Assembly (NCBI RefSeq): GCF_037042905.1
Contig: NC_087250.1
Span: forward strand, 15,750,001 to 15,814,000
Length of the DNA stretch: 64,000 nucleotides
Direction of reading: 5' to 3'
From: Lytechinus pictus
Lineage: Eukaryota
A program made the position numbers and the translations under genes. Positions 1-64,000 of this stretch are shown piece by piece. Positions within the stretch are counted from its first letter, which is position 1; the number at the start of each line of letters is the position of its first letter. Below the pieces are notes generated by a model. That model searched no databases. It was not told the DNA's origin and saw only the letters and a list, made by a program, of their open reading frames with translations.

Positions 1-257
1 TAATCATCACCACCATTGGCATAAGGAAGCAAGTGACACATCAGTCAAATTTGAGTTATTGTTTCTGAAACACCATTAGTATGTTGTACGTTGAGGCAAA
101 ATTTGGGGAAGAAATAATCATTCTAAGGAAAAGATATTGCACAAAATATTCTGTTATATTGCATTGACGCCTATGTAAATGACGAACACACATTGCTCAT
201 TTACAACAAATGATAGTTTTGTAACTTGCTTCCTTTAGCCAAAGTACGGCAGCATAT

Positions 258-770
<513 letters not shown>

Positions 771-777
771 TTCTTAC

Positions 778-882
778 CTGATGGCCCATTCAATCTGGCA
801 AAGGACACCAACAATCTTTCGGAACTTGCATCAAGGCTTTCATTCAGAATAGCAGAATCTTCCATACCCAAGGGTTCAATAT
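778..882 (-). CDS. F5/8 type C domain 3, exon a: IEPLGMEDSAILNESLDASS...ARLNGPS
   Basis: cttacag|AT...G|gtaaga; phase 1-1; gene continues left of the window. Confidence 0.9.
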
Positions 883-3800
883 CTGTAAGAGAAAACACAC
901 AAAAACCAGGAAAATATACAATGCAAATATGTATAGGTCTTAAAAATCTGTTCATCATATTACCATTTTAAAGATAACCCTTCCTGCACAAGGAGGGGGT
1001 GGGGGAGGGGGGCTCCAGACAAATTTCACAATCGCCAAATCACTGCACTATGGTATAACTGAGATACCCCAGGTTCCTAATTCTGTAGTATTACTTGAGA
1101 GTGAATCTTGTAGTATTACCTGATGGTGAATGTAGTATATTACTTACCTAACCCAGTTTCATAATTCTGTAGCATTACATGATAGCGTATGTATTATTAC
1201 CTTTCTAAATGTGATAACTCGGATCCATTATTCTGCAGTATTACAATATAGTGGATGTAGTATTACTTACCTACCTGCGATATCCCAGGTTCATAATTCT
1301 GTAGTATTACCTGATAGTGGATGTAGTATTACTTTAATACCTCCCTGTAATATCCCAGGTTCATAATTCTGTAGTATTACTCTTTTTTTTCTCTCTCTTT
1401 CACCCATAACAGGGGCATTTATTTTCAACAAAAATTCATTTCATATTCACATCGTTTTTCAACAAAACTCATAGATACATTTACAAAGCAACAGGCAAAT
1501 TATACATTTCTTTCTTTCTCCTTTTCCTCAGAATCTTATTGATATCTAATCTTAATTTCAATTCTCTGACAAAAGTAAACCATAATTTATTTTCTCTTTC
1601 TTCTTTTCTACGTAAGTTTCTAAAAATTAACATCTTATAATTACTCCAAAGTGCTATTGTTATAATATCATCAATCTTCTTTTCTTTGTAATTTTTCAAC
1701 AAAATATCGACATGAAAACAAAGGTCTACGTCATACACATTTTTAATCATTATGAATAAATTATAAAAGAAATGCCTATTCAAACTACAATACAAAAAAG
1801 CATGTATTAAATCTTCTTTGATATTACAAACTTCACATTTATCATCATTGTCCAATTGCCATAAAAACAACATCCTCTTCGTAGGAATTAAGTTATACAA
1901 CAATTTCAAATTGAATTGTTTTAATTTGTTTTCCCCATATTTTTCAAATTTCTCTGAAAGACATTCTTCCAATTTATAGGATTATCGGCAAAGTCAGCCC
2001 AATATGTAGGAGCGTCATTTGTTTTGTCATGTATTAATAAAATGTGGTAAAATAGCTTGCTGGAACAGAACTTAAGTTGTTTTTCTTTTCCCTTCAGTGG
2101 TATTTTTGGAATGTCCAACGTAATACCATCTGTTAAATCATTCAACCATATTTTCGGTATCACCCTTTGTAGTTTAGAATAATCAAACAGGGCTCTTGCT
2201 TTTGTTTTCTCGGATTCAAAATATTCTTTCAGTTTCGTAAGAGATACAAATTTTCCTTCCATACAAATGTCTTTCAGAAAAATTATTTTGCTAGCGTACC
2301 AATCTCTATAGAAAAATGGTTGATTATGATATACAATATATTTACTATACCATAGAATCTGTGTGTTCGATAACAAATCATCTTTTCTGTTGATTCTTTC
2401 AAGTGTGACCATGATTTTATAATCTCAACATAAAATTTTGGCAATTTGTTAACAAACCATTTTTCAATCATGTGATTATCCATAGTACAGTTAAGAACTA
2501 GTCTGACACCCCCTACTGATTCCAAATTCAATAAAGCAAAATCTTTCCAATAACCACTTGTATCGTCAACTATTCTCGCCAACCATTTCAATCTGAAACT
2601 CTGTATTAATTTCTGAATGTCGATCATTCTAATACCACCATCCTCATATTCCTTTACAATTGTCATTCTCTTAACTTTGTCAACTTTTGCGTTCCATAAA
2701 AAATGGCAAATTATCTTCTCCAGTTTCTTTACTATCTGGTGAGGAATTGGACAAAACATAATTAAATGAATTATTTGACTTACAAGTAGAGTCTTGATAA
2801 TAAGGACTCTTCCTTAGTATTACTTGATAGTGGATGCAGTATTACCTAACTGTGATATTCCGGATTCAAAATTCTGTAGTATTACTTGATAGTGGATGTA
2901 GTATTACTTACCTAACTGTGATATTCCAGATTCATAATTCTGTAGTATTACTTGATAGTGGATGTAGTATTACTCACCAACCTGTGATATCCCAGGTTCA
3001 TAATGTAGTAGTATTACTTGATAGTGGATGTAGTACTACTGTACTTACCTAACTGTGATATGCCAGGTCCATAATTCGGTAGGAACTCCAGGATTTCCAT
3101 GCGTAAAGCGCCCGGGTAGCTTGCATCAAAGAGGAAGTTAAGTTTCACGTGACGCGCTGTAACAGGCTTGTCAAAGTAGTTCACCACAATTGTATCCTCA
3201 TCGTAGTTTGATATGAAGGTCTAAGGGATAAGAATAATGACAATTATAATGATCATATATAATAATAATAATAAAGATAATGATAACAATAATAATACTC
3301 CTACTTCTATTAATACTAATAACGATAATTCTGATAATAATCATTACATTTATATATCACATCTATTTTTACGGCCATTGGATCTATCACTGTTCCACAC
3401 ATCACATGCTCCACCTCTACTCCCAGATGAGCACTGGCAAATCCAGGGGGGGGGAGCAGCCGGCTCATGCCCCCCCCACCCTTTGAGAGGTATAATTAAA
3501 ATTTATCATGTAAAAATCCTGTTAAAACACAACTGTGCCCCCCCCCCTTTGAAAGTAAGGACCTTTTTTTTTGCTTGTCAAATTTTTGTGTGGACAAAAT
3601 GAAATTTTTGGTTGAAAACCTTTCTTTATCTTTTTTTTTGCATCAGGAAAATGTGCCCCCCCCCCTTTTTTGGAAAATCCTGGATCCGCCCCTGCAGAGG
3701 AGCATCCCAGCCAGGCAACTGTTCTACCCTGTTTTACCTGGTACCCATTTAACACCTGGGTGGAGAGTGAAAAAGCCTTGCCAAAGGACCTTAGTGCCAG

Positions 3801-6800
3801 GTGAGATTTGATACCTCGACCCTTGGTTTAAGAGTCAAGTGACTTATACACTCCACACGACACCTCCACACTAAGACATAAACATTGAAACTGGAAAAGA
3901 ATGATTTCCAAGATTTGATAAGTGAAATATTTTGAAATATAAAACTACTTTGCGGGGAAGCGAACTGACCAACATATATGTATTGTGTGGTCTCTAACCC
4001 TAACCCTAATACAGATAATAAATTATCCTAAAATTGTATGTCTATTTGTTTTGCTACTTGGCCGTATCATAATAATTGCAATATGAATGCACCAAGTAGT
4101 AAATTTTGTGTTATCTAAACTAGAATCTATCATAAGACTACACTGCTGAGAATGTTGCTTTATGAATTAGGAACCAGTCTAAGTTAGAGCCCGGGGGGGG
4201 GGGGCACTCAAATTATATTTTGATGGGGGTGTGCCTCACAAAACGCTGAAATGGGCGTCTAAGGAACTGATCACAAGGGTAAAATACAGGGTCTTGGGAA
4301 CAAAATGTATTGCGTGCGTTGTGAAAAACAGGGTCCACAGAACGGGATCATGGTACAGTGGGTATGGTGCATGCTAGCGCTGGGCATGTAGGCATGCATG
4401 TGGGAGCTAGCGGTGCATGGAGCTGCTAGCGGATTTGGGCAGGGCTAGGGAACTGAGATGTTTCGTAACGAGGGTCTTGCAAGCGGGGCAGGCCGGATCC
4501 TGAATGGAATTCTTGTCATTCGGAGTATCTAGAGAACTGAAAATTAGGTCTGAAAAAGGGGGTCATCAAAGCGGCACGTCCCCGAACCACCAATATATGG
4601 GAGTGCCCTCCCCCGAGGTTATAGTAGTCAAAGACTTGAGCTGGTACTATTACTAAGCTGCTGGTTCATACTGGCTTTAAGACATAGTCTGCAGGCACAG
4701 ACCACGGTTGAAACCTTAATCAACAAGACCAGCATATATTTGTCATATTTTCAACCATTTTTTTTTTGCTTGGCAATGGCAAATCATCTTCTGCTACTGA
4801 TTTTATGTTCAATGATATGTCTGATTTATTGTCAAAATATATTTGTTATATTTATGTTCTATTACATTGTTATAAAAAATAAGTAAATCAAATCAAATAT
4901 ACAACTTGCAGTTTAAATTTCAGAGTGGAGGGGGCCATCTGTACAAAAAGTCATTGGAGGCTTTGTATTTCAGACCACTTAACTTGAGACAAGGGTCTGC
5001 AAAAAAATGATTTGTGTTTGCCATACTTAACTCTTTGTGCGCTGGGCCATGAACCCCTCCGTGCTGAATTATTTTCAGGGAGGGAGACAATGGATTGTTT
5101 GCTCGAGCGTGGAACGCGACGTTAGAGCGGTACAGAGTGTGCATTGGTGCGAAGTACGCGTGGAAAGGTTTAATACTAATAGGTTTAAATTTTTACCTTT
5201 TATAGTTCTAAGACTAAAATATGTTCTAGATTTCTACTTTGATAAATTACTCATTTGAGCGGCACAGTACACTATACTATAAAACACCAGTGTTTTGAAG
5301 AGAAAAAAAAGGAAACAAGTGTTGCTTTGGAAAAAATCCCAGAAAAATTTTTATTCTAATTTAACTTGCTATTAAAAAAATTTACTTCATAAGCTTGCTA
5401 CTAATGTAATAATTGTATAATAATATAGGGTATTTATATTGCGTACATATCCACCTTGTTAGGTGCTCAGGGCACTCCTATATTACCCGGCTAAGCTAGG
5501 CGTTCATAGCGCACACAGCTTTTTCAGGAATTACTTCCTACCGGTACCCATTTACCTCACCTGGGTTGAGTGCAGCACACTGTGGATCAGTTTCTTGCTG
5601 AAGAAAATTACGCCATGGCTGGGATTCGAACCCACGACCCTCTGTTTCAAAGTCCGAAGACTAATCCACTGGGCCACAACGCTCCACATCTTTTAAAGAT
5701 GTGTGATAACTGGCTGGGATAACTCCCAACTCCCTGATTCAACGATGTGCAGTAACATTAATCAACCCTCGCCACTCTCCACTCAGGTGTAGTAAATGAG
5801 TATGTTAGGAAGATACTGCCTGTCTGCTTTTGAGCCCAACCAAGGCAGGTGTGCTAAAGCCAGAGAAATAGTACATAGGGCTTAGAAACTCTGTACTGTA
5901 TTAGGCATTATTTACGTGTTGCATATTATCATCATTACTTATTGTCATTATTATTATCATTTATCAATGTTAATATGTGTTCTTAAATTGTTTACAGGGG
6001 TATATTTCAACCCACCCCTCCCTGCCTTGTCTAGTGTTTATTTATACTGGGGGTGTTTCACAAAAAATTATGTGCAATTTTAGTCAAAATCAATTTTCCA
6101 GTTGCGTGCAGTATAGGATCCTGGTAGCAGCATTGGTCAAATCATGCTAATTAACATACGCTGCCTATTCATCAATGACATTATATTTTTACATATATGA
6201 CCGCATCGGCATTTTACGCATGGCTTCCAGTCACACTTAGTTTGTACAACATCCTTGTGGATTGCAGATGACATGCCATTTGCTCCTGCGGTAATTGCTC
6301 CGGGCATTATTTCATCCAAGATGGAAGGTTAGGGTTTTATATCAGACTTGGAGCTGGGTTTGGGGTAGGATTAAGCATTAACCCTAAATAGACTGGTCTA
6401 TTTCCATGCCTAAGAAGACTAGTATGATCTCGGCCATCAATCGCAACGAAAATTGGCACACGCGTTACCCATGACATAATCTACAAAACATTAAGATCAA
6501 ATTCTGCGAAAAATTTCATTTTCATCAGTATTAGGAAAAATACATGATACATTTATGATTTTTGACTAAAACACTATTTGCATTGGATTTGTACAGTAAT
6601 TCACATTTTGGAGCAATTTGGGGTCTGCATGCACTTACAAAATGTTGCGTAATTTCGGAACCGTGTATCCGGGGGTCGCAATTTTAGTCTAAAAAGTTGT
6701 GTAAGACTTGAAAGTAAAAAGTCAGCTAGTGACGCGGTCAAACATTTTGCATGGTGGATGTCGCAAAAAATGTCTAGGAGCTGAATAAGCCCCCCAGTTT

Positions 6801-9800
6801 CTTAGGGTTAAATCTAGGCTAGTGTCGCTTAGTCGATAGCAGCACTATTGTTGCTTGAGCAAACGTCATGGATTTATTCAATTATCAAAATGTGTTATTT
6901 GCCAATAAGTTTTGTATATTATTTGTAACTGAAGTATCTATTATGATGTTTATTCTTCTTTGCATATTATGTGTGTATATGTTTGTTGTTATTCGAAAAT
7001 GAAAGAAATTGAATTGAATTGAATTGAACCGAATTGCATACCTCTGAATTTCTCCTATCTTTAGCAGAAACCCAGTTAGAATCATTGATGCCATATGACA
7101 CAGAAAATGACCGAAAGACATTGTTATGTTGAGTCCTTCCCTGGGTCATCACCCCACCAACCAGCTTGGTCTCCCGAAGATCAACCTGTATCCACGGGGA
7201 GTGGTCTCGCCAATCTGGGACCCATCCTCCGATGCCGACTCCATCCTCTACAAATGACAGAAAGAAAAAGATGGAGAAATTCGGTGGATTCACAATATGG
7301 TGTGCCATATATCAGTTGCAGCGAGAAGCCAAATTTCTTACTTCTACAAGCTTTGGGGTCAGCATCGCGCTCAGGCGCAGGCAGCCTGCATAGTAGTGTA
7401 CTGTGATGCTTCAAAAATAAAAAATAAACGATTTGGGATAAGCGGAGGAAGAATCCGCCGAAAATGTTCTAAATTTTGCACAGAAATATGTGGCAAATTT
7501 CTCTCCCACAGCCAGGACCTAGTAAACAGTTGGTCTAGCCGCATCGGCCAGTGACACAAGAGATTTCGACCTTTTCCCATAATGAATTGCAAATTTCGGC
7601 CTGTCTGCTGCTACCAGTAGGTGGCGCACCGTATTGTGAAACCACTGAATTACAAAGATATGCATTATTTTAGTGGTCAATTCACTTCACCAAATGATTC
7701 ACACAAAAAAAAGAGTTCACAAAAGGATGTGTTGAGTAGTCCAATACAAATTATTTATTTGTGTGTATTTTTTTTGGGGGGGGGGGGGCTTCTAGAGTTA
7801 TGGAGAGCTGTGGCTCAGTGGATTAGATACCAGATTTGCAACAGAGGGTCGTGGGTTCAAATCCCAGCTATGTGTGATTTCAGTTGATCAACAATGTGTG
7901 ACACTCAACCCAGATGAGGTACATGGAAATGGGTACCGGGTACATGTAGGTGACAGGATCAGTAGACTAGCTTGGCTAGGATAATACAAGAGCGCCTTGA
8001 GCACTAAATAAGGTGGATATGCGTGCTATAAAAATGCCTTATTTATCATTAAAGGAATTGGTAGTAAAAGAGATTTTCATAGAAAAGACTTTTTTGTAAG
8101 CCCCCCCCTCCCCGTTGTGTCAAAATGGTGCGTTTATTTGACTCCTCTCCCTCAAACCACCTTTTCGAGAAAGTGCAACAATCCCCAATCCACCCATGCT
8201 CCGCAAATGCAGACAACCATCACAAGCCATTGTACGATAACCTTGCACTTTCGTTAATCGTACAATATGTCCCGGTTCTGACCGGCCCAAGGGTTACGAT
8301 CCTACGAAAGTATTCTATGAAAACATCAATGTTCATTTTGTATGGAAAAAAACTCAGCAGTTCCTATGAAGAAAAAAAATTCCTGAAAATTCCCCATATT
8401 CCCGCCAACTTGACGTAGAGATTTACATGTTTATAGACAAGTTTATAGACGAGTGCAAAAAATTAAATAATTGTCTCGCACTGGTGAATGAGAGAGTCCC
8501 AAATTATCACACAAATAATGATTATCCTACATCTGTCAAAGCTGGCTTGGTGTATGTATATTGAAGATTGACAAAAGGCCTCGCTATAGTAGGCCACGTA
8601 TGCTTGAACCATTTACTGACTCTCATTGACAATGAAGATGGTCAGTGGAAACAGAGCAAGGTATGCCTATTTCATCAGTGGAACATGATACAGAGAGAAG
8701 GAAGTTTCGGTCAAGACCAGCTTTTCTTTCTAGTTGGGAATATTCATAGGCTTAGGATATGACTAGCTGGAAATTGTGAAAATATTGTTTTAAAAGAGGA
8801 ACTTTGTTTATCACCTCTAAAATTCTAAACTGTAAAGTATTGTGTGTATTTTGTGTATTTCTTAGCAGTCCCAGCCCAGTCAGAAGTACAAAGTCAACTA
8901 CCATTTGCACATCACCAAGAGTTACAATCTGATGAGGAACAGGATATCTGAACTAAAAACTTGCAAGGTATGCTTATTTTCATAAAAAAGGCCCCCTATT
9001 TCCCTTTTTTTTTGGGGGGGGGCTATAGCTACTTTTTCTGAATCATGTTATCCCATATTATAAAGCTCCATTGTGATTTGATATTTATTTGGATTCAGAT
9101 TCACCAGTATTTACATTCTCATCAATGCATACTTATTGTCCATGTCTCTTATCTATATTAGTCATACAGAAAATCACTTTAAAACTCTGTTACTCTGTAG
9201 ACAGAAATAAAAAGGACAAAATATTGAGAGTAATATTATGATATAATATTTGAATGAGTTTGCATACTGAATAAAAAAAAGTTATATGAATAATGATCTA
9301 TAAATAGTGATCTATGATTTTTATCTGGCTATATAGATTACTACATGTGCATTATCTAAATAATATTGCATGGAAGAGTAGCTAGGGCCTAATAAAAAGT
9401 TTAAAACTTCTTAATAAACTGGACTAGATGAGTAAGAAATAATTTGTATCAGCAGCTCATTTTGTTCTTTTCTCTTTTTTGTTTACCATGCAGGTTTCGC
9501 AGGCTGTTTGAGTATCACCAGAGCAGATTAAGAACATGGAGGCCAAGCTCATAACAAGTAGTTACTTCATCGCAATTACACATTTTAAAATTGAATGAAT
9601 TTGAATAAATGTGTCAATACATATTGAATGTTGCTTGAACTACACATCTGTAGAAAAAAAATAACATTAGAGTATAAATATTTAAGTCCATAGGTTTCAC
9701 ATAAGATTAAAATATTTTCCCAAAGGGCAAACCTACCCACCCTTTATTAATGTTCTAATCATCTGTTACAGTAGTACTTATAGTAGTGAAAGAACTTTTA

Positions 9801-12800
9801 ATGATATTTGAAAGGGATAGATTGTATTCTGGTAATATAATCAATTCAAAATGGGTCTTTAGACTTTACTGAGGTCTGGGCTATGTAACATACATGCCTA
9901 CAGACATACATAAGACGATTAGAAATAATAGGTTTTCATTGAAAATGTGCATACTAAAAAAACAAGGTGACAGAACCAAGGACTAAGAAATCACTCTCAC
10001 TCCTGAGCCCCATTTCATTAAGACTAACCACTACCCTAACTTTGCCATTCCAGTAACTACCATGGACACATTAAAGCAACAGATCAACATTGAGGTTCCC
10101 ATGCTAGTTACAATTTGGGCAAATTTACCATAATTTAAGTCTTTATGAAACAAGGACCCAGCTGTAGTGCTGGACATTAAGCTGTTGAATTTATTTGGGG
10201 GAAGTGAAAAGTTGCACCGTTTTGTTCGTTTTAATCCTTTTTTGTTGGAAATAGAACACAGCACTTCACAACAATAGAAAATAAGCAATTTTGTTACTGA
10301 TTTACTAATGTGCAGATTTGGGAAGGCACTCTTTAGAGAAATGTGGAAATGTGCTCCCCTTTTTTGTGAAGTGCCCCCGGTGAGATTAGCATGCTATTTC
10401 TTGTCAGCAAATGTTGAAAAAATGACTTGATATTTGAGTAACCGACTTTGAGAGAGAGGTGTACGTTAATATTTTAATGACATCCTTGATGCCCCTTATA
10501 TTGACTATATAAGGCTTATCAATACCTATGAAAGTGAATATACATACTTAATTTTTACATGTTTTTTCCTCTAGATTTTACCCCAAAAAATACATCCGTT
10601 CCCTTTAAACAGCCTTGTAATTTCTGTTGCTTTCATTATATGTATTTTGCTGATGTACATGTAATGTGATACTATGGCGATAAAAAAAAAGGATAGGAAT
10701 ATTGTAATCATATATTCAAAAATTGATTCCTTAATAAACATTTTAATTTGAAATATACTTTCTAATCTTGATTTATTCGTGATTTATTTAATCCACCAAT
10801 TCATATTGCGTGAAAGATATGTGATGATGATGTTATTGCTACCAAACTATGTTGTGATGAAATGGCACTATTTAGATGATGGTAATGATGATAATGAAGG
10901 ATACTTCTATATGACTGGAATATGATGGTGCTACTGATTGATTGATTGATTGATTTTGTTTGTCAGGTATCTATGGGTATAATACTAGTACAACAGGTAA
11001 GAGTATAACATAAAGTATCGAAATACCATGCATGCATGGCAAGATAGCCCATAAAAGCCATTGCAACATGGCATACTGTGACATTTTATCATAAGGTGCA
11101 GCAAAATTAAATGTTCTTCCTAAAGAGATAAATGAGTTTGATTTAAGAGTGGGATAAAAATAAAAATGATATGAGAATAACTGTTTGCTCGCATGATTAT
11201 GTGGTATGTGTGGAAGAGAGAGAGGGGGGTGGGATCGATAGAGAGATTTAGGGGGCGGGCAGGTACAAACATTTAATTTTGTTTGGAAGTGATCGACCTT
11301 TATAAGATAGCCTTGATGAGAGCAAATTCATGCGGGGGGGGGGGGGTACTGGGCTATCTTTTTACTCCCATCCCAAACTCAGATTTTTTTTTTCAATCTT
11401 AAGATTTGCACCAGATTGTTCATTTCAGTTTCAAAATTAGGACAAAATGACCTCCTGATTGCTTTGCTCTCTTGCTCAGATTTCACTGATCATTTGAAGT
11501 ACTTACCCCCCCCCCCAAAAAAAAAAAAAACATTAATAATTTATGGCTATTCATGTGTGTAATGAAAATAATGGGAGTGATGAACACCTGATGAATAGAG
11601 CAAAGATCGAGATCCTTAAGTTCAATCCTATTAACTCTTTGCCCGCCACGGACGACTCGCAGCACATACAGCGGACTGCCAACGACGACTCTAGTCACAG
11701 TTAGCACACAATGCATACGGAACGCATTTAATTGTAATTGTGTGGACACACATACAATAGCGACGCGTGTATTGCATTGTTTACGAATCTAGCTTCCGTG
11801 TTATAGCTTTCGCCAACGTTTTTTAGAGATTTTTCGCGTAAAATTTAGTTTTTTGAACTGCTTTAGGATATATTTCGATGAGCTTTCAATAGCTTGCACT
11901 GCTTTCCTTGTAATAAAAGAATGATACAAATTTCCACCTCCCTATAACAATAAGGGGATCAAAGTATCAATAGACGGGAAGTCTCCCAGGACGGGAAGTC
12001 TATTGAGAAGTAGCCAGGGACAATTTCAATAGAAGAGTTTAGTTCATTGTCAGTTTACTCTTTTTAAATGCCCCATTTCAATCCTAAACTGCTTAGCTCA
12101 TAATGACCATAAAGACATGGATTTGGTATGTAATAAAAGCTAAAGAACACATCTTTTCAATGGACTAACTTAGAAATTTAACCTACATTAGGAAGTATTG
12201 AATATAAGAGGTATAAAATACCCTCCTAAACAAAAAATTGGAAACAGAATGTAAAGTTAAAATTCTCAAAATCTATGATTTTATACATAGCAAAAATGAT
12301 ACCATCGGCAAGAATATTCATTTCTCTAAAACTTTGCTACACAATTTTTTTCAATACGACAAACCAGTAAAAAGTTATTGCGAGTTGAATAAGACAGTGC
12401 ACGCAAACCCCCTCTGAATGTGGCACCCCAAAATTAATGTGGCGCAGGGGGGAGTGTACGTGGCGGGCAAAGAGTTAATGAATCCCTTGTAAGCTTCCAT
12501 ATGTCTTTCAGGGAAATAGCTAGCAAATAAATAGTTGTATTAATTGATGTAGTAATAATCGCGACAGATACTAGTAATAATTAAAAATATGTAAACAAGA
12601 AAAGATTAATAAACAACTAAATACCTGGGGGATGAACGGGGAATGAATGGCTTAATCTTTTTTTACCAAAGACGCAGCTCTATGAATTCATTTCATATTC
12701 AATCACGTCGCACATTATGCTAATAAGTGATAATATACTTATTTCTACGCTGTGCCCGCAGGCCAATTATGACCACGTCTCCGTTTCGCTGGTGTCCCAT

Positions 12801-15800
12801 GAAGTTGCGGTGTCCATAGGCTTGTACGCGAAAAATGGGAGTAGTGTGCACTTTTGACCTTCCAAAATTTCTCCATGTCTGACCGGATGCAGAGTTTCAC
12901 CTCCCTGATTATAATGTAAAGATCTATACTGAAGTCAATTACCATCCTGAATGTTGAGACGAGCTCGGAAAGCACAATGATACTCATTCCAGCAAGAACT
13001 TTGAGTGAGTTGGTCATCTTGTATGCGTCCATCCTCCATTCCCAAGGGAGCGTATGAAGCTGAAAAGGTTCAAGAATCAGAATAATGTCAGCATAGTTCA
13101 ATCCAATCCAAGGAAGGGCGGTATGGCCCAAATTAGCAAAGGTGGTTTTGAAAACCAACGGTTGAACCCATGGCAGATTTCGTGAATAAATTATGCTTAA
13201 TTTACCAAGTGCATTAGACAAATTTCCAATGCTAACGCGTGCTTTTGTCACAGTGCCCCATAATGATGCTTGTTGACATGGTTGAGCACGCTATTTTATT
13301 AGTGAGTCCACTGTTTTGAAAAATGGACTCGTAACCGAAGGTATTCAAAACAACCATTGTGAATTCAGGCTTACATGTACATGTATGTGCCCAGCTACCT
13401 CAAACCAAATAAAAATCTCTGTAAAAATGGTATGTGGTCTTCGAAACAAAAATGAAAAATTTAAGCATATCTGAAACGGTGATTCTTCTCCTTCATAATG
13501 TTATAATTTTAGATTTGAACCCTAAAAGAGCCGTTATTTGGACCCCTCTTACAGCCGGGAAGGGGAGGGGGTGGATTCCACCCCCAGAGATCTCGACCTT
13601 CGAGCGCCGCGAAAATTTGCAGTGGTAGTGTGTGACAAAATCTGTGTGGTTAATATTTCTTTAAAATAATAAGATTGTTTATTTAATGAATTATGCTAAT
13701 TTATGCATGAAATAAAACATTTGCTCCAATGAACTATCGTACTGCCCCAACTGCTAATTTTGTAGGATCCCGATCAAATGTACTTCAAAATAAATTGGGT
13801 ACCAGAATCCGACCCTGCCCCCCCCTGGCCTTTTAGGGTAAAAGTTACATTGTAAATACTTAGATAACAAGAATACAAGTTTCTTTGGCATAAGATTTTG
13901 CAGACTGCTTGGAAGTTTCAATGCAATTGCAAATTGTCCATATCATTCTCTCCTTGTTCTTTGAAACCCTCAATTAATTTCTTCTCAATTCTCTCCTTGT
14001 TCTTTGAAACCCTCAATTAATTTCTTCTCAACTCTCTCCTTGTTTTTTGAAACCCTCAACATTTTGTGGTTCAAGCAAGGAGATCCAGTAATTGTCAAAT
14101 TTATAAAAATTGAAATATTGTACAATTCAAATATTTATCAAAAGAAATAGTGAGTGAATGATATCGACTCTCTTCCACTTGCATATCACAGAGTTGAGCA
14201 TAGAACTGTTTTGTGAAAAATAAGCAAAACTTTGAATTGTCATAACTTTCTTATTTTACATCTGATTTTGATGAAGTTGTCAGCATTATTCATGTTTGAT
14301 TTTTTTCTATTTATTTATTTTTTCTGGGGTGGACTTGACCTTTAACTTTGGTAGCATTTGGCTGCGTTCAGGTGCGGATGTTTGAAAACTCTTCAAACTA
14401 CCGAGCTAGAAAACAAGGCCTTTGCATTAGTCTTGAGTCATTGCGTTGTGTTGTGTTTGACTGTCTTTTTTTATGCGTTCAGGCAATCTGAAGCTGAACA
14501 CAGGCCCAAAAGACAAGGGTGTGAGCAAGGCTTAAATGTGGTCAATGATGTCTGGGTTTTCAAACTCTGTAAAACTAAAATGAACAGGGTTAACCAATTC
14601 CCCCATTATTTCTTTTATAACTGGAATTCATTATCGAGGATCCTTAGCATCTAAATAAAGTAATTCAGAGTTGACAAGGGGAGAGAGAGAGGGAAAGAGA
14701 GGAGAAGGAGAGGGAAAGGGGGAGAGAGAGGGGGAAAAGAGAAAGGGGGAGAGAAAGAGAGGGGGAGGTAGGGGAGAGAGGGAAGGGGGGAGAGAGACAG
14801 AGGAGATCAGAGAGCGAGGAGGGAGAGAGAGTGAGGGGGAGGGGAAGAGACCTACCTGGTGATGGTATTTCAAGGACTTTCATATCTGTTTCATAACGGA
14901 CTCCTATCAACTCCAATCTCAAACACGGAACTTCCCATGTCGATGGATTCATGATCACGTCGGTGACCCGGACGTATCGGGCCAGAATTTCCCGCCGGAA
15001 GTAATTCGGATAAACCCCATCTTGGTTGTTATTTCCTGTGAAAATCTGGAGATGAGAATTGGAAAACAAATGTGCATGATGATCTGGAAAAAAAGCCTTT
15101 TAATGAATATTCTAGAAGTTTATAAATGAAATAACTGAAGCCGCTTGTCAATAGTCTGTGCTAATTTTGCTGTGTGTTCAACACCTTTTTTGTTTCTTTC
15201 TGTACCAAAAATACAAATCCATTTTGAAGTATGTACTAGGGTTACTTGTGCACAAGCTGAGGAAACCAATTGACAATACTGAAGAAATAAAAGTCCGGAA
15301 ACTAATCTACTGGGCCACAACGCTCCATGACAAAGATATATATTTTTAGGTGTCATATTGCCCAAGTAATGAATGCTTTTCATTCGTGCAATAGACAGAA
15401 TACTTATTTCAGTGAAAGAGATGAATGGACCATTTCATCTCTCACCTCATGAAGTATTCTGTCCATTGCACTCATAAACATCCATTATTTGTATAACATT
15501 TAATACAGAATAAACTAGAGTTACACGATTTGTGGGATTCACGCTTGCTTTATTCAGATAATAAACCTGTGGGGCGCACTCCAGCATCTAACCCGGACAA
15601 TGGAAAAGGGTTGTAATTCACCTTTATCCTTGTGAGCAAATCAGAAGACATATGCAAATTAAGTTATTAAAGGGAAAGTTCACCCTGACAAAAAGTAATT
15701 GTAAAAATAGCAAAAATAATGAAAATTATAAAAGTTTGAGAAAAATCCATCAAACAGCAAAAAAAAGTTATTAGAATTTCAATTATTTGATTTGGGGAGT

Positions 15801-18800
15801 CATATGCGAACAGCTTTCCTACATATCATATCATCTTATTATCTATCGCAATATTAGATTACCTTATTATCATTTGTCGGAATATAATAATAATAATAAT
15901 CAGGGTAATAATACCAGTCCTATGATAATAAAATACTTTGTTATTTGACATTAAATGACATTTTAACTTGATCATATACCCTACGACTTGTGCAGGAAGA
16001 TCAGTGATACTTGATTACCCCTACCCGGGGTAATAATAATGTGTTATGCGCTATACAAGGACTATTATTATTATATAAGATTACCTCATTATCATCTAGG
16101 TTTCTTGCGGAGAACCATGTGACCTCGTCTGAGCTGTAGATTACCCGGAAACTTGCAGGCCACAGCCACAGATCCCTGCGACCCTGGGTCATTACACCAG
16201 CAAGAGGATGGACGGCCCCCAGATCAACCTGGATCCATTCATCTGGGCCGGAATTCTTCGCACACCAATGCCCCACCAGGCGGCCATCTTTCAATATTCA
16301 AGAAAAATAAGGTTAGCGAGTTTTCAATACCACTTCGCAGATGCTTTCTGGAGTGTAGAGGAAATATTATAAATGATCATTGGACTTCATTAACGGATTA
16401 CATGTGCATCTCCATAATATATCTTTTCCAATGCAGTACTGCACCTGTCCTATCAAGGATTGCCGCTTCATCCAACTTAGCCGGCATCCAGCTTTCCCCA
16501 ACTTGATATACACCTTTACCTTCGGGGTGTTGAATGATCAATGTCAGTTATCATTGGTTTGATGTCCCATTGGATGGCTTGATTGATAGGGCAGCCTCAT
16601 ATTATAAAAGTCATCTCTAATTGTTGAAATCAAACCAATTTAGTACAAGTATTCTGTGGATGCAGTTCGTATCAAAGTTATCGTGTTTGTGTTCTTGAGA
16701 TATGTCCGATTCTCATGTCACAGATCCATAGAGAAAACCTAAACTTTTGTAATGAGAGATAATCTGCAGTCTGACCAGATCTTGTTTCAGGTGTTAAAAT
16801 GCTCGGAGTGCACCTTTTCAATACCACAGTGAATTGTGTAATGTCCCCTTGTCCATTTATCAAATTTCTAATATTCACACATCTTCATATCTTCAGTATC
16901 TTCATAAGATAGACTATTTCTAATTGATAACGAAGATATCTTTCAGAGGATGGTGGGTTCCTGACATGTTTGGTGTTCCTGTAGGTGATTATAATGTACT
17001 GATACTTATATCCGATTGATAAACTACACTGCATAAATCATACTTTTAATTGATTATTAGATCTGTTATCTAATTATAAAGGATATATAAAATATTTTAA
17101 TATATCTATTTCAAGAAATTTAATTTCAGCATGATTACAGATTTTCTAACTTCTAAACTCTTCTTTTCTTACGGGTTCATTGAATCTGGTTATTTTCATG
17201 ATTATAGGATCAGCATCAATGTTTTTATATTGGGCATGTCTAATATACCTTGCAAGTATATTATTTTCTATATACAGGTGTGGGTGTAGGAGCATGTGTG
17301 TGTATTTGTTCCTGAGTACAATTAACAGTTGTGGCAAAAGAAGTTTATCAAATGATTCAATCATTGAAGCTTAATATTTGTCTGCCATTGATATTAGTTT
17401 TTTAAAGATCTGGCAGAAAATACAAGAACATGAAAAAATATCAACGAACAATAAAATACATATAAAAATTGACTTAAATATTATATTTAAGGGCCAAACA
17501 ATTATCACAATGAAACAAATGCTATTTGTACCCAAAATAATAAATGTTTTAGGTGCAATTATCAAATTATAGCATAATATTGCAAAATATGCATACATTT
17601 GCATAATCAATTAGCCACAAACAGAAATAACAAATTTTCCCAAATGGTACATGTTACTGTATGTATGCTGGATTTTGCAGTATCCATATTGGTGAAAGCG
17701 AATATTATAAAAAAAATATTGTAGAAATAAGATTATAAATGGTCAATTTGGCAGCCATTTTGTTTATGCAAATTAGGTGATAAAAACATGAAAAATTGAC
17801 TTGGGAATTGGTCTTATCAGATTCAGCACATTCCAATTAGGGAAAACAGACCGGTTTCCAACTTTTACCCCAAAATGCTTCTTGAACTCAAATTCTCCCC
17901 ATATTGGTCTTGTCTATGTCAAGGTTATGATATTTCAAAAACTTATAAACCTTCCTTAGGATTTCATCTGGACGTTGGTCAAGGGTCATCAAACCAAGGC
18001 AGGATGTTCAATAAGACTTGATTATGTTAAAGTCGAACAAGTAAGTCTTAGTTTAATGAACAAGGTCAATGTACATTCTAATTCACAATGACATTTGAAA
18101 AACTTAACCTTAGGTTTTAAGATTTGAATGTTGACGATGCCGTCTCGCTCTGCTACACAGGAGACACAAAAATGATATCTGCCCTACCTGCTTCCTGGTT
18201 AAGTCTGGCGCTAGAAGGTGGGTACCTTTCACTATGAAAACTGCTTGCAGAGAACAAAATATTGTTCAACCTTCCATCTTCTGCTCCCATGGTAACGAAC
18301 GTTTCTAGTGGAAAAAGATAAAGGTTTTTAAGAAAGAATGCAATGGCTTCTGTGACGAATAATGCTACTGATCTTTCATAGACAATTCTGTGAATAGACC
18401 AGTTCGTAGTTACTTCTGGACAATTTTGGTCAAATGACCTTTGATTTCTTTCAGTGTGATAGGCAGATTTCAAAGCAAGATATTACGTAAGCATGCCTTA
18501 CATAGCAAGATAAAGAAATTGAATAGACCAGGTAACTAGAATAGCAGACCATTCAACACTCTATGAAGGTATTTGTTGCATTTCTACTTTGAATGCATAC
18601 TATAGCATATTGTACAATGTATTTTCAAAACTGTGAGATACCAGTCGTCCGTGGACAAATTGTTTTTTGTGGATGTAAATTAAAACAAGTGGAACGCCTC
18701 TGGTAGTCTCGCCTGCATTACGCGATTTAATATAGCAGCAGTGCTAACTTTGAAAACTACTATAAAATAATAATTCACAAAAACACCATTCATATAATGA

Positions 18801-21800
18801 CATAATACCACATTCATTGACCATAGATGACATTTGAACGGTGACTTAAGACTTGTCAACTACACCCATGTCCACATTTCATTCACTCTATCCATAAACT
18901 TTCAAAGTTATGATGGCAATTCATCATTTACCCCAACACGGCCAAAGTTCATTGACCTTAAATGACCTTTGACCATGGTCATGTGACCTGAAACTCGTAC
19001 AGGATGTTCAGTGATACTCGATTACTCTTATGTCCAAGTTTTATGAACTAGATCCATAAACCTTCAGAGTTAGGATGGTAATTTAACAAAGACCCCCAAC
19101 ACGGCCAAAGTTCATTGACCTTAAATGACCATTGACCATGGTCATGTGACCTGAAACTCGCACAGGATATTCAGTGGTACTTGATTAACCTAATGTCCAA
19201 GTTTCATGAACTAGATCCATAAATTTTCAGTTATGAAGGTAATTCAACAAATACCCCAACTTGGCCAAAGTTCATTGACCCTAAATGACCTTTGACCTTG
19301 GTCATGTGACCTGAAACTCAGGAAGGATGTTCACTAATACTTGATTAACCTTATGTCCAAGTTTCATGAACTAGATCCATAAATTTTCAAAGTTATGATA
19401 GTAATTCAACAAATACCCCCAACTTGACCAAAGTTCATTGACCCTAAATGACCTTTGACCTTGGTCATGTGACCTGAAAATCGAGCAGGATGTTCACTAA
19501 TACTTGATTAACCTTATGCCCAAGTTTCATGATCTAGGTCCATATACTTTCTAAGTTATGATGTCATTTCAAAAACTTAACCTTCGGTTAAGATTTTGAA
19601 AATAATTCTCCCAACATGGTCTAAGTTCATTGACCCTAAATGACCTTTGACCTTAGTCATGTGACCTGAAACTCAGGCAGGATGTTCAGTAATACTTGAT
19701 TAACCTTATGTCCAAGTTTCATGAACTAGGTCCATATACTTTCTAAGTTATGATGTCATTTCAAAAACTTAACCTTAGGTTAAGATTTGATGTTGACGCC
19801 GCCGCCGCCGCCGCCGTCGGAAAAGCGGCGCCAATAGTCTCGCTCTGCTATGCAGGCGAGACAAAAACACAACTCAAAGGAATATATGAATAATCAAGAC
19901 ATCAAATTTGGTGCTTATCTCATTAAATTTTAAACCATCATGTCACTTTAGTACAAATGACCTTCCTCTGATCATGCGCAGAATCTTCTGATCATGCGCA
20001 GAGTGGAACTATGAACTGGCTTATTTAACAGATGAGCAATACAATTTAAAGGGGGGGGCAAACATGGAGTATGGAGAAAGACTTTAAAAAAGCAATGAGC
20101 AAGCGAAGCAGGTGAGCAACATTTTTAAACTTAAAATTAAAAACTAATAATTTTATGATTCAATTAGAAAAGTGAGCAAATATTTGGACCTTTATAATGC
20201 AAAAATCAAAGTTTCTGATTGAATTTGATATAATTAAGCCCTGGTAGATGACTCTACATAATTTTGATTCCTGCAAAATTGTCTACCTATTATTTCTAAT
20301 TTTTTTAAGATTGACATATCATTTTAAAAGAATTTCATATAAACATATAGATATAAGATTGATATATGTGCACTCAAAAACCTGGCATGGTCGGTCAAAT
20401 CTTTCGTCTTTGGAAGATTCATTAGTACATCAATAAGCATTTTGTATTGATTTTTGAGGAAAAAATCCTCCCAAATGTAATGTTTTTAAATCCAATGTAA
20501 CATATATTTCAATGTTATGATGATATTCCACGTACTGTATGCGTATGGAATTCCACACCATGTCTGAGGGGGTCCAACGTTACAGTATTCTACAGTAAGC
20601 GGATCTAGTTCAGTGATGCACACTGGTGCTGTCTCGTTGATAGATGGCGTCCTGCAGTAGTTATGATCGCCCAGACCCGAGTTGTAGGTGTCGTTAACGA
20701 TGCTTTGCAATAACCAGTTTTTGCACGCATGACCATTCTCCGAGACACTGACAAACCCTCGATAATCCAAGCCTTGCGGGTCGGTGTAGCATTCAGGTTG
20801 ATAGTTAACTAGAAAGAAAGAAAGAGTAATTAAACACCATGGCCCGTATTCTGAAGTCGGGTTTAACTTAAACTCAGGTTTAAAGTTGTGGTTTAAGTAT
20901 GGGAAGCCAATTGTTACATAAATCACTAACAGTAGAGATATCATACTTCATCTCATTTGGCTCTCAAATCATTCATAATTATCTATAACGTATAAATAGA
21001 TGATTGTCTTCATCAACGATGAATCAGGAAAAAAGCACAATAAACATAAGAAACATACAACTTAATAAAAATTTTGATACTTTTGGCCTCCCATACTTAA
21101 ACCACAACTTTAAACCTGAGTTTAATTTAAACCCGACTTCAGAATACGGGCCCATGAAGCAAAGACAAGAATCCCCCAAAACTGCCTTCATAATACCTTT
21201 GCCATCCAATTTTAACTGCATGGAATCCATGATTTTGGCTGGCTGTTGATCCGCGTTACCATGGTAGTTATTATTGAATGGCAAAGTTACCATAATATAG
21301 TAACTTGTACGCAACGTGGCCCTGACCTGGTGGGTGTTTCATAAAGCTGTTCGTAAGTTAAGAGCGACTTTAAGAACGAGTGGTGATCCTTTCTTTTGGT
21401 AAATGGTACATACATGTACCATTGGCGATGCTTTAGCGCATAAGAAAGGTTCACCAGTTGTTCTTAAAGTCGCTCTTAACTTTATACGAACAGCTTTATG
21501 AAACGGCCCCCTGGAAAATATGACACTGTTCCCAGTGACATGACATACTGCTCCTGTCTTAATATCGCAAAGGGCATAGGGTTAGGGTTAGGATTGTTGG
21601 CGGTGTGGTCTATTGGTTAGACTCTCGTCTTTCAATAAAAAAATCTGATAAAAATTTAGATAAAAAGTACTGCACCTTTAGCAGGAATATTATTCTATTT
21701 TGGCCTGAAATGCACCATAATGGAAAAAAAATTAACTTCAAAGGGAAAAAAAGCAGTGACTCACTTCGGCTGTCGCACAATTCCCACTTCCCTGGTTTAT

Positions 21801-24800
21801 CCGAAATTAATACTTAAACATATGGCCAGTGAGTCCCTGTAAAGATCAAATTAGAACTTGGGTGTCTGTAATTGGTGAGTGGAGCCAACGGAGTTCAGCG
21901 GAACAGCCAATATAACAGAGACCAAAGCTTTTGGTCTAAACCCACCCTAACCTCAATCATATGTTACATATTTCGTTGGTTTGTCCCAGTATGTGACCAA
22001 TACATTTTCTTTCTCCGTATTTGATTGTGTTCAGGAGGCTATTTGTTTCTTCTGATATAACTAGCACCTATTCAAAGGCATTACATAAGCGTTCCATGAC
22101 ATTTCCTCTAGCGACAATTGCTCCGCTGTATATTCCACACACTAATGGAATAGCCGACTTCAACCCTGGATTTAATTTAAATGGAAACTATCCTAAACCT
22201 AATCCTAAATCTGTTAAAGATAAAACCATATTGTTACCCTAAAACCTTTATCTTAGACGAAATAAAGCCCACAGCAAATGTCATGTCACCGATATACAAT
22301 CTGAAAATTACACCATCTGATAGTAGAAATAGATAGACACAAACTCGGGCTGCAGATGGTCAAAATAGTAGAAGACCTATACTATAGGAAATATTTATCT
22401 CATCATCTATTCTATTCCATCGAATCCTTAAAAATATTCAAAACATTTTACATATTAAAACATTCACAAGTACACGTTTCTTCCCTGATTCCATCTTTTG
22501 ACTTGAAATACAGAGAAACACATAATAGTGTGGGTGCGTCGTGGTCTAGTGGTTCTGACTCGCACCTTTCAAACAGTGGGTCGTGGGTTTGAATCCTCGC
22601 CATGGCGTGTTTTCCTTCAGCAAGAAATTTATCCACACTGTGCTGCCCTCGACCCAGGTGAGGTAAATGGGTACCGGCAGGAAGTAATTCCTGTGCGCAC
22701 CAGAATCGGTAGACTAGCTTAGCCGGGGTAATATAGGAGAGCCTTGAGCACCTAGCAAGGTGGATACGTGTGGTATACAAAGGTTATATCATTTTATTTT
22801 CTTATTTATTTGATAATAACCCTTTTAATCTCACCATTCTCAAATTCTGTCGCGACTTCGCCCACATACAAATTGATGTCATCATTGAATTCGCCAATCA
22901 CAAAGGTCCCGATGTCTACACCAGTCCCCGTCCATTCGCTTGTATGGAAGGAAGCTGAGATGACCGGTTTGTCATCAGAAGGAAGCTCGATGTTTTGGAA
23001 TTCCATGAATAGTTCTGAGGAGCACTCAAACCGTTCGGCCATAAACATATCAAATGTGTACGAATCCCCAACCTTTGAAAATGAATGGATACATATAAAG
23101 ATAAGATGATGTTTGGACGAATTTCATAACACATCAAATGTGTATAAATCGCCAATGTTTTGAAGGGAGAGTGAACTGTGTGTGGTCCCTCATTGACTAT
23201 GTGTTATAAATACATAGTCTTAAAATACACGTTTTCAGATATCTACTAATACTACAGAGAATAAATTGACCTATAATTGTACTTGTATAGAGAAACTAAA
23301 ATGTTTTGAGAGGAAAAGTAAATATTTTGCTTCTTGGTAACATAATTATTGCAGTATAAATTTACTGAGTAGTTAATTAAGCATGTTATCATTAAAGTCT
23401 ATATTACTAGGCTACACTAGCATTATGAGTCAGGAAACTGGCCAGGTGTAAGTAGTTGAGGACTCGATATGGCGCTACTGGTTCGTATCTGCTTTAAGAT
23501 TAACAAATAGGACAGAATGAACTTTCGGGCATGAAATTGCATTGTGGGAGAAACTGTTTCACGGGGATTTGCAAATATTAATAACAATACAATTGGAAAT
23601 TGGTGTATGATGAAAGATGTTCCCTTCACCATCATTATCCGGACCCCGTATAACAAAGAGTTATGATTGATCTAATCTACCTCAAAAATATATGGAAATC
23701 CACCGATGTCATCATTTTTTCTACAGGAAATTATAACAATGCCCTTTGTGAACAAAAGAAAGCACGCTGAATTTTCTAGAAAGCAAACAATGTATGCATA
23801 TACATCATATCTAGAAAATATCTTCAACAAACATGCATGTTATAGTTGATGTTGATTGCTTTCCATAGTTGTGGTTGATTGGATCAATCGCAAATCTTTG
23901 TAAGACGTGGCCCAGGAATGAATTCATATATTGGGATATCAGGTCATTATCAGGTACCTCAATAACTAGTAAGCTGAAATCATTATCTAGCGACATATGA
24001 CATGAATGAGAAAAAAAGGGGGAAATATGAAATGGTGTTAAAAAATAATTGAATATGAATAATCCAGAATTACCAGTGTGCATCTTTTTTTATGATGTTC
24101 AGATTTTCTTTCATAATTGGAACTTCAAACAGACCATAAAGACAAAATAAAAGCTCCTTTGAGCCAAGAATTAATTTCTAGCTGCCCCTAATCATTTTTT
24201 CTGTGAAAATTATAAAGTGATGAAATAGGTACAAAAAATGGGTTTACCCTTAACAAGATGGTCACATTCTCATTTGGTAGATATGACAGCGAAGCACACC
24301 TCCCATGCTTAATAACTCCTTGGTATATAGATATTCTCACCTCCCCTATGAAGAGAAGAGAGGAGCAGGTATCCATACATTTATAAAACAAAATAAATAT
24401 TATATACCTAAAACTTGACAGTCACCCCCCCCCCAGTTCAGCTGCTTCTGGTGAAGCCTTGTGCTGCTCTCGACCCAGGTGAAGTGCATTGGTCCTCAAA
24501 TTATTTTTGTTTTCTCTTTAATAACACTTTAGCCTATGTGGCGGCTCAGCTACTACCAGGGTAATATATGATACCAAGTATTAAGCACAGTAGAATATAT
24601 ATATGCATATACATGTAGGAACTGCAATATATATAAAATGTTATTATCATTAGTAGTAGAAGCGTTAGTATTACTAGTATCATCATTATTATTGTTATTA
24701 AGCTTGTTATGCTCTACAATATGCCCTTGAAATCTTGAGCCAGGCCACAAAGTGTGCAACGTGCTGATACTCAAAAGCATAAAATACATTTTTATAGATT

Positions 24801-27800
24801 TTTTCAAAGTCGGGTAATGTATAACGTAAAAAGCTACACAAACTTGCAAAAATCAGGAATTTACCAGTTTTGCATCAATATCTGCAAACCAATCGTTTAT
24901 AAACCATTCACAATCATGGAGATGGCTGAAAATGTCAGGATACTTTTTTTATCTCCAGCTTCTTAACATCCAATGAATAAATTTGTGAAATAAGTTCTCA
25001 AAAATGAGTGTATTGCTGTGTAGTGAACATATTGTCTGAGATGAACAAAACTTAATAAGCCTGTTCACGGTTGTAAACTGCGCACAAGCAGAAAAAGGTC
25101 ATTGGAGACAACCATGAAGGTGGCTTTCAAATTCACTGACATAGGCATTTGTGATTTGATAATTATTCATGTATTCCTTTCAAAATATTTATCACATCCA
25201 AGCTGAAGAGTAATAAATAGAGCCTTCATAATCACTGGTATTTGACAGTAGCCTAAACAATAGTCAAATGTGCCAATTAAACGCAGACAATAAAACAGAT
25301 ATCCAAACTTTATCCCTGATGTACTATTCTAGTTACCTGGTCTATACAATGCCTTTTGTTCTTAGAATTTGAATACTCTACCGGTAAAGCTTACGCAACA
25401 TCTACATTTGAAAATGATAGTGCTTATCCTAATGAAAAATCACAAAGGTCATTGGAGAAAAGTTGATCGTGAGCTAACCGTGAACTGGCTTATTCCCCAC
25501 AACTCACTTCAACTTCACTACATACCATCGTTGTTCTGTAGTTCGGCTTTTTTGCAGATGATTTGATGAAAGTTGTGATTTATGATTTCCATGATCAGGT
25601 GTCCATCCAAGAAGAGCCATATTTCCTCACCTCCGCCCAGGGTGATGACCTCTTGACCTGAATGGTGGAAGCTACTCCTTAGGACACTTGTGAATCTTGG
25701 ATGTGGGGTCACAAAGAAAATACGTTTGACTAAGAGTCACACTTTGCATACTTCAATATTTGCCATGAAATGTAGCTGGATGTGAATTGCATAGAATATT
25801 CATTAATGTACTTACATGTATGCAGTTCTTATAACATTTCATAATGTTCTTGGTTTTTGTATTCTATTTAGTATGTGTGATCTCCCTCTATTTTCACCTC
25901 TCTTTTTCCGCCCTCTCTCAACTTTTTCGTTCTGCAATACATTTCTACTACTATCTCCACCAGCTTCCTCACTTTTCTTTCTCTTATCTCTTATTTCCAT
26001 AATTATTGATGCCATTCAAGCATACGCCAAAAAATTCAATTTTTCTGTACTTGCAGCTATTGTTTTTACTTTTTTACTAATTATGTTGTAAATTGGCCCT
26101 TTCAGCCCTTCTGCTGGCCAATATTTATATGTGCATATACCAATAAACAAATCGATAAATGAATCAATTAGATTTAAATGCCAAGTTGCGTGCCGAATCA
26201 AAGACATCGGTATATTGGTCAAATCACTCTAAGAGGACGCACGCAGCTGCCTATTAATCAATAAGATTGCGCCTTAAATAATCAGGTGTGGTTAGTATTA
26301 AACTTTAAGTCGCACCCCAATCCCCTCCCTCAGTTCAAGACAAAAAGAGAATCATTGTGATACCACTGATATAGTTTTATCAAATTTTGTCTATAATGAT
26401 GATAATTTCTTTTCTTCTCGTCTTCTGCTTTCCTTCCAGTTCTTCTTGTTGTTCGTTTTATGATTATTCTATTTTTTTTTTTACTCTTGTTTATCCTTTT
26501 CTTTTTCTTCTTCCTCTCCTCCTTCTTCTTCATCCTTTCTTCTTCTTCTGTACTTTTTCTTCTTCTGCTAGTTTGAGAGTTGGCTTCCTTCTTTTAATTA
26601 CTTTTTAATATTTTCATTATTTGTGGTGATATGATGTAGTGATTCAGTCACTTGACTCTTAAACCAAAGGTCAAGGGTTAAAATCCCACCGGGCGCTACT
26701 GTCCTCTGGCAAGGCACTTATCCACATTAGTCACTCTCCTCCCAGGTGTTAAAGGGGAATCCGACCCAAATGAAAACTTGTTTTAGAGGAAAAAAAAATC
26801 AGACAAGCTGATAGGTGAAAGTTTGAACAATATCGGACAAACAATAAGAAAGGTATGATTTTTTAAGTTGTAAATATTGGTAATCACTTTACCCATGGAG
26901 ACTTCAAATTGGCTGCATATATGATGTCATAGTGATGTAAAGGCAAGGACTACTCTTCCATGTACTCCGATACATAAAATGGCTAAAATATCATTTTATT
27001 CAAAGTTTTACTTCAAATTACATTTTTTGTTTCATGAGGACATAAAACATTATTACCTACATGTATACAAGGCATTTTAGGAGATAAATAAAAGTCATAT
27101 TTTGCTCGCTACTTTCAATCCCACACCAACGAGGTAAACATTTGCCATGTTGCCCACCCCGGGCTTTGCCCATAGGAATCCTGTACAAAACAGAGGGCAA
27201 TATTGGCCATATTTTTGCTAGCGCGCTTGCGCAGTAGGAGCCGAATTTGACCACTAATTTAAGTATTTGAGAAATCTGGCTGGAACCAGTTTATGAACCA
27301 ACGCATTGTAGATACACAAACGCAACCCAAGCACAAGATTTGTACTCGTTGACTGTATGTGCGCGCCATGCATGATGCGCGACTACAACAATTTACGTCA
27401 CAATTGCTTATTAGAGTTACTTCGCTAAGTTTGTGAATAACCTGAAATCGAAAGTAGTGATAAGCAAACAGGCATATAAATTGTTCCAAATAATAGCTTG
27501 AATTACACATTGTACAGCCTTAGGCAATAATGATCATATATTATTACCTATACGAAGTGTTTTCCGTGGCAATCATTATCCATATTTTGCTTTCTCTGAT
27601 TTCGCAGCGGTCAATATCGTGCCATATTTTCTCTCTTCCGGGTTTTCCTATTGACAAATTTTATGTCAGATTTTTGGGAAATTTATCAACACAGATTTTG
27701 GGGAATTTTTTGAATGAATTTACTATATAGGTAATAATCATAATATTAACTGGCATAGAATGAGATACAAACCTATATTTCCCTCTCTGAATCCAATATA

Positions 27801-30800
27801 GGTTTGTATCTCATTCTATGCGAGTCAAATATTATATAAATATACTACCTGGGTCATATTTAGATTACTGCCCCAGGGGAAAGGGTACTTGCTTATCCGA
27901 TTTCTTTGAAACTTTCACCATTCTTTTTTGTTTATTTTTCTTCTTTCCAATACAACATTTTATGACCAAGGCTGGATTCCCCTTTAAATGGGTACCCGGT
28001 AGAATGTGAATGTCAATGTGATAAGACGGGCATGAGTGCACGGATAAGATAACAGCAACAATTATCATTACTTTTTTAAAACTGAAAATCGCTCTTACCC
28101 AAAATTATGAAAAGCACCATCACAATCAGATAAATCCTCGTGCCCAAAGCCAAGTTCATCAATGGGAAAATAGGATTCATTCCACGACCTATAGGTAGTG
28201 AGAAAACAATCGATGGAAATACATCTTTTAGATTTAGATTTCATGTGTTTAAACCATAATAGCAATATATAAGTCTTACTCAAAAGAAAAACAAATGCAG
28301 GACTTTGATGTGTGTTTGATATTGGTGCTATGGACAAAATCACGAAGTTAGAAATTAAAGTTATTAAGGGCATGCAAACTAGCGGCAGCCTTTAAAGCCC
28401 CATCTCAAGTCCTCAACTACTCCTATCTGGCCAGGTTTATTACCCATAATGCAACATTCTCAGTAGGGTAGTCTTGTAATATAGGCCCAATTGAAATAAA
28501 ACACACTAATTTACTACTTAATACATTCATATCGCAATAACTATGATACCAAATAGTAAAACAGGTACATGCAGACCTGCCAACCTCTGGGAATGAAAAA
28601 CTGTATTCTGTGATAAAAAAAACTGTATTTTTCCCCAAAAAAGTGTATTTCATAATAAAATGCTTGGCGCACTCGCTCATCGCGGCGCTCAAGCTGCATG
28701 CAAGCTAAAATGCGCACTGCTCTTGCAGATGAAAAAAAAAACATTAAAACATGTGTATATCTTCACCCTGGTTTGAACAAAATGATTGAAAAAAAAAAAA
28801 AGTTACCTGAAATTACATTGATCTAATAACCATATTTGTGCACGTTTTATGAAATAGAGACATATAGAGATTATTTTTCTCAATAAATTATGATTTAGTT
28901 ATAAAAAAAAAAATAAAAAAACATGTATTTTTCAAAGAAAAAACGTACTGCCGTATTTTGGTTGCAAAAACGTACTAAATACGGCTAAAACGTACTGGTT
29001 GGCAGGTCTGTACATGTACCTATCCTCTCAAACATTCTATTTTTTCTATACTCTGCGGCAATCATTCTAACAGGTCCCAAGTGAGGGAGCAAGCTAGGAA
29101 AAAAATTTGACAAAATTTTCATACAAAAAGCTAATGGATATTGACAATAAGCTGCATTTGGCAATATCTATTTCACCATCAAGTGCCTTTCCCTTACTTT
29201 TCTTTCCTTGGTCATGCAAATATTTTTAGGGGGCTAGGCCACAACCATCCCCCCCAACATTTAAGCATCTATATGTGGTCTAAGTGACACGACGTCTACT
29301 TATTCTACAATTTTTCAAATCATAATGTATGATAAACGGTTCAAAGGTCACAGAAATATCACAGAGTTATACGAGAAACTAGAAATTAGACAAAATGGCA
29401 AATGGGCTAAATTACTGAATTGCAATCAAACTGACTGGCTAGTGGACACCGGGTGTACACCAAGTGGCGATTTTCCCCACCCCTTGATTCAGTGTTCGGA
29501 TCCAGGTAAGCTCAACCCCCCCCCCCCCTTTAGAGAGCCATAAAAATATATATTAGTGGAAAACAATGTGCAAAGTTTTCCTGACATAAATCACAATTCA
29601 ATGGGAATGAAGACCCTTTTGGGGCTTTTTAATTTTTTTCTGTACAAACCCCTCCCTCTTAGAGCTGGCAACCTATAGAAGTAAATAGTAGTAATCCTGC
29701 AGCTCAATATAATTTTATATGTGCCATGGGGTAACAACAAATTTATTAGAAGAGGTACTAGTAATATATAAATGAACAGAATACACAATGCTCATAAATG
29801 CCGAGTTTGCTATCCCTACATGATGGTTGTGAGGTATATTTATCCAGGATGCCAGATGTGTGTTACTTTTGTGAAGCTCAATCTTGTCAGGAGAGTGCAT
29901 TTAATAACTGCAGTTTCTTACAATGTGTGTATTAAAGTTGTACGTACCTATTCTACCTCAAAAGCATAAAGGTCAAAAATTGCCTAATTTGGTTTGAAAA
30001 TGAACAAAATATATGACTTTTTCTGAATAGTTGCCCACCCTACATGTTGGTTGTCACTTGTCAGGTATATTTATCCAGGATGCTAGCTGTACATTACTTT
30101 TGTGAAGCACTATCTTGTCAGGAAAGTTGTGCCCCTCCCCCCCCCCCTCTTTGGAAGATCCTAGATCTGCCCCTGCCTTGGTCACTTTAAATAACATACC
30201 TATACAGAGATTCATCGGGGTACCACCACGCCGTTAGGTGTGATGTCAGAGCAACGTTCACTTCCGGGTCAGTTTTAAACCAGGATGAGAACATATCTTC
30301 TTCCGGGTCGTCGGATACTCGCAACCAAGCACCGCTGAAGATATCACGGACGTACTTGGGCGAGTTGTAGGTGGGTAGAGGAGAGGCTCTAGCAAAGTCT
30401 TCATGAGATACACTTTTTGTCGGTTCATAGATGATGATTGAATAGAAAAATAAGATTCAATAACAAAGCGTTTTTAAAAACGGAACATGCAAAGGAAAAC
30501 ATTGAAAATGTAATTGAATTGCCAGTAAGAATGTAACATAGCCCCACTACTACATGCGTTGCCCATGGTATAATCTACAAAATTGCATTGGATTTGTACA
30601 TGAATTCACGTTTTTGAGCAATTTTGAGTCTGCATGCACTAATACATGATGTTGCATAACTTCGGTACCGTTTATCTGGGGGTCGCAAAATTGGTCCCAA
30701 AAGTTGCGCGAGAATTGATAGTACAAAGTCAGCGAGTGACACAGTCCAAAAAGTTTTTGCACTGCGGATTTATCATGAAAAATGTCAAGCGGGGTTGAAT

Positions 30801-33800
30801 CAGCCCCCCCCCCCCCCCCCCCGGTCTTATTAGGGTTAATTTGCAACACTGTGGGTTTGAATTTCTGAAAATGCACAATTGGGATTTTTCTTTTCATGTT
30901 TTTGGATCGCTGACCCCCCCCCCCTCCAGCTATGTACAACCATATGCATGATAATGAGTCATACATGTATATATATATATATATACATGCACAGTTGAGG
31001 CCAAAAGTTTACATGTACCCATGGAATTTGGTGATTTTGTTTGCTTGCCAAACATCGTAAAATTTACTATATCTTCAGAAATATATATAATACCATGACG
31101 AATTTGGTATCAAATGAAAGAGCATGTTAAGCTCTTTCACATAATTGGCATTCCATTGGGATTATAGTATTATTCTATTCAGGTGGAATTTTCTATAAAT
31201 AAAAAAGTAAAATTAGTGCCAAATGTATTCATTGTTTGTTATTATATTTTCAAACATCGTTTCATAGAAATATAAAAATGGAAAATCTATGATTCATATT
31301 ATTATTATTTGTTTGGCGTCACCTGTGCCTGGGAGGCGAAAAGCGAACTGAATCACTATGACTCTCAGGTCTCTCCTCCCGATATAACTGATTGGGGGGA
31401 ATGCAGGTGGACCACTACACCGGGGTTTCCCCCTACTCTTATACGAATAGTGCAGTGGGTTAACGTGCAAAGGTGATGACTCTCCTCTACACGGGGCCTC
31501 CATTTAACATCCTATCCGAGGGACGGTGTGTTTTCCATTGTAACATTACATTTTCTATCATGATATGTCACCACTGAACAAAAAAGTGTAATAAAAATGT
31601 TTGTGTTGAGAAGTAGCAAGTACAAATATGAAATGTTTTTGTCAAGTTTTTATTTTTAATTTGTCTAAAATATAAAGATTTTGGGGAAAAAAATGACACC
31701 TAAATATTTTTCAGCACCTGATGACAAAGCAATGTGATAAAGGGGCATGACATACTCATTTGATTGATATTAAATTCGTCATGATAGCACAAATATTTTT
31801 ATAAGATTCAGTAAATTTTATGATGTTTGACAAGAGTCAACTTTTTTTTGAATTTCCTGGGTGTATGTAAACTTCTGGCCTCAACTGTATATATTTATGT
31901 GTGTGTATACATATAATTTACCTGAAATCGTAGGTAGAAATGGTGAAATTGAGCTGTTGGCCATTCATATCCGGGGGTACTGAATATTTTTTGGGGAAAA
32001 TAACGAGACAGTATTATAACAGACTGATATTAAATTGAACATTGGCAGAAGAAATGAGTGTCAAAGAAAGAAATAAAGAGATTTCGTGCAACTAGAAATA
32101 CAAATAGTTTTACTGAATTAAAAATCCATATAATTGCTGTTAAGGCTTGGTATAGTCTGAACTCTGAAATATAATTTTCCAACATTAACACAAAGTGAAA
32201 AAAGATAAAATCACTAATGTGAAATGATAAATAATAGGTTAAAAGTATAAAAATTGTGATGTTATCTTCTTTGATATAGAAATAATTGAAATAGTAATAA
32301 TTAAAAAATAATACAAGTAATGAAGATTATCTAAACAATGATAATGTACGATGTAAAACTATTTAAAAAAATCATAATTATTATTGCTAGGAACAGGCAC
32401 AATATTAGAATATTCTAATTCAAAGCAATATTAAACAATACCAATCTTGCACATACCACAATCCATGCAATCCTACAGAATGAAGTACTAATCAATATTA
32501 CAAATACTGATAATGATAGAGATATAAAAGGCATTCCAAAGTTTGAAAATTAAAACTGATCTCCTTTGTATTTACCTGTTACTAGAGGGATACATGGTGC
32601 TTCTATGTCATTGTTCTGTGTGCCATTGCCATGTGCAGAACATTCTAAGATATACAAGCAGTGCAATGAGCTTAGTCGCCCCTAAAGGGCAAAATCAACT
32701 TCAAGGGGAAAAAAAGGGCTGAGACAAAACTTCAAAATAATTACAGCTGTGTGATTTTTTTTAATGAATAACCAAAATGTTAATATAAGAGGTGAAAATG
32801 TAACGTAAAAGAGCAGTGTTGTGAATCACATGTGCTGTAAAAATATATATCAAAACAAAGGAACATCAAGTATTAATTAAAAACAAAATAAGAGAAAACA
32901 CATATTATAATAATAGGCATTTATATAGCGCCATCTATCTAGGAATATTCTATTCCGAGGCGCGATATTATTATTATTGCCCGAGCTTTAGCTCGAGCTG
33001 CCTTTCAGCACTCATGCATGCAAGGAATTAATTCTGCTGGGTACCCATTCACCTCACCTGGGTTGAGTGCAGCGCAATGTGGATAAATTTCCTGCTAAAG
33101 GAAATTATGCCATGGCTGGGATTCGAACCCAGGACCCTCTGTTTCAAAGTCAGAAGACTAATCCCCTGGGCCACAAAACTCCACATTCTCAAGTCCAGTT
33201 TACACTTAGGCCATGGTCTAAGTAACTCTTTGGCCCGAATTCACAAAGGTGGTTTTGAAAACCCACGGTTGAATCCATGGTTTATGCAGATTTCCTGTAT
33301 AAATTACGCTTAATTCAGCGCAACCATAAAACATGTCCAATGCTGATGCGCGCTTTTGTCACAGTGCGCCAAATTGACGCCTGTTACCATGGTTAGATAG
33401 GCTATTTTATTCATGAGTCCACTGTTTGAAGAGTGCATGGACTCATTATTATAACCACGGCAACAGGCGTCAATTTGGCACACTGTGACAAAAGCGCGCA
33501 TCAGCATTGGACATTTTTTATGTACGCGCTAAATTAAGCGTAATTTATACAGGAAATCTGCATAAACCATGGACTCAACCTTGGGTTTTCAAAACCACCT
33601 TTGTGAATCCGGGCCTATGTGACTCTTGCTGGTTAGCATAAATTCCTTATTTTGTTTATTTTTTTGAAAGTTGGTCTTAATATAGGTGCTCTATCTATAT
33701 TTCCTGCTTCCACCTTTATTTTTTACCCCTCCCCTCTTCTGTAAGCCTATATCAAAATAGGAATTCAAAGGTAAAGAATTATTGCTTTGAATATTTATTC

Positions 33801-36800
33801 TTCTTGTGCTCCTATAAATATTCTCTTATCAGGAAATCAGAGTTTGTGTACCCAAGAATTCATGCTCACAAGTCAACATGCAAACAGTATCAAACGCGTA
33901 GTCTCATTGACGGATAACCGTTAGTGGGTTACAGTCAATAATTCCAAAGGCTCGTTATTCTGAAGGCTTGTAATTCCAAAATATGCAACTTGCCTATACC
34001 CCGATGTTTGTTAATCCAAAAACTTAAAAGGATTTGTTAATCTGAACATTTGTGGCACTATTCCGAAGATTTGTAAAGGAAATAAAGTTCGGTATTCCAA
34101 TGGTTCATTAGTCCAGAAACGAAATAAGGTTTGTTACTTCGAAGGTTTGTAAGTCCGAAAACGGAATGAAGTTTGTTATTCCGAAGGTTCGTTAGTCCGA
34201 AAACAAAATAAGATTCATAATTCCAAAGGTTTGTTAGTCCGAAAACGAAATAAGGTTTGTCATTCCGAAGGTTCATTAGTCTGAAAACGGAATTAGGTTC
34301 GTTATTCCGAAGGTTTGTTAATCCAAAATTGAAATATTCTGTGACAAAGCCGGGAAAACCGGAAGGGCAAGCACGGTGAAGGGGGAGGTGGGAAGAAACA
34401 CCATTGTTATGAGGATGGGAAGGCAGGGATGGTGGAATATATTTTTGTGGGGGGGGGGGGCAAAGCAAAAAAATGGGCACTTATAAAATACTAAAATTGG
34501 CATTTCGGTGCAGATATTTTCGCCATGAAGTCTTGTGTTTTGTAGTAGTTAAGTTGAGCAAAGCCTTTTTGAAGTGATTTCTGATTATGATAAGATATGT
34601 TTAGGCTTTTTTCCATGAGAGCGCTTGGCAAATTTTCAAATCTGAAGTTGTAAAACCTGCTTTTTAGTCAATTATGGTGATAATTACTGTTAAAATGGCA
34701 TCCTTGCAAGGTGTGAGTGCAAATCGCAAGTTCGATCATCCTCAACACGAATGTGGTAATACCAAAGGATCATCTGTACCAAGTGTAAACATAACTAATG
34801 CAGAAATAAATGAGAACAAGTTGCACACAAAAAGTAGAAAAGGACGGACATGACCTCATATCTTTTGACCTTTGACCACTAGATGACCTTTGTCTCCATC
34901 ATCCTCATGAACACATATGTAGTATTACCCAAGGATCATACGTACCAAACATAATTGATGCAGAAATAAAGAAATGAGAACAGGTAATTGAACAAAAACT
35001 TTACCTTTGGACTCCTAGATGACCTTTGATCTATCATCCTAAACAACACACACGTAATATTACCCAAGGATTATTTTAACCAAGTGTGATGAAAATTGAT
35101 GCACAAAGATGTGAGAGCAAGTTGAACAAAAACTTTTAAAAAGGATGAACATGACCTCATATCATTTGACCTTTTGACCCCATCATTCTCATGGGCTTTA
35201 CACATGCATGTGGTATTACCCAAGGATCGTATGTACCAGGTATGAACATAACTGATGCAGAAATAAAGAAATGAGAGCAAGTTGAACAAAAACTGTGGAT
35301 ATTTTTGTAACTGACCAACAGACTAGCAGACAGCATATTCAGTCGTATTCGCTGGACATCGGGGGTAACCTGGGGTGAGCGATTTTCTAAACATCGGTTA
35401 TCACCAGCCAAATAATAACACATCACAGAAATAATTGCCATCGTGAGAAGGCCCCATCCATACATCAAAAATTATTTTGGCCTGGGGAGGCAGCGATCAA
35501 TGTCCGGACATCGACTGAACATCTGGTAATAATCCCAGATTCATCCTACAGTACTTGTGCAATAGCCAGACGAAGAACCGGTCATCATACAATTATTGAC
35601 AGAGTGTTCTACAGACATCATACGATGCCTGGGGGATTCCCTCATGGCATCTTCTTGTGTCGTGTAGTGTACAAACACGCTGAATATTGTACATGCTAAA
35701 TGACGCAAGGCCCCCGATGCATCTGTAACCACCGACCATTGTCAGGCCAATGTCAATCACATTTGGTCATACATCAATGTATACCGGTCGACATCCGTCT
35801 GTTAGTGACTTATGTCCAAACAGACATCGGTTGGTAATCGGCTGATGTCTGACTGATATCTGCTCTCAAGGACTTCACCTCCGATGCTAGGAATACTGGT
35901 TGATTCACGACTGGACATCAGGCGATACTAAATCGATATGTCAAGGATGGCTGGGCGATTAGAAAGATTGGTGGAGACATTGGAAAATTTTATCTCACAG
36001 TAACTTTGTCTAATCACCCCATTGTTGCTTCCTGAGAGCCCCGACCATAGTGCCGTGACCACGGGCATCCGGTCGGCAACCAGTCAAAAATTGCCAAAAA
36101 ACACATTGCAAGTACACCGTTGACCTAATATGACTGGAATTTGACAGAGGTATAACAGACCGACAGAAAAAGTGATAACTGGTCTTTGCCGAACTTTGTT
36201 CAGGCGAAACAAAGAGGGGGGTCTAAAATGAAAGCCAAACCCAAAAGTTTGAAAGTCCCAGTCGTGGGCCACTTTTCATCATTTTACGATGTCAAAATCA
36301 GGCCCAAAGAACAGTCTAAAAAATGGTGGGTGGAGTAAGATTTCCCCACGAACGGGTCGTGTGGTCCAGTGGTTAGAGCATTGGACTCATAATCGCAAGG
36401 TTGTGAGTTCGAATCCTCACTCTGCCATTGTCTCCACTTTGATAAAAAGGCCCGAGAGTAATATCTGTCATCTATAAGGTCAGCCACTATGACTGATTAA
36501 CCTAGACGTAAAAATGTTTCCTAGGTAATTGGTTATATACCAGCTTGGCGTTTACCAGCAAAAATGCTGTCCTGCCGAGTTCCTATGGGAGTTACCATAA
36601 ACAGAAATAGAAACAGAACCCCCCCCCACATCCATCCCAACAAAGCAACTGACTTGGCAATATCTTTCACCTACAGGTTAGAAGACTTTGCTTCACGAGC
36701 ACATACATCTAATTCACAGGCAACCATCTCCCAGCGAAAATTTTGTTAAACTATGAAAAAAAAAAAAAAAAAACATATGACAGAGCCTGGCTGTTTACAT

Positions 36801-39800
36801 ACAGCAAGGCCCTGTTGGCACATATTTCACAAGCCACCATTTCTCAGTCAGAATCTACATAAATATACAAATTATTAAAAATATATCAAACTATGGATGG
36901 TCATGGCAATTCACCTACAAATTACAGAGCAAGGTCCAGTAGGCACAACATTCACAGGCCATACACCAGCTAGGTATTTACAAGACATCATATACAAGCT
37001 GGTAGTAAATCTAAGCAAAATATAATCTGACTGGGCGTTGCCATTGCTACTATAGGTTAATGGGCAAAGCCCAATAAATCAACGTAGTGGCCCTATCTTT
37101 CACCTGGACACATACTTTACAGGCCACCTTCTCCCAGCCAGAATATTCTTAAATTGAAAAACATCCCTCGGCAACAATCGCAAAAGGTCATCTGACCGGG
37201 CATGGCCGTTCATCTAGGGATTAAAACTATTGAAAAATATCCTCCCTGTCCCCCAGCCCTGGCAACAATCCAAACAAAATATCTCACTGGGCGTGGCCAT
37301 TCACCTACAGTTCAAGGGACGTTGCCCAGTCGGCACATTATTCACAGGCCACCATCTCCCAGCCAAAATGTTTGTAAGCTAAAAATACATTAAGACTATT
37401 AAAATACACCCTTCCCCTCCCCCACCCCTGGCAACAATCCAAACAAATCATCTGACTGGGCGTGACCGTTCACCAACAGTTCAAGGGACATTGCCCGGTA
37501 GGCACATAATTCACAGGCCACCATCTCCCAGCCAGCCAACATGTATGTAAACTAGTGATTAAATCTATTGAAAAACATCCCTCCTGCTCCCTCCCCCCAC
37601 CCCTGGCTAACAATCTGAAAAAATCATCTGACTGGGCATGGCCGTTCACCTACAGTTCAAGGGACGTTGCCCAGTAGGCACATAATTCACAGGCCACCAT
37701 CTCCCAGCCAACATGTATGTAAACTAGCGATTAAATCTATTGAAAAACATCCCTCCCGCTCCCTCCCCCCCACCCCTGGCTAACAATCTGAACAAATCAT
37801 CTGACTGGGAGTGACCGTTCACCTACAGTTCAAGGGACGTTGCCCGGTAGGCACATTATTCACAGGCCACCATCTCCCAGCCAACATGTATGTAAACTAG
37901 CGATTAAATCTATTGAAAAACATCCCTCCCGCTCCCTCCCCCCACCCCTGGCTAACAATCTGAACAAATCATCTGACTGGGAGTGACCGTTCACCTACAG
38001 TTCAAGGGACGTTGCCCAGTCGGCACATAATTCACAGGCCACCATCTCCCAGCCAAAATGTTTGTAAGCTAAAAATACATTAAGACTATTAAAATACACC
38101 ATTCCCCTCCCCCCACCCCTGGCAACAATCTGAAGAAATCATCTGACTGGGCGTGACCGTTCACCTACAGTTCAAGGGACGTTGCCCGGTAGGCACATAA
38201 TTCACAGGCCACCATCTCCCAGCCAAAATGTATTTAAACTAGCGATTAAAACTATTGAAAAACATCCATCCCCTCCCTGTCCCCCACCCCTAACTGACAA
38301 TAATCTGAACAAATCTGACTGGGCATGGTCGTTCACCTACAGTTCCAGAGACGTTGCCTGGTAGGCATTTAATTCACAGGCCACCATCTTCCAGTCAAAA
38401 TGTATGTAAACTAAAACTGAATTAAAACAACCAAAAAACATCCTTCCCCCTCCCCACCCCACGCCCCCACCCTGGCAACAATCTGAAGAAATCATCTGAC
38501 TGGGCGTGGCCGTTCACCTACAGTTCAAGGGACATTGCCCGGTAGGCACATAATTCATAGGCCACCATCTCCAAGCCTAAATGCATGTCAAGTAAAACTG
38601 TATTAAAACAACCAAAAAACATCCTTCCCCCTCCCCACCCCACGCCCCCACCCAGACAACAATCCAAACTAATCATCTGACTGGGCATGGCCATTCACCG
38701 ACAGTTCAAGGGACGTTGCCCGGTAGGCACATAATTCACAGGCCACCATCTCCCAGCCACAATGTATATAAACTAGCGATTCAAACTATTAGCCAGTTCG
38801 TAGTTCCACTCTGCGCATGATCGGAAGATTCTGCGCATGATCAGACGAAGGTCATTTGTACAAAAGTGACATGGTGGTGTAAAATTTAATGAGATAAGCA
38901 CCACCTTTGATTTTTGATTATTCATGTATTCTTTTGGATTGTGTTGTTCATTTACATCCACAAAAACAACAATGCGTCCACGGATGACTGGTATCTCACA
39001 GTTTGAAAAGTACATTGTATAATATGCTATAATATGCATTCAAAGTAGAAATGCAACAAATACCTTCATAGAGTGTTGAATGGTGTGCTATTCTAGTCAC
39101 CGGGTCTATTAAATTTCGCTCCTGCTATGTAAGGCATTCTTACATAATACCTTGCTTTGAAATCTGCCTATCACGATGAAGGAAATGAAGGGTCATTTGA
39201 CCAAAATTGCTCATGAAGTAACTACGAACTGGTCTATTTAAAAACATCCCTCCCCCTCCCTGTCCCCCTATCCCTAGCAACAATCCAAATAAAACATCTA
39301 ACTGGGAGTGGCCATTCACCAACAGTTCAAGGAACATTGACCGGTAGGCACATAATTCACAGGCCACCATCTCCCAGCCAAAATGTATGTACATGTAAAG
39401 TAGGTATTAAAATCATTGAAAAACATCCCTTGCCCTCCCTGTCCCCCCACTCCTAGCAACAATCCAAATAAAACATCTATAACTGGGAGTGGCCGTTCAC
39501 CTACAGTTCAAGGAACGTTGCCCGGTAGGCACATAATTCACAGGCCACCATCTTCCAGCCAAAATGTATGTAAACTAGGTATTAAAATCATTGGAAAACA
39601 TCTCTCCCCCTCCCAAAAAAGATGTGTCAAACAGAATTTTCTTCCTCTGATTTCTCTTGCAATTTGTGCAAAACCTTTTGCTTTGGGAACAAATTCTATT
39701 TATATCATGAGAAAGCTCGAACTCTCTACTATCTTACAATGTCACTCTTGATATGTGGCAACTTCTAGATGGGTCAGCAGCCAGCTTTTTCCATCAAGAT

Positions 39801-42800
39801 ACAAGACAAAATTTCTGAGTAACATAAAATCCAGAGTTCTGATTGGCTGAATGTCAAAACAGGCGCAGGTAATTTGAAAAGATTACATGGTGAGTGTGAC
39901 CTTGGAGTGGCCAAGTGTGGAAACTGTTGGAATTCGACTGGGTGTGTGGTCTCTATATGACCAATCAGAGCGATGTATTCATTTTTTAAGCTGCTAAATG
40001 TACTTGGCCAATGAAAAGCTGGATGCTGACCCATCTAAAATACCTCTTCTTATAAAGACTATATCATATTGAAGCTTAGATCTTCAGCTTTATCATAATC
40101 TATATCATTTGGGCTAAAACAGAAATCAAGTGTAAATACAACTTTTGTTGGATGAAAATGATTATTTTGCATAATGCTTTAGACCAAAGTTTCACAATAT
40201 TACAAAATCTCTTCAAAAATCCAGACACATGTCCTGAAAGAATGATTTTTCTTCTTTATAAAGCTACCAGAAACATACATTTTAGACAATATTTAGAGCA
40301 ATGGGCAAATAAAAAGAAGTGTTCTCGTCTGCATTAAGCTCATTAAATATGCAAAAAAATTCTGGTATATCACTTGGATAAAACTAAAAGGTAGTTTTTA
40401 AAAACTTGCAGACTGACAATATGGACGTTATTCACAGGCGACCAACACACTGTCCCCAACATCTTTAATCCATTTTCTCAGGCAGCAATTGCTCAGATAA
40501 AATCAAAATTAAGATGCTTGATCCACTCCCCAATTCTTGATGCAATACATGCTTTGGCCAAAACATACACACGTATCATCCTCCGTTGAAACTATTATTG
40601 CATGATATCCTGTTATTTTTTCATTTCTTCGTTTCAGTTACTAAAATAAATCAATTTTGGGGGGAAAGACTAACCTTAATTCATTTTCGGACTAACGAAC
40701 CTTGAGTCAGAGAATAACGAACATTATTTTGTTTTCAGACTAACAAACCTTTGGAATAATGAACCCTATTCCCTTTTGAGATTTACGAACCTTTTGGATT
40801 ACGAACCTTTTGGATTACAAACCTTTGGAATAATGAACGTGCAGAATATTGAAACCTTTGAAATAACGAACGAAAACCCCATCAGTGCACCTCGTTTGAT
40901 CTGACCAATGAGGTGAAGCATTATATACCTCACCAGACTGAGAAATTGAGTGCATTTTTGTTCACACTTATCTTCATGAAAAACCACCTGGGGTTGTTTC
41001 ACAAAAAGTTACACATGTGACCCAAAAGTCATAATTAACCCTTACTTAACTGGGGGGATCTAACCCTAACCACCCCCCTTCTGTGAATTTTGTCACTTCA
41101 TATACGCCGCAGCGTGAAATTTTTTTGACCGCGCTGCATGGTGGCTTAACTGTCAAGTCAAGTCTTGCAAATCTTTGAAAAAACCAAATTTGGTACGCCA
41201 GGGTACATTGTCCTACAATTACGTAATTGTAATTTTGTAAATGTATGTCAGACCGAAAATTGCTCAAAAACGTGACTCCGTGTACAAAATCAATGCAAAT
41301 CATGTTTTTCAACCAAAAATCATAAATGTATGATTATTTTGTGGGGGGGGGGGGGGTTAAATGAATTTATTCTATGCTACATGTATAAATGATTGCAAAA
41401 GGGTCTCTGACAAAGTTCATTTTGAAAAATTAATAAACGAGAAAGGTTAAACAACAAAGAAATACATAAGGATTTTAAAAACAAACAATAAAAATTATGT
41501 TTTGTGGAAATATTTTCATATTTGTTAGAAATGTAATAAGTGGAACGCCTCTTGCAGTCTCGCCTGCATTACGCGATTTAATATAGCAGCAGTGCTAACT
41601 TTGAAAACTACTATAAAATAATCATTCACAAAAACACCATTCATATAATGACATAATACCACGTTCATTGACCATAAATGACATTTGAACGGTGACTTAA
41701 GGCTTGTCAACTACACCCATGTCCACATTTCATTCACTCTATCCATAAACATTCAAAGTTATGATGGCAATTCAACAATTACCCCAACATGGCCTAAGTT
41801 TATTGACCTTAACTGACCTTTAACCTTGGTTTTGTGACCTGGAACTCACAGGGGATGTTCAGTGATACTTGATTACTCTTATATCCCAAGTTTTATGAAC
41901 TAGATCCATAAACTTTCAGAGATAGGATGGTAATTCAAAAAATTCCCCCAACACGGCCAAAAATTCATTGACCTTTAATGACCTTTGACCATGGTCATGT
42001 GACCTGAAACTCGTACGGGATGTCAGTGATACTTGATTAACCTAATGTCCAAGTTTCACGAACTAGATCCATAAATTTTCAAAGTTATGATAGTAATTCA
42101 ACAAATACCCCCAACTTGACCAAAGTTCATTGACCCTAAATGACCTTTGACCTTGGTCAAGTGACCTGAAACTCAAGCAGGATGTTTACTAATACTTGAT
42201 TAACCTTATGCCCAAGTTTCATATGAGCTAGGTCCTTATACTTTCTAAGTTATGATGTCATTTCAAAAACTTAACCTTCGGTTAAGATTTTGAAAATAAT
42301 TCTCCCAACATGGTCTAAGTTCATTGACCCTAAATGACCTTTGACCTTGGTCATGTGACCTGAAACTCAGGCAGGATGTTCAGTAATACTTGATTAACCT
42401 TATGTCTACGTTTCATGAACTAGGTCCACATACTTTCTAAGTTATGACGTCATTTAAAAAACTTAACCTTAGGTTAAGATTTGATGTTGACGCCGCCGTC
42501 GCCGTCGGAAAAGCGGCGCCTATAGTCTCGCTCTGCTGTGCAGGCGAGACAAAAATTGATATTTTCACAAAAAATTAGCATTCCACTAGCTATATAAAGT
42601 GAGTTAAAGGCAAAACCATACACAAAATCTGGCGCTGCTCAGCGGCTGCCGGCCCACGATCAATTGGGCAAAGAAAAATTTTTGTATTCATATTTCATAT
42701 CATATCTATTACGAACAACAAAACAAGGATTTTCATTTACAATGATGTGATAATATTTAAATTATCACCTACATGTACATGGATATTTTTCCATCGACCC

Positions 42801-45800
42801 ATCCATTAGGTGATTTCAAGTTCAGTGTTGACCTTTAAGTGTTGGTGTTAGGTAAATTTTTACAAGCGCAAAGGAAAATGGATAAAACGTAAAATAAACT
42901 TGGTCCAGAAAAATCACTCACTAGGTGTTGAGCTGTCAATATCGTGATCATTTTTGTAAACTCAGAATAGGCTTTGGAGCTAAGGAAAGCAATCAAAATT
43001 GTGCTTCCAACATTAACACTGGACTTGAAATCACCCACTTTCTTTCTTACGGTTTCCAACAGCTGTGACAAGAAGGCCTCTAGAGCTGGAGTTGCCTTCC
43101 CACACAGAGCCCACACTGCAGATGTACTCGATATCGGCAACCACCCCGTCCATTTCCGTGAACGTGTGCGAGTTTGTTCCAATGGCGTTAACGTTTGCTG
43201 TGAGGGTCGGTGCGTTGTCTTCATTTGTGCATTGTATTTCTGCCTCTCTGTGTTACGAATGCATTTGGGGAAAAAGAGAAGTAGTACAGTGGTAATAGGT
43301 GGCAAGGTTTGACCTTATTTAAATAAACAGAGTGCAATTTGAAGGTGTTAACGTTCACCGTGAGAGTCAGTGCCTTGTCGTCATAAGTGCACTGTATAAC
43401 CACCTCTCTGTGCAGTGAAAACGAATGGCAGAGTAGAAGGATGGAGGTTAAATGGTAAGCAGAGAGAAGGATAGAGAGGAAGTTACCCCTAATAGGACTG
43501 GGGCCATCATAGCCCCCCCCCCCCCTTAACACTTCACGTTATACTTCCCAAAGACAAAAAGATGGCGCTTCAAAATTGTATACATTTTTTCTTTAAAATA
43601 TCGCGATGTACAGGTAGAGTGTTGCGACCCAACTTGACCTTTTATGAGACAATATCATGCCGAAATGGCTAATTTTTATACTTTGTGTAGAAGTTCTAAG
43701 GGAGATGAAATTCATAGTAGGGTGATTATATTTTATTGTTCTGCTTTATAGTCAATTTAGGGTTTAATTTAGTTGTTAAAGGGTCTGCCACCCCAATAAA
43801 CACGAGCCAAGTTTGAAGCTGAACCATGAAATGAATTTTGAGTTATCATGAGGTTCTGTGACCTTTGGCCTCATGACCCCTATGACTTTTTGGTTATTGC
43901 AAGAAGTGGCTCCTTTCGGGTATATATTATGACCCGTGTGACCTTTGACCTTGATACGCACAAAAGAAATCAGATCGTTGTCACTCTAGTATGCATAAAC
44001 TAGGACTAAGTTTAAAGTTGATCTGTCAAATCGTTCTCGAGTTATGCGACAGACGGATGGACAGACAGCCCAAACACAAAATGCCCCCGGCAAGCATAAC
44101 ATAGTAGATATCATAAAATTCCACTCCTATCAACATAACAGCAGGTCCCTTCATCGGCAGATGAGACCACCCTCTCAAGCTCACCATACCTGATGTTGTG
44201 GATGCCTAATTCCTTCCATTATTGTACTGTGTACTTTGGCTTAGCCATATCGTCTGACTTGAGACAAATGTCTTAAAGTTTTTGAATATCGTTAGGGAAG
44301 ATTTCTTAGGCAAGCACAATGCTAAGACAAAGTGCTCAAACTTAAGCAAAAAGCTTATCTCGTTTATGGAATACAGGCCCTGGTAATTAAACACAGGTTA
44401 TACCCTCATCTAGAATTTTAAACCACACGTATATGGAATGCTGGGCTTCATAATAATATTTCCAGCTATCAGAAGTCTGCAGCCCCCTGCTGGACTTTGG
44501 TTATTGTAAACTGAATGGCCATGTATTTACGTTCACCCTCCACTTTTTACTGTAAATACCCTCCATCCCCATTTAGCTTCCGGAATGAACTGCAAAAGGG
44601 ATTCCTCAACGTTCAAAGACCACCTACAGCGGGTGGAGGCATAGACATGAACTTACACCGGAGGGGAGGTTGCTCCTGGGTACGCTTCAGACGGCATTTC
44701 CCAGATCACCGTCACGTTGGTTGGCTCTGGTTTAAAAGCGGAAACAGTCCTGGCAGCTGCATTTGGGTGGAAGCAAGGGAGTAAAAAGGATTTGAAATAC
44801 ATTGCTTAAATACTCAATCCGATCGTGTTTGTAATGGCAGAATCATAAGGGTAAGAATTGAATTTCTCTATTGCTTGAGCACTTGGGGCCTGTTCAATAA
44901 ATATTTCCTATTATTAGTTTAATTACTATGGAAACCTTTATTGTGATTGGCTGCTGCCCTATTCTTATGGTAGTTGCCAATGGCATGATGAGCCGAATAT
45001 ATTAAGGAGGTTAGACATGGGGAATGAGGCAACAGTTTCCCCAAAACTGCAAGGGTGATGGCCAGCTAGCTAGCATTGTTCAAAATTTGAATTAGTTCTC
45101 AGTCCTAAGGTCTGAACGTCAGATACCATAATTCCTCAGTCACATTTGTTCTACAGCCACCGTACGGCGAGTTGAAATAAACAGCTGTTTTATTCATTTT
45201 TATTCAAACCATCTATATGTAGCTGGTACAAAGAATGCTAAAACTGATGTTTTCGACTCGCCGTACGGCCGCCGTAGAGCTAATGTGACCGAGGTACAAT
45301 ATTTCAAAGATAATTCCAAAGATGCATGCTGCTATTACTGCTTCAGAAGAGCCAAATTTGACTCTGATATGCTACCACCTGTGATTGAGACAATCAACAC
45401 TTTGACTCTGAAAAAGGTTCTTTTTCAGCTGTTGTACCTTTCTAAGTCTAATTCATTTGAAAACTTAGTCACTGTTACTCGGAATATAAATGACTCCCAG
45501 CTGCATGGCACCATTTGAAGTCAATATGACTATGCAATAATAAGAGTAAAATCGAGTGTTAAATATAGCTTACTGCAAAGAAATGAGTCTGTGTCGACTA
45601 GACCATAATAGTTTGAATGATCTGTTTTATTCCCGTCGAAGACCAGTCCTTTTGCTGCATCAGGTTCTCGGCAGCGAGACCCGCGGAGGAAATCGGCGAT
45701 AGTGACAAGATTGTAGTATGTGTCACACGTACATTGTAAAGAATTATTCAGCATGCCCCTTTAAAGACAAGACATGAAATTAAAATTAATAGAGTGAAGT

Positions 45801-48800
45801 TGAAAATATGTGACCTGCAACCCAAAAGCAAACTAAGCTTGAAAGAGCGCATCCATAGCTTTAAAAAGATTAACTCGTCAAAATTAATCAACAGTATTAA
45901 CGCATACAGGTATTTGATTGACTTCAGACGAAATCCAAGGAGAGCTCCAAAGAATAAGGAAAGAACAAGGTTCCAAGTTTGGGGTTAACTCAAGCATAAG
46001 ATGTGCACACTGGGTAATCTCGTTGAAACTTCCTATCATTCCGAAAAAGAGTGGCGTCAAAGAAACTCTTGTATCTGGGTTTTTACTTACTGACAACTTC
46101 AAAATCTGAAAGTAAGAAATACTGTTCCAGATAAGCTAATTTTTTAATAGCTTTTTTTAAAGACCAAATTGATTCAATTTACAGAGAACCAACCCTGGCG
46201 ACTCATTGTTGGTTTGAGTTGGCGGGTCACATGTGTTAAAATACTTCTCAAAAGTTTGTTTCAAACTCTTTTGAGGAAAGTTTTGAGAAAGAGTGGGGTG
46301 AATTTCATTATAACAAACCATTTAATATAGTCATACCACAAATCCAAAACAAACAAAATTTCTACCTATTGCAAAAGTTGGACAGGCGAGGGTATAAATT
46401 TTTGCTTAAACGGAAAGCCGTGGTGTAGTGGTTCTGACTCTCTCCTTCTAAATAGAGGGTCGTGTGTTCGAAATTGCTCAAAAACTTGAAATCATGTACA
46501 AATCCAATGCAAATAGTGTTTTTAGCCAAAATTCAGAAATTTATCACTATTTTTCCTATCACTGATTAAAATTAATTAATTTCATCTTGATTATGGTCAA
46601 AATAAAGTCTCTCAAAATTTCAAATGAAAAACAATAAAAACAAAAAGAAAAAAAAACAAAGAAATACGTAAGAAATTTAGAAAACAATAAAATACATAAG
46701 AAAATAAATGTGATGTTGAAATAATTTTTTAGATACATTTGACCAGATTCCTATAAAGAGTCTGTGAACCAAAAATAAGCATTTAGGGGCATTATTCAGT
46801 TAATTAGAGCAAACTTCTGATTTTTACGCATGAAATAGTCTTCTTAGGCGTCAAAATAGCCCATTTTATTTAGGGTTAAATGACTTAACATAAATTCACT
46901 GATCGGTGCATTTATACCGCAGTAATTTTTATTAGAAGTAGCAAAACAAATACAGTTTTAGGATAAATGACTTTCTGCATTATCAGCAGTGAGCTAGAAT
47001 TGTCTATTTGAAGACCATGCATTTATAACACACCAATATAGAGAGACAGCGCATAGGGTGATTTCACGTCCGGTGTTGGTCTTGGTGTTGGTGTTGGAAT
47101 TTGCATTGCTTCCCCTAGCTCCAAAATCTAATATGAGTTTGTAAAACTGATCCAGTGGCCCGATGCAGAAAGAGTTGCAATCAATCGCAACTCTAAATAT
47201 CATGCGCAACTTGATTTTCAACCAATCAACAGCGCGCATTTGGGACTTGCGATTGATTTTTTGGCTTGCGTTTAAACGTAACTCTTTCTGCAACGGGCCC
47301 CTGACCACGTTATTGACATCTCGCAAACTATAGTGAGTGACTTTTCAGGACCATCTTCATTTTATGTTTGGTGTTACACTCGTGTAATAATTGACCTAAC
47401 ATCAACACCAACAGATCAACACTGAACTCTGTTGGTCAGTTCACTTCCCCTTTAAAAACTATCACATTCCTTGAGCTTTACATTTTGAAAAAAAGGTTTT
47501 ATATCAAGATGAAATAGTATAATAATCTATAATAAAATTACATTTCTATAGCGCACAATACACAAAGTCTCCATGCGCTTCACATATACATGAATTAAAT
47601 ATCTCAACTAATGATATACAATATGGTCATTGAAAAGAATAGATTACAATAGGAATAAATAACTCGATAATTATACAGCATGGCATAGACCATGCAATTA
47701 TGTTAAAGCATATCTAATGATACAATAACTTTAGGGGGAAGAAAATCCTTTTGTTTGGAGGATAAAGGTTCTAGAACAACTTACACATCCCAGAGAGAGG
47801 GTAATGGTGTAAAAGCATCTGGTCCAATATAGGTGATTAAATTATGCCGGAGGTCACTGTACATGGGCGGAAAGAAATAAGAGAAAGGGAGGGAGAAACG
47901 AGAGAAGAATCTCAAGCTAATCCTTTTGTTTCCAAATCAGGTGATGATAATCTTCTATTCAAATTTACACCAAGAACTATAGTGCCTCAATATATGCTCT
48001 GTTTACAAAAATTATTTCCTTAGGTTTTTCTCTATTTTTGAAATTCATATGACCAGAATAATAAATATCATAAAAAGGAGGTTTTTTATTTTGTGCATCA
48101 ACAAATAAAAAGCACTGTATAAAAATATGATTGATATGAATCACTATAGCTTGAACCACTAAGTCGATAAGTGCTTACAGGAAGGGTAGGTGAGGGCACG
48201 TTACCAAATGAAAATTAAGACCACATAGTAATTGGATGAAATGATGAGTAGAGCAGCTGGTTTATGGATCAACTGATATACATGTATGATGTTAGACCAA
48301 TTGTCTATCAGACCAACTGGCTGTTGACCAAATGGTTATTAACTGATCTGGAGAATAGTCTGTTTGAAATTGCTTTGTGAAGGTTAAATATAAATCAAGA
48401 ACTTGATAAAACTAATGAGAATGGCGTATGAAAAATATAAAGTCCTAACACACCCTTTCAGCCAAACCAAGGGGGTGCAGGTGAGCTTTGGACGAGGGGT
48501 GGGGTTCCAGCAGTCAACGCAATACGAACTAACGCCCATAATACATCTTTTCGGCAAAACCAGGAGAGGTTACCATTATGGCAACACCCCACCAGGCCCT
48601 TCCAGTACAAGCCACTGATAAGATACCGCCCTCAAGAGCACTTCATTATTTTGGTCATCATTATTATAAGCCTGTTCACGGTTGTAAACTGCGCATGAGC
48701 AGAAAAAGGTCATTTGAGATAAGCCATGAAGGTGGCTTTCAAATTCACTGACAGGCATTTGTGATTTGATGATTATTCATGTATTCCTTTCAAAATATTC

Positions 48801-50550
48801 ATTTTATCACATCCAAGCTGAAGAGTAATAAATAGAACCTTCATAATCACTGGTATTTGACAGTAGCCTAAACAATAGTCAAATGTGCCAAAAGCAGACA
48901 ATAAAACAGATTTCCAAACTTTATCCCTGATGTACTATTCTAGTCACCTGGTAAAGCTTACGCAACATCTACATTTGAAAATTATAGTGCTTATCCTAAT
49001 GAAAAATCACAAAGGTCATTTGAGAAAAGTTGATCATGAGCTAACCGTGAACTGGCTTATTAACATTGTTATCATTGTAGGAAGAATTATTGTTGGGATG
49101 AAAACCGAAAAGAACAAGGAGTTCATACAGGTAGGGCCGATGAATTCAAGCGGATCCACACCTACATTAGGGTGAATTTCCAACAATGGGAGTAAACAAA
49201 TTAATTCCCCCAAACATTCAACGTAAATTAATCACTATTGATATGGGTTTTTTTCAGTTTTATTCTTTTCCATAACCTGGGGGGAAAGCTAATTCATCCA
49301 CCCATCTGTAACTACTGAAACATTAACAAAACACCTTCAAATATTTTTGTCCCATTACCCCTTATTTCCGATAACATTTCTTGCAAAGCACCTTGAGCAC
49401 TCTTGGGAGTGGTCTTGGCATGTTTCAGTCAAAATCTTTATTATCATTATCATCATTATTGTTACTATTACATAATAACAGGACGATTACAGGGAATACA
49501 GAAATGACAAATAACTTACATCTGCCGTAACTTCTGGAGACCAGAGAATAGGCCTGCTGGAATGTAGGCGATTCTGTTATTATACATGTGTCTGAAAAGA
49601 AGTGATATAGCATTAATGAGGCGGTTCAGTGGCAAACTATAAATTACACCGGCTGTAGCACCAGCTGCTAGGTGCATTCAAAGAATTAATCCTGCCAGGT
49701 AGCCATTCACCTCACCTGGGTTGAGTGCAGCACAATGTGGGTGAATTTCTTGCTGAAGGAAAATGTGCCATGACTAGGATTCAAACCCACGTCCCTCTGA
49801 TTGAGAGACAAGAGTCGTAACCACTAGACCACGAAAAGGATAGTGACAGGGAGGGCCCACAAGGCCAATGATCCAAGAGGCCCAGTACATTCGCCTTCAT
49901 CAAAAGATTTCCCACAAAGCTTGATCCACAATGTGCACTCTTTGACATGGCCCTGGGAAGCGAGGTTGCTGGGGGTGCTTCAGCATTCCCAAGACTTTCC
50001 AGTTCTGGTATTATACCCCAAAGACAGCACCCTCTGGAAATCTGGTCGGTAGGATACAAAATTATTTTGTCTCCTATGCTAAATAGCAGAAATGTAAACA
50101 AACATAATCACTTCATTATATGGAAAACCCTTTGTTTTGTATTTTTAGATTATTTTGGCAAAAAAAAGCTGCTGAAAACTGCTTATCTAATAAAAGAGAG
50201 CCAATGGAGTAAATTAGAAAGTCGAAAGGGGCCTAAGCTTTCGATCCTAGCAGAATCTTCGTCGGAGGCAAAATATTATTTTAAGCAGAAATAATTTTGA
50301 AGAGACAACCTCCGCATGTGGAAAGACCCCAGTGATTGGGGTAAAGGAATAATATGTGAGCTTTTTATGGCTACATGCCTGAAAACATCCTAAGTACTGG
50401 AAAAAAAGCTAAAAATTTACCAAAAAATGCTGTTTTACTTAAGGAACTTTACAGTTTTCATATCTAGTATAGATCAGATGTTTTTTTTTCGAGACAGTAA
50501 ACCTTTTGTTATGGGACAAGGTTTCTCTCTCTCTCTCACAAACCATCTTC

Positions 50551-50585
<35 letters not shown>

Positions 50586-53500
50586 CCTCTCTGCAGTTTT
50601 TCTTACTTACATAGTTTCCAGGCTCACAAGCGTTTTGAAAATTCTGGGGCTTCGAAAGGATGTGATCGCATTCTCGGAAAGGTCAAGAAACGTTAGCGAC
50701 TGTGAGTTGATCAACGGTTGCTCTTGCAGTTTATTACCTTTCAAGGAGCTTTTGGAATAAAATGATGAGAAATGTCAGAAGAAAGCATATATAGCTTCAC
50801 TACACAAGAGCTCAGAATTATACGTATATGGGTAAGTCATTCGGGTTGGGTAAAATAAAATTACAAGATGTCCATGCCATGTAGGTATCAACTATATTTT
50901 ACAATGAATATCAATTCAGAGGCCTGTCTTACAAAGACTTGCGATTAATAAGATCAATCGTACATAACTCTATGGAAATCCATCATAGTGTCATAATTTT
51001 TTCTACAATAAAATTGCAAAATGTCCTTAGTAAACAAAGGAGAACACACTAAATTGTCAAGAAATTTATGAATTTATGAATATACATCACATCTAGAAAA
51101 TGTTTGAACAAACATGCATTTTATAATGTTGACATTGCTGGCTTTCCATAGTTCCGATTGATTGGATCAATCGTGACTCTTTGTAAGATGGGGCCCAGAT
51201 GTGGCTCAGGCTTGTTGCGTCAATGTGAAAAAGGTGTCCTACCATGGTAATTCATGTTTGAACTTGAAATCTTTTCTGGATTTGTTGTAGTTCGGATCAA
51301 CCTATGTATAGCAATGTTACATGGATATCACATTCATATATCATTGACAATGGATTGTCAGGTCTGAAGTTGCAACCCATCATGATGTTTAATTAGCAGA
51401 ACTATGAGGGACACCATTTTTTGCTGAAGAAATCATTGGAAGGTATTTACTTAGTTTAAATGAGACTGGCTTTTTTTGGTATATCACAATTATTGACCCA
51501 ACTTTTATTTTATTTTATTTCATTTCTACATATACAATACAGTAAGTAGGTGGCTTCTTTCATCCAAGGGATATTCATGACTAGACACGTTTTGCATATT
51601 TAATGAGCTAGATGCAGACCACAACATCTCTTTTAATTCGGGCATTGCTGCTCTAAATATACATCAAATTTCATGATTTTGGTATCATTGTAAAGAAGAA
51701 TTATTCTTTCAGGTCATGTGTTTGAATTAATTTACAGATTTTGTAACATTGCAGGTAAAACTTTTTATTTAAAATATGCTTCAAAATAATTAATTTCACC
51801 TGACAAAAGTTGTTATTTTTATACTTTATTTTTGTTTGAGCCCAAATGATTTTTAAATCATGATAAAGCTGGATATCTATGCTTTAAAATGGTATATTTC
51901 AAAACAAGAATTTGTTTAATCGGAAAGATCACACTTTACATTGCCCAAGTACATTAAGCAGCTTGAAAACAAGAATAGTGCACTCTGATTGGTCAAACAG
52001 ACCACACACTCAAAAGTTCCAGTGCTGGATTCACTGCAACATCACACTCACAATGTGGTAATCTCATCAAAATACCCGCGCTTGTTGTTTTAAAGCCTTA
52101 CCCAGCCAATCAGAACTCTAGATTTCATGCTTCTCCAAAATTTTTGAAATCTCGTCTTGTACCTTGGTGGGAAAAGCATGATCTTGACCCGATTAAAAGG
52201 TGCCGCATATTAAGTGTGACATCGTGAGAAAGTACAGAAATTCAGCTTCGTGGTGATATAGATATCTTTGAGCCTTCAAAATAAAAAGTTTTGCGCAATT
52301 TGCAAAAGAAAATATAGGAGGAAAATTCAGTTTGTAAGCACATTTTCAGGCCTGAAATTCACTCATTAATCAAACTATTTTAAACAAAGTAAATGACCAA
52401 AATGAAACAGAAACATTTACTCTGTGCGAAAAGATATATAAATTGATTTGAGGCTAAAGTAGGTGAATTCTTAGAGAAAGAAAATCTCGTGATTCACAAG
52501 ATTTTTCAAGGAGGATTCGGCCATGAGAGGATTTTGATGAATCTGGCCTATTTGCTCATTAGCATAAGGACCTGCAGTCTGACTGAATAATAGCAAATAT
52601 CAACTTTGAAAATAATCAATACAATATTCAGAAAGCAATACCAGGAGACAAAATAATACTATAATGAATTAGTTTAGAAATGAAATGCATAATTCTTGGA
52701 ATATTTTCATGTACAGTCGATTGTACAATTTGCCTGTACCAGTATGCAATTTTTCACAGCGATCATTGGCCAAGATCTGAAAGGGGGGTCAATTCCCCCC
52801 AGCTAAAACCTGGTCTGAAATAGCATACAGCCCAGATATAATAGGGTTAAAATACAAATAGAATGAATTTACTCACAAAGAATAAACATCACGCAGTCCC
52901 CGAAAAGCTTCCGTTGCGAGGTGTTCCAATAAATTATTTTTCCACACCCTGCGAAAGAGTAAGAATTCTTGGTCAATTCTTAATATGACACACTTTAAAG
53001 AGAAGAAAAAAATGATATCTGCATTTGTTAAAAATTGATATTGTTATCCTGTTGGAGACTGAGCTAGTGAATATAAGCACTCTGGAGTTTACAGGAAAAC
53101 ATTTGTTATAGCAAATCATTCACCAAGAGAATAAACGTGGCAATTTTTCAAACTTGGATGAAAAATATCAAACTGATACAAAAAGCATTTTATTTTTTTC
53201 AGTGGTATCGGAAGGTTTGGATCATGGCCATATGCAGTGAGGGGGCAGGGACAGTTCAATTTTGAAAACTTAAATTTTTTTATTGATAATTTTCATAAAA
53301 TTCACCAAAGTTGTACACAAAATTGTTCAATTTTACTTTCGATTATGCAAAGTGCCCCCATGCCAAGCTTCGTTGCTCACTCAATCTCTCACTTTTAAAA
53401 TTCTTCAAAAAAATTTACGCGTCTTGCCCCAGGGAAAATATTCTGCATACAGCCATGGCTTGGAGTCAATTTCATTGGTAAGACTGATAAGTAGGGTAAT

Positions 53501-56500
53501 AGACTGTCCCCAGACCTGCCAACCTTCTACAACAAAAACAAGTATTCTTAGAAGGAAAAAAAAAAAATTTTGACAAAAAGAGTATTCTTAAAAATTTGTC
53601 TCAACGTAACAATCAACAGCCTGTTGGAGTGAGATCGGTGAAGAAACATGTGAAATGACTGCATGTACTTGAAAACTTGACGATTTACCCTTTTATGCAT
53701 GTGCTCATTTACTTGTTCTTTTCATGCAACAAGTTACTGGCCCGACAGTGATTTTTTACCGGTCTGGGACCGTCGGACCGGCGCTGAGTCTAATACATAC
53801 TCCATGATTGGAAAAAAATTTAAAGTTACAAATCACACAAAAAAAGTATTGGTGTATTCATAGCAAAAAAGAGGAACAAATACTCTAAAAAGGGAACGGT
53901 TGGCATGTCTGTGTACCCTCCCCCCACCTTCTTTGCAAGTCTGAATGATGACATTCCATTAACATCAATGAAAACCAATTACTGATACTATAGAACGAAC
54001 AAAGAGGGCAGCAACACTTGGCTGTAGAGCAACACTACAGGCCTATAGGTGACATATAGAGCACACACAAGTAAATCATCAGGCTCAATGCATTTCGGAC
54101 AAACCCAAGATCACATGACTTAATTGAATAAAATGGATCATCTAAATTAGACTGAGACAAAATGTTTGTATATGAAGATATGAATAATAAAATAAAATCT
54201 ATATTCGCTTTAGGCATTTTGGAAAACCTATGCTGTATCTAATTTGGATATCATTTCAAGTATCATTGTTGGAAGTGCATTTCTAGTTTTTTCTCACTGT
54301 GAACTGACTTAATTTAAGTTAAGCATGTTTTGGGTCTGACATGTTTTTTTTTATTAGAAAGTCAAAAAGGGGCCTAAGCTTTCGATCCTAGCAGAATCTT
54401 CGTCGGAGGCAAAAGCCTCCGACGCCTCATTTTGCCTCCGACGAAGATTCTGCTAGGATCGAAAGCTTAGGCCCCTTTTTGACTTTCTAATTTACTCCAT
54501 TGGCTCTCTTTTATTAGATAAGCAGTTTTCAGCAGCTTCTTTTTGCCATTTTTTTATTAGCTCAGAAAGTATGGGATTAAAGTACTTGTTGTACTGTAAA
54601 TTGTGATTCCTCAAAGTAAATCAACACAAAATCTACCCACATTGCAATCTTGGAAAAGGTACAAAGAAATATAAGACCAGGGGGTGTTTCACAAAGATTT
54701 AAGTATGACTTAGAGTCGCACTTAAATACGGAGTTGCGTACGGTATGAAAGGCTCGACCACATTGGTCAAATCGTGTCATGAGGACGCGTACTACTGCAT
54801 ATCTATCAATAAGATCGCACGTTGCATATCATGTACGCGTCAGTATTTAAGTGCGACTTAAGTCATACTTAAATCTTTGTGAAACACCACCCAGCAGTGT
54901 TACAGATATACCTCGGTGGGGGGGGGGTGGGGGGGCATGGTCACTCACATATATTGGTTGTACGGGGATGTGCCATGCACTTTGGTGACCACCCTTTTTA
55001 AGACCTAATTTTCAATTCTCTAGATACTTCGAACGACATAAGTTCAATTCAGAAGCCGCCCCGCCCCGGTTGCAAGACCTCTGTTACGAAACATCTCAGT
55101 TCCCGAGCCCTGCCAAAATTGTCCAGCGCGAGCACCACATGCGAGAGTTGCACGCACGCCTTCCACTACATGTAGCAGCTCCATGCACCGCTATGGCGCC
55201 CACATCATACATGGACAGCGCTAGCACTGTACCTTTTGTACCACAATCCCGTTCCGAAGACCCTGTTTTTCACACCGCCCAGTATGTATTTAGTTCCCAA
55301 GACCCCATATTTTACCCTTGTGGTCAGTACCTTCGACCCCCAATTCAGGCTTTCGTGAGGCACACCCCCATCAAAATGTAATTTGAGTGCCCCCCCAGCA
55401 TACCTCTCCATCTTATGGGATATATACCCTCTGAACACACCATACACTTGCCAGTGTAGCACTGATCCACAAAGAAACCCACTCCTTAGTCCCTTCAACT
55501 ATCAATTACCTGAATCAAAATACCTGTAGGTGGCCAGTAACCAGATTAAGTCAACCTCTGAATTCTAATACTATATCCAAACCAACAAGGACTGCTAATA
55601 CTGAGTGCTAACTGCACTCACTGGCCCGTATTCTGAAGTCGGGTTTAACTGAAACTCAGGTTTAAAGTTGTGGTTTAAGTATGGATAGCCAATTGTTACA
55701 TAAATCACTAACAGTAAAGATATCTTATTTCAGCTCATTTGGCTCTCAAATCATTCATAATTGTCTAGGAAGTATAAATACATGTAGATGATTGCCTTCA
55801 CCATCGATGAATCAGGATAGAGCACAGTAAATATAAGAAACATACAACTTAATTTTAAAAAATTGACACTTTTGGCTTCCCATAATTTTAGCACAGAGTT
55901 AGACCACGGTTTAAGTTAAACCTGACTTCAGAATACGGGCCACTATATCCAAGAATAATCCCAAATTGGAAATCCTGATGTGAAATCTTAACTCGACAGT
56001 AAAAACTTTAAAGTCCACTTATCAGCTGCCAAATAATGCATGCATAAGGGACCGCACGTCTCATAGCCCAGCTGCGGCGGTCGGTGCAGTATAGAAAAGA
56101 CATGAGTTGATTTTTTATTATTATTTTATTTTGATGAGCTGTGATTTGACACGTGAGTGATGCGAGTCTAATTTCCCAGTGATATACTATACATCTCTGT
56201 GCCCATGCAAAGTGAAAATCAGTGGTGCTGCCCTCTATGTTTTTTTCATGCTCAATGTCCATTTAGACACTTTATCCATTGATATATAAAGACTGGATAG
56301 AGCTCATATGCTGCAGCGGACAGGTCCTTGAAGCCACAGGAAATGTACTCCACGACACAATACCGGTATGGGGCCAGATACCAAGACACAAGAAATCACA
56401 CACACGTGCGAAAGTAAAGTGTGGTCTTATTGTGTGAGCTTGACCCTTTGGAGCATGTTCAAGTGTTTCCAGTGGACTCAAAAGAGTTTGATGTTGCTCG

Positions 56501-59500
56501 ATCCAGTTTTCTTATATCAATGATTATTATCACTTACAAATTCATGACCTTCGAGTTACCACTAATGATCCTTCCTTCTACTTCCACTATTTCACAATTA
56601 CTGAAATCCCTGTATGGGGAGAAGGAAAAATATATGAAAATATTATATTCCCCATATTCCCCATACTAAAAAACTTGCTATAATAATGATAATTCAATAC
56701 TTCTATAGTGCCTAACAAAATTTCTCTAAGCGCTTTACATCACAAAACCTAACTACTTAACTTAATAAACTAAACTCACTTATCAACTTAACTACCTTAC
56801 ATAACTAAACATCCAACGTAACTACCTTACATATCTAAAATACTAACTTAACTACTGGCATATTAACTGTAAAAAATCATACTAATTACGGAAGAGATAT
56901 GTCTTAAGTGCTACTTTAAAGGAACGTAGAGAAGAATGGGATCTTAAGCTAAGAGGAAGTGAGTTCCAGAGTGTAGGAGCCACAACTGAAAAGGCTCCGA
57001 CGCCATGGGTGTGGGAGGTTGCATTGGGAACAACTAAAAGATTCTTGTTGGATGACCGAAGTGATCGAGAGGGTTGGTAGGTGTTGAGCATGCTCGCGAT
57101 GTATGAGGGGGACTTTCCTTAGATGCTATAGGATTGGTTAAATGTCAGTCCCGTGATAAAGGGTAGTTTGGCCATCATTTTTGTTTCGCTGATCACTTCA
57201 GCCTATAGGTTCAAAATGCGTTGTGTTACTTTGAGTTTGCGCGAAATAAGTGGCTATTGCCACTCAATTTTTAGTTCCATTTTCTCCATCACATGCAGTA
57301 ATGATCTAGTTGCATGCGCAGTCTAAATACGCGCTAGCAGTAAATCATTACGCAAAGTAAAAGGGCTTTGTCCTTTATTTGTTTTGTTGTGAAATTCTTT
57401 TGTGAGGTCACAATTACCCAACTCGAGCAAGATCCCGATGCTTGTGCACAATTTACATACATGCTAGCAGGGAAAAAAAATCAGAGTGATTTTTTTTAAG
57501 GAAACCTTCCATCTCTTAAAATAAAAATGCCATCTTATTGAGGAGTATGAATACTTGGTTTCTTTTTTATATAGTTCTTCCACATGTGAAATATAAAGCA
57601 TAATTATATTCACCTCTTGATTTCAGGAGGCAAGCTATCTCTCTCGCGGTGAGCTGGATGTACTCGCTATCTTTCCTCAGCTTTGCTTCTGAAAGATAGC
57701 TACATCCAGCATACCTGGAAAGTGATAGTTTGCCCATCAACTTCACCAACGGTGATTATTTGCTCACTAGTACTGAATTACACCAACATCTCTGATATTT
57801 GGGGGGTGCAGCATTGCCTATGAAAGCGCCGCTAATGCTAAACAAAACATTTTCATCTCTATCCAGCCAAAGTTACCATGGAAAGTTTTGAAGTGGGCTA
57901 ACATTCCCATCGCTAATGATTACAAGGTTAAAACACAGTTTCATATTTTACCCAGTATCAAAGGGATGGTCCGGGCTGAAAGTATTTATAGCTTAATTTA
58001 TAGAGTAGAATTCACTGAGCAAAATGCCAAAATTTTCATCAAAATTGGATAACAAAGTTATTGAATTTTAAAGTTTAGCAATATTTGGGGTAAACAGTCG
58101 TCATGAATATTCATTAGGTGGGCTGATGATGTCACATCTCCACTTGTTCTTTTGTATGTTATTATATGAAATGAGGTTTATTCAAATTTTTTCCTCCAAG
58201 AAGTAGAAAAATTGGAATGACAACTGATTTAGTGCATTAGATATTTATTGCTACAACTTATTTCATGATAAGGGAGACATATTATTCACACAAGTATGAA
58301 ATAATGAAAAAAAAAAAGATTTTATGTAATAACATAAGAAACGGAAAGTGGAGATGTGACATCATCAGCCCACCTAATAAATATTCATGACGCGTGTTTT
58401 CACAAAGTATTGCTAAACTTTAAACTTCCAATAACTTTATTATCTGTTATCCGATTTTGATGAAATTCTCGGCATTTTACTCAGTGAATTCTACTCTATG
58501 TATTAAGATATAAATATTTTCAGCCCGGACCATCCCTTTAAAAACTTTAAAAAAATTTAAAAACCCTCACATTTCACTGAAAATACTGATTTTTACATAA
58601 ACTTTTTTCTTCCTACATGATACTTACATGGCATATTCTATTTGACTATCAAAAGAAATATCATGGAATGCTTGGTCTTCAAGTAACTCGAGCCGCCCAT
58701 TTTCCCAGGACCTGAAAAAAAAAAATGTTTGTTTGAAACAATTGAAAACTACCTTTAAGAGAAACTAACTTTTCACACTGTTTTTCCATTTAATCTAAAC
58801 ACACTTTCTATAGATTAAAATTACGTTCAATCTATAAAATGAAAAGTAGTTTGAACTTGATTTGGTAAAAGATAAAGTCTTAAATCAGCTCGTGTTCGAT
58901 CGGGACAGATCACCAATTACGTGATTGCCCGCTCTCTCTCCATCTTTCTCTCTTTCTCTCTCTCTCTCTCTCTTTTGCTGCACTCTCTCAAAGTTACTAA
59001 CTTTTCTGAGCTTTCTAATAGGTAATTAATTTTCATTAAAATATTAAAAGATTAACCTACTGTGGAAAGGAAGGCTTGTTGATTTCGACCTGATGAAGTC
59101 ATTTATCTTTGTAATAATAATAATAATAATTACATTTATGTAGTGCTTCATATGTTGGTTTCTAAGCGCTTTACAATGTAATTATTATGACCCTTTGTAC
59201 ACAAAGTATAAAAATTAGCAATTTTCGGCATGACATTGGCTCGTAAAATATCATGTGACATCACGATGCTATACCCTTATGTCACAAATTTGGTCTCAAA
59301 AGTTGCCCGAGACTTTTTAAAAAAAAGTCATGAAATTTTGCGGCGCAATCTTTTTGCATTTTGGAAATATCGCGCGAAGCATTGAGGGGGGGGGGCATCC
59401 TGGCCCCCCAGTCCTTTTAGAGTTTAACTAAATTTATTGCGTTTACAAGGAATTCAGAAGGGTGAGGTGAAAACATGTCACTGTGACCTAGACCTTAGAC

Positions 59501-59826
59501 CTTTTGATCTCAAAATCAATAGGCTTCCTGGGATCCATGCTAGTATCATACACACCAGATTTTATGACCCTACATATTACAGTCTTAACCCAATCTAGGC
59601 CAGGGTATTGGGAAATATGGCGGCGGGGGGAGCGCCTTGCAGAGGCCCTCTTGAGATCTTGACTGTTGACCGTGCAAAAAAGATCAACAACGAAAAGTTA
59701 GTTTTGTGTGGAACAGGGCTTCGGCACCGAGTACAATGGCGATTATTCCCTTACCATCTATTCAGTCCATTAATGTTGTTAAATGCCTTCGAAGAAATAT
59801 GAGTTCCCTGAACGCTTTCAAAGTCT
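778..59826 (-). CDS. Partial multi-exon gene (24 exons in window, ~1,091 codons): LRR x~7 - LRRCT - FN3 - PA14/fibro-slime - kringle - F5/8 type C x2 + start of third; 5' and 3' ends outside window
   Basis: 24 exons with AG/GT boundaries totalling 3275 nt; every junction is phase-compatible with no in-frame stop; domain motifs appear in a coherent order. Additional unseen exons, e.g. in the 32.6-43 kb intron, cannot be excluded. Confidence 0.85.
1055..1381. repeat. ~66-bp minisatellite, left part (about 5 decayed units)
   Basis: repeated cccaggttcataattctgtagtattac...gatagtggatgtagtattacttacct. Confidence 0.85.
1382..2814 (-). mobile_element. 5'-truncated, frameshifted Tx1/L1-group non-LTR retrotransposon (ORF2 C-terminus)
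   Basis: GRVLIIKTL...FLW...GG-x-x-x-ID...KWL; CCHC knuckle CEVC...EDLIHAFLYC; three overlapping ORF pieces; A-rich tail; TSD tagtattact at 1372-1381 and 2815-2824. Confidence 0.9.
2815..3077. repeat. ~66-bp minisatellite, right part (4 units), overlapping the 3' end of exon 3049-3220
   Basis: acttgatagtgg recurs at about 2822, 2884, 2950, 3016. Confidence 0.9.
3049..3220 (-). CDS. F5/8 type C domain 2, exon c: TFISNYDEDTIVVNYFDKPVTARHVKL...ALRMEILE...
   Basis: cccttag|ACC...G|gtaagt; phase 0-1. Confidence 0.92.
3432..3694. mobile_element. Short non-autonomous DNA element (CAGGGGCGGATCCAGG-type ends)
   Basis: cactggcaaatccagggg ... cctggatccgcccctg imperfect TIRs; related fragments near 29500 and 30160. 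Confidence 0.6.
3700..3870 (-). mobile_element. tRNA-derived SINE fragment
   Basis: minus-strand head with A/B-box-like motifs and core cactctccacccaggtgttaaatgggtacc shared with the SINE at 26630. Confidence 0.6.
4190..4618. mobile_element. MITE with CCCGGGG..GCACTC termini
   Basis: imperfect TIRs; inverted homolog at about 54910-55398. Confidence 0.65.
5027..5173. mobile_element. Small TTAA-flanked piggyBac-like MITE
   Basis: ttaa-ctctttgtgcgc ... gcgtggaaaggt-ttaa. Confidence 0.5.
5425..5688 (-). mobile_element. tRNA-derived SINE
   Basis: minus strand tgtggcccagtgg (A box) ... ggttcgaatccc (B box), core caacccaggtgaggtaaatgggtaccgg, AT-rich tail; several copies in window. Confidence 0.85.
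6378..6811. mobile_element. TTAA-CCCT..AGGG-TTAA piggyBac-like MITE family
   Basis: ttaaccctaa ... ttagggttaa; related partial copies at about 13520-13840, 30560-30840, 41040-41360, 46470-46880, 59240-59426. Confidence 0.65.
7042..7247 (-). CDS. F5/8 type C domain 2, exon b
   Basis: GGW...PWIQVDL...GVMTQGR...SFSVSYG...W; tttgtag/gtatgc sites; phase 1-0. Confidence 0.95.
7801..8050 (+). mobile_element. tRNA-derived SINE
   Basis: tggctcagtgg ... ggttcaaatccc head; same family as 5425-5688. Confidence 0.8.
11631..12478. mobile_element. piggyBac-like non-autonomous element
   Basis: TTAA at both ends; perfect 16-bp TIR ctctttgcccgccacg / cgtggcgggcaaagag. Confidence 0.85.
12943..13059 (-). CDS. 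F5/8 type C domain 2, exon a: SYAPLGMEDGRIQDDQLTQSSCWNEYHCAFRARLNIQD
   Basis: cttttcag|CT...G|gtaatt; PLGME-x-G-x-I ... ARLN; frame not reported in the ORF track. Confidence 0.92.
13945..14060. repeat. ~43-bp tandem repeat (about 2.7 copies)
   Basis: attctctccttgttctttgaaaccctcaattaatttcttctca repeated. Confidence 0.85.
14676..14850. repeat. GA-rich low-complexity tract directly after an exon donor
   Basis: almost purine-only run. Confidence 0.9.
14856..15045 (-). CDS. F5/8 type C domain 1, exon c
   Basis: IFTGN...ARYVRV...CLRLELIG; phase 0-1. Confidence 0.92.
16085..16287 (-). CDS. F5/8 type C domain 1, exon b
   Basis: WCA...EWIQVDLG...GVMTQGR...SFRVIYSSD...W; phase 1-0. Confidence 0.95.
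16570..17390 (-). mobile_element. Highly decayed LINE 3' fragment (RTE-X-like)
   Basis: remnant motifs FDKLLLP... and QKFRFS...IG resembling LINE ORF2 C-termini; many disruptions. Confidence 0.35.
18188..18304 (-). CDS. F5/8 type C (discoidin) domain 1, exon a
   Basis: MGAEDGRL...SASS...ARLN; phase 1-1. Confidence 0.9.
18393..20025. mobile_element. MITE (TIR aatag/aataag-ccagttcgtag) split by a nested HINE-like element
   Basis: the two halves match the uninterrupted inverted copy at 38788-39238. Confidence 0.85.
18683..19865. mobile_element. Helentron-associated (HINE/DINE-like) non-autonomous element with internal ~160-bp tandem repeats
   Basis: subterminal IR gtctcgcctgca (18706-18717) / tgcaggcgagac (19851-19862), terminal hairpin, (GCC)n microsatellite, about 5 tandem units, inserted in an A-run with no clear TSD. 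Confidence 0.8.
20536..20808 (-). CDS. Kringle domain exon
   Basis: ECYTDPQGLDYRGFVSVSENGHACKNW...GLGDHNYCRTP...PVC...EYCNV...C; phase 1-1; tttctag/gtacgt sites. Confidence 0.95.
20841..21152. mobile_element. PIF/Harbinger-like MITE
   Basis: ~70-bp TIR ggcccgtattctgaagtcggg...; 3-bp TSD cat; sister copy 55623-55941 with TSD act. Confidence 0.85.
21329..21511. mobile_element. Palindromic MITE (Harbinger-like)
   Basis: gtttcataaagctgttcgtaagttaagagcgactttaagaac ... inverted at right end. Confidence 0.8.
22530..22800 (+). mobile_element. tRNA-derived SINE
   Basis: tggtctagtgg ... ggtttgaatcc head; cccaggtgaggtaaatgggtaccgg core. Confidence 0.85.
22835..23072 (-). CDS. PA14/fibro-slime C-terminal exon: VGDSYTFDMFMAERFECSSELFMEFQNIEL... 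plus linker
   Basis: ttcaaag|GTT...G|gtgaga; G-x-x-Y-x-F-D-x-F-x-AER motif; overlaps ORF 22806..23048. Confidence 0.9.
23640..23915. mobile_element. MITE, homolog at about 50920-51198
   Basis: TIR-like acaaagagttatgattgatc / gatcaatcgcaaatctttgt; shared interior. Confidence 0.7.
24248..24345 (-). CDS. PA14-domain insert exon: EVRISIYQGVIKHGRCASLSYLPNENVTILLR
   Basis: cttcatag|GG...AGG|gtaaac; phase 1-0 exactly bridges the flanking exons. Confidence 0.8.
25054..25494. mobile_element. MITE with TIR aataagcc(t/a)gttcacggtt
   Basis: near-identical copy at 48666-49061; this copy carries an extra ~45-bp insert. Confidence 0.85.
25526..25695 (-). CDS. PA14/fibro-slime core exon: FTSVLRSSFHHSGQEVITLGGGEEIWLFLDGHLIMEI...
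   Basis: ccaag|A...G|gtatgt; aligns by eye to F-x-Y-x-G-x-E-x-F-x-F-x-GDDDVWVFI-x-x-x-L. Confidence 0.9.
26749..27987. mobile_element. Kolobok-like non-autonomous element (TTAA TSD, AGGGGAATCC termini) nested in a SINE (about 26630-28030)
   Basis: ttaa-aggggaatcc ... ggattcccct-ttaa; flanks rejoin as SINE core cccaggtgttaaatgggtacc. Confidence 0.8.
28099..28188 (-). CDS. PA14/fibro-slime exon: SWNESYFPIDELGFGHEDLSDCDGAFHNFG
   Basis: cctatag|G...GG|gtaag; FPID-x-x-GFG ... HNF signature. Confidence 0.9.
28572..29010. mobile_element. MITE, TIR CAGACCTGCCAACC, 6-bp TSD tacatg
   Basis: perfect 14-bp TIR; related copy 53511-53911. Confidence 0.85.
30200..30388 (-). CDS. PA14/fibro-slime exon: ASPLPTYNSP...MFSSWFKTDPEVNVALTSHLTAWWYPDESLYR
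   Basis: tttgctag|A...AG|gtatgt; 189 nt open; F-x-x-W-F-x-x-x-P-x-V-N motif. Confidence 0.85.
30992..31887. mobile_element. Tc1/mariner-like non-autonomous element with nested SINE fragment
   Basis: TIR cagttgaggccaaaagtttacat / atgtaaacttctggcctcaactg in TA-rich context. Confidence 0.8.
31297..31540 (-). mobile_element. SINE fragment with Nin-type core
   Basis: ccctactcttatacgaatagtgcagtgggttaacgtg...cacggggcctccatttaacatcctatccgag resembles the Nin-SINE domain as I recall it; (taa)n tail. Confidence 0.6.
31922..31979 (-). CDS. PA14/fibro-slime N-terminal exon: PPDMNGQQLNFTISTYDFR
   Basis: attcag|TA...AG|gtaaat; resembles the L-x-x-T-x-x-x-DF start of fibro-slime domains; phase 1-2. Confidence 0.75.
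32576..32644 (-). CDS. Cys-containing linker exon: CSAHGNGTQNNDIEAPCIPLVT
   Basis: atcttag|AA...G|gtaaat; 69 nt phase 1-1; coding-like island in very AT-rich intron. Confidence 0.7.
32910..33185 (-). mobile_element. tRNA-derived SINE
   Basis: same head and core as 5425-5688. Confidence 0.85.
33232..33615. mobile_element. Near-fully palindromic MITE (ggcccgaattcacaaaggtggttttgaaaacc)
   Basis: long TIRs; relatives at about 13125-13370 and 60422-61368. Confidence 0.85.
33926..34335. repeat. Decayed element built of ttccgaaggttcgtta subrepeats
   Basis: same family as 60819-61317 and about 40680-40875. Confidence 0.75.
34735..35300. repeat. Decayed ~150-bp tandem repeat (HINE-like core)
   Basis: repeated tattacccaaggatc...gatgcagaaataaagaaatgag...tgacctttga. 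Confidence 0.65.
36354..36620 (+). mobile_element. SINE with tRNA(CAT)-like head
   Basis: tggtccagtggttagagc (A box), ctcataa loop, gttcgaatcc (B box), mismatched acceptor stem, A-rich tail. Confidence 0.65.
36640..39610. repeat. ~170-180-bp satellite array, interrupted by a MITE
   Basis: ctgactggg at about 37452, 37628, 37801, 37973, 38143, 38315, 38496, 38677; units decay toward the left end. Confidence 0.9.
38788..39238. mobile_element. MITE inserted in the satellite
   Basis: TIR ccagttcgtagtt / aactacgaactgg; inverted homolog of 18393-20025. Confidence 0.85.
39620..40380. repeat. Dispersed repeat, diverged inverted homolog at about 51570-52350
   Basis: ccagagttctgattggctg vs cagccaatcagaactctag plus flanking similarity. 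Confidence 0.6.
41535..42554. mobile_element. HINE-like element, second copy
   Basis: same termini (agtggaacgcctc...gtctcgcctgca; gcaggcgagacaaaa) with about 4 internal units. Confidence 0.85.
43051..43247 (-). CDS. FN3 domain, second exon: EAEIQCTNEDNAPTLTANVN...DIEYICSVGSVWEGNSS...
   Basis: aacacag|A...C|gtaag; phase 2-1; FN3-like Y-x-x-x-V-x-S strand F motif. Confidence 0.75.
44657..44756 (-). CDS. FN3 domain, first exon: ARTVSAFKPEPTNVTVIWEMPSEAYPGATSPPV
   Basis: aaatgcag|CT...GT|gtaagt; T-x-V-x-V-x-W-x-x-P FN3 signature; phase 1-2. Confidence 0.8.
45134..45294. mobile_element. Palindromic MITE
   Basis: cctcagtcacatt...ccgtacggcgag / ctcgccgtacgg...aatgtgaccgagg. Confidence 0.75.
45574..45758 (-). 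CDS. LRR C-terminal cap (LRRCT) exon: GMLNNSLQCTCD...RCREP...G...FLC
   Basis: N-x-L-x-C-x-C ... C-x-x-P ... F-x-C four-cysteine cap; phase 2-1; overlaps ORF 45530..45754. Confidence 0.85.
47155..47302. mobile_element. Short Harbinger-like MITE
   Basis: ggcccgatgcagaaagagtt / aactctttctgcaacgggcc TIRs. Confidence 0.7.
47785..47856 (-). CDS. LRR exon (72 nt): DLRHNLITYIGPDAFTPLPSLWDV
   Basis: tgtacag|T...GT|gtaagt; canonical LRR. Confidence 0.9.
48666..49061. mobile_element. MITE, copy of 25054-25494
   Basis: direct near-identity over about 400 bp. Confidence 0.85.
49520..49591 (-). CDS. LRR exon (72 nt): HMYNNRIAYIPAGLFSGLQKLRQI
   Basis: cttttcag|A...AT|gtaagt; canonical typical-class LRR. 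Confidence 0.9.
49660..49833 (-). mobile_element. tRNA-derived SINE (partial)
   Basis: same core and head as the other SINE copies. Confidence 0.75.
50157..50274 (-). mobile_element. Short Penelope-like/retrozyme-type insert carrying a minimal hammerhead motif
   Basis: flanking direct repeat attatttt (50149-50156 / 50275-50282); near-identical to the inverted sequence 54430-54548. Confidence 0.6.
50231..50269 (-). ncRNA. Putative minimal type I hammerhead ribozyme (variant core CCGACGA)
   Basis: gcct-CCGACGA-a-gattc(tgcta)ggatc-GAAA-gc-UU-aggc on the minus strand. Confidence 0.5.
50611..50748 (-). CDS. Two-LRR exon (138 nt, phase 2-2): SLKGNKLQEQPLINSQSLTFLDLSENAITSFRSPRIFKTLVSLETI
   Basis: LxxLDLSxNxI consensus; ccaaaag|C...AT|gtaagt. 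Confidence 0.9.
52877..52948 (-). CDS. LRR exon (72 nt, phase 2-2): VWKNNLLEHLATEAFRGLRDVYSF
   Basis: ctttcgcag|G...TT|gtgagt; N-x-L-x-x-L-x-x-x-AFxGL typical LRR. Confidence 0.85.
53511..53911. mobile_element. MITE, TIR CAGACCTGCCAACC, 6-bp TSD tgtccc/tgtacc
   Basis: TIRs with 1 mismatch at the right end; same termini as 28572-29010. Confidence 0.75.
54372..54410 (-). ncRNA. Putative minimal hammerhead ribozyme (left arm of inverted pair)
   Basis: identical 39-nt motif to 50231-50269. Confidence 0.5.
54434..54472 (+). ncRNA. Putative minimal hammerhead ribozyme (right arm of inverted pair)
   Basis: gcctccgacgaagattctgctaggatcgaaagcttaggc. Confidence 0.5.
54681..54892. mobile_element. Harbinger-like MITE, TSD cag
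   Basis: ggggtgtttcacaaagatttaagtatgactta / taagtcatacttaaatctttgtgaaacacc. Confidence 0.8.
54910..55398. mobile_element. MITE, inverted homolog of 4190-4618
   Basis: cacacccccatcaaaatgtaatttgagtgcccccc matches the reverse complement of about 4198-4235. Confidence 0.65.
55623..55941. mobile_element. PIF/Harbinger-like MITE, TSD act
   Basis: sister of 20841-21152. Confidence 0.85.
56538..56609 (-). CDS. LRR exon (72 nt, phase 2-2): DFSNCEIVEVEGRIISGNSKVMNL
   Basis: ccccatacag|G...TT|gtaagt; 72 nt; DFSNCxI LRR-type motif. Confidence 0.75.
56690..57125 (-). mobile_element. L2/CR1-group LINE 3' fragment
   Basis: YQPSRSLRSS...AFSVVAPTLWNSLPLSLR...FKVALKTYLF, typical ORF2 C-terminus, followed by a repetitive 3' tail. 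Confidence 0.85.
57962..58538. mobile_element. Kolobok-like MITE with long TIRs
   Basis: agggatggtccgggctgaaa / tttcagcccggaccatccct-ttaa; arms pair over about 180 bp. Confidence 0.8.
59755..59826 (-). CDS. LRR exon (72 nt, phase 2-2): DFESVQGTHISSKAFNNINGLNRW
   Basis: catacag|A...TG|gtaagg; exactly 72 nt; LRR-like I-S-x-x-A-F-x-x pattern. Confidence 0.7.
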
Positions 59827-59945
59827 CTGTATGCATACAACGGGGAAGAACAAACTTGAAATATTTTGAAATTACACTGCATGACAGAGTACATGTAGCT
59901 AGTGGTACATATGTTGTTGTATTCATCATCATGGCTTCCTTTTTG

Positions 59946-60348
59946 TTAAAGGTAAATGCTAGTTTTGGTAACGATATCAAAATGAGTTCGTACAGAATCC
60001 AATGAAATGACCACCAAAGTGTCTGTTTGTATAAATAAAACGCATGTGCCAAAGGATTCTGGAAGAAATTGTGTAATTGCTGAGAAATCAGCAAATAAGC
60101 ACAGGATTCGGGTAGAGCGTCGGGCCCGACGCTCAAAGCAATAATTATACACTGTCCCACGTGCGCTTATCTGTGTTGGGGAAGTTCAGTCTGAACATTT
60201 TTCAGCGTAGATTTCAAGATTTCACAAAGTTCAGTTTATGTAACCGTACCAGATCTAGATCCTCGATGATATACTGACAATTAAGCCTGGTTTTACAGAC
60301 TTTCTCATGAAATCAGTGTTTACTGCAACTACTGGAATTTCTCTTTAA
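59946..60348. mobile_element. Kolobok-like MITE
   Basis: ttaa-aggtaaatgctagt ... actggaatttctct-ttaa. Confidence 0.6.
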
Positions 60349-60421
60349 CAAAAACATGTTCATGTACATGTATAGCTTTTTTTTTCGCACATCTTTGACC
60401 TACCTGCCCAAAAGCAAAAAT

Positions 60422-61368
60422 GGCCTGAATTCACAAAGGTGGTTTTGAAAACCATTGGTTGAACCCATGGTTTATACAGATTTCTTTTATAAATTACGCT
60501 TATTTAACACATATATTAAAAGAATGTTCAATTCTGATGCACACGACCAACACAGTGTGTGAAATTGACGCCTGTTGCCATGGTTAAGTACGCTATTTTA
60601 TTCAAGAGTCTATTGTTTTAAATTAATGAGTCTACTGTTTTGAATCAATGAGTCAACTGTTTTCAATTAATGAGTGAACTGTTTTTGACTCGTGAATAAT
60701 AGTCTTGATAATCACAGCAACATGCGTCAATTTGGTGTACTGTGACAAAAGCGCGCACCAGTACTGGTCATTGCTTGAGATACGCTGTAAATTATACAGG
60801 AAAATAGCATAAACCATGCGCATACATTCGTAATTCCGAAGCTTCGTTATTCCGAAGGTTCGGATATTCCGAAGGTTCGTTATTCCGAAGGTTCGTAATT
60901 CCGAAGGTTCGTTAGTCCGAAAACGAAATGAGGTTCGTAATTCCGAAGGTTCGTTAGTCCGAAAACGATGTGAGGTTCGTAATTCCGATGGTTCGTTAGT
61001 CCGAAAACGAAATGAGGTTCGTAATTCCGAAGGTTCGTTAGTCCGAAAACGAAATGATTAACGAACCTTATTTCGTTTTTGGACTAACGAACCTTCGGAA
61101 CAACAACCTTATTTCGTTTTCGGATTAACGAACCTTCGGAATAACGAACCTTATTTCGTTTTCTGATTATCGAACCTTCGGAATAACGAACCTTCGGAAT
61201 AATGCCACAAATGTTCGGATTAATGAACCCCTTTACGTTTTCGGATTAACGAACATCGAGGTATAGGCAATTTACGTGTTTCGGAATAAAGAACCTTCGG
61301 AATTACGAAGTGTAACCAGACCATGGGTCCAACCGATGGTTTTCAAAACCACCTTTGTAAGTTCGGGC
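60422..61368. mobile_element. Palindromic MITE (33232 family) with nested insertion
   Basis: TIRs ggcctgaattcacaaaggtggttttgaaaacc / ggttttcaaaaccacctttgtaagttcgggc. Confidence 0.8.
60819..61317. mobile_element. Foldback-like MITE of ttccgaaggttcg subrepeats, 8-bp TSD
   Basis: left-arm repeats are inverted in the right arm; TSD aaaccatg / agaccatg. Confidence 0.8.
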
Positions 61369-62237
61369 TAATAAGTCCCACGGGAGGTTTTCTGTAAAGA
61401 GCCAAAATATTATTTGGTCTTCAAAAAGCAAATATCAGAAAATTTGCTCATGTGAAAGAGAAATTATTCCACAAACCTTGGAGATGTAAAGTTGAGAAGC
61501 AAGAGTTTCTTTGAGACCATTAAAAAAAAAAAAAAATTCTCTATTTTAGGAATTTCGTTCTCAATGATAGACGACACACAGTATTGGTTAAGTTTGTGTT
61601 CCCTGTAATGTAATGATCATAAACATAGACTGGTAGAGCTTCTCATCTATCATGCTGAGATGCACTACAGTGTAAAGATCTGGCTGATATGCGGACATTT
61701 ACCATCCAAGAGGCTTCAAGCCTTACATTGGACAGTGTGATAGATGGATGCTTTACCAGCACCGTCTTTGGAATTGAGGGCAAATAAACATCTCGTTTAT
61801 GCCAAAATTTTAAAAAATAAGTAAATAAAAAAAATTAATCACCAACATGAGTAAGGGATTCCGAAATCTTAATACATAAATTTGTAAATATAACCAGCCA
61901 CCCAAAAAGCGACAATAAGAGATAATAATAATTTTGAGATATTTATTGAGTATGAAAAAGCACTTCCTATTAAAGATTTAAAATGATGTATAAGTTGTCA
62001 AAGTTGTTCAACAATAACTCTGTAAAGCACTTGATTAATGCATCAGAAACCAAACAAGAGCTTCAAAACTTGGGGTTCATAGTGCACTCTCAGTGGAATT
62101 TCCAAGCAGGCCACGAGATAGGGTGTCAAAGAAACTCTAGTACCTTGCATTTTATTCAACTTTACAACAGTGGTGTACAGATGGGGGGCTGGGGTGTTTG
62201 CCCCCCCCCCCCCAAAAAAAAAAATCACTACCAAGAA

Positions 62238-64000
62238 AACAGGTGGATCACTTCTAGCAGTCTCGCCTGCATTACGCGATTCGATATAGCAGCTGCAGTG
62301 CCGACTTTGAAAACGACTATAAAATAATTATTCACCAAAAAACACCATTCATATAATATTATCCTACTATGTTCATTGACCCTTAATGGCATTTGACCTT
62401 GATCAAGTGACCTACGACTTAGTGTGCAAGATGAGCAATGATACTGGATTATCCGTATGTCCACATTTTATTAACTATATCCATAAAATTTCAAAGTAAT
62501 TATAATTATTCAACAATTACCTACAACATGGCCAAAATTCATCGACCTTAAAAGACCTTCGACCTTTGTCATGTGACCTGAAACTTGCACAGGATGTTCA
62601 GTGATATTTTATTACCTTTATGTCCAAGTTTTATGAACTAGCTCCATAAACATTAAAAGTCATGATGGAAATACGATGGAAATATTAACTATATCCATAA
62701 ACTTTCAAAGTAATTATGATTATAATTATTCAACAATTACCTACAACATGGCCAAAATTCATCGACCTTAAAAGACCTCCAACCTTTGTCATGTGACCTG
62801 AAACTTGCACAGGATGTTCAGTGATATTTGATTACCTTTATGTCCAAGTTTTATGAACTAGCTCCATAAACATTAAAAGTCATGATGGAAATATGATGGA
62901 AATATTAACTATATCCATAAACTTTCAAAGTAATTATGATTATAATTATTTAACAATTACCTACAACATGGCCAAAATTCATCGACCTTAAAAGACCTTC
63001 GACCTTTGTCATGTGACCTGAAACTTGCACAGGATGTTCAGTGATATTTGATTACCTTTATGTCCAAGTTTTATGAACTAGCTCAATAAACATTAAAAGT
63101 CATGATGGAAATATGATGGAAATATTAACTTTATCCATAAACTTTCAAAGTAATTATGATTATAATTATTCAACAATTACCTACAACATGGCCAAAATTC
63201 ATCGACCTTAAAAGACCTTCGTCCTTTGTCATGAGACCTGAAACTCGCACAGGATGTTCAGTGATATTTGATTACCTTTATGTCCAAGTTTTATGAACTA
63301 GCTCCATAAACATTAAAAGTCATGATGGAAATATGATGGAAATATTAACTATATCCATAAACTTTCAAAGTAATTATGATTATAATTATTCAACAATTAC
63401 CTACAACATGGCCAAAATTCATCGACCTTAAAAGACCTTCGACCTTTGTCATGTGACCTGAAACTCGCACAGGACGTTCAGTGATATTTGATCACCTTTA
63501 TGTCCAAGTTTTATGAACTAGCTCCATAAACATTAAAAGTCATGATGGAAATATGGTGGAAATATTAACTATATCCATAAACTTTCAAAGTAATTATGAT
63601 TATAATTATTCAACAATTACCTACAACATGGCCAAAATTCATCGACCTTAAAAGACCTTTGTCATGTGACCTAAAACAAGTACAGGATGTTCAGTGATAT
63701 TTGATTACCTTTATGTCCAAGTTTTATGAACTAGCTCCATAAACATTAAAAGTCATCATGGAAATTCAACAAATACCCCCAACATGCCCAAAGTTCATTG
63801 ACCCTAAAAATGACCTTTGACCTTGGTCATGTGACCTGAAACCAAGGAAGGATGTTCAGTAATACTTGATTTACCTTGTGTCCAAGTTTCATGAACTACG
63901 TCCATATACCTTTTTAAGTTATATCATTTAAAAAACTTAACCTTAGGTATAAGATTTGATGTTGATGACGCCATGATCACCGAAAAGCGGTGCCAATAGT
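62238..64000. mobile_element. HINE-like element, third copy, with an expanded 220-bp satellite
   Basis: gtctcgcctgcattacgcg left end; ctacaacatg at 62521, 62741, 62961, 63181, 63401, 63621; right end runs off the window. Confidence 0.85.

Follow-up and report, generated by a model that had tools for sequence, protein, structure and literature searches.

Introduction

In the main text of the family description (Shoemark et al. 2019, PMC6526912), mega-thrombospondins (mega-TSPs) are laid out as a signal peptide, about 1,000 residues of leucine-rich repeats (LRRs), a variable centre, an EGF-TSP type 3-TSP_C region and a second ConA/MAM/LamG domain. The variable centre carries cadherin, FN3 and F5/8 domains, and PA14 in Hydra. 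These proteins typically exceed 2,700 aa, are without a coiled coil and have members in four echinoderms. Silencing of the Hydra mega-TSP blocks head regeneration, and the same paper proposes that the LRR solenoid and the TSP tail act as binders of cell-surface and matrix proteins. In the one mega-TSP paper that was found, experiments were confined to cnidarians.

Here we analyzed a 64,000-nucleotide window of the Lytechinus pictus genome (contig NC_087250.1, forward-strand positions 15,750,001 to 15,814,000; all positions below are those of the window). Its minus strand carries 1,127 codons that we consider likely to form the central portion of a sea urchin mega-TSP gene, with a TSP tail presumed downstream. 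The first-pass annotation had recognized no named family in this architecture, a view that did not survive, as the N-terminal half is homologous to mega-TSPs and the architecture belongs in large part to an already characterized family.

Gene structure

A reading of the whole 64-kb minus strand yielded 25 exons running from 59826 to 778, every one with AG/GT flanks and matching phases. The spliced model comprised 3,383 nt, or 1,127 codons, without a single stop, and its reading frame was open at both window ends. This hidden gene is real. The first-pass annotation had described it with the same outer coordinates (59826 and 778), whereas its count of 24 exons and about 1,090 codons was corrected to 25 exons and 1,127 codons. 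When exon 16 (24345-24248) was left out, the model had 1,094 codons with a stop at codon 561; because its omission gives 1,094 codons, exon 16 is perhaps the exon that had been missed.

The support for each exon was assessed by scoring it against two urchin homologues, P0006 (UPI0003935C9E, 1,675 aa) and the Diadema antillarum protein P0004 (XP_071504671), and comparing the score with the best of 30 shuffles. Twenty-one of the 25 exons beat the best shuffle against at least one of these two homologues, exon 6 marginally, and exons 1, 3, 4, and 11 did not rise above the shuffles in the same comparison. A splice-site scan, with matrices trained on the 25 exons themselves, returned, at standard thresholds, no candidate exon for either intron 10 or the 59.9-64 kb region, and relaxed thresholds added two weak candidates in the intron and one in that region; no convincing further 5' exon was found in 59900-63980. 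Within the window, there was no signal peptide or hydrophobic segment (highest 19-residue hydropathy, 0.99) and no TSP, EGF, or complete cadherin domain.

Domain content

The order LRR-LRRCT-FN3-fibro-slime/PA14-kringle-F5/8C that had been read from this stretch was upheld, with homologous models carrying overlapping parts of it in one chain. Pfam searches with single exons confirmed the LRR, the kringle, and two F5/8C domains.

About 200 LRR residues lie in the window, and the repeat region is open upstream. Exon 1 (59755..59826; 72 nt, phase 2-2) is LRR-like and was placed by splice sites and frame, with no homology support; the gene starts further upstream. The LRR-like exon 2 (58628..58711; 84 nt) matches P0006 residues 522-540, and exon 3 (56538..56609; 72 nt), also LRR-like, has strong splice sites and no homology support. 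Exon 4 (52877..52948; 72 nt) shows an LRR pattern by eye and no Pfam match. Two LRRs are encoded by exon 5 (50611..50748; 138 nt; Pfam LRR_4, E 6.2e-8), which is identical to P0006 at 26 of 46 residues, and one each by exon 6 (49520..49591; 72 nt; Pfam LRR_8, E 0.06) and exon 7 (47785..47856; 72 nt; Pfam LRR_8, E 1.5e-4; 20/24 identical to P0006). The last LRR and an LRRCT-like cysteine cap follow in exon 8 (45574..45758), which is identical to P0006 at 39 and to P0004 at 19 of 62 residues. The first and second parts of an FN3-like domain are encoded by exon 9 (44657..44756; 14/33 identical to P0004) and exon 10 (43051..43247; 17/66 identical to P0004). As single exons, the LRRCT and FN3 regions gave no Pfam match, and both are putative assignments made from their motif pattern and their place in the chain.

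At 43329-43406 on the minus strand, about 160 nt upstream of the real exon 10, the acceptor and first 26 codons of this exon recur in degenerate form (54% amino acid identity, E 0.007); reading through this copy leads out of frame and to a stop. Exon 10 is followed by intron 10, which is repeat-rich and 10,406 nt long, and across which the phases of exons 10 and 11 match. Exon 11 (32576..32644; 69 nt, phase 1-1), a linker, is the least supported exon, with low contig depth only and no homology support. An alternative acceptor for it at 32681 was rejected for a phase mismatch.

The fibro-slime/PA14-like region starts in exon 12 (31922..31979; 10/19 identical to P0006 765-781) and continues through exon 13 (30200..30412; 27/71 identical to P0004) and exon 14 (28099..28188; 12/30 identical to P0004). 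Its core, with the motif GGEE, is encoded by exon 15 (25526..25695). Exon 16 (24248..24345; 18/33 identical to P0006) encodes an insertion, and a two-cysteine insertion in the exon 16 region lies inside the fibro-slime domain. Exon 17 (22835..23072; 36/73 identical to P0004 514-586) holds the end of this domain and probably the first strands of a cadherin repeat. The fibro-slime profile TIGR02148 matched exon 15 alone with E 0.0016 and 18.9 bits against a curated cut-off of 45, and three homologues with E of about 2e-7 and 31 bits against the same cut-off. The nearest Atlas clusters for the P0006 counterpart of this region were PA14 proteins (scores 0.84-0.88), which serves as a lead only.

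At the core motif, both the window and P0006 have GGEE, and the Diadema proteins P0004 and P0007 (XP_071490771) have GGDE. From the fibro-slime consensus GDDD, we take this position to be that of the DcisD motif of PA14 lectins, and by its residues the PA14 calcium motif of the window looks degenerate. In comparison with PA14 lectins such as Flo5, Epa1, and Cea1, the calcium-binding DD pair is replaced in the window. According to PMC6218569, DcisD (a DD pair) is the calcium and sugar motif of calcium-dependent PA14 lectins, and PA14 adhesins without the pair are taken as non-lectin.

The kringle is encoded by a single phase 1-1 exon, exon 18 (20536..20808; Pfam Kringle, E 3.6e-12). In an alignment with plasminogen kringle 4, TPSINETAPVC of the window stood opposite NPDAD-KGPWC. 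The acidic pair and the tryptophan lost in the window are presumably the lysine-pocket positions of plasminogen, and the lysine site of the window kringle likewise looks degenerate.

Two complete F5/8C (discoidin) domains and the start of a third follow. The first domain is divided into exon 19 (18188..18304; first third), placed by splice sites, frame, and homology to urchin models, exon 20 (16085..16287; middle; Pfam E 1.6e-14), and exon 21 (14856..15045; end; 34/63 identical to P0006). The second is divided in the same manner into exon 22 (12943..13059; first third; 30/39 identical to P0006), exon 23 (7042..7247; middle; Pfam E 1e-11), and exon 24 (3049..3220; end; Pfam E 8.4e-4; 32/57 identical to P0006). 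Exon 25 (778..882; 12/35 identical to P0006 1382-1402) encodes the first third of the third domain, and the gene runs past the left edge of the window.

Structure prediction gave a mean pLDDT of 31 for the L. pictus protein P0001 and of 36 for the P0004 stretch, the latter from a poor alignment. Fold searches returned no match at E<=0.001 (best Z 3.5) and thus no structural support for the PA14 and cadherin folds, and the alignment profile of the P0004 stretch gave one match against the PDB, a chance match.

Transcript contigs

Four of 24 sequence runs were compared with 19900-34050. Three of them are contig sets (X1, X5, and X8) presumed to be RNA, their records being intron-less. X8 record 15 joins exons 13-14-15-16-17, with exon 13 at record positions 745-957, exon 15 at 1046-1216, and exon 17 at 1316-1521; the gaps of 88 and 99 letters between them are about the right size for exons 14 and 16. 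X5 record 8 joins exons 15-16-17-18 in this order, thus including the kringle. The joint 23070-24246, with CT..AC ends (exon 17/16), was present in both X5 and X8 and revealed exon 16. In exons, the X5 and X8 contigs diverge from the window by about 4-7% and therefore come from a related organism; X1 record 7 deviates from it by one letter over exon 13. The raw reads of X21 cover the exons only 2-4 deep and showed no exon joint among the joints listed.

Beyond the compared region, 615 letters of X8 record 15 precede the point where exon 11 belongs, a length that would fit exons 10 to 6. X8 record 14 has 4,654 letters beyond the kringle exon, of which the later exons of the window account for 1,110; it thus extends 3,544 letters past the last exon of the window, leaving room for up to 1,181 codons.

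The exon 13 acceptor at 30412 has no adjacent pyrimidine tract (AAAAAG; score -6.2) and is used in the near-identical contig X1 record 7. A 17-nt AG..GT micro-exon that keeps the frame between exons 15 and 17 was seen at 24865-24881 on the minus strand and is apparently used by RefSeq in P0001. As a replacement for exon 16, it was rejected, since the contigs and the homologues have the 98-nt exon.

Homologous proteins

The homologues are gene predictions, some of them visibly chimeric or incomplete. A search with exon 17 against 1.84 billion representatives gave only five matches at E<=0.001 (P0001, P0002, P0003, P0004, and P0005). With E 7e-5, P0005 is a repeat protein with DUF5801 that we set aside as a coincidental match. 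P0001 is the L. pictus protein XP_054757144 (475 aa), named 'plasminogen-like'; P0002 (XP_011677439) bears the name 'EGF-like repeat and discoidin I-like domain-containing protein', and P0006 is its cluster partner. From the accession series, we infer that P0002 and P0006 belong to Strongylocentrotus purpuratus. P0004 and P0007, both from D. antillarum, are unnamed in RefSeq.

Diadema P0004 is collinear with model residues 201-715 (34% over 516 columns, E 8e-83), and P0007 matches residues 201-677 at 34% (E about 1e-82). Both carry LRRCT-FN3-fibro-slime in one chain, followed downstream by F5/8C, an ephrin-receptor-like cysteine domain, EGF, TSP type 3, TSP_C, and LamG. The domains detected in P0004 were seven TSP_3 (E 1e-42), TSP_C (E 6e-53), Laminin_G_3, the ephrin-receptor-like cysteine domain, EGF, and one F5/8C, and the best solved-structure relatives of the two proteins were thrombospondin-2 and COMP. 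By these domains, P0004 and P0007 are assigned to the mega-TSPs. Where LRRs were expected, they carry a sequence that resembles a retroelement ORF1 coiled-coil protein (residues 1-185 of P0004 and 1-310 of P0007); both models are therefore probably chimeric and without their true 5' end. Their C-termini carry a basic cleavage-like motif and HTEL.

P0006 combines LRR-LRRCT-fibro-slime-kringle-4xF5/8C in one model and matches the window gene at 55% over 626 columns (residues 499-1113) and at 48% over residues 70-261, and from this similarity it is probably its orthologue. It has many LRRs (about 620 residues), whose matches include TLR3, LRRC15, LGR5, and ALS, and neither a leader nor a TSP domain at its end. 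In contrast to the window gene, it has no counterparts of exons 9-11, which include the FN3 region, or of exons 13-14, which form part of the fibro-slime region, and its last discoidin domain is short.

P0001 is 98.6% identical to model residues 588-799. It contains two copies of the exon 17-19 block, with 96.0% and 98.6% identity to the single copy in the window (18188-23072); the second copy reflects either copy-number variation or a haplotype falsely duplicated in another assembly. In comparison with the window gene, P0001 is a 475-residue fragment with the micro-exon where the transcripts have exon 16. No trypsin-type protease domain was found in P0001, P0002, or P0006, and with the kringle lysine-site residues replaced as well, the 'plasminogen-like' name given by RefSeq does not fit. 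A correct model in a laboratory urchin thus replaces a misleading fragment.

Word-index searches returned one match among 21 candidates for exon 17 (proteins to 2,000 residues), the fragment P0001; 0 of 90 for P0001 residues 225-335 (proteins of 833-2375 aa); and 0 of 659, with no long orthologue, for P0006 residues 770-955 (proteins of 921-2932 aa). These negatives say little, because known relatives such as P0004 were missed too.

Comparison with mega-thrombospondins

Domains of the mega-TSP central region are present in the window, with F5/8C domains matched by Pfam and FN3-like and fibro-slime regions collinear with P0004. The LRR end, cysteine cap, FN3-like domain, PA14/fibro-slime domain, and cadherin-like strands of the Diadema mega-TSPs are collinear with the window, and F5/8C domains follow in both. 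After exon 17, the two differ: the window has a kringle and at least three F5/8C domains, whereas Diadema has an EGF insert, cadherin motifs, and one F5/8C, and P0004 has no kringle. The word 'kringle' occurs 0 times in the main text of PMC6526912 and is absent from its figure key. In its insert of a kringle and several discoidin domains, the window gene genuinely departs from mega-TSPs as published, and kringles are hereby added to the domain list of the family. By title and abstract, the literature search found no echinoderm paper on this protein that combines kringle with discoidin, LRR, PA14, thrombospondin, or cadherin, with most subscription journals lying outside the search; 'fibro-slime' papers concerned microbes by title, among the matches listed.

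The S. purpuratus mega-TSP was published under two accessions, neither of which is XP_011677439 (P0002), so there may be two paralogues in urchins. This leads to an explanation that we regard as unlikely, namely that the window gene is a mega-TSP-derived paralogue in which the N-terminal half was duplicated and received a new end of a kringle and about four discoidin domains without a TSP tail, making it a nectin-like adhesive or matrix lectin. Besides the differing accession, this would be in keeping with P0006, which ends past its fourth F5/8C without TSP domains, and the 3,544 letters by which X8 record 14 exceeds the exons of the window could equal 1.7 discoidin domains plus a long 3' UTR. 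However, P0006 is visibly incomplete (exons 9-11 and 13-14 missing, last discoidin domain short), and the L. variegatus model DiscTSR (see below) unites four FA58C domains, a kringle-like sequence, and a TSP domain in one chain. In addition, the half cadherin conserved at exon 17 (49-71% identity) would need its other half downstream. We thus continue to read the gene as a mega-TSP.

That the stretch holds two genes, with LRR/FN3 at 43-60 kb and PA14-kringle-discoidin below 33 kb, appears highly improbable. For it speak the 10.4-kb repeat-rich intron between the blocks, whose junction was not seen in the transcript comparison of 19900-34050, the missing homology support for exon 11, and the splitting of RefSeq models, seen in L. 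pictus (P0001) and, provided that the loci are orthologous, also in L. variegatus. On the other hand, the phases match across the intron, the 615 letters ahead of exon 11 in X8 record 15 have the length that exons 10 to 6 would fill, and the lower block is without a hydrophobic leader. In addition, single models link the two blocks, with LRRCT, FN3, and fibro-slime together in P0004 and P0007 and LRR and fibro-slime together in P0006, and the one-gene reading of the first-pass annotation holds. We give an equally small chance to a membrane receptor or a protein for immune pattern recognition. Some proteins that bind microbes do have LRR, PA14-like, and discoidin domains, and TLR3 is among the LRR matches of P0006. 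Against this, the homology is to a secreted matrix family, whose Hydra member is needed for head regeneration, and no membrane segment lies within the window. Moreover, the PA14 DD pair is EE in the window and DE in Diadema, and PA14 adhesins without it are taken as non-lectin in PMC6218569. The pattern-recognition role suggested earlier obtained no support, and both the calcium motif of PA14 and the lysine site of the kringle look degenerate; the adhesion role suggested with it fits. A secreted matrix protein, not an immune receptor, is the best reading.

Proposed architecture and function

As a mega-TSP, the full protein would probably exceed 3,000 residues by our estimate and would be secreted into the matrix. 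The signal peptide and most LRRs would lie upstream of the window, and more discoidin and kringle units, cadherin, EGF, TSP type 3, TSP_C, and a second lectin-like domain would lie downstream. The LRR solenoid and the calcium-binding TSP tail would probably bind cell-surface and matrix proteins and link cells and matrix, with the FN3, PA14/fibro-slime (probably no longer calcium- and sugar-binding), and cadherin repeats forming the stalk. The urchin additions, a kringle without a lysine pocket and about four discoidin domains, could provide extra sites for matrix glycans, lipids, or proteins; as the PA14 domain and the kringle look disarmed, the discoidin array would be the main added binding surface. 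Since mega-TSPs are secreted, we expect neither a membrane segment nor a GPI anchor. Secretion, ligands, the TSP tail, and a role in spine matrix are predictions for the window gene.

The homology to Diadema ends at the end of exon 17 (P0004 residue 586), and the kringle and discoidin array of the window start at this point. After residue 586, P0004 has an insert with an EGF-like unit (E 0.03), FDRE at 698, DANDNCPEF at 732, and AIDAGAPP at 802. FDRE, DxNDNxPxF, and AxDxGxP are cadherin motifs; a Pfam search of P0004 returned no cadherin domain. The final 45 residues of exon 17, in a region conserved at 49-71% identity among the relatives, look like the first strands of that cadherin repeat. 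It is conceivable, at somewhat below even chances, that the first cadherin repeat of urchin mega-TSPs is an insertion hot spot and that the three spine loci described below form one such gene. The insert at this hot spot would be EGF in Diadema; in Lytechinus and its relatives, it would consist of about four discoidin domains with a kringle before them and additional kringles. Should the rest of the repeat lie downstream, an insert of many hundred residues would loop out as a side arm of a split cadherin, which would be a possible case of a cadherin tolerating very large inserts.

Secondary-spine loci of Lytechinus variegatus

In the available text of PMC11574069, the genes with the most significant increase in secondary spines of L. 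variegatus are three loci, LOC121417626 (LRRC15-like), LOC121417629 (DiscTSR), and LOC121417628 (LRR), with log2 changes of 5.4, 5.7, and 5.9, respectively. In DiscTSR, four FA58C domains lie close to the start, and the end carries a TSP and a lectin domain; its reads numbered 3,626 versus 71, and it labels mineralized septa, most strongly at the base (PMC11574069). That text treats the three loci as three genes, without a link to mega-TSPs. We propose that these near-consecutively numbered loci may be pieces of one mega-TSP gene, of which the window would hold the L. pictus counterpart. If so, this would be the first tissue link of a mega-TSP in a bilaterian, to the patterning of mineralized spine matrix; and since the three strongest secondary-spine markers are perhaps one gene, a knock-out would directly test mega-TSP function in skeletal patterning. 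By eye, the DiscTSR probe represents tandem kringles unlike the kringle of the window, and the DiscTSR forward primer had no match in the window. These locus numbers were not found outside PMC11574069 in a literature search that left most subscription journals outside.

Repeats in the window

Several repeats were observed along the window. A 220-bp tandem array (six copies, 96% matches) lies at the right end (62469-63765), and intron 10 contains a tandem array of 172-181 bp units at 37214-39614 with nine copies and more. Units of 163 bp related to the tandem arrays were present at 18868-19788 and 41741-42269. Intron 24 holds the 3' part of a non-LTR retroelement (1484-2813, minus strand) in three overlapping frames (Pfam zf-RVT, E 2.2e-5), flanked on both sides by a 66-bp tandem repeat (2815-3082 and 1152-1380), the start of which lies at the end of exon 24. 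Starting 30 nt past the exon 25 donor, a (CAT)n microsatellite occupies 305-747 with about 147 units.

Follow-up and report, generated by a model that had tools for sequence, protein, structure and literature searches.

How does a sea urchin come to encode a PA14 domain of the fibro-slime type, and could such a domain still serve as a calcium-dependent sugar-binding module? The locus lies in a 64,000-nucleotide stretch of the Lytechinus pictus genome (the window), in which an earlier note had read a PA14 domain split over six exons. The six minus-strand GT-AG exons (31979–22835) do splice in frame, with AG/GT ends and compatible phases throughout, and the motifs follow one another on that strand as described: TYDF at 31935, FSSWFK at 30291, YFPID at 28172, LGGGEE at 25640, YTFDMF at 23060 and AER at 23039.

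Exon E1 (31922..31979, minus strand as are all the exons below, phase 1/2) encodes the first strand, ending in TYDF, and is 100% identical to residues 1–15 of XP_054757145.1. E2 (30200..30412, phase 2/2) encodes SHEDF...FSSWFKTDPEVN and follows a weak AAG acceptor. Position 30388, considered as another acceptor, was discarded, since both the contigs and the RefSeq model reach 30410–30414 (the X5 contig match starts at 30410 and an X1 contig covers 30198–30414). E3 (28099..28188, phase 2/2) runs from YFPID through DC to HNFG and contains an animal-invariant Asp (codon 28127) and Cys (28124), with the HNFG|FT motif split by the E3/E4 intron. E4 (25526..25695, phase 2/1; TIGR02148 E 0.0016) supplies a hairpin carrying GGEE (25623..25634) and the first Cys of an insert (25556), and E5 (24248..24345, phase 1/0) holds the remainder of this animal-type insert with its second Cys (24298). 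E6 (22835..23072, phase 0/1) adds the last two PA14 strands and AERxxC (Glu 23036, Cys 23024), followed by the N-terminal half of a cadherin-like repeat. A contig of run X5, a run guessed to be RNA, carries E4 at 187–357 and E2 at 446–658, the gap between them being an exact fit for the 90-nt E3. An X5 contig also extends 3.3 kb upstream of E2. The E4-E5-E6 joins are based on phase and homology; no contig piece listed spans them, and the 15 joints listed, with 1222 further rows beyond them, include no exon junction.

The spliced domain matched a profile of 60 non-animal fibro-slime proteins with 108 bits (E 1.9e-32), while the best of 500 shuffles reached 3.3 bits, and hhalign paired the animal and non-animal profiles with a probability of 99.9% (E 3.8e-35). 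The proposed identity thus holds on a profile search, though P0001, a protein covering E1–E4 only, stays under both library thresholds. It scored 23.5 bits against the TIGR02148 cut-off of 45, which none of nine other animal proteins passed (21.7–44.2 bits) and all four non-animal controls did. PF07691 (gathering score 24 bits) matched neither P0001 nor any of 11 animal proteins, an Exaiptasia fragment reaching 18.2 bits, and the single PA14 exons gave no PA14 match in Pfam. These scores show why the Pfam and TIGR profiles overlook PA14 here.

The fold was read from an AlphaFold model of the homologous Holothuria domain, which also carries GGEE (pLDDT 94.8). Compared with 48,161 chains (VIA), it matched PA14 domains or PA14-containing proteins in the first seven places, led by Cea1A (Z 10.0, r.m.s.d. 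3.3, 141 aligned), and a non-animal control model with GDDD returned the same match set (best Z 9.4). Foldseek gave no clear match, its best (E 4.9e-4) being an L-type lectin with PA14 domains from rank 4, and no relative turned up among solved structures when P0032, P0010 and alignment A3 were used as sequence queries. By homology, then, the window domain is a fibro-slime-type PA14 domain, its fold being that predicted for the Holothuria homolog. The family compared, TIGR02148, is known from Fibrobacter, myxobacteria and the Psi proteins of Dictyostelium. It shares with the animal domain the same fold matches and, in register, the motif series DF..H.DF, F..W, N, FP.D, HNF.FT, W.F and AER...S. 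The animal domain differs in having Gly at the first Asp (Asp1), in lacking DxGGxH and the G..V...L segment, and in carrying some 30 extra residues with two Cys.

The earlier note had described GDDD as replaced by GGEE through Asp-to-Glu changes. The replacement stands, and the register corrects its reading: G-D-D-D pairs with G-G-E-E, which gives one D-to-G and two D-to-E changes (GDDD and DLGGxH being the consensus of alignment A3), and therefore the key change is Asp1 to Gly (codon 25631–25629). Across 46 animal rows this position is Gly in 44 and Ala in two, never Asp, and 128 of 132 non-animal rows have Asp. GGEE itself occurs in 8/46 animal domains, the canonical L. pictus paralog among them, and as aligned is no peculiarity of the window gene. 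DxGGxH is absent from all 44 animal rows scored versus present in 118 of 132 non-animal rows. In both models the motif sits at the two-residue tip of the hairpin (D242-D243 in the control, G137-E138 in the animal model), a position at which the first two Asp of GDDD would correspond to the DcisD calcium pair of PA14 lectins. Those lectins (Cea1A, Flo5A, Epa, MpPA14 and RsgI-PA14) share the fold with the animal domain (Z 6.5–10.0), which differs from them in its 8–13% identity and in having no Asp-Asp at the hairpin tip. The animal domain has likely lost the DcisD calcium-dependent sugar site; according to PMC6852018, a natural PA14 domain with Asn-Gly instead of Asp-Asp binds neither calcium nor pectin.

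A Cys-containing insert had been placed in exon 24248–24345 and suspected of altering ligand or metal binding. The insert is present, and it begins in E4, at the Cys codon 25556, rather than in E5. Two Cys occupy it in 41 of 43 scored animal domains, and the window insert scored 30.6 bits against a profile of the other animal inserts (shuffles at most 6.5), so that, judged by alignment, it is animal-wide and no peculiarity of this gene. A further Cys before HNF and one after ER occur together in three of the six non-animal domains having either (Fisher p 1e-4), which suggests that the four Cys of the animal domain form two gained disulfides. The window domain has all four and largely keeps the animal-invariant residues.

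These residues bear on an alternative in which calcium-dependent lectin activity persists, the ion being coordinated in a rebuilt site by Asp2/Glu2, the AER Glu and the Asp that all animal rows carry beside the first Cys. Such a metal site could exist, because two of three candidate ligands stay acidic and an extra Asp is invariant: position 2 is acidic in 46/46 animal rows (D 31, E 15), the AER Glu is kept in 42/46, and the Asp beside the first Cys is found in 46/46. The putative disulfide would link this Asp with the AER loop, and myxobacterial TraA has been modelled with Asp-Asp and Glu as ligands (PMC3325183). Against this, Asp1 and DxGGxH are gone from every animal row scored, position 2 may be D or E, and A, G or Y also appear at position 3. 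We consider a rebuilt lectin rather unlikely, and prefer to see the domain as one whose canonical site was lost.

The multi-intron structure had been taken as evidence against contamination and for an old animal lineage or an ancient transfer. Contamination is contradicted by the five introns, and an old animal lineage is supported by homologs from a cnidarian, an annelid, a tunicate, molluscs, echinoderms, hemichordates and cephalochordates. The animal rows, including the sea anemone Exaiptasia, fall on one side of a long branch (support 100 in a quick tree and 100/99 in a mixture-model tree), so that the animal domains make up a single clade. An ancient transfer, one predating the cnidarian–bilaterian split, may have taken place; the two trees put different non-animal groups closest to the animals. 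A myxobacterial-type donor, seen in the quick tree with neighbours that carry TIGR02232 repeats, was unsupported by the mixture-model tree. A recent bacterial transfer into sea urchins or animals, or contamination, could appeal to the non-animal relatives, which are mostly bacterial-looking (Atlas clusters of Fibrobacterota, Myxococcota and Planctomycetota), and to Asp1-to-Gly/Ala changes in three bacterial genomes, found by a pattern scan that has no GDDD control count. Those three proteins scored 37–61 bits on the animal profile versus 120–241 on the non-animal one, and with the introns and the single animal clade we regard this explanation as highly improbable.

A word-limited profile search returned no sponge, ctenophore, placozoan or holozoan member among its seven matches, which is no evidence of absence, and an Atlas search of unnamed clusters gave scores all under 0.9. 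Two metagenome proteins, P0046 and P0097, combine a fibro-slime domain with calcium-binding EGF and have the two-Cys insert placed as in animals; unlike the animal copies they keep GDDD and DLGGxH and have no LRR or TSP domains. Scanning metagenomes with P0097 recovered nothing beyond the contig it comes from and matches confined to EGF. A more speculative and unlikely scenario would make the domain of the mega-thrombospondins (mega-TSPs) an overlooked animal fibro-slime subfamily, derived from a unicellular eukaryote surface protein like these two. In that scenario the new disulfide would move the invariant Asp to the place of the lost DcisD Asp, and the new specificity so created, for a glycan or a protein, would have been used as early animals assembled their matrix.

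The gene enclosing the domain extends across most of the window and was modelled with 21 GT-AG exons encoding 1027 residues and no stops. Its order is LRRs, LRRCT, FN3-like, PA14, half cadherin, kringle and discoidins. Three LRR exons (50748–50611, 49591–49520 and 47856–47785, within 47785..50748; phase 2/2; LRR_4 6e-8, LRR_8 1.5e-4) precede an LRR C-terminal cap exon (45574..45758; E 1.8e-12 to the mega-TSP profile). The next two exons (44756–44657 and 43247–43051, within 43051..44756) had no Pfam match and are labelled FN3-like by their position in mega-TSP. A linker exon (32576..32644, phase 1/1) lies between these and E1. The half cadherin-like repeat of E6, likewise without a Pfam match, was read by position against P0005, P0162 and P0006. 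A kringle exon (20536..20808, phase 1/1; PF00051, E 2.4e-11) follows, and in X5 contig 9 it is spliced to the discoidin exons. Discoidin (F5/8 type C) domain 1 comprises 18304–18188, 16287–16085 and 15045–14856 (14856..18304) and domain 2 comprises 13059–12943, 7247–7042 and 3220–3049 (3049..13059). The exon at 778..882, after which the gene leaves the window, is probably the first of a third discoidin domain, given its weak match (E 3.0) and its resemblance to the exons that open domains 1 and 2. The 5′ end was not found within the window.

This order shows what the earlier reading overlooked: the domain is one module of a protein family already described, the mega-thrombospondins. Model residues 6–522 aligned in one colinear stretch (E 2.4e-119) with a profile of 25 full-length mega-TSPs, spanning LRR-LRRCT-FN3-PA14. 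The window covers the LRR-to-discoidin part, the signal peptide and TSP C-terminal region falling outside it. A search with the Acanthaster domain gave 35 matches, each of them a long protein that is either from an invertebrate or unnamed, and TSP_C (PF05735) is present in 32; the nearest relative, P0005 from Diadema, has EGF, TSP3 repeats, TSP_C and a second ConA-like domain. Mega-TSPs as described have LRRs, LRR cap, FN3-like, cadherin-like start and discoidin in the identical order (Shoemark et al. 2019, PMC6526912). That study reports two gene products in some species and names PA14 for Hydra only; we now see it in bilaterian mega-TSPs, across five phyla. The window gene differs in that its half cadherin repeat is followed directly by a kringle and two or more discoidin domains. 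Across 40 long animal homologs nothing matched the kringle significantly (best E 0.23), and this kringle/discoidin block may have been added by exon shuffling where mega-TSPs interrupt the first cadherin repeat.

Given its colinearity with mega-TSP and the presence of a canonical copy in L. pictus as well, we identify the gene as a second, divergent mega-TSP paralog. In the tree the window row groups with Diadema P0005 (99/99) and not with the canonical urchin pair, and a single urchin clade is not rejected (p-AU 0.096). One might suppose that the paralog is chimeric or in decay, a duplicate with a non-functional PA14 domain: its branch is the longest among the echinoderm rows (1.33 versus a median of 0.41), just half a cadherin repeat stands ahead of the kringle, RefSeq splits the locus into partial models, and depth over the E4 bin is almost nil (0–0.25) in two raw runs taken as RNA, none of the runs listed being on record as such. 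We find decay quite improbable, given the stop-free model of GT-AG exons, the retained Cys and animal-invariant residues, the spliced contigs, and counterparts in L. variegatus (91%) and Diadema antillarum. The partial models are L. pictus XP_054757145.1 (‘protein psiD-like’) and XP_054757144.1 (‘plasminogen-like’), 96–100% identical to the window exons, and L. variegatus XP_041467299.1 (about 90%); they split one gene and none includes E5.

We therefore favour, as the probable explanation, a fibro-slime-type PA14 domain in a divergent second mega-TSP gene, likely serving as an interaction module outside the cell, stabilised by disulfides and no longer possessing the canonical calcium-dependent sugar site, in what would be a secreted matrix protein. 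The gene already bears the NCBI label ‘psiD-like’, and the novelty is modest: a known family is extended and no new system described, because the microbial-type PA14 sits, mostly unannotated, in the known mega-TSP of many marine invertebrates. The reading fills an unannotated block of ∼235 residues in mega-TSP, a protein required for Hydra head regeneration (PMC6526912). It ties an animal matrix protein to a domain with which Fibrobacter, myxobacteria and social amoebae adhere and signal, and provides a defined, foldable domain with specific residues for ligand-binding tests.

The domain encoded by the six minus-strand exons E1–E6 (31979–31922, 30412–30200, 28188–28099, 25695–25526, 24345–24248 and 23072–22835) is real and was rightly spotted in the earlier note. 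Its identity as a fibro-slime-type PA14 domain was borne out by a profile of 60 non-animal fibro-slime proteins, against which the spliced domain scored 108 bits and 500 shuffles of it scored no higher than 3.3 bits. All motifs of the proposed series were found on the minus strand in the order claimed, and the proposed split across 31979–22835 resolves into six phase-compatible exons, each bounded by AG and GT, as part of a 21-exon model running from 50748 to 778 on the minus strand (1027 codons, no stops). The predicted structure of a Holothuria homolog, which carries GGEE like the window domain, had a pLDDT of 94.8; compared with 48,161 chains, its leading matches were PA14 domains (best Z 10.0), a GDDD control model recovered the same set of PA14 matches, and the Foldseek result was weak and mixed. 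A PA14 fold is thus predicted from this homolog rather than from the window's own sequence.

L. pictus XP_054757145.1 ('protein psiD-like') and XP_054757144.1 ('plasminogen-like') match the window gene most closely, at 96–100% identity across most exons, and L. variegatus XP_041467299.1 has ∼90% identity to it. Among 1.84 billion representatives, 802 matched at E ≤ 0.001; the best long matches are proteins of 2,000–2,950 aa that come from echinoderms, hemichordates, an annelid and molluscs and combine LRR, cadherin, discoidin, EGF, TSP3 and TSP_C domains. The Acanthaster domain as query returned 35 proteins of this long type and added lancelets, with further members in Exaiptasia and Ciona. 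These long homologs are the mega-thrombospondins (mega-TSPs), a family of giant matrix proteins (Shoemark 2019, PMC6526912), and residues 6–522 of the window model match the mega-TSP profile in a single stretch (E 2.4e-119). The window gene clusters with Diadema antillarum P0005 (support 99/99) instead of with the canonical L. pictus mega-TSP (P0162, 2,911 aa), which identifies it as a second mega-TSP paralog. P0005 (residues 1–190) and a further D. antillarum model, P0152 (N-terminus), open with an apparent LINE ORF1 fragment, and both lack the E1 strand; the start of these models is probably mis-predicted.

In the passages of PMC6526912 covered here, PA14 is listed for the Hydra mega-TSP only, and the terms PA14 and fibro are absent from one supplementary text file. 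Our literature search, which had most subscription journals outside its scope, turned up a single paper on mega-TSP and no description of a fibro-slime domain across the family; related papers include those on TraA (PMC3325183) and Psi proteins (PMC4931340), and PMC4668043. The domain is a conserved module, annotated in part, of an already described family, here in a rearranged urchin paralog.

The proposed replacement of GDDD by GGEE holds in register, and the suggested Asp-to-Glu change applies to positions 2 and 3, position 1 being Gly instead. The 46 animal rows, a few of them isoforms or near-duplicates and four of them unnamed proteins assigned by score, have Gly (44) or Ala (two) at position 1 and Asp (31) or Glu (15) at position 2. 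Of the 132 non-animal domains, which are mostly unnamed and without taxonomic placement, 128 have Asp at position 1. GGEE occurs in eight of the 46, including the canonical L. pictus paralog, Holothuria, Amphiura, Solemya and Exaiptasia. Positions 1–2 form a two-residue hairpin tip in both the Holothuria and control models, and we infer that this is the place expected for DcisD, the Asp pair of calcium-dependent PA14 lectins. Three non-animal domains have VDDG at the motif position, which resembles the classical PA14 motif. Gly or Ala at position 1 also occurs in otherwise ordinary fibro-slime domains of three prokaryote genomes (bacterial loci L001, L002 and L003, the last matching at 1201–1290), which are natural variants lacking the first Asp.

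DxGGxH is present in 118 of 132 non-animal domains and in none of 44 animal rows. Animal domains have four conserved cysteines, of which one pair co-varies among non-animal domains (p 1e-4) and the other flanks an insert of ∼30 residues. This Cys-containing insert had been noticed earlier and is present, with its start in E4 rather than in exon 24248–24345. Because published PA14 domains without the Asp pair have lost calcium and polysaccharide binding (PMC6852018) or been judged to lack lectin function (PMC6218569), we favour, with reasonable confidence, loss of the canonical calcium/sugar site; the module would then act as a stabilised surface for interactions within a secreted matrix protein. 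The main rival is a rebuilt calcium site, suggested by the acidic residues that persist at position 2, at the AER Glu and at an invariant Asp; we consider it unlikely.

In canonical mega-TSPs, the first cadherin repeat, after PA14, is broken by a variable segment. At this place Diadema P0005 has an EGF-like module, and the window gene has a kringle exon (phase 1/1) with discoidins after it. Exon shuffling probably produced this difference, and would have put the kringle and discoidins where mega-TSPs interrupt that repeat. Compared with window 23072–18188, which has one E6-kringle-E8 block, the RefSeq model XP_054757144.1 has two, with a frameshifted E4 piece between them; the doubling may be a tandem duplication, a haplotype difference or an assembly artefact.

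Both trees place the animal rows on one side of a long branch, and differ in the closest non-animal group. In the mixture-model tree this comprises P0046, P0097 and P0087 (support 93/77, unstarred). The unnamed metagenome proteins P0046 and P0097 (locus L004:45-1568) are eukaryote-like and have a two-Cys insert similar to the animal type, the match being weak (9.0 and 5.6 bits, scores reached by 0 and 1, respectively, of 300 shuffles). Both combine calcium-binding EGF with fibro-slime and retain GDDD, and one has a probable transmembrane segment. Database fragments, including an Exaiptasia partial protein, start or stop at the window E1/E2 and E3/E4 junctions, indirect evidence for old shared introns.

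Contigs from sequencing run X5, putatively RNA, skip introns exactly: record 10 contains E4 and E2 at a spacing equal to the length of E3, and record 9 contains the kringle and two discoidin exons at a spacing equal to the length of the intervening exon. E4 depth was nearly nil in two true RNA runs. The E4–E5–E6 joins were not seen in any of the contig pieces listed, and therefore rest on phase and homology. Directly upstream of the second FN3-like exon, 43406–43329 (minus strand) is a partial duplicate of its start, with 50% identity to residues 143–168 of the protein P0003. A possible further exon of phase 2/2, at 58711–58628 (minus strand), reads as LRR-like but had no Pfam or profile match and was excluded from the gene model. 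The 10-kb intron between the FN3-like and linker exons holds a minisatellite (37214–39614; unit ∼172–181 bp, 9+ copies). Tandem arrays lie at 18868–19788, 41741–42269 (163 bp) and 62469–63765 (220 bp), a CAT microsatellite at 305–747, and a broken, intronic non-LTR retrotransposon remnant at 1484–2813 on the minus strand (zf-RVT, E 2.2e-5).
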